DNA of 50,953 nt from a virus. Lineage: Duplodnaviria; Caudoviricetes. Shown here one piece after another: positions 1 to 50,953 of the stretch. Within the stretch, counting starts at the first letter, position 1. Every line of letters starts with the position of its first letter. The notes beneath the pieces are model-generated. The model was not told where the DNA came from and ran no database searches. It was given only the letters and a program-made list of their open reading frames with translations. Both the position numbers and the translations under genes were made by a program. The stretch spans positions 1 through 50,953 of IMG/VR virus record IMGVR_UViG_3300046508_000002. One strand, 5' to 3'.

Positions 1-96
1 ACTAGCGGCGGCACTAGCGGCGGCACTAGCGGCGGCCCAAGCGGCGTCACTAGCGGCGGCACTAGCGGCGGCACTAGCGGCGTCACTAGCGGCGGC
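1..96. repeat. 12-bp tandem repeat (ACTAGCGGCGGC and variants) encoding AAAS/DAAS/DAAW on the minus strand
   Basis: About 8 units are visible directly, in frame with the CDS at 1-507. Confidence 0.9.
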
Positions 97-507
97 ACGT
101 TTTATTTCGTCGCCCGTTTCCAAATACTCTTTGACAATGCGCGGACAATTCCAGAGATGAATGACTTTCAATGCACACTTGCGGGAAAACTCGCGCAAGA
201 TAGGCTCGGCATCAATGCGCGAGATATAGCTGCGCTCGGTCGCTACTGATTTATCGTCACCGTGAACAATCTTGCCGCCTAGTTTGACGCGGAATAGAAC
301 ATTTCCAGGCGCATATTGCAAAGCATCAAGAACTGTTTTTGATGCGTGAAGGCCACTCTCACAAAGAACTGGTTTGCAAGTGACCTTGTGCGTGGTGCCG
401 ATTTTGATCTTGCGACCGTCGCCAAAGCGCAGCGTTTCGGTTTTGTCGGAAAAGTGCCAACCAAGCCAAGTCTTGCGGCGAACAGATTTTGATTTCTTGG
501 CTGTCAT
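1..507 (-). CDS. Conserved phage protein with GLHAS motif and C-terminal AAAS/DAAW repeats (partial, runs off left edge)
   Basis: Not in the ORF track. Manual translation from CAT at 505-507 gives MTAKKSKSVRRKTWLGWHFSDK...CESGLHASKTVLDALQYAPG...RAAASDAASAAAS and stays open to base 1. It has an ATGA overlap with the stop of the 504-737 ORF. Confidence 0.8.
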   Translation of the reverse strand, partial: MTAKKSKSVRRKTWLGWHFSDKTETLRFGDGRKIKIGTTHKVTCKPVLCESGLHASKTVLDALQYAPGNVLFRVKLGGKIVHGDDKSVATERSYISRIDAEPILREFSRKCALKVIHLWNCPRIVKEYLETGDEIKRAAASDAASAAASAAASDAAWAAASAAASAAAS

Positions 508-737
508 GATCCCAACTCGCCGTTGATCTGGCCTTGAATGCCGCTCGGCTGATAATCCCAATCGAGATAGTCGGGCTTGCCGGGATGAAGTTGGCTTTGG
601 CATTTTTCAGATTTCAAAAACTCGGCATTTTCAGTTTTGAATTTCTCGACCCGCGCATAGTGTTCGGCTATCAGCCGCTTGCGCTCAATCTGCCGGTCCA
701 TTGCGGAGGCGAAGTTTTTGAAAATGTCGGTGGTCAT
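504..737 (-). CDS. Hypothetical early protein
   Basis: 77-aa ORF, translationally coupled to the downstream gene and co-oriented with the leftward early cluster. Confidence 0.7.
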   Translation of the reverse strand: MTTDIFKNFASAMDRQIERKRLIAEHYARVEKFKTENAEFLKSEKCQSQLHPGKPDYLDWDYQPSGIQGQINGELGS

Positions 738-745
738 GACGGTCC

Positions 746-865
746 CTATCGCTTCGGAGTAAAAGCAGGGACTTGCGGGCCAAACATCCAGCGCAAAAGC
801 GCAAGCGCCTCTGCGTCTGTCTTGGGGTCAAGATTGACGCCCTTGGTTCGATTGATCTGTTTCAT
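746..865 (-). CDS. Small hypothetical protein (39 aa, MKQINRTKGVNLDPK...)
   Basis: Manual translation. GGGAG Shine-Dalgarno upstream; first gene after the leftward promoter. Confidence 0.55.
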   Translation of the reverse strand: MKQINRTKGVNLDPKTDAEALALLRWMFGPQVPAFTPKR

Positions 866-888
866 GACCGGCTCCCGTTCTGATAGGA

Positions 889-977
889 GCTATAAAGCAC
901 GGCTTAACATCAATGTCAACTTAATAAACCAACTATTTTTCTTGCAATCACGTTTAAGGTGTGATTAAGGTGTTTTC
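889..977. promoter_or_regulatory. Divergent early promoter region: leftward TTGACA -35 (919-914); rightward TTGCAA (942-947) and TAAGGT (966-971); AATCAC-N9-GTGATT palindrome (946-966); CtrA-type box TTAA-N7-TTAA (954-968)
   Basis: AT-rich gap between divergent genes; motifs read directly. The rightward start site would fall near ATG 978, suggesting a leaderless cro-like mRNA (inference). Confidence 0.65.
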
Positions 978-1220
978 ATGCTTGAACACCATCCCGAACA
1001 GCCCGATCCTCAAACTATTGCCTTAAAGGACGCTATAGAGGCCGCCAACGGCCTTACGGGCCTCGCCCGTGCGTTGGGCGGTGTTACCCCTCAAGCAATA
1101 TGCCAATGGCGGGTTACGCCAGCCCTGCGCGTTCTAGAGGTCGAACGGGTAACGGGGGTATCCAGACACCGCCTAAGACCCGATTTGTACCCGATTGAGA
1201 ATGGTGCGGTGCAGCAATGA
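978..1220 (+). CDS. Cro/YdaS-like HTH transcriptional regulator
   Basis: GLTGLARALGGVTPQAICQW...GVSRHRLRPDLY is typical of YdaS/Cro-like proteins; first gene of the rightward operon. Confidence 0.85.
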   Translation: MLEHHPEQPDPQTIALKDAIEAANGLTGLARALGGVTPQAICQWRVTPALRVLEVERVTGVSRHRLRPDLYPIENGAVQQ

Positions 1221-1741
1221 GCCGCATTAATCGAGAAAATGAGGGATTACTATCCCACGCGGAACTTTTAACTCATCTCCGATACGATCCGACCACTGGT
1301 TTTTTCTACGCTCTCACAAACAGGAAAAGCAAACTTAAGATCGGACAACCTCTTGGAGGCTCTCTAACTACCACTGGTTATAGAAGAATATGCGTTTTCC
1401 AGAAAAATTATTACATTCATCGTTTGGTCTGGTTTTATGTTCATAAAAAATGGCCAGCGGAGTATATAGATCACGTAAATATGGACCGAAGCGATAATCG
1501 GCTCTGCAATTTGCGCGAGGCTAACATTTTTCAAAATAGGTATAACGCTCTGAAAAGAAAAGATAATACAAGTGGAATGAAGGGGATTAGTTGGAATAAA
1601 AAATCAAACCAGTGGATAGTCCAAATAAACGCTAATAAGAAAAAGCACTTTTTAGGTGGCTTTACCGATAAAACAAAAGCTTACGAAGCCCGTCTTAAGG
1701 CAATGCAGCAGCTTCATGGTGAGTTTGCGAGGATTTCCTAA
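1217..1741 (+). CDS. HNH homing endonuclease with C-terminal AP2-like domain
   Basis: YDPTTG..., HRLVW...IDHVN...DNRLCNLREA, then NTSGMKGISW...W.VQI...LGGF; AT-rich. Confidence 0.9.
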   Translation: MSRINRENEGLLSHAELLTHLRYDPTTGFFYALTNRKSKLKIGQPLGGSLTTTGYRRICVFQKNYYIHRLVWFYVHKKWPAEYIDHVNMDRSDNRLCNLREANIFQNRYNALKRKDNTSGMKGISWNKKSNQWIVQINANKKKHFLGGFTDKTKAYEARLKAMQQLHGEFARIS

Positions 1742-2019
1742 TGGGTCGTCTGAGCGAACATTACCAATTTGCCGGCGACACCTACGCGCCCGCGCTCGAT
1801 CACAAGCGTTTGTCTGGCCAATTGGAACGGGTGTTTACCGCCATGTCGGACGGCCAATGGCACTCGCTTGATTGGTTAGCTGTGCAGGCTGATGGCACTG
1901 AGGCGTCGGTGTCAGCCAGATTGCGCGACCTTCGTAAAAGCCGCCACGGATCGCGCGTCATAGATCGGCGGCGGGTCGGAACGACTGGCTTGTTTCAGTA
2001 CCGATTGGTGGGGCCATGA
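1741..2019 (+). CDS. Winged-helix DNA-binding phage protein
   Basis: MSDGQWHSL...GTEASVSARLRDLRK pattern; TAATG coupling. Confidence 0.65.
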   Translation: MGRLSEHYQFAGDTYAPALDHKRLSGQLERVFTAMSDGQWHSLDWLAVQADGTEASVSARLRDLRKSRHGSRVIDRRRVGTTGLFQYRLVGP

Positions 2020-2567
2020 GCCTAAACGGGATTAATTCAATTTGGTCAACAATACCAGGGCTTTTCGATGCTCTAGCCAAGTCCATTAAAGATAATTTAT
2101 CAGCCAAAAAGACCGCTGAAAACCTTTCAGAGCTAGCGGGCCAGCACATAAGCAAAAATTCCGTTATCAGCAAATCACACCGATCAGGGTTGCCAAGTTT
2201 CCAATCCGGCGAGGATGGCAAATATCCCCGCAAGCCAAAGCAGCCCCGCAAATCCCGCCAAGTCCCTATCAACATAACCCGGCAGAAAGTTCCTTCACGG
2301 GAGCTTCCTGACGAATTGCCGATGCAGGCGGATTTTCTTGGTCTGACTATCGAAGAAGTCGGGGACCATCAGTGCCGCTATCCACATGGCGAGCAGGTTC
2401 CATATCTATTCTGCGGCAATCCAGTGAAGGGCGAATCCTCCTGGTGTCCCTATCATTTCAATATCGTGAGCGCAGGAATCCCGTCATTCAAAAAACCAGG
2501 GGAAAGTCATGAGTCTTATGGAACACCGGGTGGACCACTGCCACTCAGCCGAGGACGTATGGGTTGA
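2016..2567 (+). CDS. gcrA: GcrA-family cell-cycle regulator homolog
   Basis: N-terminal HTH (SAKKTAENL...ISKNSVISKSHRSGL) and C-terminal LTIEEVGDHQCRYPHGE...FCGNPV...WCPYH, the GcrA signature. Confidence 0.85.
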   Translation: MSLNGINSIWSTIPGLFDALAKSIKDNLSAKKTAENLSELAGQHISKNSVISKSHRSGLPSFQSGEDGKYPRKPKQPRKSRQVPINITRQKVPSRELPDELPMQADFLGLTIEEVGDHQCRYPHGEQVPYLFCGNPVKGESSWCPYHFNIVSAGIPSFKKPGESHESYGTPGGPLPLSRGRMG

Positions 2568-3060
2568 AGTTCTAAAAGTTAGGAAGCGTCGGATGGCTGA
2601 CCGGCCTAGGCCGCTCCAAAAACCACCTGTAGTTAGTTCTCCATCGCTTTTTGAATTGGTCAAGCAGGCCGAGTTTATGCCGCCGCCTGTGATGATACCT
2701 ATTTACATACCGAAACAGCTGCCTCCTGAACCGCCAATGTATCAAATTTCAATTCGTAGCATCCAGCGCACGGTTTGCCGAGTGTGGAAAATAGGTTTGA
2801 TTGAACTTTTATCACATTCCAGAACGCCAAGATGCACGGTTCCGCGTCATGTTTCATTTGTTTTATGCAAAATGCTGACTCTTAAAAGCTCCACAGAAAT
2901 TGCCCGTGCCTGTAGTGACCGCGATCATTCAACGGCGATCCATGCTTTTCAGAAATATCAATGGCTAATTGATCGACTGCTTTTAGACATGAGCCCATCA
3001 GATTTTCTATCCGAATGGGTCAACCGGGCATATGAGCTTGTGACTGAGAGAAACGGTTGA
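2509..3060 (+). CDS. Protein with a DnaA C-terminal (domain IV) HTH
   Basis: ISIRSIQRTVC...LLSHSRT...PRHVSFVLCKMLTLKSSTEIARACSDRDHSTAIHA resembles DnaA domain IV (RDHTTV motif). No AAA+ domain. Confidence 0.8.
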   Translation: MSLMEHRVDHCHSAEDVWVEVLKVRKRRMADRPRPLQKPPVVSSPSLFELVKQAEFMPPPVMIPIYIPKQLPPEPPMYQISIRSIQRTVCRVWKIGLIELLSHSRTPRCTVPRHVSFVLCKMLTLKSSTEIARACSDRDHSTAIHAFQKYQWLIDRLLLDMSPSDFLSEWVNRAYELVTERNG

Positions 3061-3722
3061 TGATTGATATTTCCATACTTCGCGCGATGGTCGCGGCGGG
3101 TGCTCCCGTCGAGGCTGTTCTCGCCGCAGTCGAGGCCGACCAACTGGCCGAGGGCGTGCGAGTGCAGGCGCGAAGGCTAAAGGACCGCGACCGGCAACGC
3201 CTCCACCGTCACGCGGACATCGCAGAGTCACACACCGTCACGCGGAGTCACAGTGACACCGCGCTATCTCTTTCTCTTTCTTCTTCCTTACTTTCTGTTG
3301 TTTCTGAAGGCTCTAAGGAAGGAAGCAAGGAAGTTAAGACGGTAGTTGTGGAAGGGCGGAAACGAAAAACCCACTTGCCGGACGATTGGACCGTGAAGGC
3401 AACTCATTACGAGAAAGCCAATAAACGTGGGTTTTCTGAAAGCCAAGTCGATCAAAAGGCCGACGACATGCGAAATTGGGCAAAGTCGAAGGGGATCATG
3501 CGCGTTGATTGGGATGCAACATTTCACGGATTTATCAGACCAAGGGAAAATGCACATGGATTCGGAGGACCGCGACCACTTCAAGATGATAGCAAATCAA
3601 TTTCTAGAGCCGCCGGACGCCTTGCCGAGAGGGCCGAACGTGGCGAGCAAATCTGGAAGCCTAGACCAAGCCTATTGCCTCAAGATGACTCAGGTGCTCT
3701 TCGCCTGTTACCGAAAAGATGA
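3057..3722 (+). CDS. Putative phage replication initiator protein
   Basis: Basic linker, LPDDW and DWDATF motifs, and position in the early operon. Confidence 0.6.
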   Translation: MMIDISILRAMVAAGAPVEAVLAAVEADQLAEGVRVQARRLKDRDRQRLHRHADIAESHTVTRSHSDTALSLSLSSSLLSVVSEGSKEGSKEVKTVVVEGRKRKTHLPDDWTVKATHYEKANKRGFSESQVDQKADDMRNWAKSKGIMRVDWDATFHGFIRPRENAHGFGGPRPLQDDSKSISRAAGRLAERAERGEQIWKPRPSLLPQDDSGALRLLPKR

Positions 3723-4062
3723 GGCACATGACGCTGATTTATATTGCGCTGCGGTAGCATCGGTTCTGGCGGATTATTCGCGGGAGGTTGTCGAGCGCGT
3801 GACTGATCCTCGCACTGGCATTGCGGCGGAAATGAAATTCCTGCCAGCGGTGGCAGAGATTATTTCGTTTTGTGACCGCACGGTAAAGCGTCTGGAATTG
3901 ATGGCAAAACCTCAGTTAAGGGCTGTTCCATACGTTCCTCCACCGATTAAACCAGGACAGATCGACGCCACTCAATTTGCAAAGCTAGTGGCTGAAGAGA
4001 AAATACCTTTGAGGCCAACGGGGGCGTTTGAACCTGGAGGCTATCTTGGCCCTCGCTCGTAA
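3550..4062 (+). CDS. Putative replication protein / helicase-loader-like (start uncertain; overlaps the upstream gene)
   Basis: LFACYRKD...AAVASVLADYS...VTDPRTGI...FLPAVAEI follows the initiator gene. ATG 3550 has an AAGGGA SD. Confidence 0.5.
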   Translation: MHMDSEDRDHFKMIANQFLEPPDALPRGPNVASKSGSLDQAYCLKMTQVLFACYRKDEAHDADLYCAAVASVLADYSREVVERVTDPRTGIAAEMKFLPAVAEIISFCDRTVKRLELMAKPQLRAVPYVPPPIKPGQIDATQFAKLVAEEKIPLRPTGAFEPGGYLGPRS

Positions 4063-4249
4063 CCTCACTCACAATCTTCTATTCGTCTTTGCACAGATTG
4101 ACGCCATGCATGGGGTTGAGCGTGAACTGATTTCTACTTGTCCTGAATGTAAGGGATTTGGAAAACTCATTGGGATCAGTGGTGAGCGTAGAAAACTATG
4201 CCCGATGTGCAATGCAACAGGATGGTTCAATGGCCAAGCGACAAACTGA
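4046..4249 (+). CDS. Small zinc-finger protein (CxxCxGxG...CxxCxxxG)
   Basis: CPECKGFG and CPMCNATG motifs; GGAGG-N5-TTG start at 4046. Confidence 0.55.
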   Translation: MALARNLTHNLLFVFAQIDAMHGVERELISTCPECKGFGKLIGISGERRKLCPMCNATGWFNGQATN

Positions 4250-4796
4250 AAAGGTACATGACCGTCGATCATCGGACCTTCCGACTAATTCTATAGTCTC
4301 GATAGCCATTGTTGCTGACCCTTATTCAGATATTGGGGAGAAAATAGAAGTTTTACGCTCAGTCCGCGACGATCCGCTTGCTGGAATGCTTTCAAGAAAT
4401 CAAATAGACCAAGCTCAATATGAGGCAGGCCGCCAGTGGCAGCGGTTTCATGAACAGTCGGAAATAGGATCAAACTTACGCTCTATAGACCCAACGAAAG
4501 AGGCTGTTGATGGTGGCAGAGTGCCAGAAATGCTATCTGACGCGCAAATGAAAGCTTTTAGGGCTTTAGCGGGGGCCGATAAGGAACTCGGGCCATTGGG
4601 GGCAGGCTTGCTAAGGGATATTCTTGGAAAGTGCATGACTGTATCGCAAGCCGCGTTACGCCGTGAATTTTATACACAGTACGCCGTTAAGGCAATTGGG
4701 AAGCATTTCAGGTGGAGTTTAGAACGTTTGGCAATTCGATGGGGTTATGCACAATCAAAACAACCATTTTTGCATTTCGACGGTAAATCGTTATGA
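4230..4796 (+). CDS. DUF6456-like protein, possible late-gene transcription regulator (Q-like position)
   Basis: RDDPLAGMLSRNQIDQAQYEAG motif and a C-terminal HTH-like segment. It is the last gene before the late promoter and terminase; the function is inferred from position. Confidence 0.55.
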   Translation: MAKRQTEKVHDRRSSDLPTNSIVSIAIVADPYSDIGEKIEVLRSVRDDPLAGMLSRNQIDQAQYEAGRQWQRFHEQSEIGSNLRSIDPTKEAVDGGRVPEMLSDAQMKAFRALAGADKELGPLGAGLLRDILGKCMTVSQAALRREFYTQYAVKAIGKHFRWSLERLAIRWGYAQSKQPFLHFDGKSL

Positions 4797-4902
4797 TTCG
4801 TCACGCTCGCAAATCGCGACAGATTTTCAATTCCAGGGTCGCTCCTGGAATGCGCGCCAGGTCGCTACAGCTACCAAATGCTCCCCAAGCTGACCGGCGC
4901 GC
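4770..4902 (+). promoter_or_regulatory. Putative late promoter (TTGCAT-16-TATGAT) followed by a structured leader
   Basis: -35 at 4770-4775 and -10 at 4792-4797. Hairpins ATTCCAGG/CCTGGAAT (4830-4851) and GCGCGCC/GGCGCGC (4852-4902). Confidence 0.5.
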
Positions 4903-4927
4903 TCAAATTCCCATGAGACAGTAAATC

Positions 4928-5362
4928 ATGACGGTACTCAGCAACTCCAAACATGAAATATATGCACAGGCCCGCGCAACTGGTAAAATACGCATTAAAG
5001 CCTATGAAATGGCCGGATACGTTCCAGATGATGGAAACGCAGCCAAACTTGAGGCCAGACCAGAAATACAAGTTCGCATACATGAAATTACAAGTAAGGG
5101 TGCGGAACGCGCTGAAGTCACTGTGGCATCGCTGTTAAATGAATTGGACCATGCACTAGCTCTTGCTATGTCGATTGAACAACCTGCAGCGGCGGTTGCG
5201 GCTATTCGTGAGAAGGGCATCTTGTCTGGCAAGCGCATTGAGCGTCTTGAACAGGGCGAACCTGGGGAGTTTGAGCGGCTGGACGATGGCGAGCTTCTTG
5301 TTGAGATTATGCGGATGAACAGCGAAGCCAATGTTTCCTTGGATGAAGAAACCCAGCATTAA
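4928..5362 (+). CDS. terS: Terminase small subunit
   Basis: KHEIYAQ...AYEMAGY...NAAKL...PEIQVRI HTH pattern, upstream of TerL. Confidence 0.85.
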   Translation: MTVLSNSKHEIYAQARATGKIRIKAYEMAGYVPDDGNAAKLEARPEIQVRIHEITSKGAERAEVTVASLLNELDHALALAMSIEQPAAAVAAIREKGILSGKRIERLEQGEPGEFERLDDGELLVEIMRMNSEANVSLDEETQH

Positions 5363-5363
5363 A

Positions 5364-5582
5364 ATGCCGGCTTTGCGGGGGAAGACATCGGAATCTGTGT
5401 TCGATAGTTTCTATTGTTCCACCTGCGGCGAAGTTACCCATCTTAAATCAAAAGCACAAATCCCGCTCGGCCTCATCACCTGTTATTGTCAAACCTGCAA
5501 ACGCATTAACGAATGTATCCCTATTACCCATCTCGATGCCCATCTGAAAAATGAATGCCCCAATCCCGCGCAAGAAGCTTGA
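5364..5582 (+). CDS. Small zinc-ribbon protein
   Basis: CSTC and CQTC motifs; fills the terS-terL gap. Confidence 0.45.
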   Translation: MPALRGKTSESVFDSFYCSTCGEVTHLKSKAQIPLGLITCYCQTCKRINECIPITHLDAHLKNECPNPAQEA

Positions 5583-7242
5583 GCGATTAGCTGAGGCGCT
5601 TGCTGAATACCAACGCCGTAAAGCTAAGAAAGAACAATCCCAGCGCGGTTGGTATGACAAGGACGGTATTAGGCAGGGCGGCCTAATGGCGTTTGTGCGG
5701 TATTATTGGCACATCCTTGAACCCGAAACAGAATTGATCGACGGCTGGCCACTTTGGGCCATTTGCGAACATCTTGAAGCGGTAACGTTTGGAGAAATAA
5801 CTCGACTACTGATTAATGTCCCGCCTGGGTTTATGAAGTCGTTATTGACCGATGTGTTCTGGCCGGCGTGGGAATGGGGGCCACTAAATCTAGCTCACCT
5901 TCGATATGTGGCGTTTAGTTATTCAGCTACTTTGACGGAGCGCGACAACAACCGGTTTGCCGATCTTATTATCAGTCGCGAATATCAGGAATTGTGGAGC
6001 AATGTTGTCGTTCCTGTAAAGACAGGAGCGCAGCGTGTTACCAATACCAAGAAAGGATGGAAGCTCGCTTCGTCTGTTGGAGGTGTTGGCACTGGAGAGA
6101 GAGGCGATAGGATCATTCTGGACGATCCTAACAACGTCAAGGAAGCCGAATCCTTAATTGTCAGAACAGAGACAATACGTTGGTTTCGGGAATCCATGTC
6201 AAACCGTTTGAACGATTCCGAAAACGGCGTGATCGTCATCATCATGCAGCGGGTTCATGCGGATGACGTATCCGGGGCAATATTGGATTTGCAATTGGAT
6301 TACTGCCACTTGATGATTCCAATGGAATACGATGCAGGCCGGGCATTGGATGAAGACGGTAATTTGATCACAACTGAAATCGGATGGGTTGATCCGCGTT
6401 GCGTACAAACTGCACCTTTCACCAATGATGGAATGCTTGCTTGGACTAAGAGATTCCCCCCGCATGTCGTCGAGCGCATTAAAAAGGAAGTTGGCCCCTA
6501 TTCGTGGGCCGGGCAATACGGACAATCACCCGCTCCGCGTGGTGGCGGCATTTTTAAAACTGAATGGTGGCAGGTTTGGGATAGCCCGGATGGGAAGTTT
6601 CCGATATTTGATCTCGTTATTGCCTCAGTGGATAGCGCGTTTACTGCAAATCAATTGAATGATCCAACCGGCATGACGGTTTGGGGCGTCTGGCATAAGG
6701 ACGGCAAGCGCCGACTGATGCTAATAAATGCGTGGCGCAAGCATTTAGCGTTTTCAGGTGTTCGCACACCTTACGAACCAGGTGAAAGCAAGGCGCAATG
6801 GCAGCGCCGCACACAACCCACTTGGGGATTGCTCGAATGGATTCAGTACACCTGCGAACGGTTCAAGGTGGACAAGTTGCTGATCGAGGCGAAGGCGTCG
6901 GGGATCAGCGCAGCACAGGAATTGCAAAACAGATACGGACGACAGGATTGGTCAACGCAGTTGTGTCCAGTGAAGGGGGACAAGGTTGCGCGTGCGACAG
7001 CGGTACAAGCGACATTCAGCAATCTGGGTGTGTATGCGCCGATCCGTGACTGGTCTGAAATGGTTATTGAGGAAATGGCCGTGTTCCCCACTCATAAATA
7101 TGACGATCTAACTGACAGTTCCACGCAGGCCGTGAAATATCTGCGCGATAGCGGAATGGCCCCGACCGATGAGGAAGTTCTGTACGAGCAGCAAGAAGCT
7201 GTGACGCTCAAGCCGAAACAAAAAGTTTTATACCCGATCTAG
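5551..7242 (+). CDS. terL: Terminase large subunit
   Basis: LLINVPPGFMKS Walker A, IILDDP Walker B, IIMQR motif, nuclease acidic residues (SVDSA, IEAKASG, DDLTDSSTQA). Confidence 0.95.
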   Translation: MNAPIPRKKLERLAEALAEYQRRKAKKEQSQRGWYDKDGIRQGGLMAFVRYYWHILEPETELIDGWPLWAICEHLEAVTFGEITRLLINVPPGFMKSLLTDVFWPAWEWGPLNLAHLRYVAFSYSATLTERDNNRFADLIISREYQELWSNVVVPVKTGAQRVTNTKKGWKLASSVGGVGTGERGDRIILDDPNNVKEAESLIVRTETIRWFRESMSNRLNDSENGVIVIIMQRVHADDVSGAILDLQLDYCHLMIPMEYDAGRALDEDGNLITTEIGWVDPRCVQTAPFTNDGMLAWTKRFPPHVVERIKKEVGPYSWAGQYGQSPAPRGGGIFKTEWWQVWDSPDGKFPIFDLVIASVDSAFTANQLNDPTGMTVWGVWHKDGKRRLMLINAWRKHLAFSGVRTPYEPGESKAQWQRRTQPTWGLLEWIQYTCERFKVDKLLIEAKASGISAAQELQNRYGRQDWSTQLCPVKGDKVARATAVQATFSNLGVYAPIRDWSEMVIEEMAVFPTHKYDDLTDSSTQAVKYLRDSGMAPTDEEVLYEQQEAVTLKPKQKVLYPI

Positions 7243-7266
7243 GAGTACGGGAACGAAGAGGGAAAT

Positions 7267-7440
7267 ATGTATTTTGGATTAACGATGCATATAATAATTG
7301 GCAATTTTCGTTGCGGACTTTTGATCTTTCCATTTTCTTGGCATTTGAAATTAAAAAAATATAATAGAATTGAGGGCACGGCTCTTATGATTGGTCCTAT
7401 TTCATTTACGGTTAACAGACCGATGTTCAACGATAAGTAG
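7267..7440 (+). CDS. Small AT-rich hypothetical protein (57 aa)
   Basis: Manual translation MYFGLTMHIIIGNFRCG...FNDK with a GAGGGA SD; fills the gap on the coding strand. Confidence 0.45.
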   Translation: MYFGLTMHIIIGNFRCGLLIFPFSWHLKLKKYNRIEGTALMIGPISFTVNRPMFNDK

Positions 7441-7453
7441 GGAGACTTTAGTA

Positions 7454-7747
7454 ATGGCATTCAACGCTAGAACACCGCACATCATCGGTTCAACGCCAAA
7501 ACTTTCACAGGACCAGATAGCTGTGATTGATGTTTGCAAAGAAACGCTTGCTCAGGCACTCGCGGGTGAAATCACATCTATAGCCATCGTAGCTTGCATG
7601 AAGTCAGGCTATGCCACGGTTATGTCTGGTCGGCAGGCTTCCGATCTGTTCATGGGGGCTGGTAGTTTGCAGCGTAAAATCCTTAGTGCAGTTGAGAAGT
7701 CAGGCGAAGAAGTGGTCCGGCAGATCAACCCGGAATCGATTATGTAA
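7454..7747 (+). CDS. Hypothetical protein
   Basis: GGGAG SD before ATG 7454; abuts the portal start. Confidence 0.7.
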   Translation: MAFNARTPHIIGSTPKLSQDQIAVIDVCKETLAQALAGEITSIAIVACMKSGYATVMSGRQASDLFMGAGSLQRKILSAVEKSGEEVVRQINPESIM

Positions 7748-10084
7748 ATGGCTACTGAACCGCTCCGCGTCACTATCGGTGACGATACCGAGACTGTTCG
7801 TGTTGACCCGGTGACTGGCACCGTAGAGGAAGACCAGCCTGACGGCGGCGTTGTCGTTCATCTCGACGCCAAGAAGGCAAAGGATGCTGCTGACGAAGAC
7901 GGCTGGTTTGAAAACCTTGCCGAAGACATGGATCGCGTCAAACTTGGGATTATTGCCAATGATTTAATCAGTGCCATTGAAGCTGATGATCGTTCCAGAC
8001 TGGAATATTTAGAAACCCGAGCTCGTGGCCTAGACATGCTGGGCATTAAACTGGAAAAGCCATCGTCCGGCGTTGGCGATTCAGTTGAGGGCATGAGCAA
8101 GGTTACTAATCCGCTCTTGCTCGAAGCTATCCTGAAGGGTTGGGCCAATGCGCAGGCCGAACTGCTGCCATCCAGCGGGCCGGTAAAAATAAAAGATGAC
8201 GGCACTGAAACCAAGAGCGAGGATGAATTAGCCGAAGCTCTTGAGCGCGGCATGAACCATTATCTGACGGTGACCGCGAAAGAATATTATCCCGACACTT
8301 CGCATATGCTGTTGTGGGGTACTTATTACGGTGGTTCGGGATTCAAGAAGATTTACCGTTGCCCGATGCGGCGCAGGCCAACATCGGAAAGCGTTGATGC
8401 CAAAGACCTAATCGTTAGCGATACCACGAAGGATTTGGCGAGTTGCGCCCGCATCACGCATCAAATACCGATGCGTCCTTCAGTGATGAAGCGCATGAAG
8501 TTGCTGGGTGCTTATCGCGATACTGCATTAACTCAACCGACACCGCAGCCAAATGCGGTTGCTGAAAAGATTGCAGGTATTCAAGGAACTGACGCGGCTC
8601 CTACTAGACCGGAGGATCAGCCCTATACTATTTGGGAAACCCAGTGCGAGTTGGATATTGCTGAATATGCACCCGGTAAGTTCAAAGGTGAAGGAATTCC
8701 GATCCCGTATCTTGTGACTATCGACAAGGACAGCAAGGAAATCCTGTCGATCACTCGTGATTGGGATGAGGACGACGAAGAGTGCGAACGGCAGGAAATG
8801 TACGTTCGCTATCCTTATGTTCCTGGACCTGGATTTTACGGCACGGGGATGCTCAACATTCTCGGCAATGCCAGCGCGGCGATGACTGCGGCATGGCGTG
8901 AATCACTTGATGCCGGGATGTTTGCGAATTTCCCGGCTGGCTTGATGGCTAAGTTGGGCGGTCGCCAGAATTCAGCGACGTTTAGATTAGCTCCTGGAGA
9001 ATTCACTGCCGTTGAAACCAACGGTCTGCCGATCAGCCAAATTATTACCGGGCTGCCTTACAAGGATGTCACGCCTGGGCTGCTTAGCCTGATAGATAAG
9101 ATTACCGAACAAGCCAGAGCATTAGGTGGGGCTGCTGAGTTACCGGCAGGCGAGGGGTTAGCCAACGTTCCTGTAGGAACCATGCTGGCGCAGATCGAGC
9201 AGGCCACTAAGGTTATGGCCGCTGCTCATAAGGGCATGCACCAAGCACAGTCGGAAGAGTTCAGGTTGTTGATCCGATTGTTCCGGCGCAATCCAGAGGA
9301 TTTCTGGCGCAACAATAAGGATTGCCCGCCCGACTATTGGAATGAACAAAAACTTCTTCAGGCGTTCAATACCGTTCAGTTGGTTCCTGTTGCCGATCCG
9401 AATGTCCCTTCCCATATTCATCGCGTGGCCAAAGCACTTGGTCTGGTGCAGTTGAGTGCGATGCCGCAGTTTGCGCAGCTTCTTGATCCTAAAGAGGTGT
9501 TAATGCGCGTGCTGGCGGCGATGCGAGAAGATGCTGTTGGATTGGTGGTTACGCCGCAGCCCGGAGCACAACAGCCTCCGGCAAAAGATCAGGCCGCATT
9601 GATGACGGCCAACGCCAATATGATGAAGGCCAATGCACAGGTTGGTAAGATTCAGGCCGATGCAAACGCGACAGACGCAAAGGGACAATTACAGTCGCAA
9701 GACCTTCAGACACAGAAGGACTTAAAGACAGCCGACATCACGAAGGAACTTATAATCCACGAAGCCGATCAACAAAAGATACAGGCCGATCAGCAAAAAG
9801 ATGCCGTAGCTCAAGAAGCCAATCAACGCGCCATGGATCGTGATGCCGCCATGGATCAACAGAAGCACGGCCTTGAACTGGTCAAAGCTGGATTAGGCGC
9901 TCATCAAGATGCTGTCGAGCATTCAGCCAATGTGGGCCAGCAGAATAGGGAACATGGTTTGGGAATAGCCCAACACGCGGTTGAGGCCCAAAGTGCTGCA
10001 GTTGATGATGCTGTAAAAGTGCATCAAGCTTTAAATCCGCCTGTGCCGGCCGCACCTGCGGCTAAGCCGAAGGGAAAGAAATAA
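7748..10084 (+). CDS. Portal protein (podovirus-type) with Gln/Ala-rich C-terminal extension
   Basis: 778 aa, follows TerL. Motifs AELLPSSGPVK, GSGFKKIY, PGPGFYGTG, PVGTMLAQIEQ and PVADPN. Confidence 0.9.
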   Translation: MATEPLRVTIGDDTETVRVDPVTGTVEEDQPDGGVVVHLDAKKAKDAADEDGWFENLAEDMDRVKLGIIANDLISAIEADDRSRLEYLETRARGLDMLGIKLEKPSSGVGDSVEGMSKVTNPLLLEAILKGWANAQAELLPSSGPVKIKDDGTETKSEDELAEALERGMNHYLTVTAKEYYPDTSHMLLWGTYYGGSGFKKIYRCPMRRRPTSESVDAKDLIVSDTTKDLASCARITHQIPMRPSVMKRMKLLGAYRDTALTQPTPQPNAVAEKIAGIQGTDAAPTRPEDQPYTIWETQCELDIAEYAPGKFKGEGIPIPYLVTIDKDSKEILSITRDWDEDDEECERQEMYVRYPYVPGPGFYGTGMLNILGNASAAMTAAWRESLDAGMFANFPAGLMAKLGGRQNSATFRLAPGEFTAVETNGLPISQIITGLPYKDVTPGLLSLIDKITEQARALGGAAELPAGEGLANVPVGTMLAQIEQATKVMAAAHKGMHQAQSEEFRLLIRLFRRNPEDFWRNNKDCPPDYWNEQKLLQAFNTVQLVPVADPNVPSHIHRVAKALGLVQLSAMPQFAQLLDPKEVLMRVLAAMREDAVGLVVTPQPGAQQPPAKDQAALMTANANMMKANAQVGKIQADANATDAKGQLQSQDLQTQKDLKTADITKELIIHEADQQKIQADQQKDAVAQEANQRAMDRDAAMDQQKHGLELVKAGLGAHQDAVEHSANVGQQNREHGLGIAQHAVEAQSAAVDDAVKVHQALNPPVPAAPAAKPKGKK

Positions 10085-10284
10085 TGGCAAATCCGTACAA
10101 AATTTATGACCGCAATCAGGGGCCGGGATGGCTTAAGGGTCTCGCCAAATACGTTGGGCTGAACACCTCAAATCTTGAGGCGCGGGCTAAAGATACCGCA
10201 GCCACAATACGCAACCAAGGCGGGGATGCCCAAGCGATCAATGAAGCGTCTTATGTGCCGAAAGGCAAGAAAAAGGGAAAATAA
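10084..10284 (+). CDS. Small hypothetical protein
   Basis: TAATG coupling to the portal gene. Confidence 0.6.
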   Translation: MANPYKIYDRNQGPGWLKGLAKYVGLNTSNLEARAKDTAATIRNQGGDAQAINEASYVPKGKKKGK

Positions 10285-10285
10285 T

Positions 10286-11110
10286 ATGGCTCATCCAGCA
10301 GGCAATCATCTACGAAACGATAAAGTCCAACATGCTCGCGTGGCCGATATTACTGCGGCTTGCGGTGGTGGCATGGCCAAAGGCGGTGCGGCACATGCCG
10401 ATGAAGCCGAAGATAAGGCCATGATCCATAAGATGGTGAAGAAAACCGCACTGCGTGCCACTGGTGGTGCCGTCAAGGCCCGTAGTGATCGTCCTTCACG
10501 CGCTCGTGGTGGCAGGCTTGGTAAGAAGAAATCAGGCCATACCGTCAATGTGATTGTTGGTGCTCATCCTCCGACCCCGCCAATGCCCCCGATGATTCCA
10601 GGCGTTGCGGCTGGCCCGCCTCCGGGCGCACCAATGCCTCCGAAACCTCCAATGATGCCTCCTTCTCCCGCTAGTCCGGGTCTAGGCGGACCACCTCCCG
10701 GATTAGGTGTCCCCCCTGGTGGTCCGCCGCTTCCTCAAGGCATGCCGCCGGGTATGCATTACGCTGGCGGGCGAACTCGGGCTAAGGGCGGCAAGGTTGA
10801 GGCCGGCAAGACGCCGAGCAAGAGTGCCTTCACGACGAAGGGCAAAGCTTTTGACGGATCGAAAGAAACTCTTGAAGATGCCGATACTGCCGGCATTGGC
10901 AAAGGCAGAACGCCTGTCCAGCATGCACGCGGCAAGCAGGACGGACAGAACATCGGTCGCGGCCCAGTAATTACTAAGGCGACTGGTGGGCCGATTACTT
11001 CAAACTACAAATTCAAATCCGGCATGGCCCCGCACGCGAAGGGCGGTTCTGGTGGTGGTTTGGCCAGGTTGGCCGAAGCTAATCATCCAGAGAAGTATCG
11101 GGTTAAATAA
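10286..11110 (+). CDS. Basic, Pro/Gly-rich protein with repeated (R/K)AxGG motifs; possible internal head protein
   Basis: Start ATG 10286 (MAHPAG). Motifs RATGGAV, RARGGRL, RAKGGKV and KATGGPI. Confidence 0.7.
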   Translation: MAHPAGNHLRNDKVQHARVADITAACGGGMAKGGAAHADEAEDKAMIHKMVKKTALRATGGAVKARSDRPSRARGGRLGKKKSGHTVNVIVGAHPPTPPMPPMIPGVAAGPPPGAPMPPKPPMMPPSPASPGLGGPPPGLGVPPGGPPLPQGMPPGMHYAGGRTRAKGGKVEAGKTPSKSAFTTKGKAFDGSKETLEDADTAGIGKGRTPVQHARGKQDGQNIGRGPVITKATGGPITSNYKFKSGMAPHAKGGSGGGLARLAEANHPEKYRVK

Positions 11111-11325
11111 TGGCTGAAACGGCCTTCCGCACATTCGCGGTTGATCCTCCCTATGCGGTACGCACGCTGCGCCAGTTACTTGCTGATAGGCGAACCGCGT
11201 TAATCGCACAAATGGGCGAAGGCTATTGCCGAGACTGGGCAGACTATCAACGCCGTGTTGGCGTGATTGAAGGGTTAGCTGCCGCGATTGAGTTTTGCAT
11301 TGAGATGGAAAAACAGGAGAAATGA
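11110..11325 (+). CDS. Conserved small phage protein
   Basis: DWADYQRRVGVIEGL motif, typical of the small gene between portal and GroES-like genes in this phage type. Confidence 0.7.
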   Translation: MAETAFRTFAVDPPYAVRTLRQLLADRRTALIAQMGEGYCRDWADYQRRVGVIEGLAAAIEFCIEMEKQEK

Positions 11326-11326
11326 T

Positions 11327-11839
11327 TTGGCAATAAAACATAATACGGATTTACGAATTGAAGAAGTTCGTTCTTTTTTAGATTACGATCTGATTACTGG
11401 GTTATTTCGCTGGAAAGAACAAATGGGTGGGTATGCACAAAAAGGAACTATTGCAGGAAGTGTTGATAAGTCTAGGTATCGAAGAATAAGAATAAACAAA
11501 ACGGTTTACGCAGCCCATCGGTTGGCTTGGTTATATGTTACTGGCAAATGGCCAAAGAACGATATTGACCATAAAAATCTAATTCGAGACGATAATCGAT
11601 TCTATAACCTGAGAGAAGCTACGAGAGCGCAAAATATTGCGAATACCAAAGTTCGTTCTGATAATAAAACAAGGTTGCGAGGTGTTACTCAGTGCCGCTA
11701 TCCTGATCCAGGATTTATTTCCCGACTGACTATTAATGGGGAAAGAATTTATCTTGGATATTTTAAGAGCGCGGCTGAAGCCCACGCTGCTTATTTAATC
11801 GCCGCACAAAAATTTTATGGCGAATACCACAGAGTTTGA
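11327..11839 (+). CDS. HNH homing endonuclease with AP2-like domain
   Basis: YDLITGLFRW, AHRLAWLYVTGKWP...IDHKN...DNRFYNLREAT, YLGYFKSAAEAHAAY. TTG start after AGGAG. Confidence 0.9.
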   Translation: MAIKHNTDLRIEEVRSFLDYDLITGLFRWKEQMGGYAQKGTIAGSVDKSRYRRIRINKTVYAAHRLAWLYVTGKWPKNDIDHKNLIRDDNRFYNLREATRAQNIANTKVRSDNKTRLRGVTQCRYPDPGFISRLTINGERIYLGYFKSAAEAHAAYLIAAQKFYGEYHRV

Positions 11840-11866
11840 TTTTTCTAACAACAATGAGAACAATAT

Positions 11867-12316
11867 ATGAGAGCGAATCTTCGGGCGATAGCAGAAGTAG
11901 CAAATCGTAATCCTAAAAAGGCTCTTTTAGATAGTGCTGGAGCCCTCACCGATTACGAAGTTTTTCACAATCTTGTTTTGGTGGCTACTTACATTGAACC
12001 TCCTAGAATGATGAAGGGGCCTAATGGAGAAAATATACCTTTTCATATGACCGATAAAAGTCTTCTTGAATTGAGATTTCAAGGCAAAATGGGCCTAGTG
12101 CTGAAGTGCGGACCTTTAGCGTTCAAAGATGACAGCATTGCCAAGTTTGGCGGTATTACAATCGAGCCTGGTGATTGGGTACTCTACCGCCCAAGCGACG
12201 GTATTGAACTATTTATAAAAGATCACATGGGTTTGGCTAATGACGGTCTGGCGTGCCGCCTGATCGAAGATTCACTCATCAAGGGTCGGGTAACCGATCC
12301 TTCGTTGATTTATTAG
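11867..12316 (+). CDS. GroES-like co-chaperonin
   Basis: LVLVA...GLVLKCGPLAFKD...GDWVLY...RLIED pattern, in the head-assembly block. Confidence 0.75.
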   Translation: MRANLRAIAEVANRNPKKALLDSAGALTDYEVFHNLVLVATYIEPPRMMKGPNGENIPFHMTDKSLLELRFQGKMGLVLKCGPLAFKDDSIAKFGGITIEPGDWVLYRPSDGIELFIKDHMGLANDGLACRLIEDSLIKGRVTDPSLIY

Positions 12317-12325
12317 GAGGCCACG

Positions 12326-13315
12326 ATGGCCGGTGAAGCAGAACAGTTGGAATTGCCCGAAGTTGTTGTGAAGGTAGAGCCTGATGCACAGGCCGCACCT
12401 GAAGTCATCGTTAAGACAGAAATCAAAGACCCGGCCGTTAAGGATTTAGTCGATCAATATAAAGAACTTGAGGCCAAATCTGAAGAACAGCGCATTGCGA
12501 AAGAGGCAGCGCAAACACGCGCCTCGGCAGCGCAGCGAGATGCTGAACAGGCTCGCCATGAGGCCGATATCGCCCGCGCGGCTGTTGCCAGTTCAAATCT
12601 CGATACCATTACCACTGCGCTAAGTTCGGCACAGGCCGAAGCTGAAGCCGCCAAACGCGATATCAAGGGCGCTATTGCAAGCGGCGATTCTGACGCACAG
12701 ACGGATGCTTATGAACGCCTAGCTAAAGCCACTACATTGGCCGCGCGTTATGACGAGGCCAAGGCTGATCTGGAAGCGCGGAAGGCAGCACCAATCAAGC
12801 GGGCTGTTCCTGATGATCCGGTAGAGGCTTACATCCAAGGCCGTACTGAGCCGACTGCTAATTGGTTGCGCGATCATTCTGATTTTGTCACCGATAAACG
12901 CAAGAACGCCAAACTGACTTCAGCGCATTGGGATGCGGTTGGCGAAGGCATCGCGCCGGATACCAAGGAATATTTTGAGCATGTTGAGAAGTTCATCGGC
13001 TTGCGTAAGGCAGATGCTGTGGTGACGGATGGCGACAATGTGCAGCGCCCTGGTGCTAAGAAACCCGCACAGCGCGCGGTTGCTCCGGTCAATGGGTCAG
13101 CTGGTAGCGGCGGCGCAGTTGAAAGAAATGAAGTGCGATTGAGCGCGCGTGAAGCCGAGGCCGCTACGGACGGCACCCACCAGTGGAATTATGATGACCC
13201 GAGTGGCCAAAAGAAATTCAAAAAAGGCGACCCCATTGGCGTGCAGGAATTTGCCCGTCGCAAGCAGAAAATGACACAACAGGGGCAATATGATCGCTCC
13301 TATGAAACGCAGTGA
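12326..13315 (+). CDS. Putative capsid scaffolding protein
   Basis: Ala/Glu-rich coiled coil, WLRDHSDF...EYFEHVEK, C-terminal VRLS...E. Start context TAGGAGG-N5-ATG. Confidence 0.7.
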   Translation: MAGEAEQLELPEVVVKVEPDAQAAPEVIVKTEIKDPAVKDLVDQYKELEAKSEEQRIAKEAAQTRASAAQRDAEQARHEADIARAAVASSNLDTITTALSSAQAEAEAAKRDIKGAIASGDSDAQTDAYERLAKATTLAARYDEAKADLEARKAAPIKRAVPDDPVEAYIQGRTEPTANWLRDHSDFVTDKRKNAKLTSAHWDAVGEGIAPDTKEYFEHVEKFIGLRKADAVVTDGDNVQRPGAKKPAQRAVAPVNGSAGSGGAVERNEVRLSAREAEAATDGTHQWNYDDPSGQKKFKKGDPIGVQEFARRKQKMTQQGQYDRSYETQ

Positions 13316-13326
13316 GGATAACAATC

Positions 13327-14034
13327 ATGACACCGGAACATAAAGAAGCGCTTCGCCAAGGTCGCATTGCCTCGGCTACTAGACGCGCCGCTGCAAAGGT
13401 TGCCGCCATTACCCCGCCGATTGATGATCCTATTCATATTGATGAGGAATTGGAAGAAATTCAAGCGCAAGATAGTGTGCCACCAACCCGTTCGCCTATT
13501 CGCGAACAGGCCAGAACGCCCACCCGCGCGCTTGGGCAGAGCGAAGTTATTGGCCGCAACGGTGAAGTGCTGTCTCGTAAACGCACACAGGCCGGCGATA
13601 TCTTCGATGTGCCGAAAGAACTAATACCGGCTGGGTGGACCTATCAGTGGTGCGGAATTTCCGTAACAGGAAATACTGAAATTCTTCTCGATCAAAATCT
13701 TATGTTTGCAGAGAACGGCTGGCGACCTGTCCCAGCAGACAGATATCCAGGACGGTACATGCCTGTCGGTCACAAGGGCAGTATCATTCGCGGTGGTCAG
13801 ATGCTCATGGAGCGTCCGAAGTCCCTGTCTGACGAAGCCCGCGCCGAAGACGTTCGTTTGGCTAAGCAGTTGATTTCAGACCGCAACGAATCGTTGAAGC
13901 TGTCAGGCATGAAGAAGAGCATGGCCGATGGTTTTGAGATGAGCGGAAAATATCGTGGCACAGGTGGTGATGTAAGAATGTCGATTGATCCTGCGTTGGA
14001 TATAAAAAAACCAACTTATCAATTGGACGAATAG
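13327..14034 (+). CDS. Conserved head-region hypothetical protein
   Basis: PAGWTYQW...NGWRPVP...GGQMLMERP; usual post-scaffold gene in this phage type. Confidence 0.7.
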   Translation: MTPEHKEALRQGRIASATRRAAAKVAAITPPIDDPIHIDEELEEIQAQDSVPPTRSPIREQARTPTRALGQSEVIGRNGEVLSRKRTQAGDIFDVPKELIPAGWTYQWCGISVTGNTEILLDQNLMFAENGWRPVPADRYPGRYMPVGHKGSIIRGGQMLMERPKSLSDEARAEDVRLAKQLISDRNESLKLSGMKKSMADGFEMSGKYRGTGGDVRMSIDPALDIKKPTYQLDE

Positions 14035-14234
14035 TGCTGTCATGGGAAGGAAAAGACCACGGGGAAGAAAGCATCGTCGTGTCTGGGAAGAAACTTTTGG
14101 GCCAATTCCAAAAGACGCAGACGGCATATCATTTGATGTTCATCACAAGGATGGAAATCCATCAAACAATGTAATAGAAAATCTTGAAGCTTAAATCCAG
14201 GTGGCCAAATGGTAGGAGTTTGTCTGATATAGAA

Positions 14235-14677
14235 CATGCTTATCCGGTTAGCACACACAGGAGCTAGATGTTGATGGCACAGTACCGCAAGAAGCCAGTT
14301 GTAATCGAGGCCGTCCGCTGGCGCGGCTACAACTCCAATCTCGGTGTCACAGCCGAAGCGCCAGATCAGCCGGTAGAGATTACCGCCGAGAACATGCACG
14401 GCATCAAGTGGGAGCCGTTGCCGGGATGGCTGCCAAAGCCTCTTTTAGAGTGCAAATGGGGGCAAAACAGTCGTTGCCCGGCACAACCCGGCGAAATTCT
14501 CCGCGACGGCGACCTTATCTACATCGGAACGCTTGAGGGCGAAATGTGTGCGGGGCCGGGCGACTGGATCATTCGCGGCGTGAAGGGTGAAATTTATCCC
14601 TGCAAGCCCGACATTTTCGCCGCGACATACGAACAAGCCTAGGGGCGGTGTCTGTGTGTCTTAACCGGATAAGCATG
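14235..14677. mobile_element. Non-autonomous mobile insertion cassette, probably IS1595-family-derived, 443 bp
   Basis: Left IR CATGCTTATCCGGTTAGCACACACAG (14235-14260) matches the right IR (14652-14677) at 24/26. 8-bp direct repeat ATATAGAA at 14227-14234 and 14678-14685. No transposase inside. Confidence 0.85.
14268..14642 (+). CDS. Passenger gene: widespread small phage protein of unknown function
   Basis: YRKKPVVIEA...TLEGEM...GDWIIRGVKGEIYPCKPDIFAATYE motif. The SD (CAGGAG) overlaps the end of the left IR. Higher GC than its flanks. Confidence 0.85.
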   Translation: MLMAQYRKKPVVIEAVRWRGYNSNLGVTAEAPDQPVEITAENMHGIKWEPLPGWLPKPLLECKWGQNSRCPAQPGEILRDGDLIYIGTLEGEMCAGPGDWIIRGVKGEIYPCKPDIFAATYEQA

Positions 14678-14774
14678 ATATAGAAAAGATTAAATCTGGT
14701 AAAGCTAAGGCTAAAGAGCGTCGCCAAATAGCAATTTCTGTTATGGAAAATTCAAGATACCAATTGGTGGTTGA

Positions 14775-15695
14775 ATGAACTTGGTCATTTCTCTGGCTAC
14801 ACGCAGTAGGCCAGAATTGGTTGTCGATACGATCCAAAAATCTATCGGCAACTGGACTAACAAAGACACCGTTATGCAGGTGCAGTTGGATCATGACGAT
14901 CCGTCTTCATTCGATGCTCTCACCAAAGCCAGTCTTGGCGACCGCGTACTGCTTAATGTGCAGCAACGCGAGGACACAATCGCCGCAAAATGGAACCGGG
15001 CATTAGCTATCCCCGCTGATGTCTATTCCGTTGCGGCGGATGACGATCCGTATGTAACGCCAGGATATGATGACAGGATACTAGAGGCGGCCAAGCGTTT
15101 CCCCGATGGGATAGGCATGGTCTATGGGCATCTGGCTAACCTGAGCTTCACCGGCTCATTGTCGATGACTTCTAAAATGACCAAGATGCTTGGTTATTTG
15201 CAACCGGAATATTTTCCATATTGGTTTTGTGATCACTGGACCGATGATATTGTGAAGATCATTGGCAGAACAACATTTGCAAACTTTCGTACCGATCAAA
15301 GTAACGCAGGCCATACGCAGGAAATGCGGGAAACAGGATGGTGGGCGACATTTTTCGATGCCTGCTATCTAAAACGGCGGCGTGAGGCGCGGTCCATAAT
15401 AGACAACCCGGATTTTGCCGGTGAACAATGGCAGAAGGAATTGGTATATTCTAACCATCCGCTCATCGAGCAACGATCACGCACACTAAATCTATTTGTA
15501 AAGCAGCAGGAAAAGAAATTGGGCCTAGGTGCGCCTAAGCCGGACGAACGATATCAGCGCATTAAAAAGAAGGCGATTGATATGCTTCCTGAATTGCTGG
15601 CTGATCCTGAAATGTCTCGTGGCGAAATTGTAGCATTCACTCACATCCTTACGCCACCAACAATTATTACGGCATTGAAGCAGGCATTTGCGTGA
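14775..15695 (+). CDS. GT-A (family 2-like) glycosyltransferase
   Basis: ISLATRSRP N-terminus, AADDD (DxD-type) motif, YWFCDHW. Confidence 0.7.
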   Translation: MNLVISLATRSRPELVVDTIQKSIGNWTNKDTVMQVQLDHDDPSSFDALTKASLGDRVLLNVQQREDTIAAKWNRALAIPADVYSVAADDDPYVTPGYDDRILEAAKRFPDGIGMVYGHLANLSFTGSLSMTSKMTKMLGYLQPEYFPYWFCDHWTDDIVKIIGRTTFANFRTDQSNAGHTQEMRETGWWATFFDACYLKRRREARSIIDNPDFAGEQWQKELVYSNHPLIEQRSRTLNLFVKQQEKKLGLGAPKPDERYQRIKKKAIDMLPELLADPEMSRGEIVAFTHILTPPTIITALKQAFA

Positions 15696-17035
15696 ATATC
15701 GTGCTGGCGCACGGGTGCTTCGATCTCTTGCACCTGGGTCATATCCAGCATCTTCAGGAAGCGCGCAAACTTGGTGATCGTTTAATCGTCAGTGTAACGG
15801 ATGATAAATATGTCTCAAAAGGTATTGGCAGACCACACTTCAACGCCAAACAGCGCGCCGACGCGCTCCGCGCTTTGGCATGCGTTGATGAGGTCATCAT
15901 CAATGAAGGCGCTGATGCGACCCCAATTATTTCCGAGATCAGGCCCAACATATACGTCAAGGGAATCGACTACAAAGAGGATGTCGGGTCGGACTTAGCC
16001 CGCGAGAAAGCCGCGATTGAGGCCGTAGGTGGCAAACTTGTCTTTACCGATAGTGAGAAGTTTTCTTCGAGCCGCCTGATTAATTCTGAACGCTTCTCGC
16101 CGGATGTCGTGCGGTATCTTGAAGTTGCTAAGGCCGCAGAATTCAAGGACAAAATTCTCGCAGCGTTTGATAAGGCAGACCAACTCAAGATATCATTCGT
16201 CGGTGAGGTCATCATCGATGAATACCGATATGTGCAAGGTATTGGTCGCGCCTCCAAAGAGATGATGCTTGCCAGCGTTGAAGTCGGTTCTGAGAGATTC
16301 GAGGGGGGATCAATCGCAGCCAGCAAGCATGCAGAATGGGCCAAGGCTGAGTGGATGGCTACCGGAGAGAATATCAAGAAAACCAGATACGTCGATAAGG
16401 ACTTCAATCGTAAACTGTTCGATGTCTATTCTGCGAAGAAGGTTGTTCTTTCGGAACTGCGGCGCAAACAGTTCCGTAAGCACCTAGCCGATGTGGCCAA
16501 GTTTTCCGATGTTGTTGTGGTCATGGATTTCGGTCATGGATTGATAGGCAAAGCTGAGCGCAATATCCTAACCGATGCCGAGTTTCTAGCGGTTAATGCG
16601 CAAAGCAACGCCGGGAATTATGGCTTCAACCTAATAACCAAATACGATGTTGCGGATTACATATGTGTTGACGATCCAGAGGCCCGCTTAGCCACTGGAA
16701 TGCAGGATGAGGAAATCAGGCATGTCATCGAGGGCATGGAAAGCAGGATCAGTTGCAGGCGATTTCTTGTCACGCATGGAAAATTCGGTTCTGCTTATAG
16801 TGATTATCGTTGTTTTGGTACTGCACCGGCCTTTGTCTCGGGTGGGATCGATACTATGGGGGCTGGTGACGCCGTAATGGCGGTGACGGCTCCGTTGGTC
16901 GCAACCGGACTGCCGCTTGAGATTGCGTCTTTCGTCGGGAATATAACCGGGGCGATCAAGACATCTATTATTGGTCATCGCCGGCATGTTGGGCGGCAGG
17001 AAATCATTAAAACAGTTGAGGCGCTTTTGGCATGA
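15692..17035 (+). CDS. hldE: HldE/RfaE-like bifunctional sugar-phosphate nucleotidyltransferase plus PfkB kinase
   Basis: N-terminal HGCFDLLHLGH (HxGH) and KGIDY; C-terminal DFGHG and DTMGAGD (PfkB). The domain order is reversed relative to E. coli HldE. Confidence 0.85.
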   Translation: MNIVLAHGCFDLLHLGHIQHLQEARKLGDRLIVSVTDDKYVSKGIGRPHFNAKQRADALRALACVDEVIINEGADATPIISEIRPNIYVKGIDYKEDVGSDLAREKAAIEAVGGKLVFTDSEKFSSSRLINSERFSPDVVRYLEVAKAAEFKDKILAAFDKADQLKISFVGEVIIDEYRYVQGIGRASKEMMLASVEVGSERFEGGSIAASKHAEWAKAEWMATGENIKKTRYVDKDFNRKLFDVYSAKKVVLSELRRKQFRKHLADVAKFSDVVVVMDFGHGLIGKAERNILTDAEFLAVNAQSNAGNYGFNLITKYDVADYICVDDPEARLATGMQDEEIRHVIEGMESRISCRRFLVTHGKFGSAYSDYRCFGTAPAFVSGGIDTMGAGDAVMAVTAPLVATGLPLEIASFVGNITGAIKTSIIGHRRHVGRQEIIKTVEALLA

Positions 17036-17577
17036 AAGAATTCTACAGCGACATTAGCTCCGCGCTGGAGCATGTCGAGGTTGAAGAACACGGCTACGAT
17101 TCAGTTCTTGGTTATCTCAAAATGGCGCGCGACACGGCTGGTTCAAACGGCGCACGTCTTATCTTCATTGGTAATGGTGGATCAGCGGCTATCGCGAGTC
17201 ACATGGCGGCGGATTACCAAAAGAATGGTGGGGTTCCAACACTCTGCTTTAACGATTCCGCTTCATTAACGTGCATCGGTAATGATTTGGGTTACGAGAG
17301 CGTATTTAGGCATCAATTAAAGCAGCATGGGCGACTTGGCGACGTGCTTTTTGCTATTTCAAGTTCCGGCAATAGCATGAGTATTGTTCATGCAGTAAAT
17401 TTGGCGAAAGACTTGCGTCTAAATGTTGTCACGCTGAGTGGGTTTCAGCCAGACAACAGGATACGCGATAAGGGTGGAGTAAATTTCTACGTTCCATCAC
17501 GAAATTATGGGGTTGTTGAGATATCGCACCTCGCCATATTGCACGGACTTCTCAATAAGATGATGAAAAATGATTGA
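17032..17577 (+). CDS. gmhA: SIS-domain phosphoheptose isomerase (GmhA-like)
   Basis: FIGNGGSAAIASH, LTCIGNDLGYESVF, AISSSGNS, VEISHL. Confidence 0.85.
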   Translation: MKEFYSDISSALEHVEVEEHGYDSVLGYLKMARDTAGSNGARLIFIGNGGSAAIASHMAADYQKNGGVPTLCFNDSASLTCIGNDLGYESVFRHQLKQHGRLGDVLFAISSSGNSMSIVHAVNLAKDLRLNVVTLSGFQPDNRIRDKGGVNFYVPSRNYGVVEISHLAILHGLLNKMMKND

Positions 17578-17770
17578 TCACCCATTGCACGTCATTGTTA
17601 AGTTTGGTTCTGACGTTCCGAGTGATGTCCAAGGTTCTGCCATGCTGCAATTCGAGCGTGATCTACGCCAGCGCATGCCGGGAAAGTGGATCGAGGTTTT
17701 TAAAGACAATAAGGGCGACGATTCCAAGCTGCGCATGGCAATGACAAAAGAACAACGGGATAAATTATGA
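17570..17770 (+). CDS. Small hypothetical protein in the sugar cluster
   Basis: Overlap-coupled on both sides. Confidence 0.65.
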   Translation: MIDHPLHVIVKFGSDVPSDVQGSAMLQFERDLRQRMPGKWIEVFKDNKGDDSKLRMAMTKEQRDKL

Positions 17771-18909
17771 CTTCTCCGATGCCAGAATTGGTTGATAAGA
17801 TTGTGGGATCGCCACACGATCTGCAATTGGATGGCACCAAAGTCGGTTGGTATAAGGACCGTGTACTGGCTTGGCAGCGCGGTGAGCGCATTGCGCCGAT
17901 CACGATGGATGTCGCGTGGACTCGCAAATGCAATGCAAGTTGCAATTTTTGTTATGCCCAGCTCCAGGCATCCGAAGGTGATGTTATCACCAAGCAGAAC
18001 GCATTGGATTTCTTGGATGATGCGGCTGAAATTGGCGTCAAGGGCATCAGCCTTATTAGCGATGGAGAAAGCACGGTTGTTCCGTGGTTTGATGAAACCA
18101 TCGAATATGGCGGAAGGCTTGGCATTCAGATTGGTATGTCATCGAATGGCGTGCGACTGACCAAGAAGGTGCTTGATCGCATACTGCCGCATCTGACCTA
18201 TTTGAGATTTAACTTTTCAGGTGGTGATCGCAAGCGATATTCGGAAATCATGGGTCTTCAGCAGCGCGATTACGACAGGGTAGTGCAGAATGTTAAGGAC
18301 GCTATGGAGATCAAGCGTCGTGACAATCTTCCTGTCAATATCAACATGCAGATGGTTCTTCTTCCGCAGGATGCTGATCAGATTATTCCGCTCGCCAAAC
18401 TCGCCAAACAAATACGTCCTGATTATCTCATCTTTAAGCATACGGCTGATAGCCGCGATGGTGATCTTGGAGTGGATTATCACAAGTACAATGCACTCTT
18501 CCCGGTTTTTGAAGAAGCGGAGGCCATGAGCGACGATACATTCCGCGTTGCCGTCAAGTGGTCACGGATCGCAGATGAAGGAAAGCGGGATTACAAACGC
18601 TGCTATGGTCCTCCGTTCATTATTCAGATGTCAGGAAATGGATTGATTGCTCCGTGCGGGCAGCTTTTCAACGAACGTTACAAGAAGTTTCATATCGGAA
18701 ATATTTGCACGGAACGATTCAGGGATATCTACCAAAGTGATCGGTACTGGGAAGTATTGAGATATCTAGCGAGCGATGAATTTGACGCGCAACGTAATTG
18801 CGGGCCCAACTGTTTACAAACGAACAGTAATTCATGGCTCGATAAGTATGTCCAGGGAAAGGTTGATTTTCCGACAACCGACCCGCCGCCGCATTTGGGT
18901 TTTCTGTGA
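17767..18909 (+). CDS. Radical SAM enzyme with SPASM/twitch-like C-terminal domain
   Basis: CNASCNFC (CxxxCxxC), SDGES, and C-terminal CYGP...APCG...IGNI...CGPNC. Confidence 0.9.
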   Translation: MTSPMPELVDKIVGSPHDLQLDGTKVGWYKDRVLAWQRGERIAPITMDVAWTRKCNASCNFCYAQLQASEGDVITKQNALDFLDDAAEIGVKGISLISDGESTVVPWFDETIEYGGRLGIQIGMSSNGVRLTKKVLDRILPHLTYLRFNFSGGDRKRYSEIMGLQQRDYDRVVQNVKDAMEIKRRDNLPVNINMQMVLLPQDADQIIPLAKLAKQIRPDYLIFKHTADSRDGDLGVDYHKYNALFPVFEEAEAMSDDTFRVAVKWSRIADEGKRDYKRCYGPPFIIQMSGNGLIAPCGQLFNERYKKFHIGNICTERFRDIYQSDRYWEVLRYLASDEFDAQRNCGPNCLQTNSNSWLDKYVQGKVDFPTTDPPPHLGFL

Positions 18910-20747
18910 AGCTCTCAGAATACGTTGCTCAGGTCGTCGCCAATATTTCTCCTCGTGTCTATGGCGTTTGCGGTGCTGGTGCTATGCACCTGAATGACGC
19001 GATAGCCAATCATCCTGGCATCAAAGTCATATCGATGCAGCACGAACAGGCTGCGGCAATGGCTGCGGAAGCCGATGCGAGGGTGACGGGGAATATCAGC
19101 GTTGTGAGCGTGACGGCTGGTCCTGGCGGAACAAATGCTATTACAGGGGTAGCAACATCGTATGTAGATTCAATCCCTATGCTGATCATAGCCGGTCAGG
19201 TCACTACAAGCACTATGATAGGCAATAGCGGGACGCGCCAAGTCGGGATGAATGAACTCGATATGGTCGCGCTGATGAAGCCGATCACAAAGTACGCGGC
19301 TACCGTTACCGATCCTTTGTCTATCAGTTCTGTTTTGGGGCGAGCGATCTATCTGGCAACGCATGGGCGTAAGGGGCCTGTGTTTATTGAAATTCCGCTT
19401 GATGTGCAGGCTGCGGAAATTGATCCTGCTGAATTAGAGGTATTCCTTCCGGCTGAGTTGTCCGTTCCCAACGACGAACAGTACATAAACGGCAAGGTTT
19501 CTGAAGTTCTATCGGCCTTGGCTGATGCGAAGAAACCAGTCGTTATCGTCGGCAACGGTGTGCGGTTGGCTGGGGCTTGTGAGGAATTCAGACGAGTTTT
19601 CTACCATCTTGGCATTCCGATAGTGTCCTCTTGGGGCGCAACGGACATCGTTCCGACAGAGCATCCATACTATATCGGTCGGTGTGGATTGTTTGGTGAT
19701 AGAGCAAGCAATTTCGCGGTGCAGGGTGCTGACCTAATCCTGGCTATTGGAACGCGATTATCTGTTGCCCAGATTGGTCACGCTCCGCAGTTGTTTGCGC
19801 CAAATGCTAAAAAGATCATCGTTGACATCGACAAGTACGAGGTCTTCCACAAGCAGACCATCAAGGCTGACATTGGCGTGATTGCTGACGCTAAGGATTT
19901 TCTTAGTCGCATGTGGCCTCGCGCTCAACTTACAAGTCAATACGAGAAGTGGCTAAAACATTGTCAGGCCATGAAGGGAAAATATCCTGCGGCTTGGTTC
20001 GCCCCGACAAGCGGCATTAGTTCATACGGATTTATTGAACAACTATCTGATCAGATCGATATAGATGCCATCGTTGTGACAGATGTCGGGTTCTGTTTTA
20101 TACCGACGATGCAAACGCTCAAACTAAAGTTGGGCCAACGATTAATTCATTCTGCCGGTGTTTCCCCAATGGGATGGGGCCTTCCTGGTGCCATTGGTGC
20201 GGCTTTTGCCGGCGGAGGAAGACCCGTCATATGTCTTACTGGGGATGGTGGGGCGATGATGAACCTGCAGGAATTACAGACCATCGCGAACCATAGATTG
20301 CCGATTGCGATCTTTGTGTTTGAGAATGATGGCTATGCCACGATGAAAATCGCGCAGAAAAATCACTTCAAACGCGAGGTTATGTCTGGTCCCCGTTCCG
20401 GGATGATCCTTCCAGACTTTACCAAGATTGCGAAGGCGTTCGGTATCTACACAATGGAGTTCAATTCGCAAAACCTGCTGGCTCATTCTATGTCAAATAT
20501 CTTCGATATATCGAGCCAAGGCCCAATCATGATTGTTATGCACATGGAGCCAGAGGAAATAATCTCTCCTCGCGTGCAGGCCAAGACAGAAAATGGAAAG
20601 TTTCTTCCGACAGATATAGCCAACCTCTGGCCGTATCTGCCGAAAAAGGAATTTGATCAAAATATGTCACATAAAACAGAGAAAGGCTTTGCTGATGTCG
20701 TCGAGCGCCTTGACGAACTTGGACAAAAAACACTGGGCACCAATTGA
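18906..20747 (+). CDS. Thiamine-diphosphate-dependent enzyme (acetolactate synthase/YerE-like carboligase)
   Basis: HEQAAAMAA, TAGPGGTN, GQV, GPVFIEIPLDVQ, and the GDGGAMMNLQEL...ENDGY ThDP motif. Confidence 0.9.
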   Translation: MKLSEYVAQVVANISPRVYGVCGAGAMHLNDAIANHPGIKVISMQHEQAAAMAAEADARVTGNISVVSVTAGPGGTNAITGVATSYVDSIPMLIIAGQVTTSTMIGNSGTRQVGMNELDMVALMKPITKYAATVTDPLSISSVLGRAIYLATHGRKGPVFIEIPLDVQAAEIDPAELEVFLPAELSVPNDEQYINGKVSEVLSALADAKKPVVIVGNGVRLAGACEEFRRVFYHLGIPIVSSWGATDIVPTEHPYYIGRCGLFGDRASNFAVQGADLILAIGTRLSVAQIGHAPQLFAPNAKKIIVDIDKYEVFHKQTIKADIGVIADAKDFLSRMWPRAQLTSQYEKWLKHCQAMKGKYPAAWFAPTSGISSYGFIEQLSDQIDIDAIVVTDVGFCFIPTMQTLKLKLGQRLIHSAGVSPMGWGLPGAIGAAFAGGGRPVICLTGDGGAMMNLQELQTIANHRLPIAIFVFENDGYATMKIAQKNHFKREVMSGPRSGMILPDFTKIAKAFGIYTMEFNSQNLLAHSMSNIFDISSQGPIMIVMHMEPEEIISPRVQAKTENGKFLPTDIANLWPYLPKKEFDQNMSHKTEKGFADVVERLDELGQKTLGTN

Positions 20748-21438
20748 ATCACTGGTTCGATGGCTCGCAAACCGGCTTCCCGCAGAAGCAAAAGTTCTTG
20801 AGATAGGGCCTGGTTTCGTTCCTTTCCCAAGGGCTACAATGTTCGTTGACTATAAGGATTTGCCTAATATACCTGCTGATAAAAAAATCAGCATTGATCT
20901 TGCTATTCAAAAACTTCCATTTGCCGACAAGAGTTTTGATTTTGTCTACTGCCGGCATGTTATCGAGGATATGTATAATCCGTTTCTGCTATGCAGCGAA
21001 ATGGAGCGCGTTGGTAAGGCTGGATACATCGAAACACCGTCTCCGATTGCAGAATTGGGACGAGGTGTTGATGGGGAGTCACCTCCGTTCCGTGGTTATC
21101 ATCACCACCGCAACATAGTTTGGGTTCATGAAGGAGAATTGAGGTTGGTTGCAAAATACCCAATTGTCGAATACTTGCGTTTCAACGAAGATGAAATAGC
21201 AAGTTCTCTACGAGAGGGTCCAAGGTTTTGGAACACATATTATTTATGGCAGGATAAAATAAATCTAAAACATATTCAAAACGGACCAGATTTTGAACTT
21301 ACTCGTGACTACTCATCGATCCTAAAGAATGCAACAGACCAATCGAAAATCTCTAGTGGAATGTTTTGGCTCTCTGTGCCGGATAAAGTTGAAATAAGCC
21401 AAGGCGCGCTGCCAAACCTTACTTCTTCCCACCCATAA
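20695..21438 (+). CDS. Class I SAM-dependent methyltransferase
   Basis: VLEIGPG motif I; LPFADKSFDFVYCRHVIED. Confidence 0.85.
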   Translation: MSSSALTNLDKKHWAPIESLVRWLANRLPAEAKVLEIGPGFVPFPRATMFVDYKDLPNIPADKKISIDLAIQKLPFADKSFDFVYCRHVIEDMYNPFLLCSEMERVGKAGYIETPSPIAELGRGVDGESPPFRGYHHHRNIVWVHEGELRLVAKYPIVEYLRFNEDEIASSLREGPRFWNTYYLWQDKINLKHIQNGPDFELTRDYSSILKNATDQSKISSGMFWLSVPDKVEISQGALPNLTSSHP

Positions 21439-21454
21439 CCAGAGAGAAACGACA

Positions 21455-22291
21455 ATGGCTAAGGATATTTTTATTTTCGTTCCGGCATTTGGTCAAACCA
21501 TCACTGCCACCACGTTCCTAGCGACGCACGCACTTCGTGCCCATCTTATGAGTAAAGGAATTGGCGGCGGTATCAGCACGTTATCGTTCCCGGACATTGC
21601 CGAATTAAGATCAATGGCGATGACAATCTGGTACGATACCATGCCAAACTCGGATTACATGCTGTTTATCGATGCCGATATGGGTTTTGCGCCCGACATC
21701 GTGACTGACATGGTGCTGTTCGACGAACCGCTGGTAGGAACAATCTATCCGCAGCGCAAAATGCCTTTGTCCTGGGCCGGATCGGGTACTGGGGCAACAA
21801 CGACCGAACGGCGCGGGAATTTTATGTTGGTTGAAGGCGTCGGTATGGGATGCACGCTGATCCGGCGCGATCTTGTCACCACAATGCTAGAAAAAATGCC
21901 TGAATTGGTTGACATGAGGCTCGCCCTTCATCCTGCTGGTGCGACTTTGCTACAAGCAGGGACAAAACGGCTGATCCGGGCATTTGAAAAACTCGATCTT
22001 CCGGAGCGCGGCCTAGTTTCGGAAGACTTGTCGTTTTGCCTGCGCTGGCAAAAGTGCGGTGGCCAAACATGGGCTTCTGTGGGGCATAGAATCAGCCATG
22101 TTGGGCCGTTTGACTATTCTGGTCGGTATCTGGACCTATTCGAGCAGCCAGCACCACAACCGATGACTGCAATAACGCCAATGGACGATAAAAGCATTGC
22201 GGCTATTGGTGTTTCTAATGGTTCCACAATACAGGAACCGCTTGCTATAGTCCCGGCCGCCCCTATTGAAGTCCTGCAAGCTGCAGAATGA
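21455..22291 (+). CDS. Phage GT-A glycosyltransferase-like protein
   Basis: MLFIDADM (DxD), GVGMGCTLIRR, SEDLSFCLRW...GG...ISHVG. Confidence 0.8.
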   Translation: MAKDIFIFVPAFGQTITATTFLATHALRAHLMSKGIGGGISTLSFPDIAELRSMAMTIWYDTMPNSDYMLFIDADMGFAPDIVTDMVLFDEPLVGTIYPQRKMPLSWAGSGTGATTTERRGNFMLVEGVGMGCTLIRRDLVTTMLEKMPELVDMRLALHPAGATLLQAGTKRLIRAFEKLDLPERGLVSEDLSFCLRWQKCGGQTWASVGHRISHVGPFDYSGRYLDLFEQPAPQPMTAITPMDDKSIAAIGVSNGSTIQEPLAIVPAAPIEVLQAAE

Positions 22292-22310
22292 AAATAGTTG
22301 TGAAATGGGC

Positions 22311-22502
22311 TTGCTTTCTTATAAAATAGCGTGAATACTACTGTTTCGCGTTCCCTCCTGCATGCCGCAGTGAGGTTGAGCCAGTCCTGATCGGCGGTGA
22401 CCGCGATCCAGGACTTTTCCACCGCAGCGAGCCGCTCCGGTTTACCCCAGGTCTCTCTTCACACGCTGGCGTGTGGACGAGCCAAGCCGAAAGACTATTC
22501 GG
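22311..22502 (+). promoter_or_regulatory. Putative capsid-operon promoter and about 160-nt structured 5' leader
   Basis: TTGCTT-17-AATACT, then four hairpins including AGTCCTG/CAGGACT, CACACG/CGTGTG, and CCGAA/TTCGG directly before ATG 22503. Confidence 0.5.
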
Positions 22503-23096
22503 ATGGCCAATACTCAAGCCCAATTTGGGTTCCAGCACTTTGGATATCTGCCGGGTGGGTCGGCGGATTATCAACTCTCCAAATATCAAATCCAGTCGTC
22601 CTACGCGACCAAGATTTATTTTGGCGATCCCGTCATCAAATCAGCGGCATCGCCTTACATCAGGCCAGCAACGGCTGGTACGGCCACCGGCACCGCTATC
22701 GTCGGCATCTTCTATGGATGTCAGTACACGCCAACGGGCGGCACACCAACTTGGTCGCCGTGGTTTCCAGCTTCAGTAGCGGCTGATGCGACGGCTTACG
22801 TTATCGACGCTCCGAATGCCCTCTTCAAAGTTGCGGCATTGCTGACGCCAATCCCGGCAACGGCGATTGGTGCCAACGTTGGGTACAGCTCTGGGGCAGG
22901 TGGCACTACTGTCGGTGGCGGTTTCTCGACCTACGTGGTTGATGAAGTTGTCTTTACTACCAGCGACCAATTCCCGTTCAAGATTGTTTCGATGTATCCC
23001 GGAATTGGAAACGGGTCCGATACGACTACGAACTACAACTGGGTCATCGTCGGCTTCAATCTGCAAACGTACAAGACTGGAACTGCCATACTCTAA
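22503..23096 (+). CDS. Putative capsid decoration/cement protein
   Basis: MANTQAQFGF...IYFGDPV...VGIFYGCQY...AYVIDAP; immediately upstream of the MCP. Confidence 0.65.
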   Translation: MANTQAQFGFQHFGYLPGGSADYQLSKYQIQSSYATKIYFGDPVIKSAASPYIRPATAGTATGTAIVGIFYGCQYTPTGGTPTWSPWFPASVAADATAYVIDAPNALFKVAALLTPIPATAIGANVGYSSGAGGTTVGGGFSTYVVDEVVFTTSDQFPFKIVSMYPGIGNGSDTTTNYNWVIVGFNLQTYKTGTAIL

Positions 23097-23101
23097 TAAT
23101 T

Positions 23102-23138
23102 GAACGCGCCGCAACAACGGCGCGTTCTTGGTTTTTCA
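23102..23138 (+). terminator. Intrinsic terminator-like hairpin immediately before the major capsid gene
   Basis: Perfect 10-bp stem GAACGCGCCG/CGGCGCGTTC, 6-nt loop, followed by TTGGTTTTTC. Confidence 0.65.
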
Positions 23139-23151
23139 ATAGGAGGCTCCC

Positions 23152-24066
23152 ATTCCCGTCGCCCTGGCAAATATACGATCAGAACTGCTCCCCGGACTAT
23201 TCGATGTTCGCGGCAGTTACGACATGATCCCGCGAGAGTGGGATAAAGTCTTCAAAACCCACAAGTCCTCGATGGCCGTCGAACGCAGCACGCAAATGGC
23301 GTTCGTCGCTCTGCCTTATCTAAAGGACGAGGGCGCGGCAACCCAGTTCGACAACGCTGCTGGCGAACGATTTACCTGGGCGTTTGTTCATATCGAAGTC
23401 GCGCTTGGATATGCGATTACGCGCAAAGCTATCGACGATCTTCTCTACAAGGCGCAGTTCAATCCTACCAATCTCAAACTGCAGGAAGCCTTCGCGCAGT
23501 TTAAGGAAATCCAGGCCGCCAATATCTTCAACCTCGGCACTACTTACAATTCGGCCCAGGTAGGTGATGGCGTGGCCTTCTTCTCGACCGCGCATCCTTA
23601 TGACGGTGGCACATGGTCAAATACATCAAGCACGCCAAAGTCTCTGAATGAATCGACGCTGCTCGCTGACATGACCAACGTCCGTGTTCAGTTCGTCAAT
23701 GAACGCGGCCTTCGCATTCTGGCGCGGGCGCGTAGGTTGGTTGTCCCGGCCAATCTGGAAGGCATTGCGATCCGTCTTACCAAGACCGAACTTCGTCCAG
23801 GCACGGCTGACAACGATGTGAACGCGATCCTGTCCCTATCGGGTGGTCTGCCGGAAGGCCACATCGTTCTCGACTTCCTGACGAGCAACTTTGCCTGGTT
23901 CCTCACGACTAACATTGAGGGGCTTATCCATATGCTCCGTATTCCTTACGAATCGGACATGTGGGTTGACAACGTAACGGACAATCTCCTTGTCAAGGCT
24001 TACGAGCGCTACTCATTTGGTATTAACGATCCGCGCGCCGCTTGGGGCGAATTCCCGACCGCATAG
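23152..24066 (+). CDS. Major capsid protein, with a proposed ATT start
   Basis: TAGGAGG-N5-ATT, in frame 24 codons upstream of the tracked ATG, gives (M)PVALANIRSELLPGLFDVRGSY. The body has ALGYAITRKAIDD, GDGVAFFSTAHP, LVVPANL and ERYSFG...PRA motifs. Confidence 0.85.
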   Translation: MPVALANIRSELLPGLFDVRGSYDMIPREWDKVFKTHKSSMAVERSTQMAFVALPYLKDEGAATQFDNAAGERFTWAFVHIEVALGYAITRKAIDDLLYKAQFNPTNLKLQEAFAQFKEIQAANIFNLGTTYNSAQVGDGVAFFSTAHPYDGGTWSNTSSTPKSLNESTLLADMTNVRVQFVNERGLRILARARRLVVPANLEGIAIRLTKTELRPGTADNDVNAILSLSGGLPEGHIVLDFLTSNFAWFLTTNIEGLIHMLRIPYESDMWVDNVTDNLLVKAYERYSFGINDPRAAWGEFPTA

Positions 24067-24082
24067 TTAGGAGCCTCGCAAC

Positions 24083-25378
24083 ATGGCTGACTCTAATTTT
24101 CGTGGCCCTATCAATTCGATGGGGGCTCTTGAGGTAAACGCGGCTACTACGGCTGTCGAAGTTCTTGACGGGCCGAGCCTGTTCTACCAGGGCGCGGCTA
24201 TCCCTGATATTCGCTCTGCTCCGTTTGCCAAAGATGGATTTCGCCCCGGTCAACAGGCGGCATTCGGCGGCTATGAAATTCCGTTAATTGATGCCATTCC
24301 GCAGAAGCTTGCTTCTAATCTTCTTGCTACAGCGCAGATTGTGACTTCGGCAATTACGGTAAGTCTTATTACAGCGCAACCTGCGGGCCTTACCAGTTCG
24401 GCTGGTATTGCTGTTGGTGTCCCGATTATTCCTCTTGGAACTACAGTCGCCACCATCGCGGCTCTAGCCCTCGACTTCGGGTTTACTACCGGAACCACGA
24501 CTACCAACAGTTCAACAGTTGTAGTTCTTGACAGTTCTGTTTTCCGTCTTGGCCAATGGATTGTCATTGGCGGCGCTGGCAATTCGACTGCATCTAGGAG
24601 CCATATTGCACAGGTCCAGTCACTAGCGACCTCACCAGCGACTGCTATTACCGTTTTGCCGGCAGTTGTTACAGGTATTTTGAATGCTCCCATTGGTCAG
24701 GCTAATTTGTGGGGCAGTTCATTGCTTCCGAACGCGACCCAATTTGGTCCGGCTGCGGCATCTGCAAATGCTCATGCTTTTGGAGGCGCGGTAGAAGGTG
24801 GGTTTGCCCGCATCTATAATCCGCGCGAGATGTCATCGCGGAACATTGCCGTTCAAGGTGTGACGGCAATCCAGGTCGCCTATAGCGCAGTGGTGTCAGG
24901 TTGGGATGTCTGGGGCGCTCCAATGACGGAAATCATCTCTGCGGCCACAGGTGTCACGTCTTTCATTGGCAAGAAGGCGTTCAAGTACATCAGCAGCATT
25001 ACTACGGGAACTACGGTTCCATCGTCGCAAACAGTCGCTTTTGGCCTTGGAGACGTTGTTGGTCTACCGCTTCGTGCCGATTACTGGGAAGAACTTTATG
25101 CTACTTGGAATGGCGTTTCGATGGCTAACTTCAGCGGGTTTGTTGCTGGTATTACTGGCACTACGGTATCTAACGGAACGGCTGACGTTCGCGGTACGTT
25201 GCAACTATCAACTTCGATTGTAACTGGCGGTCTGGCCACGGCCATGTCGGTAATAGCAAGCAACGGAACTGGACGCATATTTGTTTCAATGATGACGCCA
25301 CCTAACGTGGAAGTTCTTTCAACGCCAATCAATCAGTCGCCCAAGTTCGGCATCGCCCAATACACCGCGACGACCTGA
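24083..25378 (+). CDS. Virion structural protein (Thr/Ala/Gly-rich)
   Basis: Directly after the MCP, AGGAG SD, beta-rich composition. Confidence 0.65.
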   Translation: MADSNFRGPINSMGALEVNAATTAVEVLDGPSLFYQGAAIPDIRSAPFAKDGFRPGQQAAFGGYEIPLIDAIPQKLASNLLATAQIVTSAITVSLITAQPAGLTSSAGIAVGVPIIPLGTTVATIAALALDFGFTTGTTTTNSSTVVVLDSSVFRLGQWIVIGGAGNSTASRSHIAQVQSLATSPATAITVLPAVVTGILNAPIGQANLWGSSLLPNATQFGPAAASANAHAFGGAVEGGFARIYNPREMSSRNIAVQGVTAIQVAYSAVVSGWDVWGAPMTEIISAATGVTSFIGKKAFKYISSITTGTTVPSSQTVAFGLGDVVGLPLRADYWEELYATWNGVSMANFSGFVAGITGTTVSNGTADVRGTLQLSTSIVTGGLATAMSVIASNGTGRIFVSMMTPPNVEVLSTPINQSPKFGIAQYTATT

Positions 25379-25386
25379 TAAGGAGA

Positions 25387-25773
25387 ATGAATATGAAGAC
25401 TAAAAGCGCCAAGGTCGTTGCCCCCGTGCAGCGCGCCAAAGGTGGCCGTTCCAAAGAACCGGATTTGGTTTCTGGAAACCCCGAAGTTATTGACGAAGCC
25501 GAAGAGGACAAGACCGGCGACGAAGATACTGTTTCCGAGTTGGAAGGCCGTCATGGCAAGAAACGCGGCGGTAAGGCCAAGCGCAAGACAGGTGGCAAGG
25601 TCATAGGTCTTATGACGGGCGGCAAAGTCCGCCCGCGCCTTGATCGCCCTGGCCGTAAGGCTGGTGGTGGGGTTGGGGCTAATTCATCTCCGTTATCGAC
25701 CGCGCATAATTCTTCTGGCGGCACCAGCGGTTCGTCCGATCCGACCGACAGCTATGGCGGGACGCCTAAATAG
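25387..25773 (+). CDS. Basic protein with repeated (R/K)xxGG motifs
   Basis: RAKGGRS, KKRGGKA, RKTGGKV, RKAGGGV; AAGGAG SD. Confidence 0.7.
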   Translation: MNMKTKSAKVVAPVQRAKGGRSKEPDLVSGNPEVIDEAEEDKTGDEDTVSELEGRHGKKRGGKAKRKTGGKVIGLMTGGKVRPRLDRPGRKAGGGVGANSSPLSTAHNSSGGTSGSSDPTDSYGGTPK

Positions 25774-25776
25774 GTC

Positions 25777-26025
25777 ATGGCTAAACTGTCGGCCAAGCGG
25801 AGGAACGCTTTACCAGCGAAATCTTTCGCGGGGCCTGACCGTTCCTACCCCGTGGAAGATGCAAGTCACGCCAGAAATGCTTTAGCCCGTGTTTCTCAGC
25901 ACGGTTCTTCTGCGTTGAAGGCAAAGGTTCGCTCCAAGGTTAAAAAGAAATTCCCCGGCATCGCTATGAAAATGGATGGCGGCGCGGTTCATCAAAGGAT
26001 GGACCGGGCATCGCGCAGGACATAG
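25777..26025 (+). CDS. Small basic phage protein (DUF6582-like)
   Basis: AKLSAKRRNALPAKSFAGPDRSYPVEDASHARNALAR pattern; family name recalled from memory. Confidence 0.65.
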   Translation: MAKLSAKRRNALPAKSFAGPDRSYPVEDASHARNALARVSQHGSSALKAKVRSKVKKKFPGIAMKMDGGAVHQRMDRASRRT

Positions 26026-26034
26026 GATTTTTCC

Positions 26035-26385
26035 ATGGGCATGCCGACTTTAATCACACAGAACGGGACCGGCACATCTGCAATCTGGCAACCGGATTGG
26101 ATGCAGAACCCGTTCAATATTTCTATCGGTACGATTTGTAACAGCACGGCGAGTTATCAAATCCTGGCTACCATGGATAACCTTGACCTCTCTGGTCTTG
26201 GAACGTCGGCTCACACTGCCGGTAACGCCACATGGTATCCAATCGCGACTACGGTATTATTTCAAGCCAGCACCACGATGAACGTGCAGTTTCCCGTTAC
26301 GGGACTTCAAGTTAGTATTGTAACTGCTGGTGCTGTTACTTCCGCCGTCTCTGTAAACTTCATGCAAGCAACATACGGAAGATAA
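26035..26385 (+). CDS. Hypothetical virion protein
   Basis: Co-oriented, AGGA SD, beta-rich. Confidence 0.65.
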   Translation: MGMPTLITQNGTGTSAIWQPDWMQNPFNISIGTICNSTASYQILATMDNLDLSGLGTSAHTAGNATWYPIATTVLFQASTTMNVQFPVTGLQVSIVTAGAVTSAVSVNFMQATYGR

Positions 26386-26388
26386 GCC

Positions 26389-26991
26389 ATGGGCATCGGC
26401 GGTACTGGCCTTTCTGGAGAACCACCTGTGGTGCCTTCCGAATTGGATGCCATATATCAGGGTGGTGATTTTTTCCTTGAACGTATGAAAGCAATGATTG
26501 ATGCAAAGGTAAATGTTGATGCTTCCCTTAAGGCTCTTAATCTAGGAAACGATGTTGTCTCAGCTAAGACACAGGCTGTTGCCGCCTTGGAGGCCGCCAA
26601 CGCTGTTGCTACTAAGGCGAAGGATGATGCAGCGCACGCTCTAGCTGATGCCCAGGATCAGGCAGCAAAGATTGTGGCCGATGCAAAGGCGAAGGCTGTT
26701 GGTATTGTAGATGCTGCTAATTTGTCCGCCTTAAACATCAAGACAGATGCCGATATCTATAAAAAAAATAATGACGCCGCGTGTGCGGATAGTCTAGCTA
26801 AGGCTGACGCCGCGTTAGCAGATGCCGTTTCTCAACAACGGGCTATTACGGCACAGACCGCCGCAGCCAAGCAGGCGCAGGATGCCGCTGTAGCCGCGCA
26901 AGCCAATGCTGATGCGGCTATTCAGGCGGCACAAGATGCACAGAAGCTTTACCAAAGCAAGGTCGCGAAGTTGCAGGCCGCTATCGGTTAG
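26389..26991 (+). CDS. Ala-rich coiled-coil protein
   Basis: 200 aa with heptad-like Ala/Gln/Lys composition. Confidence 0.7.
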   Translation: MGIGGTGLSGEPPVVPSELDAIYQGGDFFLERMKAMIDAKVNVDASLKALNLGNDVVSAKTQAVAALEAANAVATKAKDDAAHALADAQDQAAKIVADAKAKAVGIVDAANLSALNIKTDADIYKKNNDAACADSLAKADAALADAVSQQRAITAQTAAAKQAQDAAVAAQANADAAIQAAQDAQKLYQSKVAKLQAAIG

Positions 26992-27091
26992 GCTGCAATC
27001 TAGCCGTCTCAAAAATATTTAGTAATAAAGGGAACATTCATTCATGACTGTTCGCCGCCATGCCGTTGTTCAAGGAACGGAATGAATTCTG

Positions 27092-28018
27092 ATGGCCCTC
27101 GATGTTCAAATATACACCACTGGTTCTGGTAATTGGACGAAGCCCACTGGCGCTTCTCTTGTCCGCGTTATCCTGGTCGGTGCTGGCGGGTCGGGCGGCG
27201 GTGGTGACACGGCGGCGTCGGGTACTGCGGTCAGTGGAGGCGGCGGGGGCGGCGGAGGCGCTCGGTTAGAGGCGGTATTCCAGCCAGGGGATTTAGGCAC
27301 TACGGAAGCCTATGTGGTGGGCGTTGGTGCTGTGGGTGGTGCAGCTGGTACGGGCACGGGCGGCACACCAGGAACGGCGGGGACTAGCTCAACGTTTGGC
27401 GGTTCAACAGTCGCGATCCAGACGGCTTATGGTGGGGGGCGTGGGGCAGGAGGGTCGGCTTCAACCGCAGCGGCGGGTGGTGGTGGTGCTGGACTAGCTG
27501 GCGCTGGTGGGGATGCAACGACATCAACCGCTGGGGCCGCTGGGGCGAATGGTGGAATTTTAGGAGGGTCCGCAGGGACCGCAGGGACCGCTAATACTGG
27601 TGCGGGTGGTGCAGGTGGCAGCGGGACTTCCGGTGCCGGAGGGGCAGGTCAGCCGGGCGCTCAATCAGTTATTGGAGCCGCTGGCGGAGCAGGTGGTGGA
27701 GGCAAAACAATCGCACCTTTTTACAACGCGGGGGGCAACGGAGGGCAATCAAGTGGAACTACCCCAGGAGGGTTGTCGGGGGCGGCCTCAACAGGTTTAG
27801 CTGGTGCAAATGGTATTGCAGGCACACTTGGGCAGTGCGGTTCTGGCGGCGGGGGCGGTGGCGCAAGTGCAACGACTGCTGGCGCTGGTGGCGCAGGTGG
27901 TTTCCCCGGCGGTCCTGGTGGCGGTGGTGGTGCTTCAATAACCGCAGGAACAGCAGCCGCAGGCGGCGCAGGCGGCGGTGGCATCGTCATCGTAATCACA
28001 GACCTTGAGGGTGTGTGA
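27092..28018 (+). CDS. Glycine-rich phage virion/tail protein
   Basis: SGNWTKPTGA..VRVILVGAGGSGGGG...GGGGIVIVI, the typical phage Gly-rich domain. Confidence 0.8.
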   Translation: MALDVQIYTTGSGNWTKPTGASLVRVILVGAGGSGGGGDTAASGTAVSGGGGGGGGARLEAVFQPGDLGTTEAYVVGVGAVGGAAGTGTGGTPGTAGTSSTFGGSTVAIQTAYGGGRGAGGSASTAAAGGGGAGLAGAGGDATTSTAGAAGANGGILGGSAGTAGTANTGAGGAGGSGTSGAGGAGQPGAQSVIGAAGGAGGGGKTIAPFYNAGGNGGQSSGTTPGGLSGAASTGLAGANGIAGTLGQCGSGGGGGGASATTAGAGGAGGFPGGPGGGGGASITAGTAAAGGAGGGGIVIVITDLEGV

Positions 28019-28206
28019 TGACAAAGAAAGACCGCGAACTTATCGAACGGTTGATCCTAGCTATCAACGCGCTTGCCGGATCGATCAACCGGATGCCGCG
28101 CAGTCTCACCGTTTATGAAGCACCTAAGCATTATGGCGGTATGGGCCAAACGGTATGGGGCGGTGGTGCCGGTCGTGCTAGTGGCTCGGGTGGTGCCTCA
28201 CGATGA
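28015..28206 (+). CDS. Small hypothetical protein
   Basis: Overlap-coupled between the two Gly-rich genes. Confidence 0.45.
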   Translation: MMTKKDRELIERLILAINALAGSINRMPRSLTVYEAPKHYGGMGQTVWGGGAGRASGSGGASR

Positions 28207-29144
28207 GCATCCTCGTCAACAAATACATCACCGGAACCGCGCAGACCTGGACGCCACAAACCTGGACTAAAGTTGTCAGGCTGATCCTGATAGGCGGTGG
28301 AGGACCTGGCGGCGGCGGTGGCCAGATTCTCGTTACTACAGCAGCGAGTGGCGGTGCAGGGGGCGGCGGCGGGGCCTGCATTGATCGCGTTTATGGAATT
28401 GACCAGTTTGGGGCAAACGAAACCTATACGGTCGGCGCGCAGCAGACTGGGGGAGCAGGTGGCAATGCTATCAATACCCCAGGCAGCCAAGGGAGTGCCG
28501 GAAGCGATACGACTTTTACCATCAATGGTGTGACGCTCACGGCTTATGGTGGCGGCGCTGGTGTCGGTGGAACCGCAGGCGCGATTTCAGGAGGTGGAGG
28601 TGGCGCGGGCCTAGGCGGCGCAGGCGGAAACGGCTCTGGTGCTACTGCCGGAACCGCAGGCGCAAACGGTGGTGTAGCCGCTGCGACGGGTGGCACCCCA
28701 AATATAGGGTTGTTCGGAGGTGCGTCCGGCTGCAACGGGGTAAATTCTAACGCCACACCAACTGCACTTCAAAATGCCGTGCGCGGCGGTGCCGGTGGTG
28801 GCGCGGGATGTGGCAAGGGCAATAATACGTTCGGCACAGGTGGCGCGGGTGGCATCAGCCGCGATCAGGCCGGTGGAACTGCTGGCAATAACGGAAATCC
28901 TGGGTTTGGTTATCCGGGCTCTGGCGGTGGTGGTGGCAATTCTAGCGCGACAACCCCACTAGTCGGTGGAGACGGCGGCATTCCCGGAGGTGGAGGTGGT
29001 GGCGGTGGGACAACTGAAAATCTAGTCAACGGTGCCAATGGTGGCCTGGGAGCCAGAGGCGAGATTTGGGTTATTGAATACGGCGAAGCGGCGGCGGCTG
29101 GCGGTAGCGGTGGTTTCTTGCCTTTAAGCGGAATCGTCACATGA
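28203..29144 (+). CDS. Glycine-rich phage virion/tail protein (paralog of 27092)
   Basis: TWTPQTW.KVVRLILIGGGGPGGGG...GARGEIWVIEY. Confidence 0.8.
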   Translation: MSILVNKYITGTAQTWTPQTWTKVVRLILIGGGGPGGGGGQILVTTAASGGAGGGGGACIDRVYGIDQFGANETYTVGAQQTGGAGGNAINTPGSQGSAGSDTTFTINGVTLTAYGGGAGVGGTAGAISGGGGGAGLGGAGGNGSGATAGTAGANGGVAAATGGTPNIGLFGGASGCNGVNSNATPTALQNAVRGGAGGGAGCGKGNNTFGTGGAGGISRDQAGGTAGNNGNPGFGYPGSGGGGGNSSATTPLVGGDGGIPGGGGGGGGTTENLVNGANGGLGARGEIWVIEYGEAAAAGGSGGFLPLSGIVT

Positions 29145-31138
29145 GATATTATGGCGATTTTTCTTTGGGTTCGACTGTCGATATCCAATTTACGACCATA
29201 GGAACAACTGGCTTACCAACGCAACTCGCGGCTACAACTGCAACGACAATTTCTGTTTATCCTGGACAAAGCACAACTCAATTAACTGCCGGCGTGACGT
29301 TTACCACAGATTTTGATGGTTTTACTGGACTCAATCACATCAATATTTCTTTAACCGGGGGAAACGGGTACGCAGTTGCTACAAATTATAATGTTGTTTT
29401 GGCGACTGGCACAGTTGGCGGGACTAACGTTCTTGGGTACGTGGTTGGCGCGTTTTCAATAAACAATCGAACGCTTGGTGCAAACGCACTTAATTCGGCT
29501 ACGTTCTCAGCGGGTGCTATCACCCCTACAACGTTTACGACCGGCGCAATTGTTGCTACGACATATGCCGCAGGTGCGATTACATCAACGGTATTGGCCG
29601 CTGGCGCAATCACTTCAGCGGTCATGACTACGGGAGCAATAGGCGCTTCTAACTTTGTGGCTGGCGCAATCACCTCGACTGTTCTTGCAGCCGGAGCGAT
29701 CCATTCGACGATCTTTACCACTGGGGCAATTGCCGCGACGACTTTTATTTCTGGCTCGATAGTTGGAACAACACTAGCCGCTAATGCCGTATCTTCGGTT
29801 GCGTCTGGTGTTTGGCAAGATGCTGTCGCTGGCGACTTCACTACCGTTAGCAGCGTCGGTAAGTCTTTGTATAATTCGTTTGTTTCCAACACGTCCGTTC
29901 TGTCTACGGCCTCCCTGGTAAACGCGCCGACCGGTGGTAGCGCGCCTACTGCTGCGGCTGTTGCAACCGCCGTGTGGGATGCCGTTCAAGCATCACATTC
30001 TACCGCAGGAACGTTTGGCGATATTGGTGTTCGAATACCATCTGCACTTGTCGGTGGCAAAATTGATTCCAATGTTGGGTCTGTTTCTGTCGGTGCAATC
30101 ACGTCTTCGTCTTTGGCGGCTGGAACAATTACTTCAACAACATTCACAACAGGTTCTATAATCTCGACTACATTTTTATCTGGTTCTATCGTAGCGACCA
30201 CGTTTGCATCCGGCGCAATCAATAATGCCTCCATTGCGGCTGGTGCTATTGCCGCAACGAACTTTGCTTCAGGAGCAATAACATCGACGGTATTGGCTGG
30301 TGGTGCAATAACGTCAACTGTGTTTACAACGGGGGCCATCGCGGCAACCACGTTTGTCGCTGGTGCAATAAACAACGCAGCGATAGCGGCAGGAGCAATA
30401 GCCGCTACTAATTTTGCGTCAAACGCCATCACATCGACCATCCTTGCTGCTGGAACCATAACGTCCACCACGTTCACAACAGGATCGATAGCAGCTACTA
30501 CGTTCGTCTCAGGCGCAATTACGTCTTCTATCCTGGCGGCTGGGGCGCTTACTTCGACGACCTTTACGACCGGGGCCATTGTGGGGACGACATTTGCTTC
30601 CGGGGTGCTGCCGTCGAACTTCTCTACGCTTGGGATCAGCGCAGGTGGACACGTTTCGAACGTGGACACAATCACGACTTATACCGGAGACACCCCACAG
30701 ACTGGTGACGCTTTCGCTCGACTCGGCGTCGCAGGTGTTGGGTTAACTAACCTGGGCGATACACGCATTGCTAATCTCGACGCTACTGTGTCCAGCCGTA
30801 CTAAGCCTGCCGACACGCAGGCAGCCGTAACCACGGTCACTAACCCTGTAACTATTACTTCTTCAATCAAAAAGAACAGTATTGCTACTGGGTTTATGTT
30901 CCTGATGACGGATTCTACTAATCACAACCCATCGGCAGGTTTAACTGTTGTTGGAACAAGGGCAATTGATGGTGGTGCCTTCAGCGGTCTTACCAATTCA
31001 GGAACAATCGCCAGCGTTGGAAGTGGTACTTACTCCATTGATCTTTCGGCGGCGGATACTAATGGCAATCATTTGATGCTTCGATTTACTAATGCCACAT
31101 CTGACGATCTGAATATTGAAATCATAACGCAGCCTTAA
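29141..31138 (+). CDS. Thr/Ala-rich fibre-like protein with 10-residue repeats (xGAIxxTTFx)
   Basis: Two repeat blocks at about 29490-29780 and 30090-30610; probable beta-solenoid. Confidence 0.75.
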   Translation: MRYYGDFSLGSTVDIQFTTIGTTGLPTQLAATTATTISVYPGQSTTQLTAGVTFTTDFDGFTGLNHINISLTGGNGYAVATNYNVVLATGTVGGTNVLGYVVGAFSINNRTLGANALNSATFSAGAITPTTFTTGAIVATTYAAGAITSTVLAAGAITSAVMTTGAIGASNFVAGAITSTVLAAGAIHSTIFTTGAIAATTFISGSIVGTTLAANAVSSVASGVWQDAVAGDFTTVSSVGKSLYNSFVSNTSVLSTASLVNAPTGGSAPTAAAVATAVWDAVQASHSTAGTFGDIGVRIPSALVGGKIDSNVGSVSVGAITSSSLAAGTITSTTFTTGSIISTTFLSGSIVATTFASGAINNASIAAGAIAATNFASGAITSTVLAGGAITSTVFTTGAIAATTFVAGAINNAAIAAGAIAATNFASNAITSTILAAGTITSTTFTTGSIAATTFVSGAITSSILAAGALTSTTFTTGAIVGTTFASGVLPSNFSTLGISAGGHVSNVDTITTYTGDTPQTGDAFARLGVAGVGLTNLGDTRIANLDATVSSRTKPADTQAAVTTVTNPVTITSSIKKNSIATGFMFLMTDSTNHNPSAGLTVVGTRAIDGGAFSGLTNSGTIASVGSGTYSIDLSAADTNGNHLMLRFTNATSDDLNIEIITQP

Positions 31139-31139
31139 C

Positions 31140-31358
31140 ATGGCAATACGACCGACAAATATAATCAAGTTTACCAATCAGATCGCGTTCTTTTCGTTTC
31201 AATCGCAGGGGCAGAGTGGTGGCACAAGTGTTGTCTCGGGACCATTCCAATATTTAATACACGGCCCTGATATTACAGAACAGTTTGTTACGAATGGCGG
31301 AATATCTGCAATGGGTGTTTCTTATCCTTTTAATCCAATGTCTCGCAGGACAGTTTAG
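31140..31358 (+). CDS. Small hypothetical virion protein
   Basis: Fills the gap exactly between its neighbours. Confidence 0.6.
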   Translation: MAIRPTNIIKFTNQIAFFSFQSQGQSGGTSVVSGPFQYLIHGPDITEQFVTNGGISAMGVSYPFNPMSRRTV

Positions 31359-32051
31359 ATGACGAGCAGTTCCACCTACTCATTCAGCTTGACCAATGGT
31401 GAGGCCGTAATCTCGGCTTTTGAGCGGCTGCAAATCCGGTTGCCTTCTATCCGCCAAGAACATATGAGGACGGCGCGAAATGAAATGAACTTCCTGTTTT
31501 CTGATTGGGCGAATCGTGGCGTCAATTTATGGAAAATAGAACTGATCCCGATCACGTTGGTTAGCGGAACGGCGACTTATTCAATACCGGCACGAGTGGT
31601 GATGATTGTTGATGCTTATCTCACGCTCAACAACGGTTTAACTAATCAGACAGACCGATACATTACGCCGATTAGCCGAACAGACTATGCTAGTTTTGCC
31701 GCTAAGAATACTGCCGGACCACCGACTGTGTACTGGTTTGACCGTCTCATATCTCCGACCCTAACAACTTGGCCAGTGACGGACAGCAGCGGTCCATATG
31801 TTCTTAATTACTATGCATGGTCGCAAATGCAGGACGCGGCGTTGACTAGCGGAGAGACCCCCGATGTTCCGTACCTTTGGACGGATGCACTTGTGGCTGG
31901 TCTAGCCCATCGTCTCGCTCGTACATATGCGCCGCAGTTGGAAGCACAGCGCAAGGCTGATGCACAGGAAGCGTGGACGACAGCAGCAACACAGAACATT
32001 GAGGGAGTACCTATCAGAATTTCTCCAAACTTGGGCCGCTACTACAGATGA
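31359..32051 (+). CDS. Head-tail adaptor / tail tubular protein
   Basis: MTSSSTYSF...EAVISAFERL...WANRGVNLW...ISRTDY...GPPTVYWFDR...WP...ALVAGLA. Confidence 0.7.
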   Translation: MTSSSTYSFSLTNGEAVISAFERLQIRLPSIRQEHMRTARNEMNFLFSDWANRGVNLWKIELIPITLVSGTATYSIPARVVMIVDAYLTLNNGLTNQTDRYITPISRTDYASFAAKNTAGPPTVYWFDRLISPTLTTWPVTDSSGPYVLNYYAWSQMQDAALTSGETPDVPYLWTDALVAGLAHRLARTYAPQLEAQRKADAQEAWTTAATQNIEGVPIRISPNLGRYYR

Positions 32052-32401
32052 GACGCCCCCATCCGAAACGAGTGAGTTCCGATAGAACAAGGACTGATGC
32101 TTGGGGGACGAGTGATCGAAGCGGCATGATCTCCCGTCATAGCGAAATGAAATGGCAATACGATTGGGTTGGAACAGAACTGATCAATAAACACGTTTTG
32201 GTGGCTAGAAGCGAACTTGATGAACCACAGCGTCAATTAGGTGGTGTTGTTCTTCCGCCTGATCCGCCTTCAATTATGAATGCGCGCCCAGAACCCTATG
32301 CAATTGATGAAGCATCGCCGGCCAGTTACGTCACCGAAGACGATGGAAGTTTCTATGTAAGCAGAGACATTCTGCCAAAATATTATGTGTCGGAAGAATA
32401 A
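32048..32401 (+). CDS. Small neck/fibre-attachment protein, copy 1
   Basis: AWGTSDRSG...WQYDW.GT.L.N...ELDEPQRQLG..LPPDPP.IMNARPEPY. Confidence 0.7.
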   Translation: MRRPHPKRVSSDRTRTDAWGTSDRSGMISRHSEMKWQYDWVGTELINKHVLVARSELDEPQRQLGGVVLPPDPPSIMNARPEPYAIDEASPASYVTEDDGSFYVSRDILPKYYVSEE

Positions 32402-32839
32402 ATGCCAACTACCGAAAAATTCCTTTCGCAGATTGCTGCGGCAGCTACTATTCTTGGGTCTGATACTGTTATTGGCGTTCAGTCAGGCAAAAAAGACGCA
32501 CAATATAAGATAACTGATTTGGCTGCGTATATGTGGACTAAAGTTCCTGTTATCTCGACAGATATGGCCGCAGGAGATTACAACGTCACGAATGAATCAA
32601 CCCTGTTGATTAATAAGACGGTTCCAGCAGCACATAATATCAATTTACCAACCGCAGCAAGCCGTAATGGCATTCCTATCGTTATTAAGGATTTTGCCGG
32701 GAATGCATCAACCTACGTTGCAACAATCGTTCCCAATGGTGCGGAAACAATAGACGGGCTTTCGACGCTCCCGATCAACTCAGACTACGGCGGCTTTAAT
32801 CTCGTTCCTATCACAGGTGGATGGTATATCTCGCCATGA
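32402..32839 (+). CDS. Tail fibre-associated protein
   Basis: INLPTAA...IVIKD.AGNA...TIVPNGAETIDG fibre-domain pattern. Its N-terminus resembles that of the 35510 gene. Confidence 0.65.
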   Translation: MPTTEKFLSQIAAAATILGSDTVIGVQSGKKDAQYKITDLAAYMWTKVPVISTDMAAGDYNVTNESTLLINKTVPAAHNINLPTAASRNGIPIVIKDFAGNASTYVATIVPNGAETIDGLSTLPINSDYGGFNLVPITGGWYISP

Positions 32840-35088
32840 GAAAACTACTTAGACTGTTCGCAATCGCCGCCTTCTTGGGCGGTTTTTTTACGCCTGCAAA
32901 CGCGCAGCCCGTTGGGCAACTTAACCCAGGACAGGTATGGGGAAATTCTGGGGCAACGCGAGCCCAGGCGTCTCCAACGACATTCAACATTCTTTCGTCT
33001 CCGCATCAGTTCTATGTGGCGACGAGCGGCAATGGAGGAAGCGACAGTCATGATTGCCTTGCTGCAACAGTGAGCGGCGGTCATGGTCCTTGTCTGACAA
33101 TTCAGCACGCCATTAACATCGTAGCAACGTATGGCACCAACGGCATAGGCCCGGCGATCAATGTGGGGGCAGGAACATTTGTCGGGCAAGCTGTTGTGAG
33201 GGGCCCAATAGGGAGTGGGGGTAGACAGGATAGCTGGCCGCAATTTCTTTTAATCAGTGGCGCTGGTTCCGGGTCAACAATTATTGATGACAACACTCAA
33301 AATTGCGGAACTGTTGTGGCATCAGCTTCCGGTGCAAATATTGTTGTCCACGGATTTACGGTTAAACATACTGGCTCAGGTTCTAGTGATTGTGGAGGAG
33401 GGCTTTGGGCAGAACTTAATGGGTACATCATAATAGGTAACGATGTGAATTTTGGGGAGATAGGTGCCGCTGGGGGGGAACCTATACTTTACGTGGAAGC
33501 GGGTGGAAGAATAGAAACTACAGGGACAGGGCACGCAATTACTGGCGACGGTCCAGGGTTTATGAGGGCTAATTTCCAAAGCACTATTGGACTTGGGGGG
33601 GTTACGATAACTTGTTCAGTGTCGCTGCCGCGCATGAGTAGCAGCGGCGGATTTGTACAAGCCTATGGTGGTGCCCATGTTCCAGGGGCGGCAACTTTCG
33701 TCGGATGCGGGTCGCCTAACTTTACTGGCATATCGTCTTATACAGAAGATTACAGCACCATTGATCCTAATCTAACACTTCCGGGTAGCACAGGTAGCAG
33801 CCTCATCCATGCGGGCATTGATAGTATTCCGTTTGTTACCGTAACAAATGCCCTCACGGCGGGGGTTATCAATACATGGAGCGGTGTGGCTCATGGTGAA
33901 TTCACAATTACTATGGATAATACTTATTATGCTCAAATAAATCCGACTGCAAACAGCAGCGTGTTAGGATTTCAATTCAACCCGAAGGACAGCGGTGGCG
34001 CTATTGTTTCTAGTTACCTGATTGCAAGTTCCAATGGATTTGATCTCATCTCTCCTTCTACGCAGATTTCCTCAGCAGGAGCTTCCGCTCTAGCAATCGG
34101 TCTCAATGGTGTAACAAATCCAGCGTTCAACGTGGACGCATCAACTGCCTCGCAGGCTGCGGGATTAAACGTCAAGGGTGCGGCAACGGGTGGCACCGTT
34201 GCTATTGCGGCCATTGACAGCGGATCAAACACTAATCTGACAATCAATGCCAAAGGCAGCGGCACTATCAACATTGGCAACATCTCGACTGGTTTGGTCA
34301 CATTAACTGGTCACGCCACGCTCGATCTACCACTGACCGGGGGAACATTGACGGGTGCGGTTTCGACCAACAGTCAGATCACCTCCACGCTCGCAATCGG
34401 AACGGCCCCTCTAGTGGTTACCAGTACAACCCTGGTGGCAAATCTTCATGCTGCCCTGGCAGATGCGGCCCCGGTTGGCGGCATTAGTGGCCTAGGAACC
34501 GGAATAGCGACGGCGCTTGCGGTCAATGTGGGAACTGCCGGCGCGCCCGTGGTGAACGGTGGCGCGCTTGGTACTCCTTCATCTGGCGTCGGAACGAATA
34601 TAACAAGCGTCAACGCCGCAACTCTTGGCGGCGCTACGTTTGCTGCGCCCGGAGCAATCGGGGGAGGGACGGCGGCAGCGGGGGCGTTTACGACGATCAC
34701 CGCCGCGACGTTCGCCAGCATTGGCACTAAAGTCCGTGCGGCAGGAACAGCCCCCGCCTTGACCTCTTGTGGGGGAGGCAGCCCGGCCATCGTCGGTTCT
34801 GACCTCGCTGGCGAAGTCACGATGGGAACTAGCGCGACCGGCTGCATCATAACGTTTAATGTCGCTTATGCGTCCGCTCCATACTGCACTGTGTCATGGC
34901 CAGCACAGGCACTTGCGTCGCAATCCTACACATATAGCACGACTGCAATCACGCTTACACAAACTTCAACCTCTGGAAATAAGATCATCTATCACTGTTA
35001 CGCCCGCGCTGCTGGATGGCTACTCAAGCGCGACCTTGATCCAGCGGCGAACGACAACTCGTCGGCATTCATGGATCAAGCGGCATGA
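32836..35088 (+). CDS. Fibre/tailspike-like beta-helix protein with an N-terminal signal peptide and C-terminal ssrA-like tag
   Basis: ATGA-coupled start MRKLLRLFAIAAFLGGFFTPANA-Q; FYVATSGNGGSDSHDC...PCLTIQHAI beta-helix cap; ends AANDNSSAFMDQAA*. Confidence 0.75.
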   Translation: MRKLLRLFAIAAFLGGFFTPANAQPVGQLNPGQVWGNSGATRAQASPTTFNILSSPHQFYVATSGNGGSDSHDCLAATVSGGHGPCLTIQHAINIVATYGTNGIGPAINVGAGTFVGQAVVRGPIGSGGRQDSWPQFLLISGAGSGSTIIDDNTQNCGTVVASASGANIVVHGFTVKHTGSGSSDCGGGLWAELNGYIIIGNDVNFGEIGAAGGEPILYVEAGGRIETTGTGHAITGDGPGFMRANFQSTIGLGGVTITCSVSLPRMSSSGGFVQAYGGAHVPGAATFVGCGSPNFTGISSYTEDYSTIDPNLTLPGSTGSSLIHAGIDSIPFVTVTNALTAGVINTWSGVAHGEFTITMDNTYYAQINPTANSSVLGFQFNPKDSGGAIVSSYLIASSNGFDLISPSTQISSAGASALAIGLNGVTNPAFNVDASTASQAAGLNVKGAATGGTVAIAAIDSGSNTNLTINAKGSGTINIGNISTGLVTLTGHATLDLPLTGGTLTGAVSTNSQITSTLAIGTAPLVVTSTTLVANLHAALADAAPVGGISGLGTGIATALAVNVGTAGAPVVNGGALGTPSSGVGTNITSVNAATLGGATFAAPGAIGGGTAAAGAFTTITAATFASIGTKVRAAGTAPALTSCGGGSPAIVGSDLAGEVTMGTSATGCIITFNVAYASAPYCTVSWPAQALASQSYTYSTTAITLTQTSTSGNKIIYHCYARAAGWLLKRDLDPAANDNSSAFMDQAA

Positions 35089-35146
35089 GGATTTATCGGA
35101 TTGCTATCCTATTTGCGCCCGACACGCCGTACATTCAAGATTAAAC

Positions 35147-35506
35147 ATGAGAAGACATCCACGCAGAGCTTCTGTTGATCGCTCTCACCCTAGAGCATGG
35201 GCTACTAGCGATGGCAACGGCATGGTTGGTAATCTTGAAGATATGCAATGGCAATGGGATTGGGCCGGGACGAACTTAGTCAATAAGAGGGTTCTTCTGC
35301 ATCCTGACGAGCTTGACGAACCACAACGCCAACTCGGCACTGTTATTCTTCCGCCAGACCCACCAGCAATCATGAACGCTCGCCCTGAACCTTATGCCAT
35401 TGATGAAGTATCCAATGAAAATTACACAACTGAAAACGGTGTTGATTGGTACGTCACGGAAGACAGTGCAGCTATCGCAACCTATTACGTTTCCTCTGGA
35501 AACTAG
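35147..35506 (+). CDS. Small neck/fibre-attachment protein, copy 2 (paralog of 32048)
   Basis: MRRHPRR...AWATSDGNG...ELDEPQRQLGTVILPPDPPAIMNARPEPYAIDE. Confidence 0.75.
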   Translation: MRRHPRRASVDRSHPRAWATSDGNGMVGNLEDMQWQWDWAGTNLVNKRVLLHPDELDEPQRQLGTVILPPDPPAIMNARPEPYAIDEVSNENYTTENGVDWYVTEDSAAIATYYVSSGN

Positions 35507-35509
35507 CCA

Positions 35510-36685
35510 ATGACATTGAAATTTGCCCAGATCACGGCGTCGGCCGCAAACTTTACTACGGCGGATTCTCTCATTGGCGTGCAAAATGCTACGGCTGATC
35601 GGTTGTTTACGCTGGCGCAGATTGCTGCCGGCATTCTGACATCGCCGGTTATTACCGGGCATGCGACGATTGAAAGCGTGTTGCTGTCTGGTGTAACCGG
35701 CACCGGGGCTATGGTTCTGGATCATGTGCCGACCATAGGAACCTCTACGATAAACAATTCTACGTTGGGAACTGCTACGATCAATAATTCGACATTGGGC
35801 ACTGCGACGTTGAACAATGCCACGCTCAATACGGCGACAATCAATACCTCTACACTGAATACGCCGACGATAAATACCGCTATTTTGAATGCGCCATTGT
35901 TGAATAATTCGGCTCTTAACACATCTACTCTAAATACGACGACGATAAATAACGCCACGATCAACACGGCCACAATCAACAATGCCTCGCTGAACTCCAG
36001 TGGATATGTTGGTATTGGGATAGTACCAATAACTAACTTGCATGTGGCTGGCAGTGGGTTTTTTACGGGACGGACCATCCCAACCAGCGGCGCTGGATTA
36101 GAAATATCTAGTGATGGATCGACTTTAACAAGGCTAACGAGCTACAATCGGACAGGCACCACTTATTTAGAAGCACATTATGATGGCGGTTCTCACCTTT
36201 TTGAAACTGGCCCAGTTCAGATACAGAACATCACTCCATCCACTTCCACCGCTACCGGCGCACTGATTGTTGCGGGTGGCTTAGGTCTTGCTGGTGCGAT
36301 GTTTGCAGGTTCGTCAATCAAAAGCGTTTCGCCTACGGCCGGCATCGGCTACGCGACAGGCGCAGGCGGCACAGGCACACAAAGCTCTAGCAAGTCCACC
36401 ACCGTTACGTTGAGTCCATCGGCTTGCATCTGCGGCCAGATCACGATGAACAACGCCTCTCTTGGCGGGGCTACCATCGTATCATTCACATTGACCAATA
36501 CCGCCATCGCCGCTACGGACGTGTTGGTGTTGAACCATATCAGCGGCGGGACTATCGGTGCATATACGCTCAATGCGCAGGCGGCGGCAGGCTCCGCTAC
36601 GATAAACGTGCGCAACAACACGGCTGGCGCGTTGACGGATGCCATTGTAATTCAATTCGTCGTTATCAAGGCAGTGAACGCATAA
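35510..36685 (+). CDS. Tail fibre-like protein with pentapeptide (TATIN/NSTLG) repeats
   Basis: Repeats at about 35735-35995; GYVGIG, TPSTSTATGALIVAGGLG and GIGYATGAGG fibre motifs. Confidence 0.75.
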   Translation: MTLKFAQITASAANFTTADSLIGVQNATADRLFTLAQIAAGILTSPVITGHATIESVLLSGVTGTGAMVLDHVPTIGTSTINNSTLGTATINNSTLGTATLNNATLNTATINTSTLNTPTINTAILNAPLLNNSALNTSTLNTTTINNATINTATINNASLNSSGYVGIGIVPITNLHVAGSGFFTGRTIPTSGAGLEISSDGSTLTRLTSYNRTGTTYLEAHYDGGSHLFETGPVQIQNITPSTSTATGALIVAGGLGLAGAMFAGSSIKSVSPTAGIGYATGAGGTGTQSSSKSTTVTLSPSACICGQITMNNASLGGATIVSFTLTNTAIAATDVLVLNHISGGTIGAYTLNAQAAAGSATINVRNNTAGALTDAIVIQFVVIKAVNA

Positions 36686-36716
36686 CTAGCTATGGCGAAT
36701 TTGCGAGGACGGAATA

Positions 36717-37430
36717 ATGTTGACCTACTCGACATATGTTTCAAGTTTAGCCAATCTTATGCCGGTTGATGCCAGTGACCCAGGCTTTGTAGCAGTTCTC
36801 GGTAACATCATCGATGATGCAGAGTTGCGGCTTTATCGTGCGCTCGATCTGGTGGATTCAAGCCAGCGCGATTCGTCATCAACATTCACGACGCTGACGC
36901 GCAATTTCAATCTGCCGACCTCACTTGGTACTTTTATTGTCTGTGATGAGATCAATGTAATTACTCCTGTCGGCACGACTGACCCCGAACTAGGCACGCG
37001 CAATCAGTTAATTCCGACATCGGATGAAATGCTGAACGCCTTGTGGCCAAGCGTAAACGGTTCAACGATTCCGCAATATTTTGCGATGATCAATCAGGAT
37101 TTAATTATCGTTGGTCCTTGGCCGGATGCTGCTTATACCGTGGAAGTAGTTGGCACGCAAAGACCAACACCACTTTCCGTATCTAATACAACCACACCTC
37201 TAACAACGTACTTTCCTGATTTATTTCTTGCAGCATCGATGGTGTTTGCAGCCGGGTACATGAAAAACTTCGGGGCCATGTCGGACGATCCCAAAATGGC
37301 CCAGAGTTGGCAGGCACATTACGATTCATTGCTGGCCGATGCCAAGACCGAAGAGGCACGCAAGCAATTCACATCGCAGGGATGGTCAGACAAATCGCCC
37401 ACTCCGCCGACGACTGCGCCAAGGACATAA
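36717..37430 (+). CDS. Tail/adaptor structural protein
   Basis: MLTYSTY...IIDDAELRLYR.LD...PQYFA...VGPWPDAAYTVE...PDLFLAASM. Confidence 0.7.
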   Translation: MLTYSTYVSSLANLMPVDASDPGFVAVLGNIIDDAELRLYRALDLVDSSQRDSSSTFTTLTRNFNLPTSLGTFIVCDEINVITPVGTTDPELGTRNQLIPTSDEMLNALWPSVNGSTIPQYFAMINQDLIIVGPWPDAAYTVEVVGTQRPTPLSVSNTTTPLTTYFPDLFLAASMVFAAGYMKNFGAMSDDPKMAQSWQAHYDSLLADAKTEEARKQFTSQGWSDKSPTPPTTAPRT

Positions 37431-37436
37431 ACGGTC

Positions 37437-38426
37437 ATGCCAAATACTGTTAATAAGGCGATTATCACTCCCAACACGGGAGATTTGTCTGGCACATGGG
37501 GCAGTGCTGCCGTAAATCCGAATATGACAGCTATCGACGGGATGCTCGGTGGCGCTCAAACAATCTCTCTTTCTGTAGCGACATCTTTCTCTCTTTCATT
37601 ACCTTCCGGTTCTTTAACTCCCGGTGCGGGGCCAAACCAATCTCAGAATGCATTGCTCAAGTTCACTGGCACATTGACTGGAAATGCCAACATAACATTT
37701 GGAATGCCTGGATTTTATATCGTTCATAACGCATGCACTGTAGGTGCGTTTTATATCAAACTTGTTCCTTCCGGCGGTGGCAATTCAATCTGTGCCCCTC
37801 CTGGTCGCAAGGCGCATGTGTTTTATGACGGCACCGACATGGATTACGTCGATATGCTGGAAGTCGGCGCAGCATTGGATTTGCACCAATCCGCTACGAC
37901 AATGCCAGCATGGATAACAAATTGCACGGTTAAGCCATATTTGATTAAGGACGGAACGGTTTATAACGTCAGCACATACCCGCAATTGGGCGCTGTGCTT
38001 GGCTCGACGTTCGGCGGCAATGGTGCCTCTACCTTTGGCGTACCGAATGAATTAAGCCGCGTAAGGATTCCTGTTGATACCAGTGGCGCAGCTGGACGCA
38101 TTACGGCGGCTGGTTCCGGTGTTAATGGAACCACGATGGGAGCGGCTGGCGGGTCGCAATTTTTACAGACGCATTCGCATACGGCGACTGTCACTGATCC
38201 TACTCACTTTCATCAAACTATCTCGCCTAACAATTCAGGAGTTGCGACTGCGCCTGACAACACACAAGCCAACTTATCCGCGAACCATGCGAATGACGGG
38301 GCTTCGGGTGGCAAGAGCAGCTCAAGCGCGACAGGCATCACCGTTGCAGTCAATGGAACTGGCTCAGGCTCCAGCGGCAACGTCATGCCGGTGATTGTCA
38401 GTTTCTTGCCGCTCGTGAAAACGTAA
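37437..38426 (+). CDS. Short tail fibre with tail-collar domain
   Basis: YLIKDGTVYNVSTYPQLGAVLGSTFGGNGASTFGVP collar motif; HSHTATVTDPTHFH; GNVMPVIV...VKT end. Confidence 0.85.
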   Translation: MPNTVNKAIITPNTGDLSGTWGSAAVNPNMTAIDGMLGGAQTISLSVATSFSLSLPSGSLTPGAGPNQSQNALLKFTGTLTGNANITFGMPGFYIVHNACTVGAFYIKLVPSGGGNSICAPPGRKAHVFYDGTDMDYVDMLEVGAALDLHQSATTMPAWITNCTVKPYLIKDGTVYNVSTYPQLGAVLGSTFGGNGASTFGVPNELSRVRIPVDTSGAAGRITAAGSGVNGTTMGAAGGSQFLQTHSHTATVTDPTHFHQTISPNNSGVATAPDNTQANLSANHANDGASGGKSSSSATGITVAVNGTGSGSSGNVMPVIVSFLPLVKT

Positions 38427-38431
38427 ATCCT

Positions 38432-40471
38432 ATGCCTTATGGCGAAGTCAAGTTGGTGCCGGGGGTTAATACTGAAAGGACACCTACTCTTTTAGAGGCC
38501 GGCATCTCGCAGAGCCAACTAGTCCGATTCAAAGATGGCTTGGTTCAAAAATATGGCGGGTGGCAGAAGTATTACAACTTTGCACTTTCCGGGACACCTC
38601 GTGATCTTCACGCATGGGAGGATTTGAATTCTACTAATCGGCTTCTTGTAGGCACCACAAGTCAATTGGCGATGATAACTTCCGGGTCCTTGGTCGATAT
38701 TACTCCACAACAAAAGACCACCAACCCGGCGGTAAGTTTCACGACCGTCATTAATACACCGACCGTCGAAATTACCGACGCTGGTATTGCTACCATCACC
38801 ACGTTCGATTCAATCATGTTGAATACGCCGATTGCGGTCGGCGGGTTGGTTCTGTCTGGTCTTTATCCGGTTACCGCAGTGACTGGTGTTACCACTTACA
38901 AGATTACCGCATCAATAAATGCCACATCAAACGCCTCGACCGCAGGCGCGGTCCCTGTTTTTACAACTGTATCAGGCTCGGCGGCTGTTTCGGTCCTGAT
39001 TACGGCGCATGGCGTTGCGGTTGGTGATCGCGTGGTGTTTCAGGTGACAACTACAGGAAACGGCGTCACAATATTTGGGCATCAGACTGTTGCATCAGTG
39101 ACCGATGCAAATAATTTTAAGATTAATGCCCAGTCGCAGGCGACAGGTAGCGGTTCATTCTCTATGAATAGCGGGACGGCGCAGATACTCTATTACATCA
39201 ATCTTGGTCCGGCGGCACTTGGTTCTGGATATGGATTAGGAACATATGGTTCTGGCGGGTATGGCACAGGAACGGCAACTTCAGTCCAGACTGGAACTGC
39301 AATAACCGCGACGGATTGGACATCGGATAATTGGGGCCAGATTATCCTGAGTTGTCCTTCCGGTGGGGGCGTTTATCAATATGATCCAACAGGAGGATTT
39401 ACAAACTCTGGATTAATAGCAACGGCACCGCCTTTTAATGGTGGAATATTTGTCAGCAATTCGCTTCAGATATTGTTCTGCTGGGGATCGTCGCAAGTAC
39501 AGATCATTGGTGTCGAGCGCGATCCAATGCTTATTAGTTGGTCTGATTTGGGAGATTACACATCGTTTATACCTCTTACAACAAACCAAGCAGGTAGTTT
39601 CCGTATTCCAATAGGTTCAACTATTCGCGGTGGCATGGCGGTCAGTAATCAGAATTTGTTCTGGACCGATCTTGATCTATGGGCCGCAAATTATTGCGGA
39701 TTTCCTCTCGTGTTTGGCTTCAATAAGATCGGTGCAGGTGCTGGTGCGATTTCATCCCATGCAATGCAGCAGCTTCGTAATGCGGTTTATTGGATGGGTT
39801 CTACCAACTTTTATGTTTATAGCGGAAGTGGCGTATCTGTCATTCCATGTCCGGTCTGGGACGCCGTGTTTCAGAATTTGAATACGGCTTATGGCTCTAA
39901 TGTTCGAGCCATGCCAAATACCGGGTTTAATGAGGCTGGATGGCTTTATCCTTCAACGGCATCAACGAATGGCGAATGCGATTCATACGTGAAAATGAAC
40001 ATCACGGAGCCGAATGCGCCGTGGGATTATGGCACGTTAGCTCGATCAGCTTGGATTGATCAGACAATCCTAGGTAATCCGGTTTCCGCAAACCCAACAG
40101 GGATTATTTATCAGCAGGAAACTACGCGAGACGCTGATGGTGCGCCGTTAATGGCGTCCTTTACGAGCGGTTATTTCTATCTTGCTGAAGGCCAGGAGTT
40201 TGCCTTTGTTGATCAGATCATACCCGATATGAAATGGGATGTGTTTGGCGGATCATCGAGCGCGCAAGTTTCCTTGACATTTAATGTGTTGAACTATCCA
40301 GGCGACACGCCAACGGTTTATGGACCGTACATAATGAACAGCACAACGGAATATATTTCAGTACGGTTTCGCGGTCGTCAGATGTCGGTCACTGTGGCGT
40401 CGAATGATAACGGGTCGTGGTGGCGTCTTGGCAAGATTCGTTATCGGTACGCTCCTGCTGGTAGGAGGTAA
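38432..40471 (+). CDS. Tail nozzle / packaged-DNA stabilisation protein (P22 gp10-like)
   Basis: PGVN...VRFKDG..QKYGGW, WTSDNWG, DPMLISWSD, TNQAGSFRI, RFRGRQ...WRLGKIR...GRR. Confidence 0.75.
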   Translation: MPYGEVKLVPGVNTERTPTLLEAGISQSQLVRFKDGLVQKYGGWQKYYNFALSGTPRDLHAWEDLNSTNRLLVGTTSQLAMITSGSLVDITPQQKTTNPAVSFTTVINTPTVEITDAGIATITTFDSIMLNTPIAVGGLVLSGLYPVTAVTGVTTYKITASINATSNASTAGAVPVFTTVSGSAAVSVLITAHGVAVGDRVVFQVTTTGNGVTIFGHQTVASVTDANNFKINAQSQATGSGSFSMNSGTAQILYYINLGPAALGSGYGLGTYGSGGYGTGTATSVQTGTAITATDWTSDNWGQIILSCPSGGGVYQYDPTGGFTNSGLIATAPPFNGGIFVSNSLQILFCWGSSQVQIIGVERDPMLISWSDLGDYTSFIPLTTNQAGSFRIPIGSTIRGGMAVSNQNLFWTDLDLWAANYCGFPLVFGFNKIGAGAGAISSHAMQQLRNAVYWMGSTNFYVYSGSGVSVIPCPVWDAVFQNLNTAYGSNVRAMPNTGFNEAGWLYPSTASTNGECDSYVKMNITEPNAPWDYGTLARSAWIDQTILGNPVSANPTGIIYQQETTRDADGAPLMASFTSGYFYLAEGQEFAFVDQIIPDMKWDVFGGSSSAQVSLTFNVLNYPGDTPTVYGPYIMNSTTEYISVRFRGRQMSVTVASNDNGSWWRLGKIRYRYAPAGRR

Positions 40472-40473
40472 CT

Positions 40474-40878
40474 ATTGCCACCATCGACGATATAAACTCA
40501 ACCCTTCAGAACATCGCCCGTCAACTTGGCGCGCAGACTCAATCGCAGGCTAATGCTACACCTAATGCAACGGCGTCAACCTCGCCGGTATCTTATCCAT
40601 ACAACAACATCGGAACTTCGACGGCGACAACCGTTATTACAGCAAATGCTAATCGCTATGGTCTGATATTTCATAATCCAGGAACGGCAACTATCTACGT
40701 TTACCCAAGCAATATAACTTCCGCACCATCTTTTAGCTCACTGGGTGGATCGTTTTTGATTTATCCAAGCGCGACGTTGGCGTTTCCGTCCACTATGTTT
40801 GCTAATGTTAATGGTGCCTGGTCTGCGTTCAGCGGGACTGGATCAAACCAGTCATTTACCGTGGTGGAGTTTTTGTAA
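40474..40878 (+). CDS. Hypothetical virion protein (134 aa), ATT start, absent from the ORF track
   Basis: TAGGAGG-N5-ATT GCC ACC ATC GAC gives (M)ATIDDINSTLQNIARQLG...ANANRYGLIFHNPG...FTVVEFL*. It exactly fills a 400-bp gap and its TAA overlaps the next ATG. Confidence 0.8.
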   Translation: MATIDDINSTLQNIARQLGAQTQSQANATPNATASTSPVSYPYNNIGTSTATTVITANANRYGLIFHNPGTATIYVYPSNITSAPSFSSLGGSFLIYPSATLAFPSTMFANVNGAWSAFSGTGSNQSFTVVEFL

Positions 40879-41345
40879 TGGACTTCTTTCCAGGTCCGAA
40901 TTTGTTGGTGAAAACGGCACCGGATGGGGATTCAACTAATTTCCCAGCGTCAACAAGGTTTGTCACGACAGCAATTGCAGTAGCAACGGCGGCACTTCCT
41001 GCGGGGGTTAGTAGCAGTCAGGTCATTACTTCTTTCATATCTGGCGGCATCGCTGCACCGGCAAATAAATCTTATAATATTATTGAGTTTGCACCGTTTG
41101 CCATCACACTGACTAGCTTTGTTGGTAAATTGTCTACAGGAACGATGACGGCTTATCTAAGCATTAATGCCGCGACGGTTACGGGGAGTACCATGGGGGC
41201 ATCGTCCACTCAAACGACAGTCACGCCTAGTGCGTTAAATACTTCGGCAATTGGATCAACTCTGATTTTGACTGTTTCATCTAATACAAGTGGTGCCAAT
41301 TTTTCGTTTATGGTAAGTTTCAACCAAACATTGACTTTGGTCTGA
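40878..41345 (+). CDS. Hypothetical virion/fibre protein
   Basis: TAPDGDSTN..ASTRFVTTAI fibre-like motif; TAATG coupling. Confidence 0.65.
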   Translation: MDFFPGPNLLVKTAPDGDSTNFPASTRFVTTAIAVATAALPAGVSSSQVITSFISGGIAAPANKSYNIIEFAPFAITLTSFVGKLSTGTMTAYLSINAATVTGSTMGASSTQTTVTPSALNTSAIGSTLILTVSSNTSGANFSFMVSFNQTLTLV

Positions 41346-41349
41346 CCTA

Positions 41350-41940
41350 ATGCCGATGTGGTTTTATGCAGACGGGACGCCGTTTTCTGCCAGTTTTGTA
41401 GATTCAAAAAGCGGAGCAAAAACTTGGACGGGAGTAAATATTGGGGTGGCAGATGCTTCGCGTATCATTGTGGTGGCGGTTTCATCTTTATCAGGAACAG
41501 CAGTAAGTGCAGTCGATGTTGGGGGTGTTACCGCAACAAACCGAGTTGATGGCAACCGCGCTCAACTTTGGACGGCAAAAGTTCCTACTGGAACCACATG
41601 CACTATTACCCTTACAGTTCTATCCGCAACTCTAAATGCAATCGGAGTTTATGCCCTTTACGGATTGAGTCTTGAAACGCCATTTGCGTCCGGTACGGGA
41701 ACTTCAAGCGCAACAGCCAATGTTGCGGCAGGAGGATTTGCAATTGCTTGTGCGGCTGGTATTAATGGAAGTAGTGGTCCAGTTTGGACAGGTCTGACTT
41801 TAGATTACACCGTTACCATATCAAGCGATATAATGTCTTCTGCGAGTGCTTTATTTGCGAGCGCGCAAACGCCCCTATCTGTTTCAGAGACAGGATTAGC
41901 ATCTCCAAATATGGCCCTTGGTTCTTGGGGGCCAACGTGA
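41350..41940 (+). CDS. Hypothetical virion protein (beta-rich)
   Basis: TWTGVNIGVADASRIIVVAV...AQLWTAKVPTGTT. Confidence 0.65.
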   Translation: MPMWFYADGTPFSASFVDSKSGAKTWTGVNIGVADASRIIVVAVSSLSGTAVSAVDVGGVTATNRVDGNRAQLWTAKVPTGTTCTITLTVLSATLNAIGVYALYGLSLETPFASGTGTSSATANVAAGGFAIACAAGINGSSGPVWTGLTLDYTVTISSDIMSSASALFASAQTPLSVSETGLASPNMALGSWGPT

Positions 41941-41953
41941 TTGAGAACAAAAA

Positions 41954-42532
41954 ATGCCATTAGAAAAATCAAAATCGCCAGAAGCGTTCAAGACGAATGT
42001 CGGGACGCTTATGAGAGAAATTGGAAAATCTTCGCACGTCCAATCACGCGCTCAGGCCCTTGCGGTGGCGTATAGTATTAAACGCCGCGCCCGCGCTGAA
42101 GGTGGTCAGGTGCATGTCGGCCCGATCAATTCAACCGTTCCTGGTCGTACCGACGATCATCCAATGGATGTTCCGTCTGGATCGTATGTATTGCCGAGCG
42201 AAACAGTGTCGAACCTTGGCGAAAACAACACCAACGCAGGAATGGTAAAAATTCATCAAGTTTTAAGCGGCACGCCAGAACAGATAAGAAAGTTCTTTGG
42301 AGCCAAAGGAATATATAGAGCCAATGGCGGTCAAACAGACACGCCAAAAGAAACAAACCCGGTGCCAATTCGGTCAGCCGGTGGCGAGTACGTCATAGAG
42401 CCGCATATTGTCTCAATAATTGGAGGCGGTGATATTAAAAAGGGCCACGCAACACTTGATGCTTGGGTATTATCCAGACGCAAAAATCATATCAAAACAC
42501 TAAAAGGTCTTGCACCTCCGGCTAAGGATTAA
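41954..42532 (+). CDS. Conserved phage protein with (R)AxGG motifs, probably internal
   Basis: QALAVAYS, RAEGGQV, GRTDDHPMDVPSGSYVLP, AGGEYVI. Confidence 0.7.
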   Translation: MPLEKSKSPEAFKTNVGTLMREIGKSSHVQSRAQALAVAYSIKRRARAEGGQVHVGPINSTVPGRTDDHPMDVPSGSYVLPSETVSNLGENNTNAGMVKIHQVLSGTPEQIRKFFGAKGIYRANGGQTDTPKETNPVPIRSAGGEYVIEPHIVSIIGGGDIKKGHATLDAWVLSRRKNHIKTLKGLAPPAKD

Positions 42533-42534
42533 AT

Positions 42535-43107
42535 ATGTCTGAAGAAGTTCGCATTGCTACACGAGAAGATGAACATGAGATAATTCAATTATTGCATGTG
42601 ATGCACTTTGATAATGGTATGATGCCACTAGATGAACAATGCGCCAGCGAGTTCTTTTCCAGGGCGTTTAATAAAACCGGAGGAATAATCGGTGTTATCG
42701 GACAACACGGTGATATCCGTGCAATGATATATTTGCTCCTCACCAGATTTTGGTACACCAGTACGATGCACATGGAAGAGTGCTTTAATTTTGTTCGGCC
42801 TGACATGCGTAAGAGCGATTATGCTCGCACACTAATTAACTTTGCACAGAAATGCGCCGATGAAATCAAGATACCTCTGATAATTGGCGTTCTGACTAAT
42901 AACCGCATGGAAGGCAAGGTTCGTCTGTATCGTCGTGCGTTGGGCATACCGTCTGGAGCTTTCTTCGTCTATGGCGCAAATTGGTCGGTGTGCGATCCTT
43001 CCAGCGAGGATTTCTGGCGATCACCGTTTCCTGAGAGAAAAAAGACACAGACTCTTGGCCAAGTAAGAGCAAGAGAAAAGCTAAAAAATTCTGCGGTAGG
43101 AGGCTAA
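42535..43107 (+). CDS. GNAT-fold acetyltransferase-like protein
   Basis: VRIATRED start and FVRPDMRKSDYARTLI motif A-like segment; precedes the ejection genes as in many podoviruses. Confidence 0.65.
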   Translation: MSEEVRIATREDEHEIIQLLHVMHFDNGMMPLDEQCASEFFSRAFNKTGGIIGVIGQHGDIRAMIYLLLTRFWYTSTMHMEECFNFVRPDMRKSDYARTLINFAQKCADEIKIPLIIGVLTNNRMEGKVRLYRRALGIPSGAFFVYGANWSVCDPSSEDFWRSPFPERKKTQTLGQVRAREKLKNSAVGG

Positions 43108-43108
43108 T

Positions 43109-46100
43109 ATTTCAAAAGGTTCTAACAGCCAAGTTACCAACTCCTCTTCTTCCGTCGCCCCTAATCCGCAGGCGATGCAGGCATATCAGGACTTGCTGGC
43201 GCGGTCGGAGAGTGTTTCTCAAACACCTTTTCAGGCTTATTCAGGGCAAGAAGTTGCGCCCATTAACGCACAACAGACAACTGGTGTTGGGAGCATAAAT
43301 ACCGGCGCGTCTGGTTTTACACCGTACACTGGACAGGCCGGTGCGGACATTGCGGGCGGTACACAGGCGGTAACTGGCAATGATATCAATCAGTACATGG
43401 ACCCGTATACCAATCAGGTTATCAACGCGACACAAAACGATTTCAATACGCAGAATCAGCGTGCCAATTCCATTGTGACAGGTAACGCGGCAGCCCAGGG
43501 CGCATTAGGCGGCAACCGTGTTGGCGTGGCGCAGGCATTGACCCAAGAAGGTGAAACGCGCGCCCAAGACCCAATCATTGCTGGACTGCGTAGCCAAGGC
43601 TTTCAAAGCGCGGAGCAAATGGCCAATGCACAGAAGGCCAGAGAAATCCAAGGTGGCCAGACATTAGCCCAGACTGGATTGCAAGAAGCTGGTGCGCAGG
43701 TCGGTGCTGGCACAATGGAACAGCAGACTTCGCAAGCGCAGAATACACAGGCGATGACGGATTACTATACGCAACAGGGTTATCCGTTTGCGACCGCGCA
43801 ATGGCTGGCGTCTCAGATACTTCCGACTGGATCGCAGATGGGCAGCACCAGCACGGGGACATCAGCAACACAAGGGCCAACGCCTAACTCATGGTTACAA
43901 GGTGCTGGTTTAGGAATTGCTGGATTAGGAGCTTTGGGTCAGGCAGGCGGATCAGCAGGTATTGCAGGATTAGCTCCAATGTTGGCAGCGTTAAAAACTG
44001 GTGGTGCAGCCAATGCAAAAACTGTTCCCGAAAATTCTAATACTCTTAAAATCCAACAGCAACAGCTTATAAACGGTCATCGTCATGTTCAGATGTTCCC
44101 TAATGGAACGAAAGAACTCCCTCTTCCGTCTGGAATGCAAAGGACCAAAACCCACAAAGGTATATTTCATCACAATCCTAGTGTAGTAAGTTCTAGAGGT
44201 ATTCACAGTGCAGTTTCTAGTGGACAAGAAAATGAAATACTAAATCTTGGGCCGGTATCAAAGGATGAAGCAATTCATCGTGCTTATGGTGGGGATATCC
44301 CAATATCAATAGTTGAACGAAGCCCAGATGGTACTGAAGTAAGAGCGGCTGGAGGAACAATAGGAACGGCCCACCAGCAGGCACATTACTTCAATCAGAC
44401 TAAATCTCCTGGCAATCTTATTCATATTGAACATCCAAGCGAAACCATTAATAGACGCGCAAGCGGCGGGGCCATTCATGGCTTTGCTGCTGGTGGCAAT
44501 CCTTATGGTGCTGGCGTAACTGGACCATGGGGCACGTCCCGTGGTTATACGCCGCCTCATGGTTGGGTGCCGACTGGTGGCGCAGTTAGAGGTACACCAC
44601 TACGCGATCCAGGATTTCCGCAGCAACCAAGACTTCCTGACCAGTCTATATCTTCGTCAAGCATATCTGGTATAGGAAAAAATATTGGTTCAATAGGCAA
44701 TTCACTTTATAATTGGTCCAACACGCCGTCATCTCCGCCGTCAGGCGGTGAAACGGATGCTGGATCGCTAGATAGTTGGAACGCTGGCTATAATAACGGT
44801 AACAAGCGCGGAGGTAGAATTTCAGGATTTGATATGGGCGGCGGCGTCCCTGTATCATCAGGCTTCGGCGGGGGTGCCTACGGTCCAGGTGGTAGTGTAC
44901 CTGACATCGACATGAGCGATGAACCTCCGATCAGCTACACCCCAAGCACACCTGATGAGCGCGCATCAGATTACAATGCCCTGAGACTTAGCGGAAGAGA
45001 TGTCAATCCTGAGGCTGGGAACGGCATTATTGCGTCGAACGCTGGACTTAATGCGTCACCGGATATTGGCGTAGCATCGGCTGAACCGGCTACTGGTTCC
45101 CCAATTGTGGACAAGGCAATAACCGCATTCAAGGGCGTGACATCCGGTCGGGGTTTCAAACCATCCGTTGATGTGCCGTCTAGTGCTTCAGCTTTAGATG
45201 AAACTGGCGCTCCGGCTACAGAAGAACTCTCGGCTGCTCCTCGTCGCGGCGTTGCTGCTGGTGCCGCGCCCAGTGGTGGCATGGGTGGTTTTAATCCGCT
45301 CAATCTCTCTGACCAAGCACGTCAAGGATTGATCAGCATGGGTCTAGGCATGATGGCCAATCGCCGTGGTGGTCCTGGCAGCTTCCTTGCTGGTGTAGGC
45401 GAGGCCGGCGAACAGGGCATGACGACTTATGCCAATGCGATGGCTCTTACACATCAACAGGAACTGGAACGGCAAAAACTGCAACAGGCTTGGTTGTTGC
45501 ATAATGCCATTACGCCTTATCAAAGAGCACAATTGGAACGAGAAACAGTTGCCCCAGTTCCAGGATCAATGACATCCGATGGACATCAGATCGGTTATGA
45601 TAAGCGTACTGGCAAGACCTTCGACATGATTACTAATCAGCCTCTAACGGCTGACCAGCAAAATGGAGTTTTAACTGGCGGATGGAAACCGTATCCGAGT
45701 AAAGTCACGGAAGAAGGCGATCCTGTTCTCATAAATCCGCAAGGGCGTATGAAGAATGCGGCAACGCAAGAAATGCTTCCGCCCGGCATAAAACTCAAGG
45801 ATGCCAAACAGGGTCTTGGTGATATGTTTGCGCCGCCGACTTCGGATGACAAATCATCCGTCCCTGACAAATCAATTCCAAAGGCGGCAAAGCCTATCCA
45901 GTACAACCCTGAAAATGATGTCGATCCGACAAAGCCTCTCAGTGCCGAACAACAGGGGAAGATTGAGGATTATCACGCTGATAAAATGACAGATACGTTG
46001 AAGTCATTAGAAAATACCCATGCGCCAGGAACCCATCCTGAAGTGCTGGATGCTCTCGTGGCCAATATGGGTTCAAGAGGAAAAGGAATTGCTGCGACCA

Positions 46101-46867
46101 TAAAGGCAGTTTCAGAAGGCCGACAGACGCTTGCATCTGTTCCAGGCCGCAATGTAGATTTTAACGGGCAAAAAATAAATCTTAAAGACATCGTTGAGAG
46201 TGGCGTTAATACATACAACCCTGGTTGGGAGCAAAGTAACGCAACAACAAGAGCCAATACAATGAAGGACTTGGCACCCAACGGGACAACTGGTAAATTG
46301 ATCTTGGGTGTCAATCAGCTTCTGCCACATTTGAAAACGGCAAGCGACGCCGTTGATGCTCTCGACAATAGAAACTATCCTGTTGCTAATAAAATTACCA
46401 ATTGGACACGATCCAATATTGGCGACCCGCGTGTTTCAAGATTCAACACTGTGCGGGACGTGGTGGCCCTTGATGCTGCCCGTATTCTTCGCGGCGGTGG
46501 CGTCTTTACGGAAAAGGAAGTGCAAGACTGGCACAACAATCTATCCAACGCTGGTTCCCCTGCGGCGCTCAATGGCGTGTTGAATCTTCTCGGCAAAGAC
46601 CTTATGGGTGCTCGCGTCAACTCAATTCAACACAGTTATAGAATGCTGGCCGGAAAGGAAGCACCATTGCTTATTTCACCGGAGGCTCAGAGTGCGTTGA
46701 AGGTTATTGAAGAAAGGGACTTGAAGTCCAATTATCCAACACCAAAGGCTGCATCAGGTGCCCCGCCAGCGACGGATGCTAATATTGCCGTTGGAACAGA
46801 ACGACAATTCAAGCAAGGCACTGGCGTTTGGAATGGGACAAAATGGGTTCCGAAAGGAACACAGTAA
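43109..46867 (+). CDS. Large internal virion / DNA ejection protein, with a proposed ATT start
   Basis: TAGGAGG-N5-ATT TCA AAA GGT gives (M)SKGSNSQVTNSSSSVAPNPQAMQAY, 22 codons upstream of the tracked ATG. Gln/Gly/Ala-rich, with YMDPYTNQVI and GALGGNR motifs. Confidence 0.75.
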   Translation: MSKGSNSQVTNSSSSVAPNPQAMQAYQDLLARSESVSQTPFQAYSGQEVAPINAQQTTGVGSINTGASGFTPYTGQAGADIAGGTQAVTGNDINQYMDPYTNQVINATQNDFNTQNQRANSIVTGNAAAQGALGGNRVGVAQALTQEGETRAQDPIIAGLRSQGFQSAEQMANAQKAREIQGGQTLAQTGLQEAGAQVGAGTMEQQTSQAQNTQAMTDYYTQQGYPFATAQWLASQILPTGSQMGSTSTGTSATQGPTPNSWLQGAGLGIAGLGALGQAGGSAGIAGLAPMLAALKTGGAANAKTVPENSNTLKIQQQQLINGHRHVQMFPNGTKELPLPSGMQRTKTHKGIFHHNPSVVSSRGIHSAVSSGQENEILNLGPVSKDEAIHRAYGGDIPISIVERSPDGTEVRAAGGTIGTAHQQAHYFNQTKSPGNLIHIEHPSETINRRASGGAIHGFAAGGNPYGAGVTGPWGTSRGYTPPHGWVPTGGAVRGTPLRDPGFPQQPRLPDQSISSSSISGIGKNIGSIGNSLYNWSNTPSSPPSGGETDAGSLDSWNAGYNNGNKRGGRISGFDMGGGVPVSSGFGGGAYGPGGSVPDIDMSDEPPISYTPSTPDERASDYNALRLSGRDVNPEAGNGIIASNAGLNASPDIGVASAEPATGSPIVDKAITAFKGVTSGRGFKPSVDVPSSASALDETGAPATEELSAAPRRGVAAGAAPSGGMGGFNPLNLSDQARQGLISMGLGMMANRRGGPGSFLAGVGEAGEQGMTTYANAMALTHQQELERQKLQQAWLLHNAITPYQRAQLERETVAPVPGSMTSDGHQIGYDKRTGKTFDMITNQPLTADQQNGVLTGGWKPYPSKVTEEGDPVLINPQGRMKNAATQEMLPPGIKLKDAKQGLGDMFAPPTSDDKSSVPDKSIPKAAKPIQYNPENDVDPTKPLSAEQQGKIEDYHADKMTDTLKSLENTHAPGTHPEVLDALVANMGSRGKGIAATIKAVSEGRQTLASVPGRNVDFNGQKINLKDIVESGVNTYNPGWEQSNATTRANTMKDLAPNGTTGKLILGVNQLLPHLKTASDAVDALDNRNYPVANKITNWTRSNIGDPRVSRFNTVRDVVALDAARILRGGGVFTEKEVQDWHNNLSNAGSPAALNGVLNLLGKDLMGARVNSIQHSYRMLAGKEAPLLISPEAQSALKVIEERDLKSNYPTPKAASGAPPATDANIAVGTERQFKQGTGVWNGTKWVPKGTQ

Positions 46868-49005
46868 TGGCAGACGATCTTACTGATGCGCCGTGGGTAA
46901 GTGAAAGCTTGCCTGATGCGCCGTGGGTTGCACCAGCAACGCCCCAGGATCAGCCATCGGCACTTGCCAAGGCTGCAGAGCCTATAACCAGCTATCCTGA
47001 AACATATTCTAAGATGAACCGCGAGGCTCAAGAGCAGGTAGGCCGGGGCGTCGGACAACTGTCAAATCCTGAAAGTGGATGGGATGTTGCAAAAGGAGCT
47101 GGCAATGTTGCTCTCGGTAGTCTTGGTTATGCGATGTCTCCTATCAGTGCTGGATTGCGTACCGTGGTTGGCAAACCAGTCGAAGAAAACACCGGCATCC
47201 CAAAGGAATATTCTGAATTTGCTGCATCGCTGGCATTGCCTGGACTGGGATTAACCAGAGTTCCTGGTGCTGCTGCAATACCAAAGATACCGCCGCGTGG
47301 TCCTCTTGGCGTAACTCTTTCTGAGGGCCAGGCTACTGGCGATCTGCCTTTAATTCAACGTGAGCAAGCTGCGTTGCGCGGACAAAGCGGAACACCAGCA
47401 CAAGCACGCGCACAGGAATTTGCTAATCAGCAGGCTACTCAATTAGGAGCGGCGAAAGAAGATATTTCTCGCGGCTTCGATCAGTTTGGGAATGTTATTG
47501 CAGAAACACCGCAAGAAGGTGCCGAGATTGCTTCTAAAGGATTTAGGTCTGCGGCAACGTCAGCGAAAGCTGGTGTTACTACTGCATATAAAACGGCCAG
47601 AGAACTTCCTGGTGAGATCAATTCTAGTGCATTTACGGATATTGTTCCAACAATACAAAAAACTTTATCAGATTTACCCCAACCTGTAATTGTGAATGAG
47701 TTAACGCCTTGGGCGTCCAAGGCTGTTGATTTTCTCAAAGACAAGGTTTCTAATTTACAACTTACCAATAAAGTGGCCTATCCAACTGGCGTTGTTCCGG
47801 CTGGAGAAGAAGTGAGTACGGGCGGCGTTAATCTCAATGGAATTGATCAATGGCGCAAACAATTAAGCGCCATGCGAAGAAATTCTTTTAATCCGCAAGA
47901 CATGTCAGATTATCGGGCGACAAGTGCAATCTTAGATGCCTTTGATACTCATATTGATCAGGCAGTTAATAGTGGAATGTTTCGTGGTGATCCACGGGCA
48001 GTTAGTGCATGGAACGATGCTCGCGCCGCATTTTCAGATTACAAATCTACATTTGGTAAGCAACCGAACGATCCTGTCGGGCGCGTAGTCCAGAAAGTTT
48101 TAGGTGATAAAGTCAATGACGCTGCCTCAGCTAATGCTGTTGCGGATCACTTATTTGGTTCTTCAGGAACAAATCCAAGCGATCTCAACCGTGGTGTCGC
48201 ACAGCGTTTCAAAACAGTTCTTGGTGAAACTTCACCCGAATGGGCCGCAGTTAAACAAGGTCTATTTTCCCGCCTGACTGAACCAGGAGCGGACCTTGCG
48301 GAGTGGGGGCCAAAGAAAACATCTGACAAGATTAACAGGTTTTTGAATATCGACGGCAAGGAAATGGCTTCTGTCGTTTATTCGCCGGAAGAACGTCAGG
48401 CTATTCAATCATACGCTGACTTACTTCGTAAATTAGAGGTTCCGCAGGCTGGCGCAAATTGGTCAAATACTGGAACGGCTAAAATATTCCAGAAGATTGG
48501 TAGCAATGTTGGAATGGTTGTTGGGGCGGTTATAGGGTCGGGTGCTGGCCACGCTATAGGAATGCCGCCGCTTGTTGGCGAAGCGGCTGGTGCGGCTCTC
48601 GCCAAGGGATCGCAGGCGTTAGCCAATGCTCGTGAGGCAAGGATTATTTCTCAACAAATGCCACTACTTTCTACTCAGATGCAGAATTGGGGTAAGGCAT
48701 ATATTAGAAGTCAGGCTGCACCAACTCCAGCGGGACAGAAAATGTTAGCAGGGGCGACTGTAACGCTCGATAGCACGCTGCGAAAGTTTGGCATATCGTT
48801 TAGTGATATCACGCATGGAACCGTGCCAGCCGCCGCAGAGCCAGAGCAGAATAAAAGATTCGGGGGGCGAACCAATAAGCCAAATCAAAATGCAAATGGC
48901 AAGTCGCATAACCCTCCTATGCCCGGCGCGCGTAGGGCTCCAGACGGAAAATACTACCTACCCGACAAGGCGCGGCCGGGCAAGTTCTTACGCATCGACG
49001 CATGA
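46867..49005 (+). CDS. Internal virion / DNA ejection protein
   Basis: TAATG-coupled start MADDLTDAPW; helical Ala-rich; follows the first ejection gene. Confidence 0.7.
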   Translation: MADDLTDAPWVSESLPDAPWVAPATPQDQPSALAKAAEPITSYPETYSKMNREAQEQVGRGVGQLSNPESGWDVAKGAGNVALGSLGYAMSPISAGLRTVVGKPVEENTGIPKEYSEFAASLALPGLGLTRVPGAAAIPKIPPRGPLGVTLSEGQATGDLPLIQREQAALRGQSGTPAQARAQEFANQQATQLGAAKEDISRGFDQFGNVIAETPQEGAEIASKGFRSAATSAKAGVTTAYKTARELPGEINSSAFTDIVPTIQKTLSDLPQPVIVNELTPWASKAVDFLKDKVSNLQLTNKVAYPTGVVPAGEEVSTGGVNLNGIDQWRKQLSAMRRNSFNPQDMSDYRATSAILDAFDTHIDQAVNSGMFRGDPRAVSAWNDARAAFSDYKSTFGKQPNDPVGRVVQKVLGDKVNDAASANAVADHLFGSSGTNPSDLNRGVAQRFKTVLGETSPEWAAVKQGLFSRLTEPGADLAEWGPKKTSDKINRFLNIDGKEMASVVYSPEERQAIQSYADLLRKLEVPQAGANWSNTGTAKIFQKIGSNVGMVVGAVIGSGAGHAIGMPPLVGEAAGAALAKGSQALANAREARIISQQMPLLSTQMQNWGKAYIRSQAAPTPAGQKMLAGATVTLDSTLRKFGISFSDITHGTVPAAAEPEQNKRFGGRTNKPNQNANGKSHNPPMPGARRAPDGKYYLPDKARPGKFLRIDA

Positions 49006-50953
49006 AACTTACACCTGTAGACCATAACCCATTTGCCAACCCTGCTCTTGATATAGCGCGACGGGTGAGGCGTGCCGAGGGTGGAGGACTACAACGAACG
49101 GCACCATTTCCTGAAAAGCCGGAAGGATATGAATTCTACGGGCCTAACGATAATCCTGTAGCAGATCAGCCTGTGACGCAAGATGCGGCTGCTGAAATTC
49201 CATCCTATGAAGCGCCTCCACAGGATGCTGGGCCAGTTGCGGGTTTCCTTAACAGTCTTGCTGCGCCATCGAAGTACCAGATGGAACCTGGATTGCAAAA
49301 TGTCCAGATGGACTCTCAGGAAACTCCTGAAGGCTATGCCGTTAATGATGCTGGGGAGACATTCAATAAATCCACTGGCGAGGTAATGCCGCAGACTAGG
49401 CGACCGGGATTATTGCCGATCACGATGGACCCGGAAGGCAAGCCTGAATTTGCCATGCCTAAGATTGCCGACATTGCGAGCAACATTATAGGTGGCAATG
49501 TTCCGGGCGGTGGAATGGTTTTGGGATCAGGATTTGCGCGAGCGGCTAAGGCTGCTGCACCTGTGCCGAATGAACTAGGTTTTTACTCAGCCGTTGAACA
49601 TGCGGTTAATACCGTAGGACCGGCGAAGGCTTCGCCTGAGCAATGGCTAGGCACAATTAAAAATACTCCCGGCGTAAAGCAGGAAGAACTGCAATGGACA
49701 GGCTTGGAGGATTGGCTGAAGCAACAGAAAGGCCCTGTGACCAAGGATCAGGTGCAGGATTACATTAAAAACAATCAGATTGAATTGCAGACTGTGCAAA
49801 AAGGTGCCGCTGATCCTGTTGCGGCGAAGGCAGCTTCTGATCGCGAAACACAGGCAAGGGAAGAATTTGATGCTTATGCGAAACCGCTTGCTGAAAAGTA
49901 CGACCTTAATCAAGAGCAAAATCTAGCGATGTACGGTACTATGAAGAGAATGGAACCGGCAGAAGTTTCTCGCTATGAAGAATTGCAACATAATTGGATT
50001 GAAGCGAAAGACGCAATCCAAAAGCCAGATACCAAATTCGGCTCCTACATAAAGAACAAAGGCGAGAACTATGGCGAGACGCTGCTGACGATGCCACCAA
50101 AGATTGAGGATGCGGTTGGTCTCACCATGAATGATATAGCCAAGCGCCTCGGCTATAACGGATGGACTTCAAGCCTGACGGAAGCACAGAAGGCAGCAGT
50201 CGAAAAGGTCTTTGCGTCGCAGAAAATGGGTCCGACTCAATTCAATGCTCGCATGGATGCTATCCAAGAAGAAATGAGGATGATGGCGAGCGGCCCAAAT
50301 CGTGATCCGATTACAAACAAAATTATAGATGAGTCGCGATGGCATGTTCTGGCTAACGAGCGCGATGCACTGCAAGCTGCGCATGATGCTTCTGGCGAAG
50401 GTCAATTCGAGTCTGGCCACTGGGACGAACCCAACGTCCTAGCCAACGTCCTGCATAGCGACCGTATGATAGGCGACAAGAAATATCTGCAAGTGCATGA
50501 GGTGCAGAGCGATTGGCACCAAAAGGGGCAGGCGCAGGGGTATAAAGGAACAGGCCGCGATGCCGCGATAATTGATCGAGAAATAGATGCAAATCGCGCT
50601 GAATTGCAACGCCGGGAACTGTATAATAATAGTTTCGACTTGGCAATCGATTGGCAAGATGCATGGGATAAACATCCAGACCTTTATGCACGTGAACAAG
50701 AACTTTACAGAGAACGCGGTAAACTAGGTGGGAGTGCCGTACCCGACGCCCCATTCAAATCCACATGGCACGAACTCGCCATGAAACGTATGATGAAATA
50801 CGCCAGTGATAATAACTACGATGGCATATTGGTGGACAAAGGATCAACCGTTGCGGATCGATATGATTTGAGCAGGCAGATCAGCGCCATCCACTATGAA
50901 CGAACCGGCGAAGGCAAATACGAAATTGAAGCATACGACAAATCAGACCGGAA
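49002..50953 (+). CDS. Large polyvalent-type internal virion protein (partial, runs off right edge)
   Basis: Not in the track because there is no stop. ATGA-coupled MKLTPVDHNPF..., GFYSAVE...PEQWL...GVKQEEL.WTGL..WL, SGHWDEPNVL...EVQSDWHQKG, VPDAPFKSTWHELAMKR. The frame was spot-checked at 49561 and 50401. Confidence 0.75.
   Translation, partial: MKLTPVDHNPFANPALDIARRVRRAEGGGLQRTAPFPEKPEGYEFYGPNDNPVADQPVTQDAAAEIPSYEAPPQDAGPVAGFLNSLAAPSKYQMEPGLQNVQMDSQETPEGYAVNDAGETFNKSTGEVMPQTRRPGLLPITMDPEGKPEFAMPKIADIASNIIGGNVPGGGMVLGSGFARAAKAAAPVPNELGFYSAVEHAVNTVGPAKASPEQWLGTIKNTPGVKQEELQWTGLEDWLKQQKGPVTKDQVQDYIKNNQIELQTVQKGAADPVAAKAASDRETQAREEFDAYAKPLAEKYDLNQEQNLAMYGTMKRMEPAEVSRYEELQHNWIEAKDAIQKPDTKFGSYIKNKGENYGETLLTMPPKIEDAVGLTMNDIAKRLGYNGWTSSLTEAQKAAVEKVFASQKMGPTQFNARMDAIQEEMRMMASGPNRDPITNKIIDESRWHVLANERDALQAAHDASGEGQFESGHWDEPNVLANVLHSDRMIGDKKYLQVHEVQSDWHQKGQAQGYKGTGRDAAIIDREIDANRAELQRRELYNNSFDLAIDWQDAWDKHPDLYAREQELYRERGKLGGSAVPDAPFKSTWHELAMKRMMKYASDNNYDGILVDKGSTVADRYDLSRQISAIHYERTGEGKYEIEAYDKSDR

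Follow-up and report, generated by a model that had tools for sequence, protein, structure and literature searches.

Whether a phage can entrust its most abundant virion protein to an AUU start codon, and whether such a start could act as a switch for late translation, is the question raised by the stretch of viral DNA analyzed here (50,953 nucleotides, hereafter the window), which comes from a peat phage whose clade probably infects alphaproteobacteria. AUU and AUC starts are rarities, tied to genes kept at low output, and gene 26 of phage T4 may start at AUU. The literature covered, which did not extend to subscription journals, yielded no account of any phage virion gene, the capsid gene included, with an AUU or AUC start. 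An earlier note on this DNA had proposed that three late genes, among them the one for the major capsid protein, start at AUU in an identical TAGGAGG-N5-ATT context and that this arrangement might gate late translation.

Start codons of the capsid gene and two likely virion genes

A pattern scan recovered TAGGAGG-N5-ATT at the three positions of the window that the earlier note had listed (Table 1), against 0.07 matches expected, and none of 100 shuffles reached three, the pattern having been picked after the data were seen. Each ATT (23152, 40474, and 43109) opens a long frame, of 304, 134, and 1252 aa respectively, with PVALANIR, ATIDDINS, and SKGSNS as the residues predicted to follow. The next in-frame ATG, GTG or TTG lies 24, 94, and 22 codons further on, the 134-aa gene thus indeed lacking a standard start near its 5' end, and an in-frame TAG four codons 5' of all three ATTs leaves no alternative start upstream. 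Among the seven TAGGAGG copies in the window five lie on the plus strand, and four of these precede genes; the scaffold site, which had been put forward as an internal control, is present with the same geometry and an ATG. The fifth plus-strand copy (27561) falls within a Gly-rich ORF. Thirteen of the window's 16 late genes start at ATG, and three ATT sites per genome exceed the number seen in any other record.

Table 1. Positions of the features discussed, in nucleotides of the window.
Feature	Position	Strand	Remark
TAGGAGG-ccacg-ATG	12314-12328	+	Control; same SD geometry, precedes the probable scaffold gene
Probable scaffold gene, 329 aa	12326-13315	+	The one GGAGG-led gene found besides the ATT-started three
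Conserved gene 5' of the capsid gene	22506-23096	+	Probable decoration protein, by position
10-bp hairpin, loop CAACAA, U-rich tail	23102-23127	+	Inside the 55-nt gap between the upstream gene and the capsid gene
SD AGGAGG, 5-nt spacer and ATT of the capsid gene	23140-23154	+	In-frame TAG at 23140 bars an upstream start
Major capsid protein, 304 aa from ATT	23152-24066	+	PHROG 371 major head, Pfam Mu-like_gpT
SD AGGAGGT, ATT 2 nt past a stop	40462-40476	+	Encoded by G-R-R-stop of a 679-aa virion gene
Tail-region protein, 134 aa from ATT	40474-40878	+	No Pfam or PHROG family; viral hypothetical clusters
SD AGGAGG, ATT 1 nt past a stop	43097-43111	+	Encoded by V-G-G-stop of an acetyltransferase-like gene (42535-43107)
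Protein of 1252 aa from ATT	43109-46867	+	By gene order, likely the first of the ejection (DNA-transfer) proteins

The capsid protein matches the annotated major capsid protein of MW202675 at 59.7%, and a search among solved structures found no relative. For the 1252-aa protein the atlas lead was P22 gp7, at 0.88 only.

Homologues indicate that the three genes most likely start at AUU, as had been claimed. The capsid ATT aligns with Met1 in the 79 readable of 80 loci (ATG 72, GTG 5, ATT 2), and in an unbiased census of 82 contexts from the close clade the capsid start was ATG in 65, GTG in 10, TTG in 3, ATT in 2, and ATC in 2. Homologues of the 134-aa protein at the same position begin with ATG (G008, 78% identical), TTG (L194) or apparently ACG (G041), while 30 homologues of the 1252-aa protein use ATG (20), TTG (5), GTG (1), ATT (1), and ATC (3). 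Over codons 2-24 of nine ATT/ATC capsids 510 synonymous and 48 non-synonymous pairwise differences were counted, part of this stretch being fixed by the search pattern; this points to translation, under purifying selection, of the capsid residues between the ATT and the next ATG.

A G-to-T consensus error, initiation at a downstream ATG or read-through of the TAG would deprive the ATTs of their role, and the public call for the capsid does begin at ATG 23224, with a TAG in frame at all three sites. We rejected these explanations as very improbable and already largely refuted. Contigs (not raw reads) from four peat runs agree on the letters over 22400-42399 and 42700-43600; position 40474 is covered by a contig of run X3, separate from X1, the possible source run, and 43109 by non-source contigs of runs X3 and X2, the latter with 27 nt upstream, whereas run X4 gives no coverage there. 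Runs X5-X10 contained only a small share of the window's words, and so did the single run filed as RNA. Since ATT/ATC recurs in independent relatives (eight other distinct capsid contexts), an assembly error does not account for it. Cluster representatives of the capsid have 304 aa, and the L105 capsid lacks Met25 altogether. As to read-through, TAG terminates 7 of the 36 window genes, the capsid gene included, and several ATT/ATC sites in relatives have no TAG; a TAG-recoded phage (code 15) was dismissed on the same count and on the capsid being of the family's usual length. Gene callers evidently shorten ATT-started proteins (280 vs. 304 aa for the capsid) or miss them (the 134-aa frame).

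Distribution among related phages

In the clade ATT/ATC starts occur in five virion-region gene families, adaptor (4/28) and collar (1/25) genes of relatives included. GGAGG lies exactly 5 nt upstream in 19 of 20 homology-anchored cases and is directly followed by C in 19 of the 20 contexts, the codon being ATT in 11 of them, ATC in 9, and never ATA. The context is identical at the three window sites as stated, but its TAG is incidental, relatives showing TGGGAGG, CGGGAGG or CAGGAGG ahead of ATT/ATC. Automatic start calls for two terL genes (G011 CTG, G014 ATC) and one ejection gene (G022 ATA) proved to be misassignments and were dropped, as were 12 of 20 metagenome pattern matches, which were due to chance. 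Two records are duplicates (G004 of G001, G007 of G005).

In a set of 94 capsid contexts, where ATT/ATC was enriched through targeted scans, GGAGG at spacer 5 accompanied all nine ATT/ATC starts; GGAGG preceded 11 of 14 GTG/TTG starts and 11 of 71 ATG starts, none of the 71 at spacer 5. Among independent capsid pairs the non-ATG member was accompanied by GGAGG in 9 of 11, the reverse being found about 0 times (p ~0.004). GGAGG-N5-ATG is nevertheless common (21 sites, including the window's scaffold), so that a weak codon is no necessary companion of a strong SD.

The trait is labile. The capsid tree needs five changes for seven ATT/ATC rows and the ejection tree four for five rows, with ATG and TTG sisters; the affected gene is not the same from genome to genome, sister phages flip repeatedly, and 8 of the 17 near-complete relatives yielded no ATT/ATC start. 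The lineage conservation typical of infC is accordingly absent, ATT/ATC being present in 4 of 82 capsid contexts and 4 of 30 ejection homologues.

Binding site against start codon

The reading that we favor, with a probability of about 0.55, is a trade-off in which a strong SD and a weak codon set the output, AUU being read by the host's ordinary initiator tRNA. The weak codon would likely be tolerated only because AGGAGG stands exactly 5 nt upstream, and binding site and codon would jointly set the initiation rate of each gene. We infer that lineages shuttle between two arrangements whose net output is similar. In one, ATG is combined with an SD that is weak or distant, in many cases with coupling to an upstream stop; in the other, which abundant late mRNA would make affordable, GGAGG-N5 is combined with GTG, TTG, ATT or ATC. 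A sensitivity to IF3 level and host state above that of ATG starts would then be a likely side effect, not an evolved phage-driven switch.

In favor of this trade-off, the alignments place ATT where homologues have ATG, GTG or TTG as first codon, weak codons co-vary with GGAGG over the clade, and the N-terminal codons show the imprint of protein-level selection. Against it stand the abundance of the capsid protein, which no other virion protein matches, and its codon bias, which is no lower in ATT/ATC phages than in the others (log-odds median 0.83, n = 4, vs. 0.80, n = 14; p = 0.72); moreover, simple compensation predicts neither the late restriction described below nor the absence of ATA (0/20). 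A precedent in its favor comes from Staphylococcus aureus, where AUU and AUA starts have extended SDs throughout and give ~10% of AUG output (PMC13009471). Two further results tell against it: AUU/AUC reporters in E. coli yield only 1-2% of AUG (10.1101/063800), and in Caulobacter SD strength and translation efficiency were reported to be poorly correlated (PMC4117421). AUU/AUC starts on virion genes that are essential, among them a capsid gene still in high demand to judge by its codon bias, would imply either near-cognate initiation in these hosts far beyond the E. coli figures or fidelity shifts during infection.

The capsid site has a further peculiarity, in that the GGAGG-N5 solution would there accompany the hairpin-bearing gap upstream. 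The distance to the upstream stop exceeds 25 nt in 20 of 21 non-ATG and 26 of 66 ATG capsids, and in ATG relatives that stop mostly lies just before the capsid SD; the upstream fold is more stable in non-ATG capsids (median -28.2 vs. -18.6 kcal/mol). The hairpin may be a terminator-like or mRNA-end structure, the terminator scan as a whole not being above chance (6 found vs. 6.9 expected). A covarying element of two hairpins, with an apical loop similar to the CAACAA loop of the window, is common to eight relatives, of which five have ATT/ATC, together with a CCUCC able to pair with the SD. An upstream RNA element, either a processing or stabilizing hairpin or a phage-protein site, might control the capsid, the weak codon offsetting extra mRNA or setting a window for autoregulation. 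We consider this improbable, given that it accounts for the capsid site only, the other two sites lying 1-2 nt past a stop, that predicted SD accessibility does not differ between codon classes (p ~0.99), and that the complete element is missing from the window, while one of its carriers uses ATG. Rfam gave no match in the window. A genome-wide CNNCAA hairpin family was also discarded, the window having the capsid hairpin only, with scattered matches elsewhere.

Possible roles of host state and phage factors

The late span holds 15 of 16 ATT/ATC sites, whereas of the 31 GGAGG-N5 starts with a canonical codon 14 fall there (p = 0.001), the late sample being inflated by partial contigs centered on the capsid gene; the 16th site, that of G012, is located between the scaffold gene and the capsid module, across the contig end. 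This restriction, the maintained capsid codon bias and the starts of host infC (35 loci of the group that probably includes the host: ATT 24, ATC 6, ATA 5) suit a translation gated by cell state, with no dedicated effector, in which essential virion genes would yield almost nothing before a relaxation of IF3 proofreading, as might occur once IF3 is outnumbered by late mRNA or under a favorable host state. In E. coli extracts AUU mRNA was the most sensitive to IF3, medium, and temperature (PMC5499595). With infC starting at ATH in all 35 loci, an IF3 sensitivity of AUU starts in the host is plausible. A single gated essential gene would be enough in each genome, and which gene is gated may therefore differ. 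Yet sisters keep or revert to ATG besides the relatives devoid of any ATT/ATC start, and the phage GGAGG-N5 is stronger than the context of host infC, where GGAG stands at 6-9 nt and GGAGG in none of 35 loci, which fits output maximizing rather than sensing. Keeping the genes silent in lysogens would be a poor motive, since an integrase was found in only 2 of 26 records. Such gating by cell state is on balance unlikely, and so is its general form, in which AUU/AUC on at least one essential virion gene (capsid, adaptor, collar or ejection) would constitute a start-codon gate through late or host-state relaxation of IF3, arisen many times with no recognizable phage factor. Of the late switch first proposed, the restriction to late regions and the plausible IF3 sensitivity thus stand, and sequence evidence supports it in part; a dedicated switch in late infection is possible, but a dedicated and conserved gate is not supported.

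The SD had been called maximal. In the order to which the host probably belongs, the 16S ends listed have the sequence GATCACCTCCT, therefore the SD pairs over 6 bp (7 at 40462) and is not maximal. A variant host anti-SD behind GGAGGC was rejected, the tail being standard in all matches listed (69 of 121 genomes). No GGAGG-N5-ATT/ATC occurred in 400 kb of DNA from Rhizobium and Acidisoma, a control that is uninformative because just two ATG sites passed the same filter.

A phage-encoded factor, be it an inhibitor or a homologue of IF3 or else an initiator tRNA whose anticodon is GAU, might instead turn these starts on late, on the model of the suppressor tRNAs proposed for recoded stops. The exclusive use of ATT and ATC, readable by one GAU anticodon that would not read AUA, speaks for it, and the window is ~75% complete, with early genes consequently missing. 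The same two codons, however, are preferred by host infC (30/35), and, as already noted for the window, no effector emerged. No tRNA was found in the window, and in 80 regions of 24 relatives ARAGORN at default settings found no tRNA whose anticodon is GAT or AAT. A relaxed ARAGORN run returned noise. IF3_C was absent from all 26 records, the 17 near-complete ones included, no translation factor appeared among 50 + 66 + 147 proteins scanned with Pfam, most of which have no family, and none of 96 gene families tracked the trait when 9 genomes were compared with 10 (lowest p = 0.057). A phage factor is accordingly quite improbable.

Comparison with known systems

Known AUU/AUC starts include those of infC (IF3; AUU/AUC) and pcnB (AUU) (PMC5499595; 10.1101/063800), which resemble the phage sites in being SD-led near-cognate codons, presumably read by fMet-tRNA and scrutinized by IF3. 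infC is however an autoregulated factor, whereas essential structural genes are concerned here, one of them highly expressed, and its ATH start is constant (35/35) in the host group, in contrast to the lability among sister phages. A strong start-proximal SD is likewise combined with a weak codon in S. aureus cvfC1 (AUU) and in ccpN and citZ (AUA), the ccpN start being medium-dependent, but these are Firmicute chromosomal genes kept low, as opposed to the 6-bp SD and the C after GGAGG of the phages (PMC13009471). The GTC start of Streptomyces sigR, under IF3 repression, similarly exemplifies a non-canonical start as condition-dependent control, in a single regulator whose regulation was tested (PMC5472188).

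In the recoding of stop codons in late and lysis genes of phages, unusual codon use is likewise concentrated late, and only 35-40% of the recoded phages have tRNAs (10.1101/2021.08.26.457843). Here no suppressor-like tRNA or factor was found, one to three genes are affected per genome, and many relatives lack the trait, which is shared neither over the clade nor over the structural module; besides, host ribosomes are able to read AUU by themselves to some extent. Two of the three ATTs of the window, being 1-2 nt past a stop, also recall the coupled re-initiation of M13 genes V and VII, where re-initiation is IF3-sensitive and an SD softens the sensitivity, but the capsid site is uncoupled and the codon near-cognate (PMC2268962).

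The phage starts follow a strict GGAGG-N5 geometry, with repeated gains or losses. Natural sister pairs exist, with ATT vs. ATG capsid regions and ATC vs. TTG ejection regions, and are directly testable.

Results and Discussion

Pattern searches of the window, which is the entire virus record of 50,953 bases and about 75% complete, recovered all three TAGGAGG-N5-ATT sites together with the ATG-led scaffold site of identical geometry that the earlier note had described. Frames opened by the ATT codons run to 304 (capsid), 134 and 1252 aa, with an in-frame TAG four codons 5' of each ATT and the nearest downstream canonical start 24, 94 and 22 codons past it, respectively; public capsid calls for the window and the related loci L001 and L006 are 280 aa long vs. 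304 aa in the representatives. An artefact is very improbable: at contig level, assemblies from four peat runs (one a possible source of the record) carried no alternative letters, the second and third sites being spanned by non-source contigs and the pieces over the first not listed singly.

Coordinates of the features discussed (window positions unless a related phage locus or record is named)
Feature	Location	Remarks
Capsid gene, ATT	23140-23154 (+)	304 aa
134-aa gene, ATT	40462-40476 (+)	
Ejection gene, ATT	43097-43111 (+)	1252 aa
Scaffold gene, ATG	12314-12328 (+)	TAGGAGG-ccacg-ATG
134-aa gene homologue	G041:C1 ~8500 (minus)	no canonical start; ACG aligned with Met1 behind GGAG
140-aa gene	G012:C1 72004 (plus)	GGAGG-N5-ATC; outside the five virion families
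RNA element carriers	L004:9861-10003; L006:9861-10003; L105; L133; L151; L362; L367; L369	upstream of capsid gene
suhB/mmgR small RNA match	L367:200-281	late region; Rfam, barely over threshold
14-tRNA-gene cluster	L313:7681-9197 (G023)	most relatives with none or 1-2
Sugar-nucleotide/modification enzymes	14775-22291	between scaffold and capsid genes; cytidylyltransferase-PfkB fusion, SIS isomerase, radical SAM/SPASM, TPP enzyme, methyltransferase
Basic low-complexity proteins	10175-11110; 25387-26025; 41954-42532; 43109-46867	head and tail regions; repeated 'GG' motifs (RAKGG, KTGG)
Short paralogous genes	32048-32401; 34859-35506	tail region; similar conserved core

Capsid homologues align from residue 1 of the ATT-initiated form, and ATT/ATC recurs in the capsid genes of near relatives (the close clade), as the alignments proposed earlier had been meant to reveal. 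First codons were ATG 72, GTG 5 and ATT 2 in the 79 of 80 loci that could be read, and ATG 65, GTG 10, TTG 3, ATT 2 and ATC 2 among 82 distinct contexts of an unbiased close-clade census (58 of 64 parts reached). Targeted scans for ATT, ATC or ATA returned seven viral stretches (four distinct) and eight true cases out of 20 metagenome matches; every stretch and true case carried ATT or ATC and belonged to the close clade, and none of 65 contexts from the wider capsid family had an ATT/ATC start. Over codons 2-24, pairwise differences among nine ATT/ATC capsids are mostly synonymous (510 vs. 48 non-synonymous). Thirty ejection-gene homologues, their first codons read by eye, start with ATG (20), TTG (5), GTG (1), ATT (1) and ATC (3), and those of the 134-aa gene with ATG (a 78% homologue), TTG and, apparently, ACG. 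For locus L260 (G001), the open frame containing the ejection-gene match is only 304 aa long, whereas other relatives have ~700-1350 aa; either the gene is split or the assembly is wrong.

A survey anchored on homology, with no SD demanded, placed ATT/ATC starts on genes of five families (capsid, ejection, 134-aa, first adaptor, 4/28, and collar, 1/25). In 19 of 20 distinct cases GGAGG preceded the codon at a spacing of exactly 5 nt, and only G021 departed from this, having AGGAG; ATA was used in 0/20. C directly follows GGAGG in 19/20 of these cases vs. 9/21 with ATG. Capsid ATT/ATC starts carry GGAGG in 9/9, always at spacer 5, GTG/TTG starts in 11/14 and ATG starts in 11/71, never at spacer 5. 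A codon-blind scan of frames opening 5 nt past GGAGG (32 records, two duplicates removed) gave ATG 21, GTG 5, TTG 5, ATT 7 and ATC 9, the other 56 codons together 28. On a capsid DNA tree of 68 rows, built by a quick method with one long-branch row retained, ATT/ATC required five changes, and on the ejection tree four for five rows; non-ATG capsid starts were paired with GGAGG in 9/11 independent pairs (p ~0.004), counts that start-region recombination could inflate. The ATT codons at the homologous first position are real, recurrent and rule-bound, and most likely serve as starts.

We favor, at a probability of about 0.55, a trade-off in which a weak ATT/ATC codon would be offset by a strong SD and initiated by the host's ordinary machinery; the correlations are in the sequences, and we infer every initiation rate. 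Published efficiencies span a wide range: AUU/AUC reach 1-2% of AUG in Escherichia coli reporters (10.1101/063800), ~10% with extended SDs in Staphylococcus aureus (PMC13009471) and 48-74% in E. coli extracts, where added IF3 lowers them (PMC5499595). At 1-2% of AUG, initiation would seem insufficient for the capsid gene, so either SD geometry or the host may rescue it, or fidelity may relax late. A Caulobacter start-codon dataset may be relevant to host rates.

For the late translation switch proposed earlier, the restriction to the late span speaks in favor; the trait is not clade-wide, and no effector was found. Within that span fall 15/16 ATT/ATC sites vs. 14/31 canonical GGAGG-N5 sites (p = 0.001, late regions being over-sampled). 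Gating by IF3 or physiological state without an effector is rather unlikely, although capsid codon bias equals that of ATG phages, capsid GC3 tops all 36 window genes, and infC starts at ATT (24), ATC (6) or ATA (5) in 35 loci from 46 genomes searched in the probable host group (one with ATG two codons upstream), so that IF3 discrimination is probably at work in the host. Against it, these infC start regions lack GGAGG, 13/16 tabulated late genes of the window use ATG, nine of 17 near-complete relatives show exactly one ATT/ATC start, on differing genes, and eight show none; an integrase was found in 2/26 records and a serine recombinase in 0/26. That AUU/AUC on essential virion genes gates virion assembly is doubtful, if conceivable. 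A phage-encoded factor is quite improbable: no IF3, matching tRNA or translation factor was found in the window, for which the earlier note likewise named no effector, or in the relatives scanned, nor any co-occurring gene family.

Near-cognate starts of infC, pcnB and cvfC1 work like those of the phage; unlike the infC-type regulated start, the phage codons are not conserved, and unlike the recoding-type late gate (10.1101/2021.08.26.457843), they are not shared clade-wide. The literature searched contained no report of phage virion genes initiated at AUU/AUC; comparison sources also include PMC10158994, PMC4117421, PMC2268962, PMC3014915 and PMC5472188.

An upstream RNA element as the true control is improbable. 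The upstream stop is separated from the capsid start in 20/21 non-ATG vs. 26/66 ATG genes, with stable folds in the non-ATG gaps (raw counts and folds, kinship not corrected); the window's capsid gap is 55 nt with a 10-bp hairpin, and at its other two sites the SD forms the last codons of the upstream gene, ATT lying 2 and 1 nt past the stop. Separately, eight relatives share a conserved element in a 640-680-nt gap before the capsid gene, with a pair of covarying hairpins, in which 100% and 94% of cells are paired, a possible alternative pairing and a 3' CCUCC that could pair with the SD. This element, which may act as a switch of translation or transcription, gave no Rfam match in three carriers scanned. 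The L006 gap also holds a reverse-strand ORF resembling an HNH nuclease.

With terminase, portal, capsid (PHROG 371, Mu-like gpT), SU10-type adaptors and a collar-domain gene, then three large genes at its end, the late module looks podovirus-like; the 1252-aa product is called an ejection protein from its place in the gene order and on a weak lead from the atlas. Because GcrA is encoded in the window, GapR and an mmgR RNA occur in relatives, and long Rhizobium and Acidisoma contigs contain relatives with 56-62% capsid identity, we infer that the host is an alphaproteobacterium. The enzyme block before the capsid gene would perhaps modify virion or host-surface glycans, and the 'GG'-motif proteins are possibly internal virion proteins with a common processing motif.
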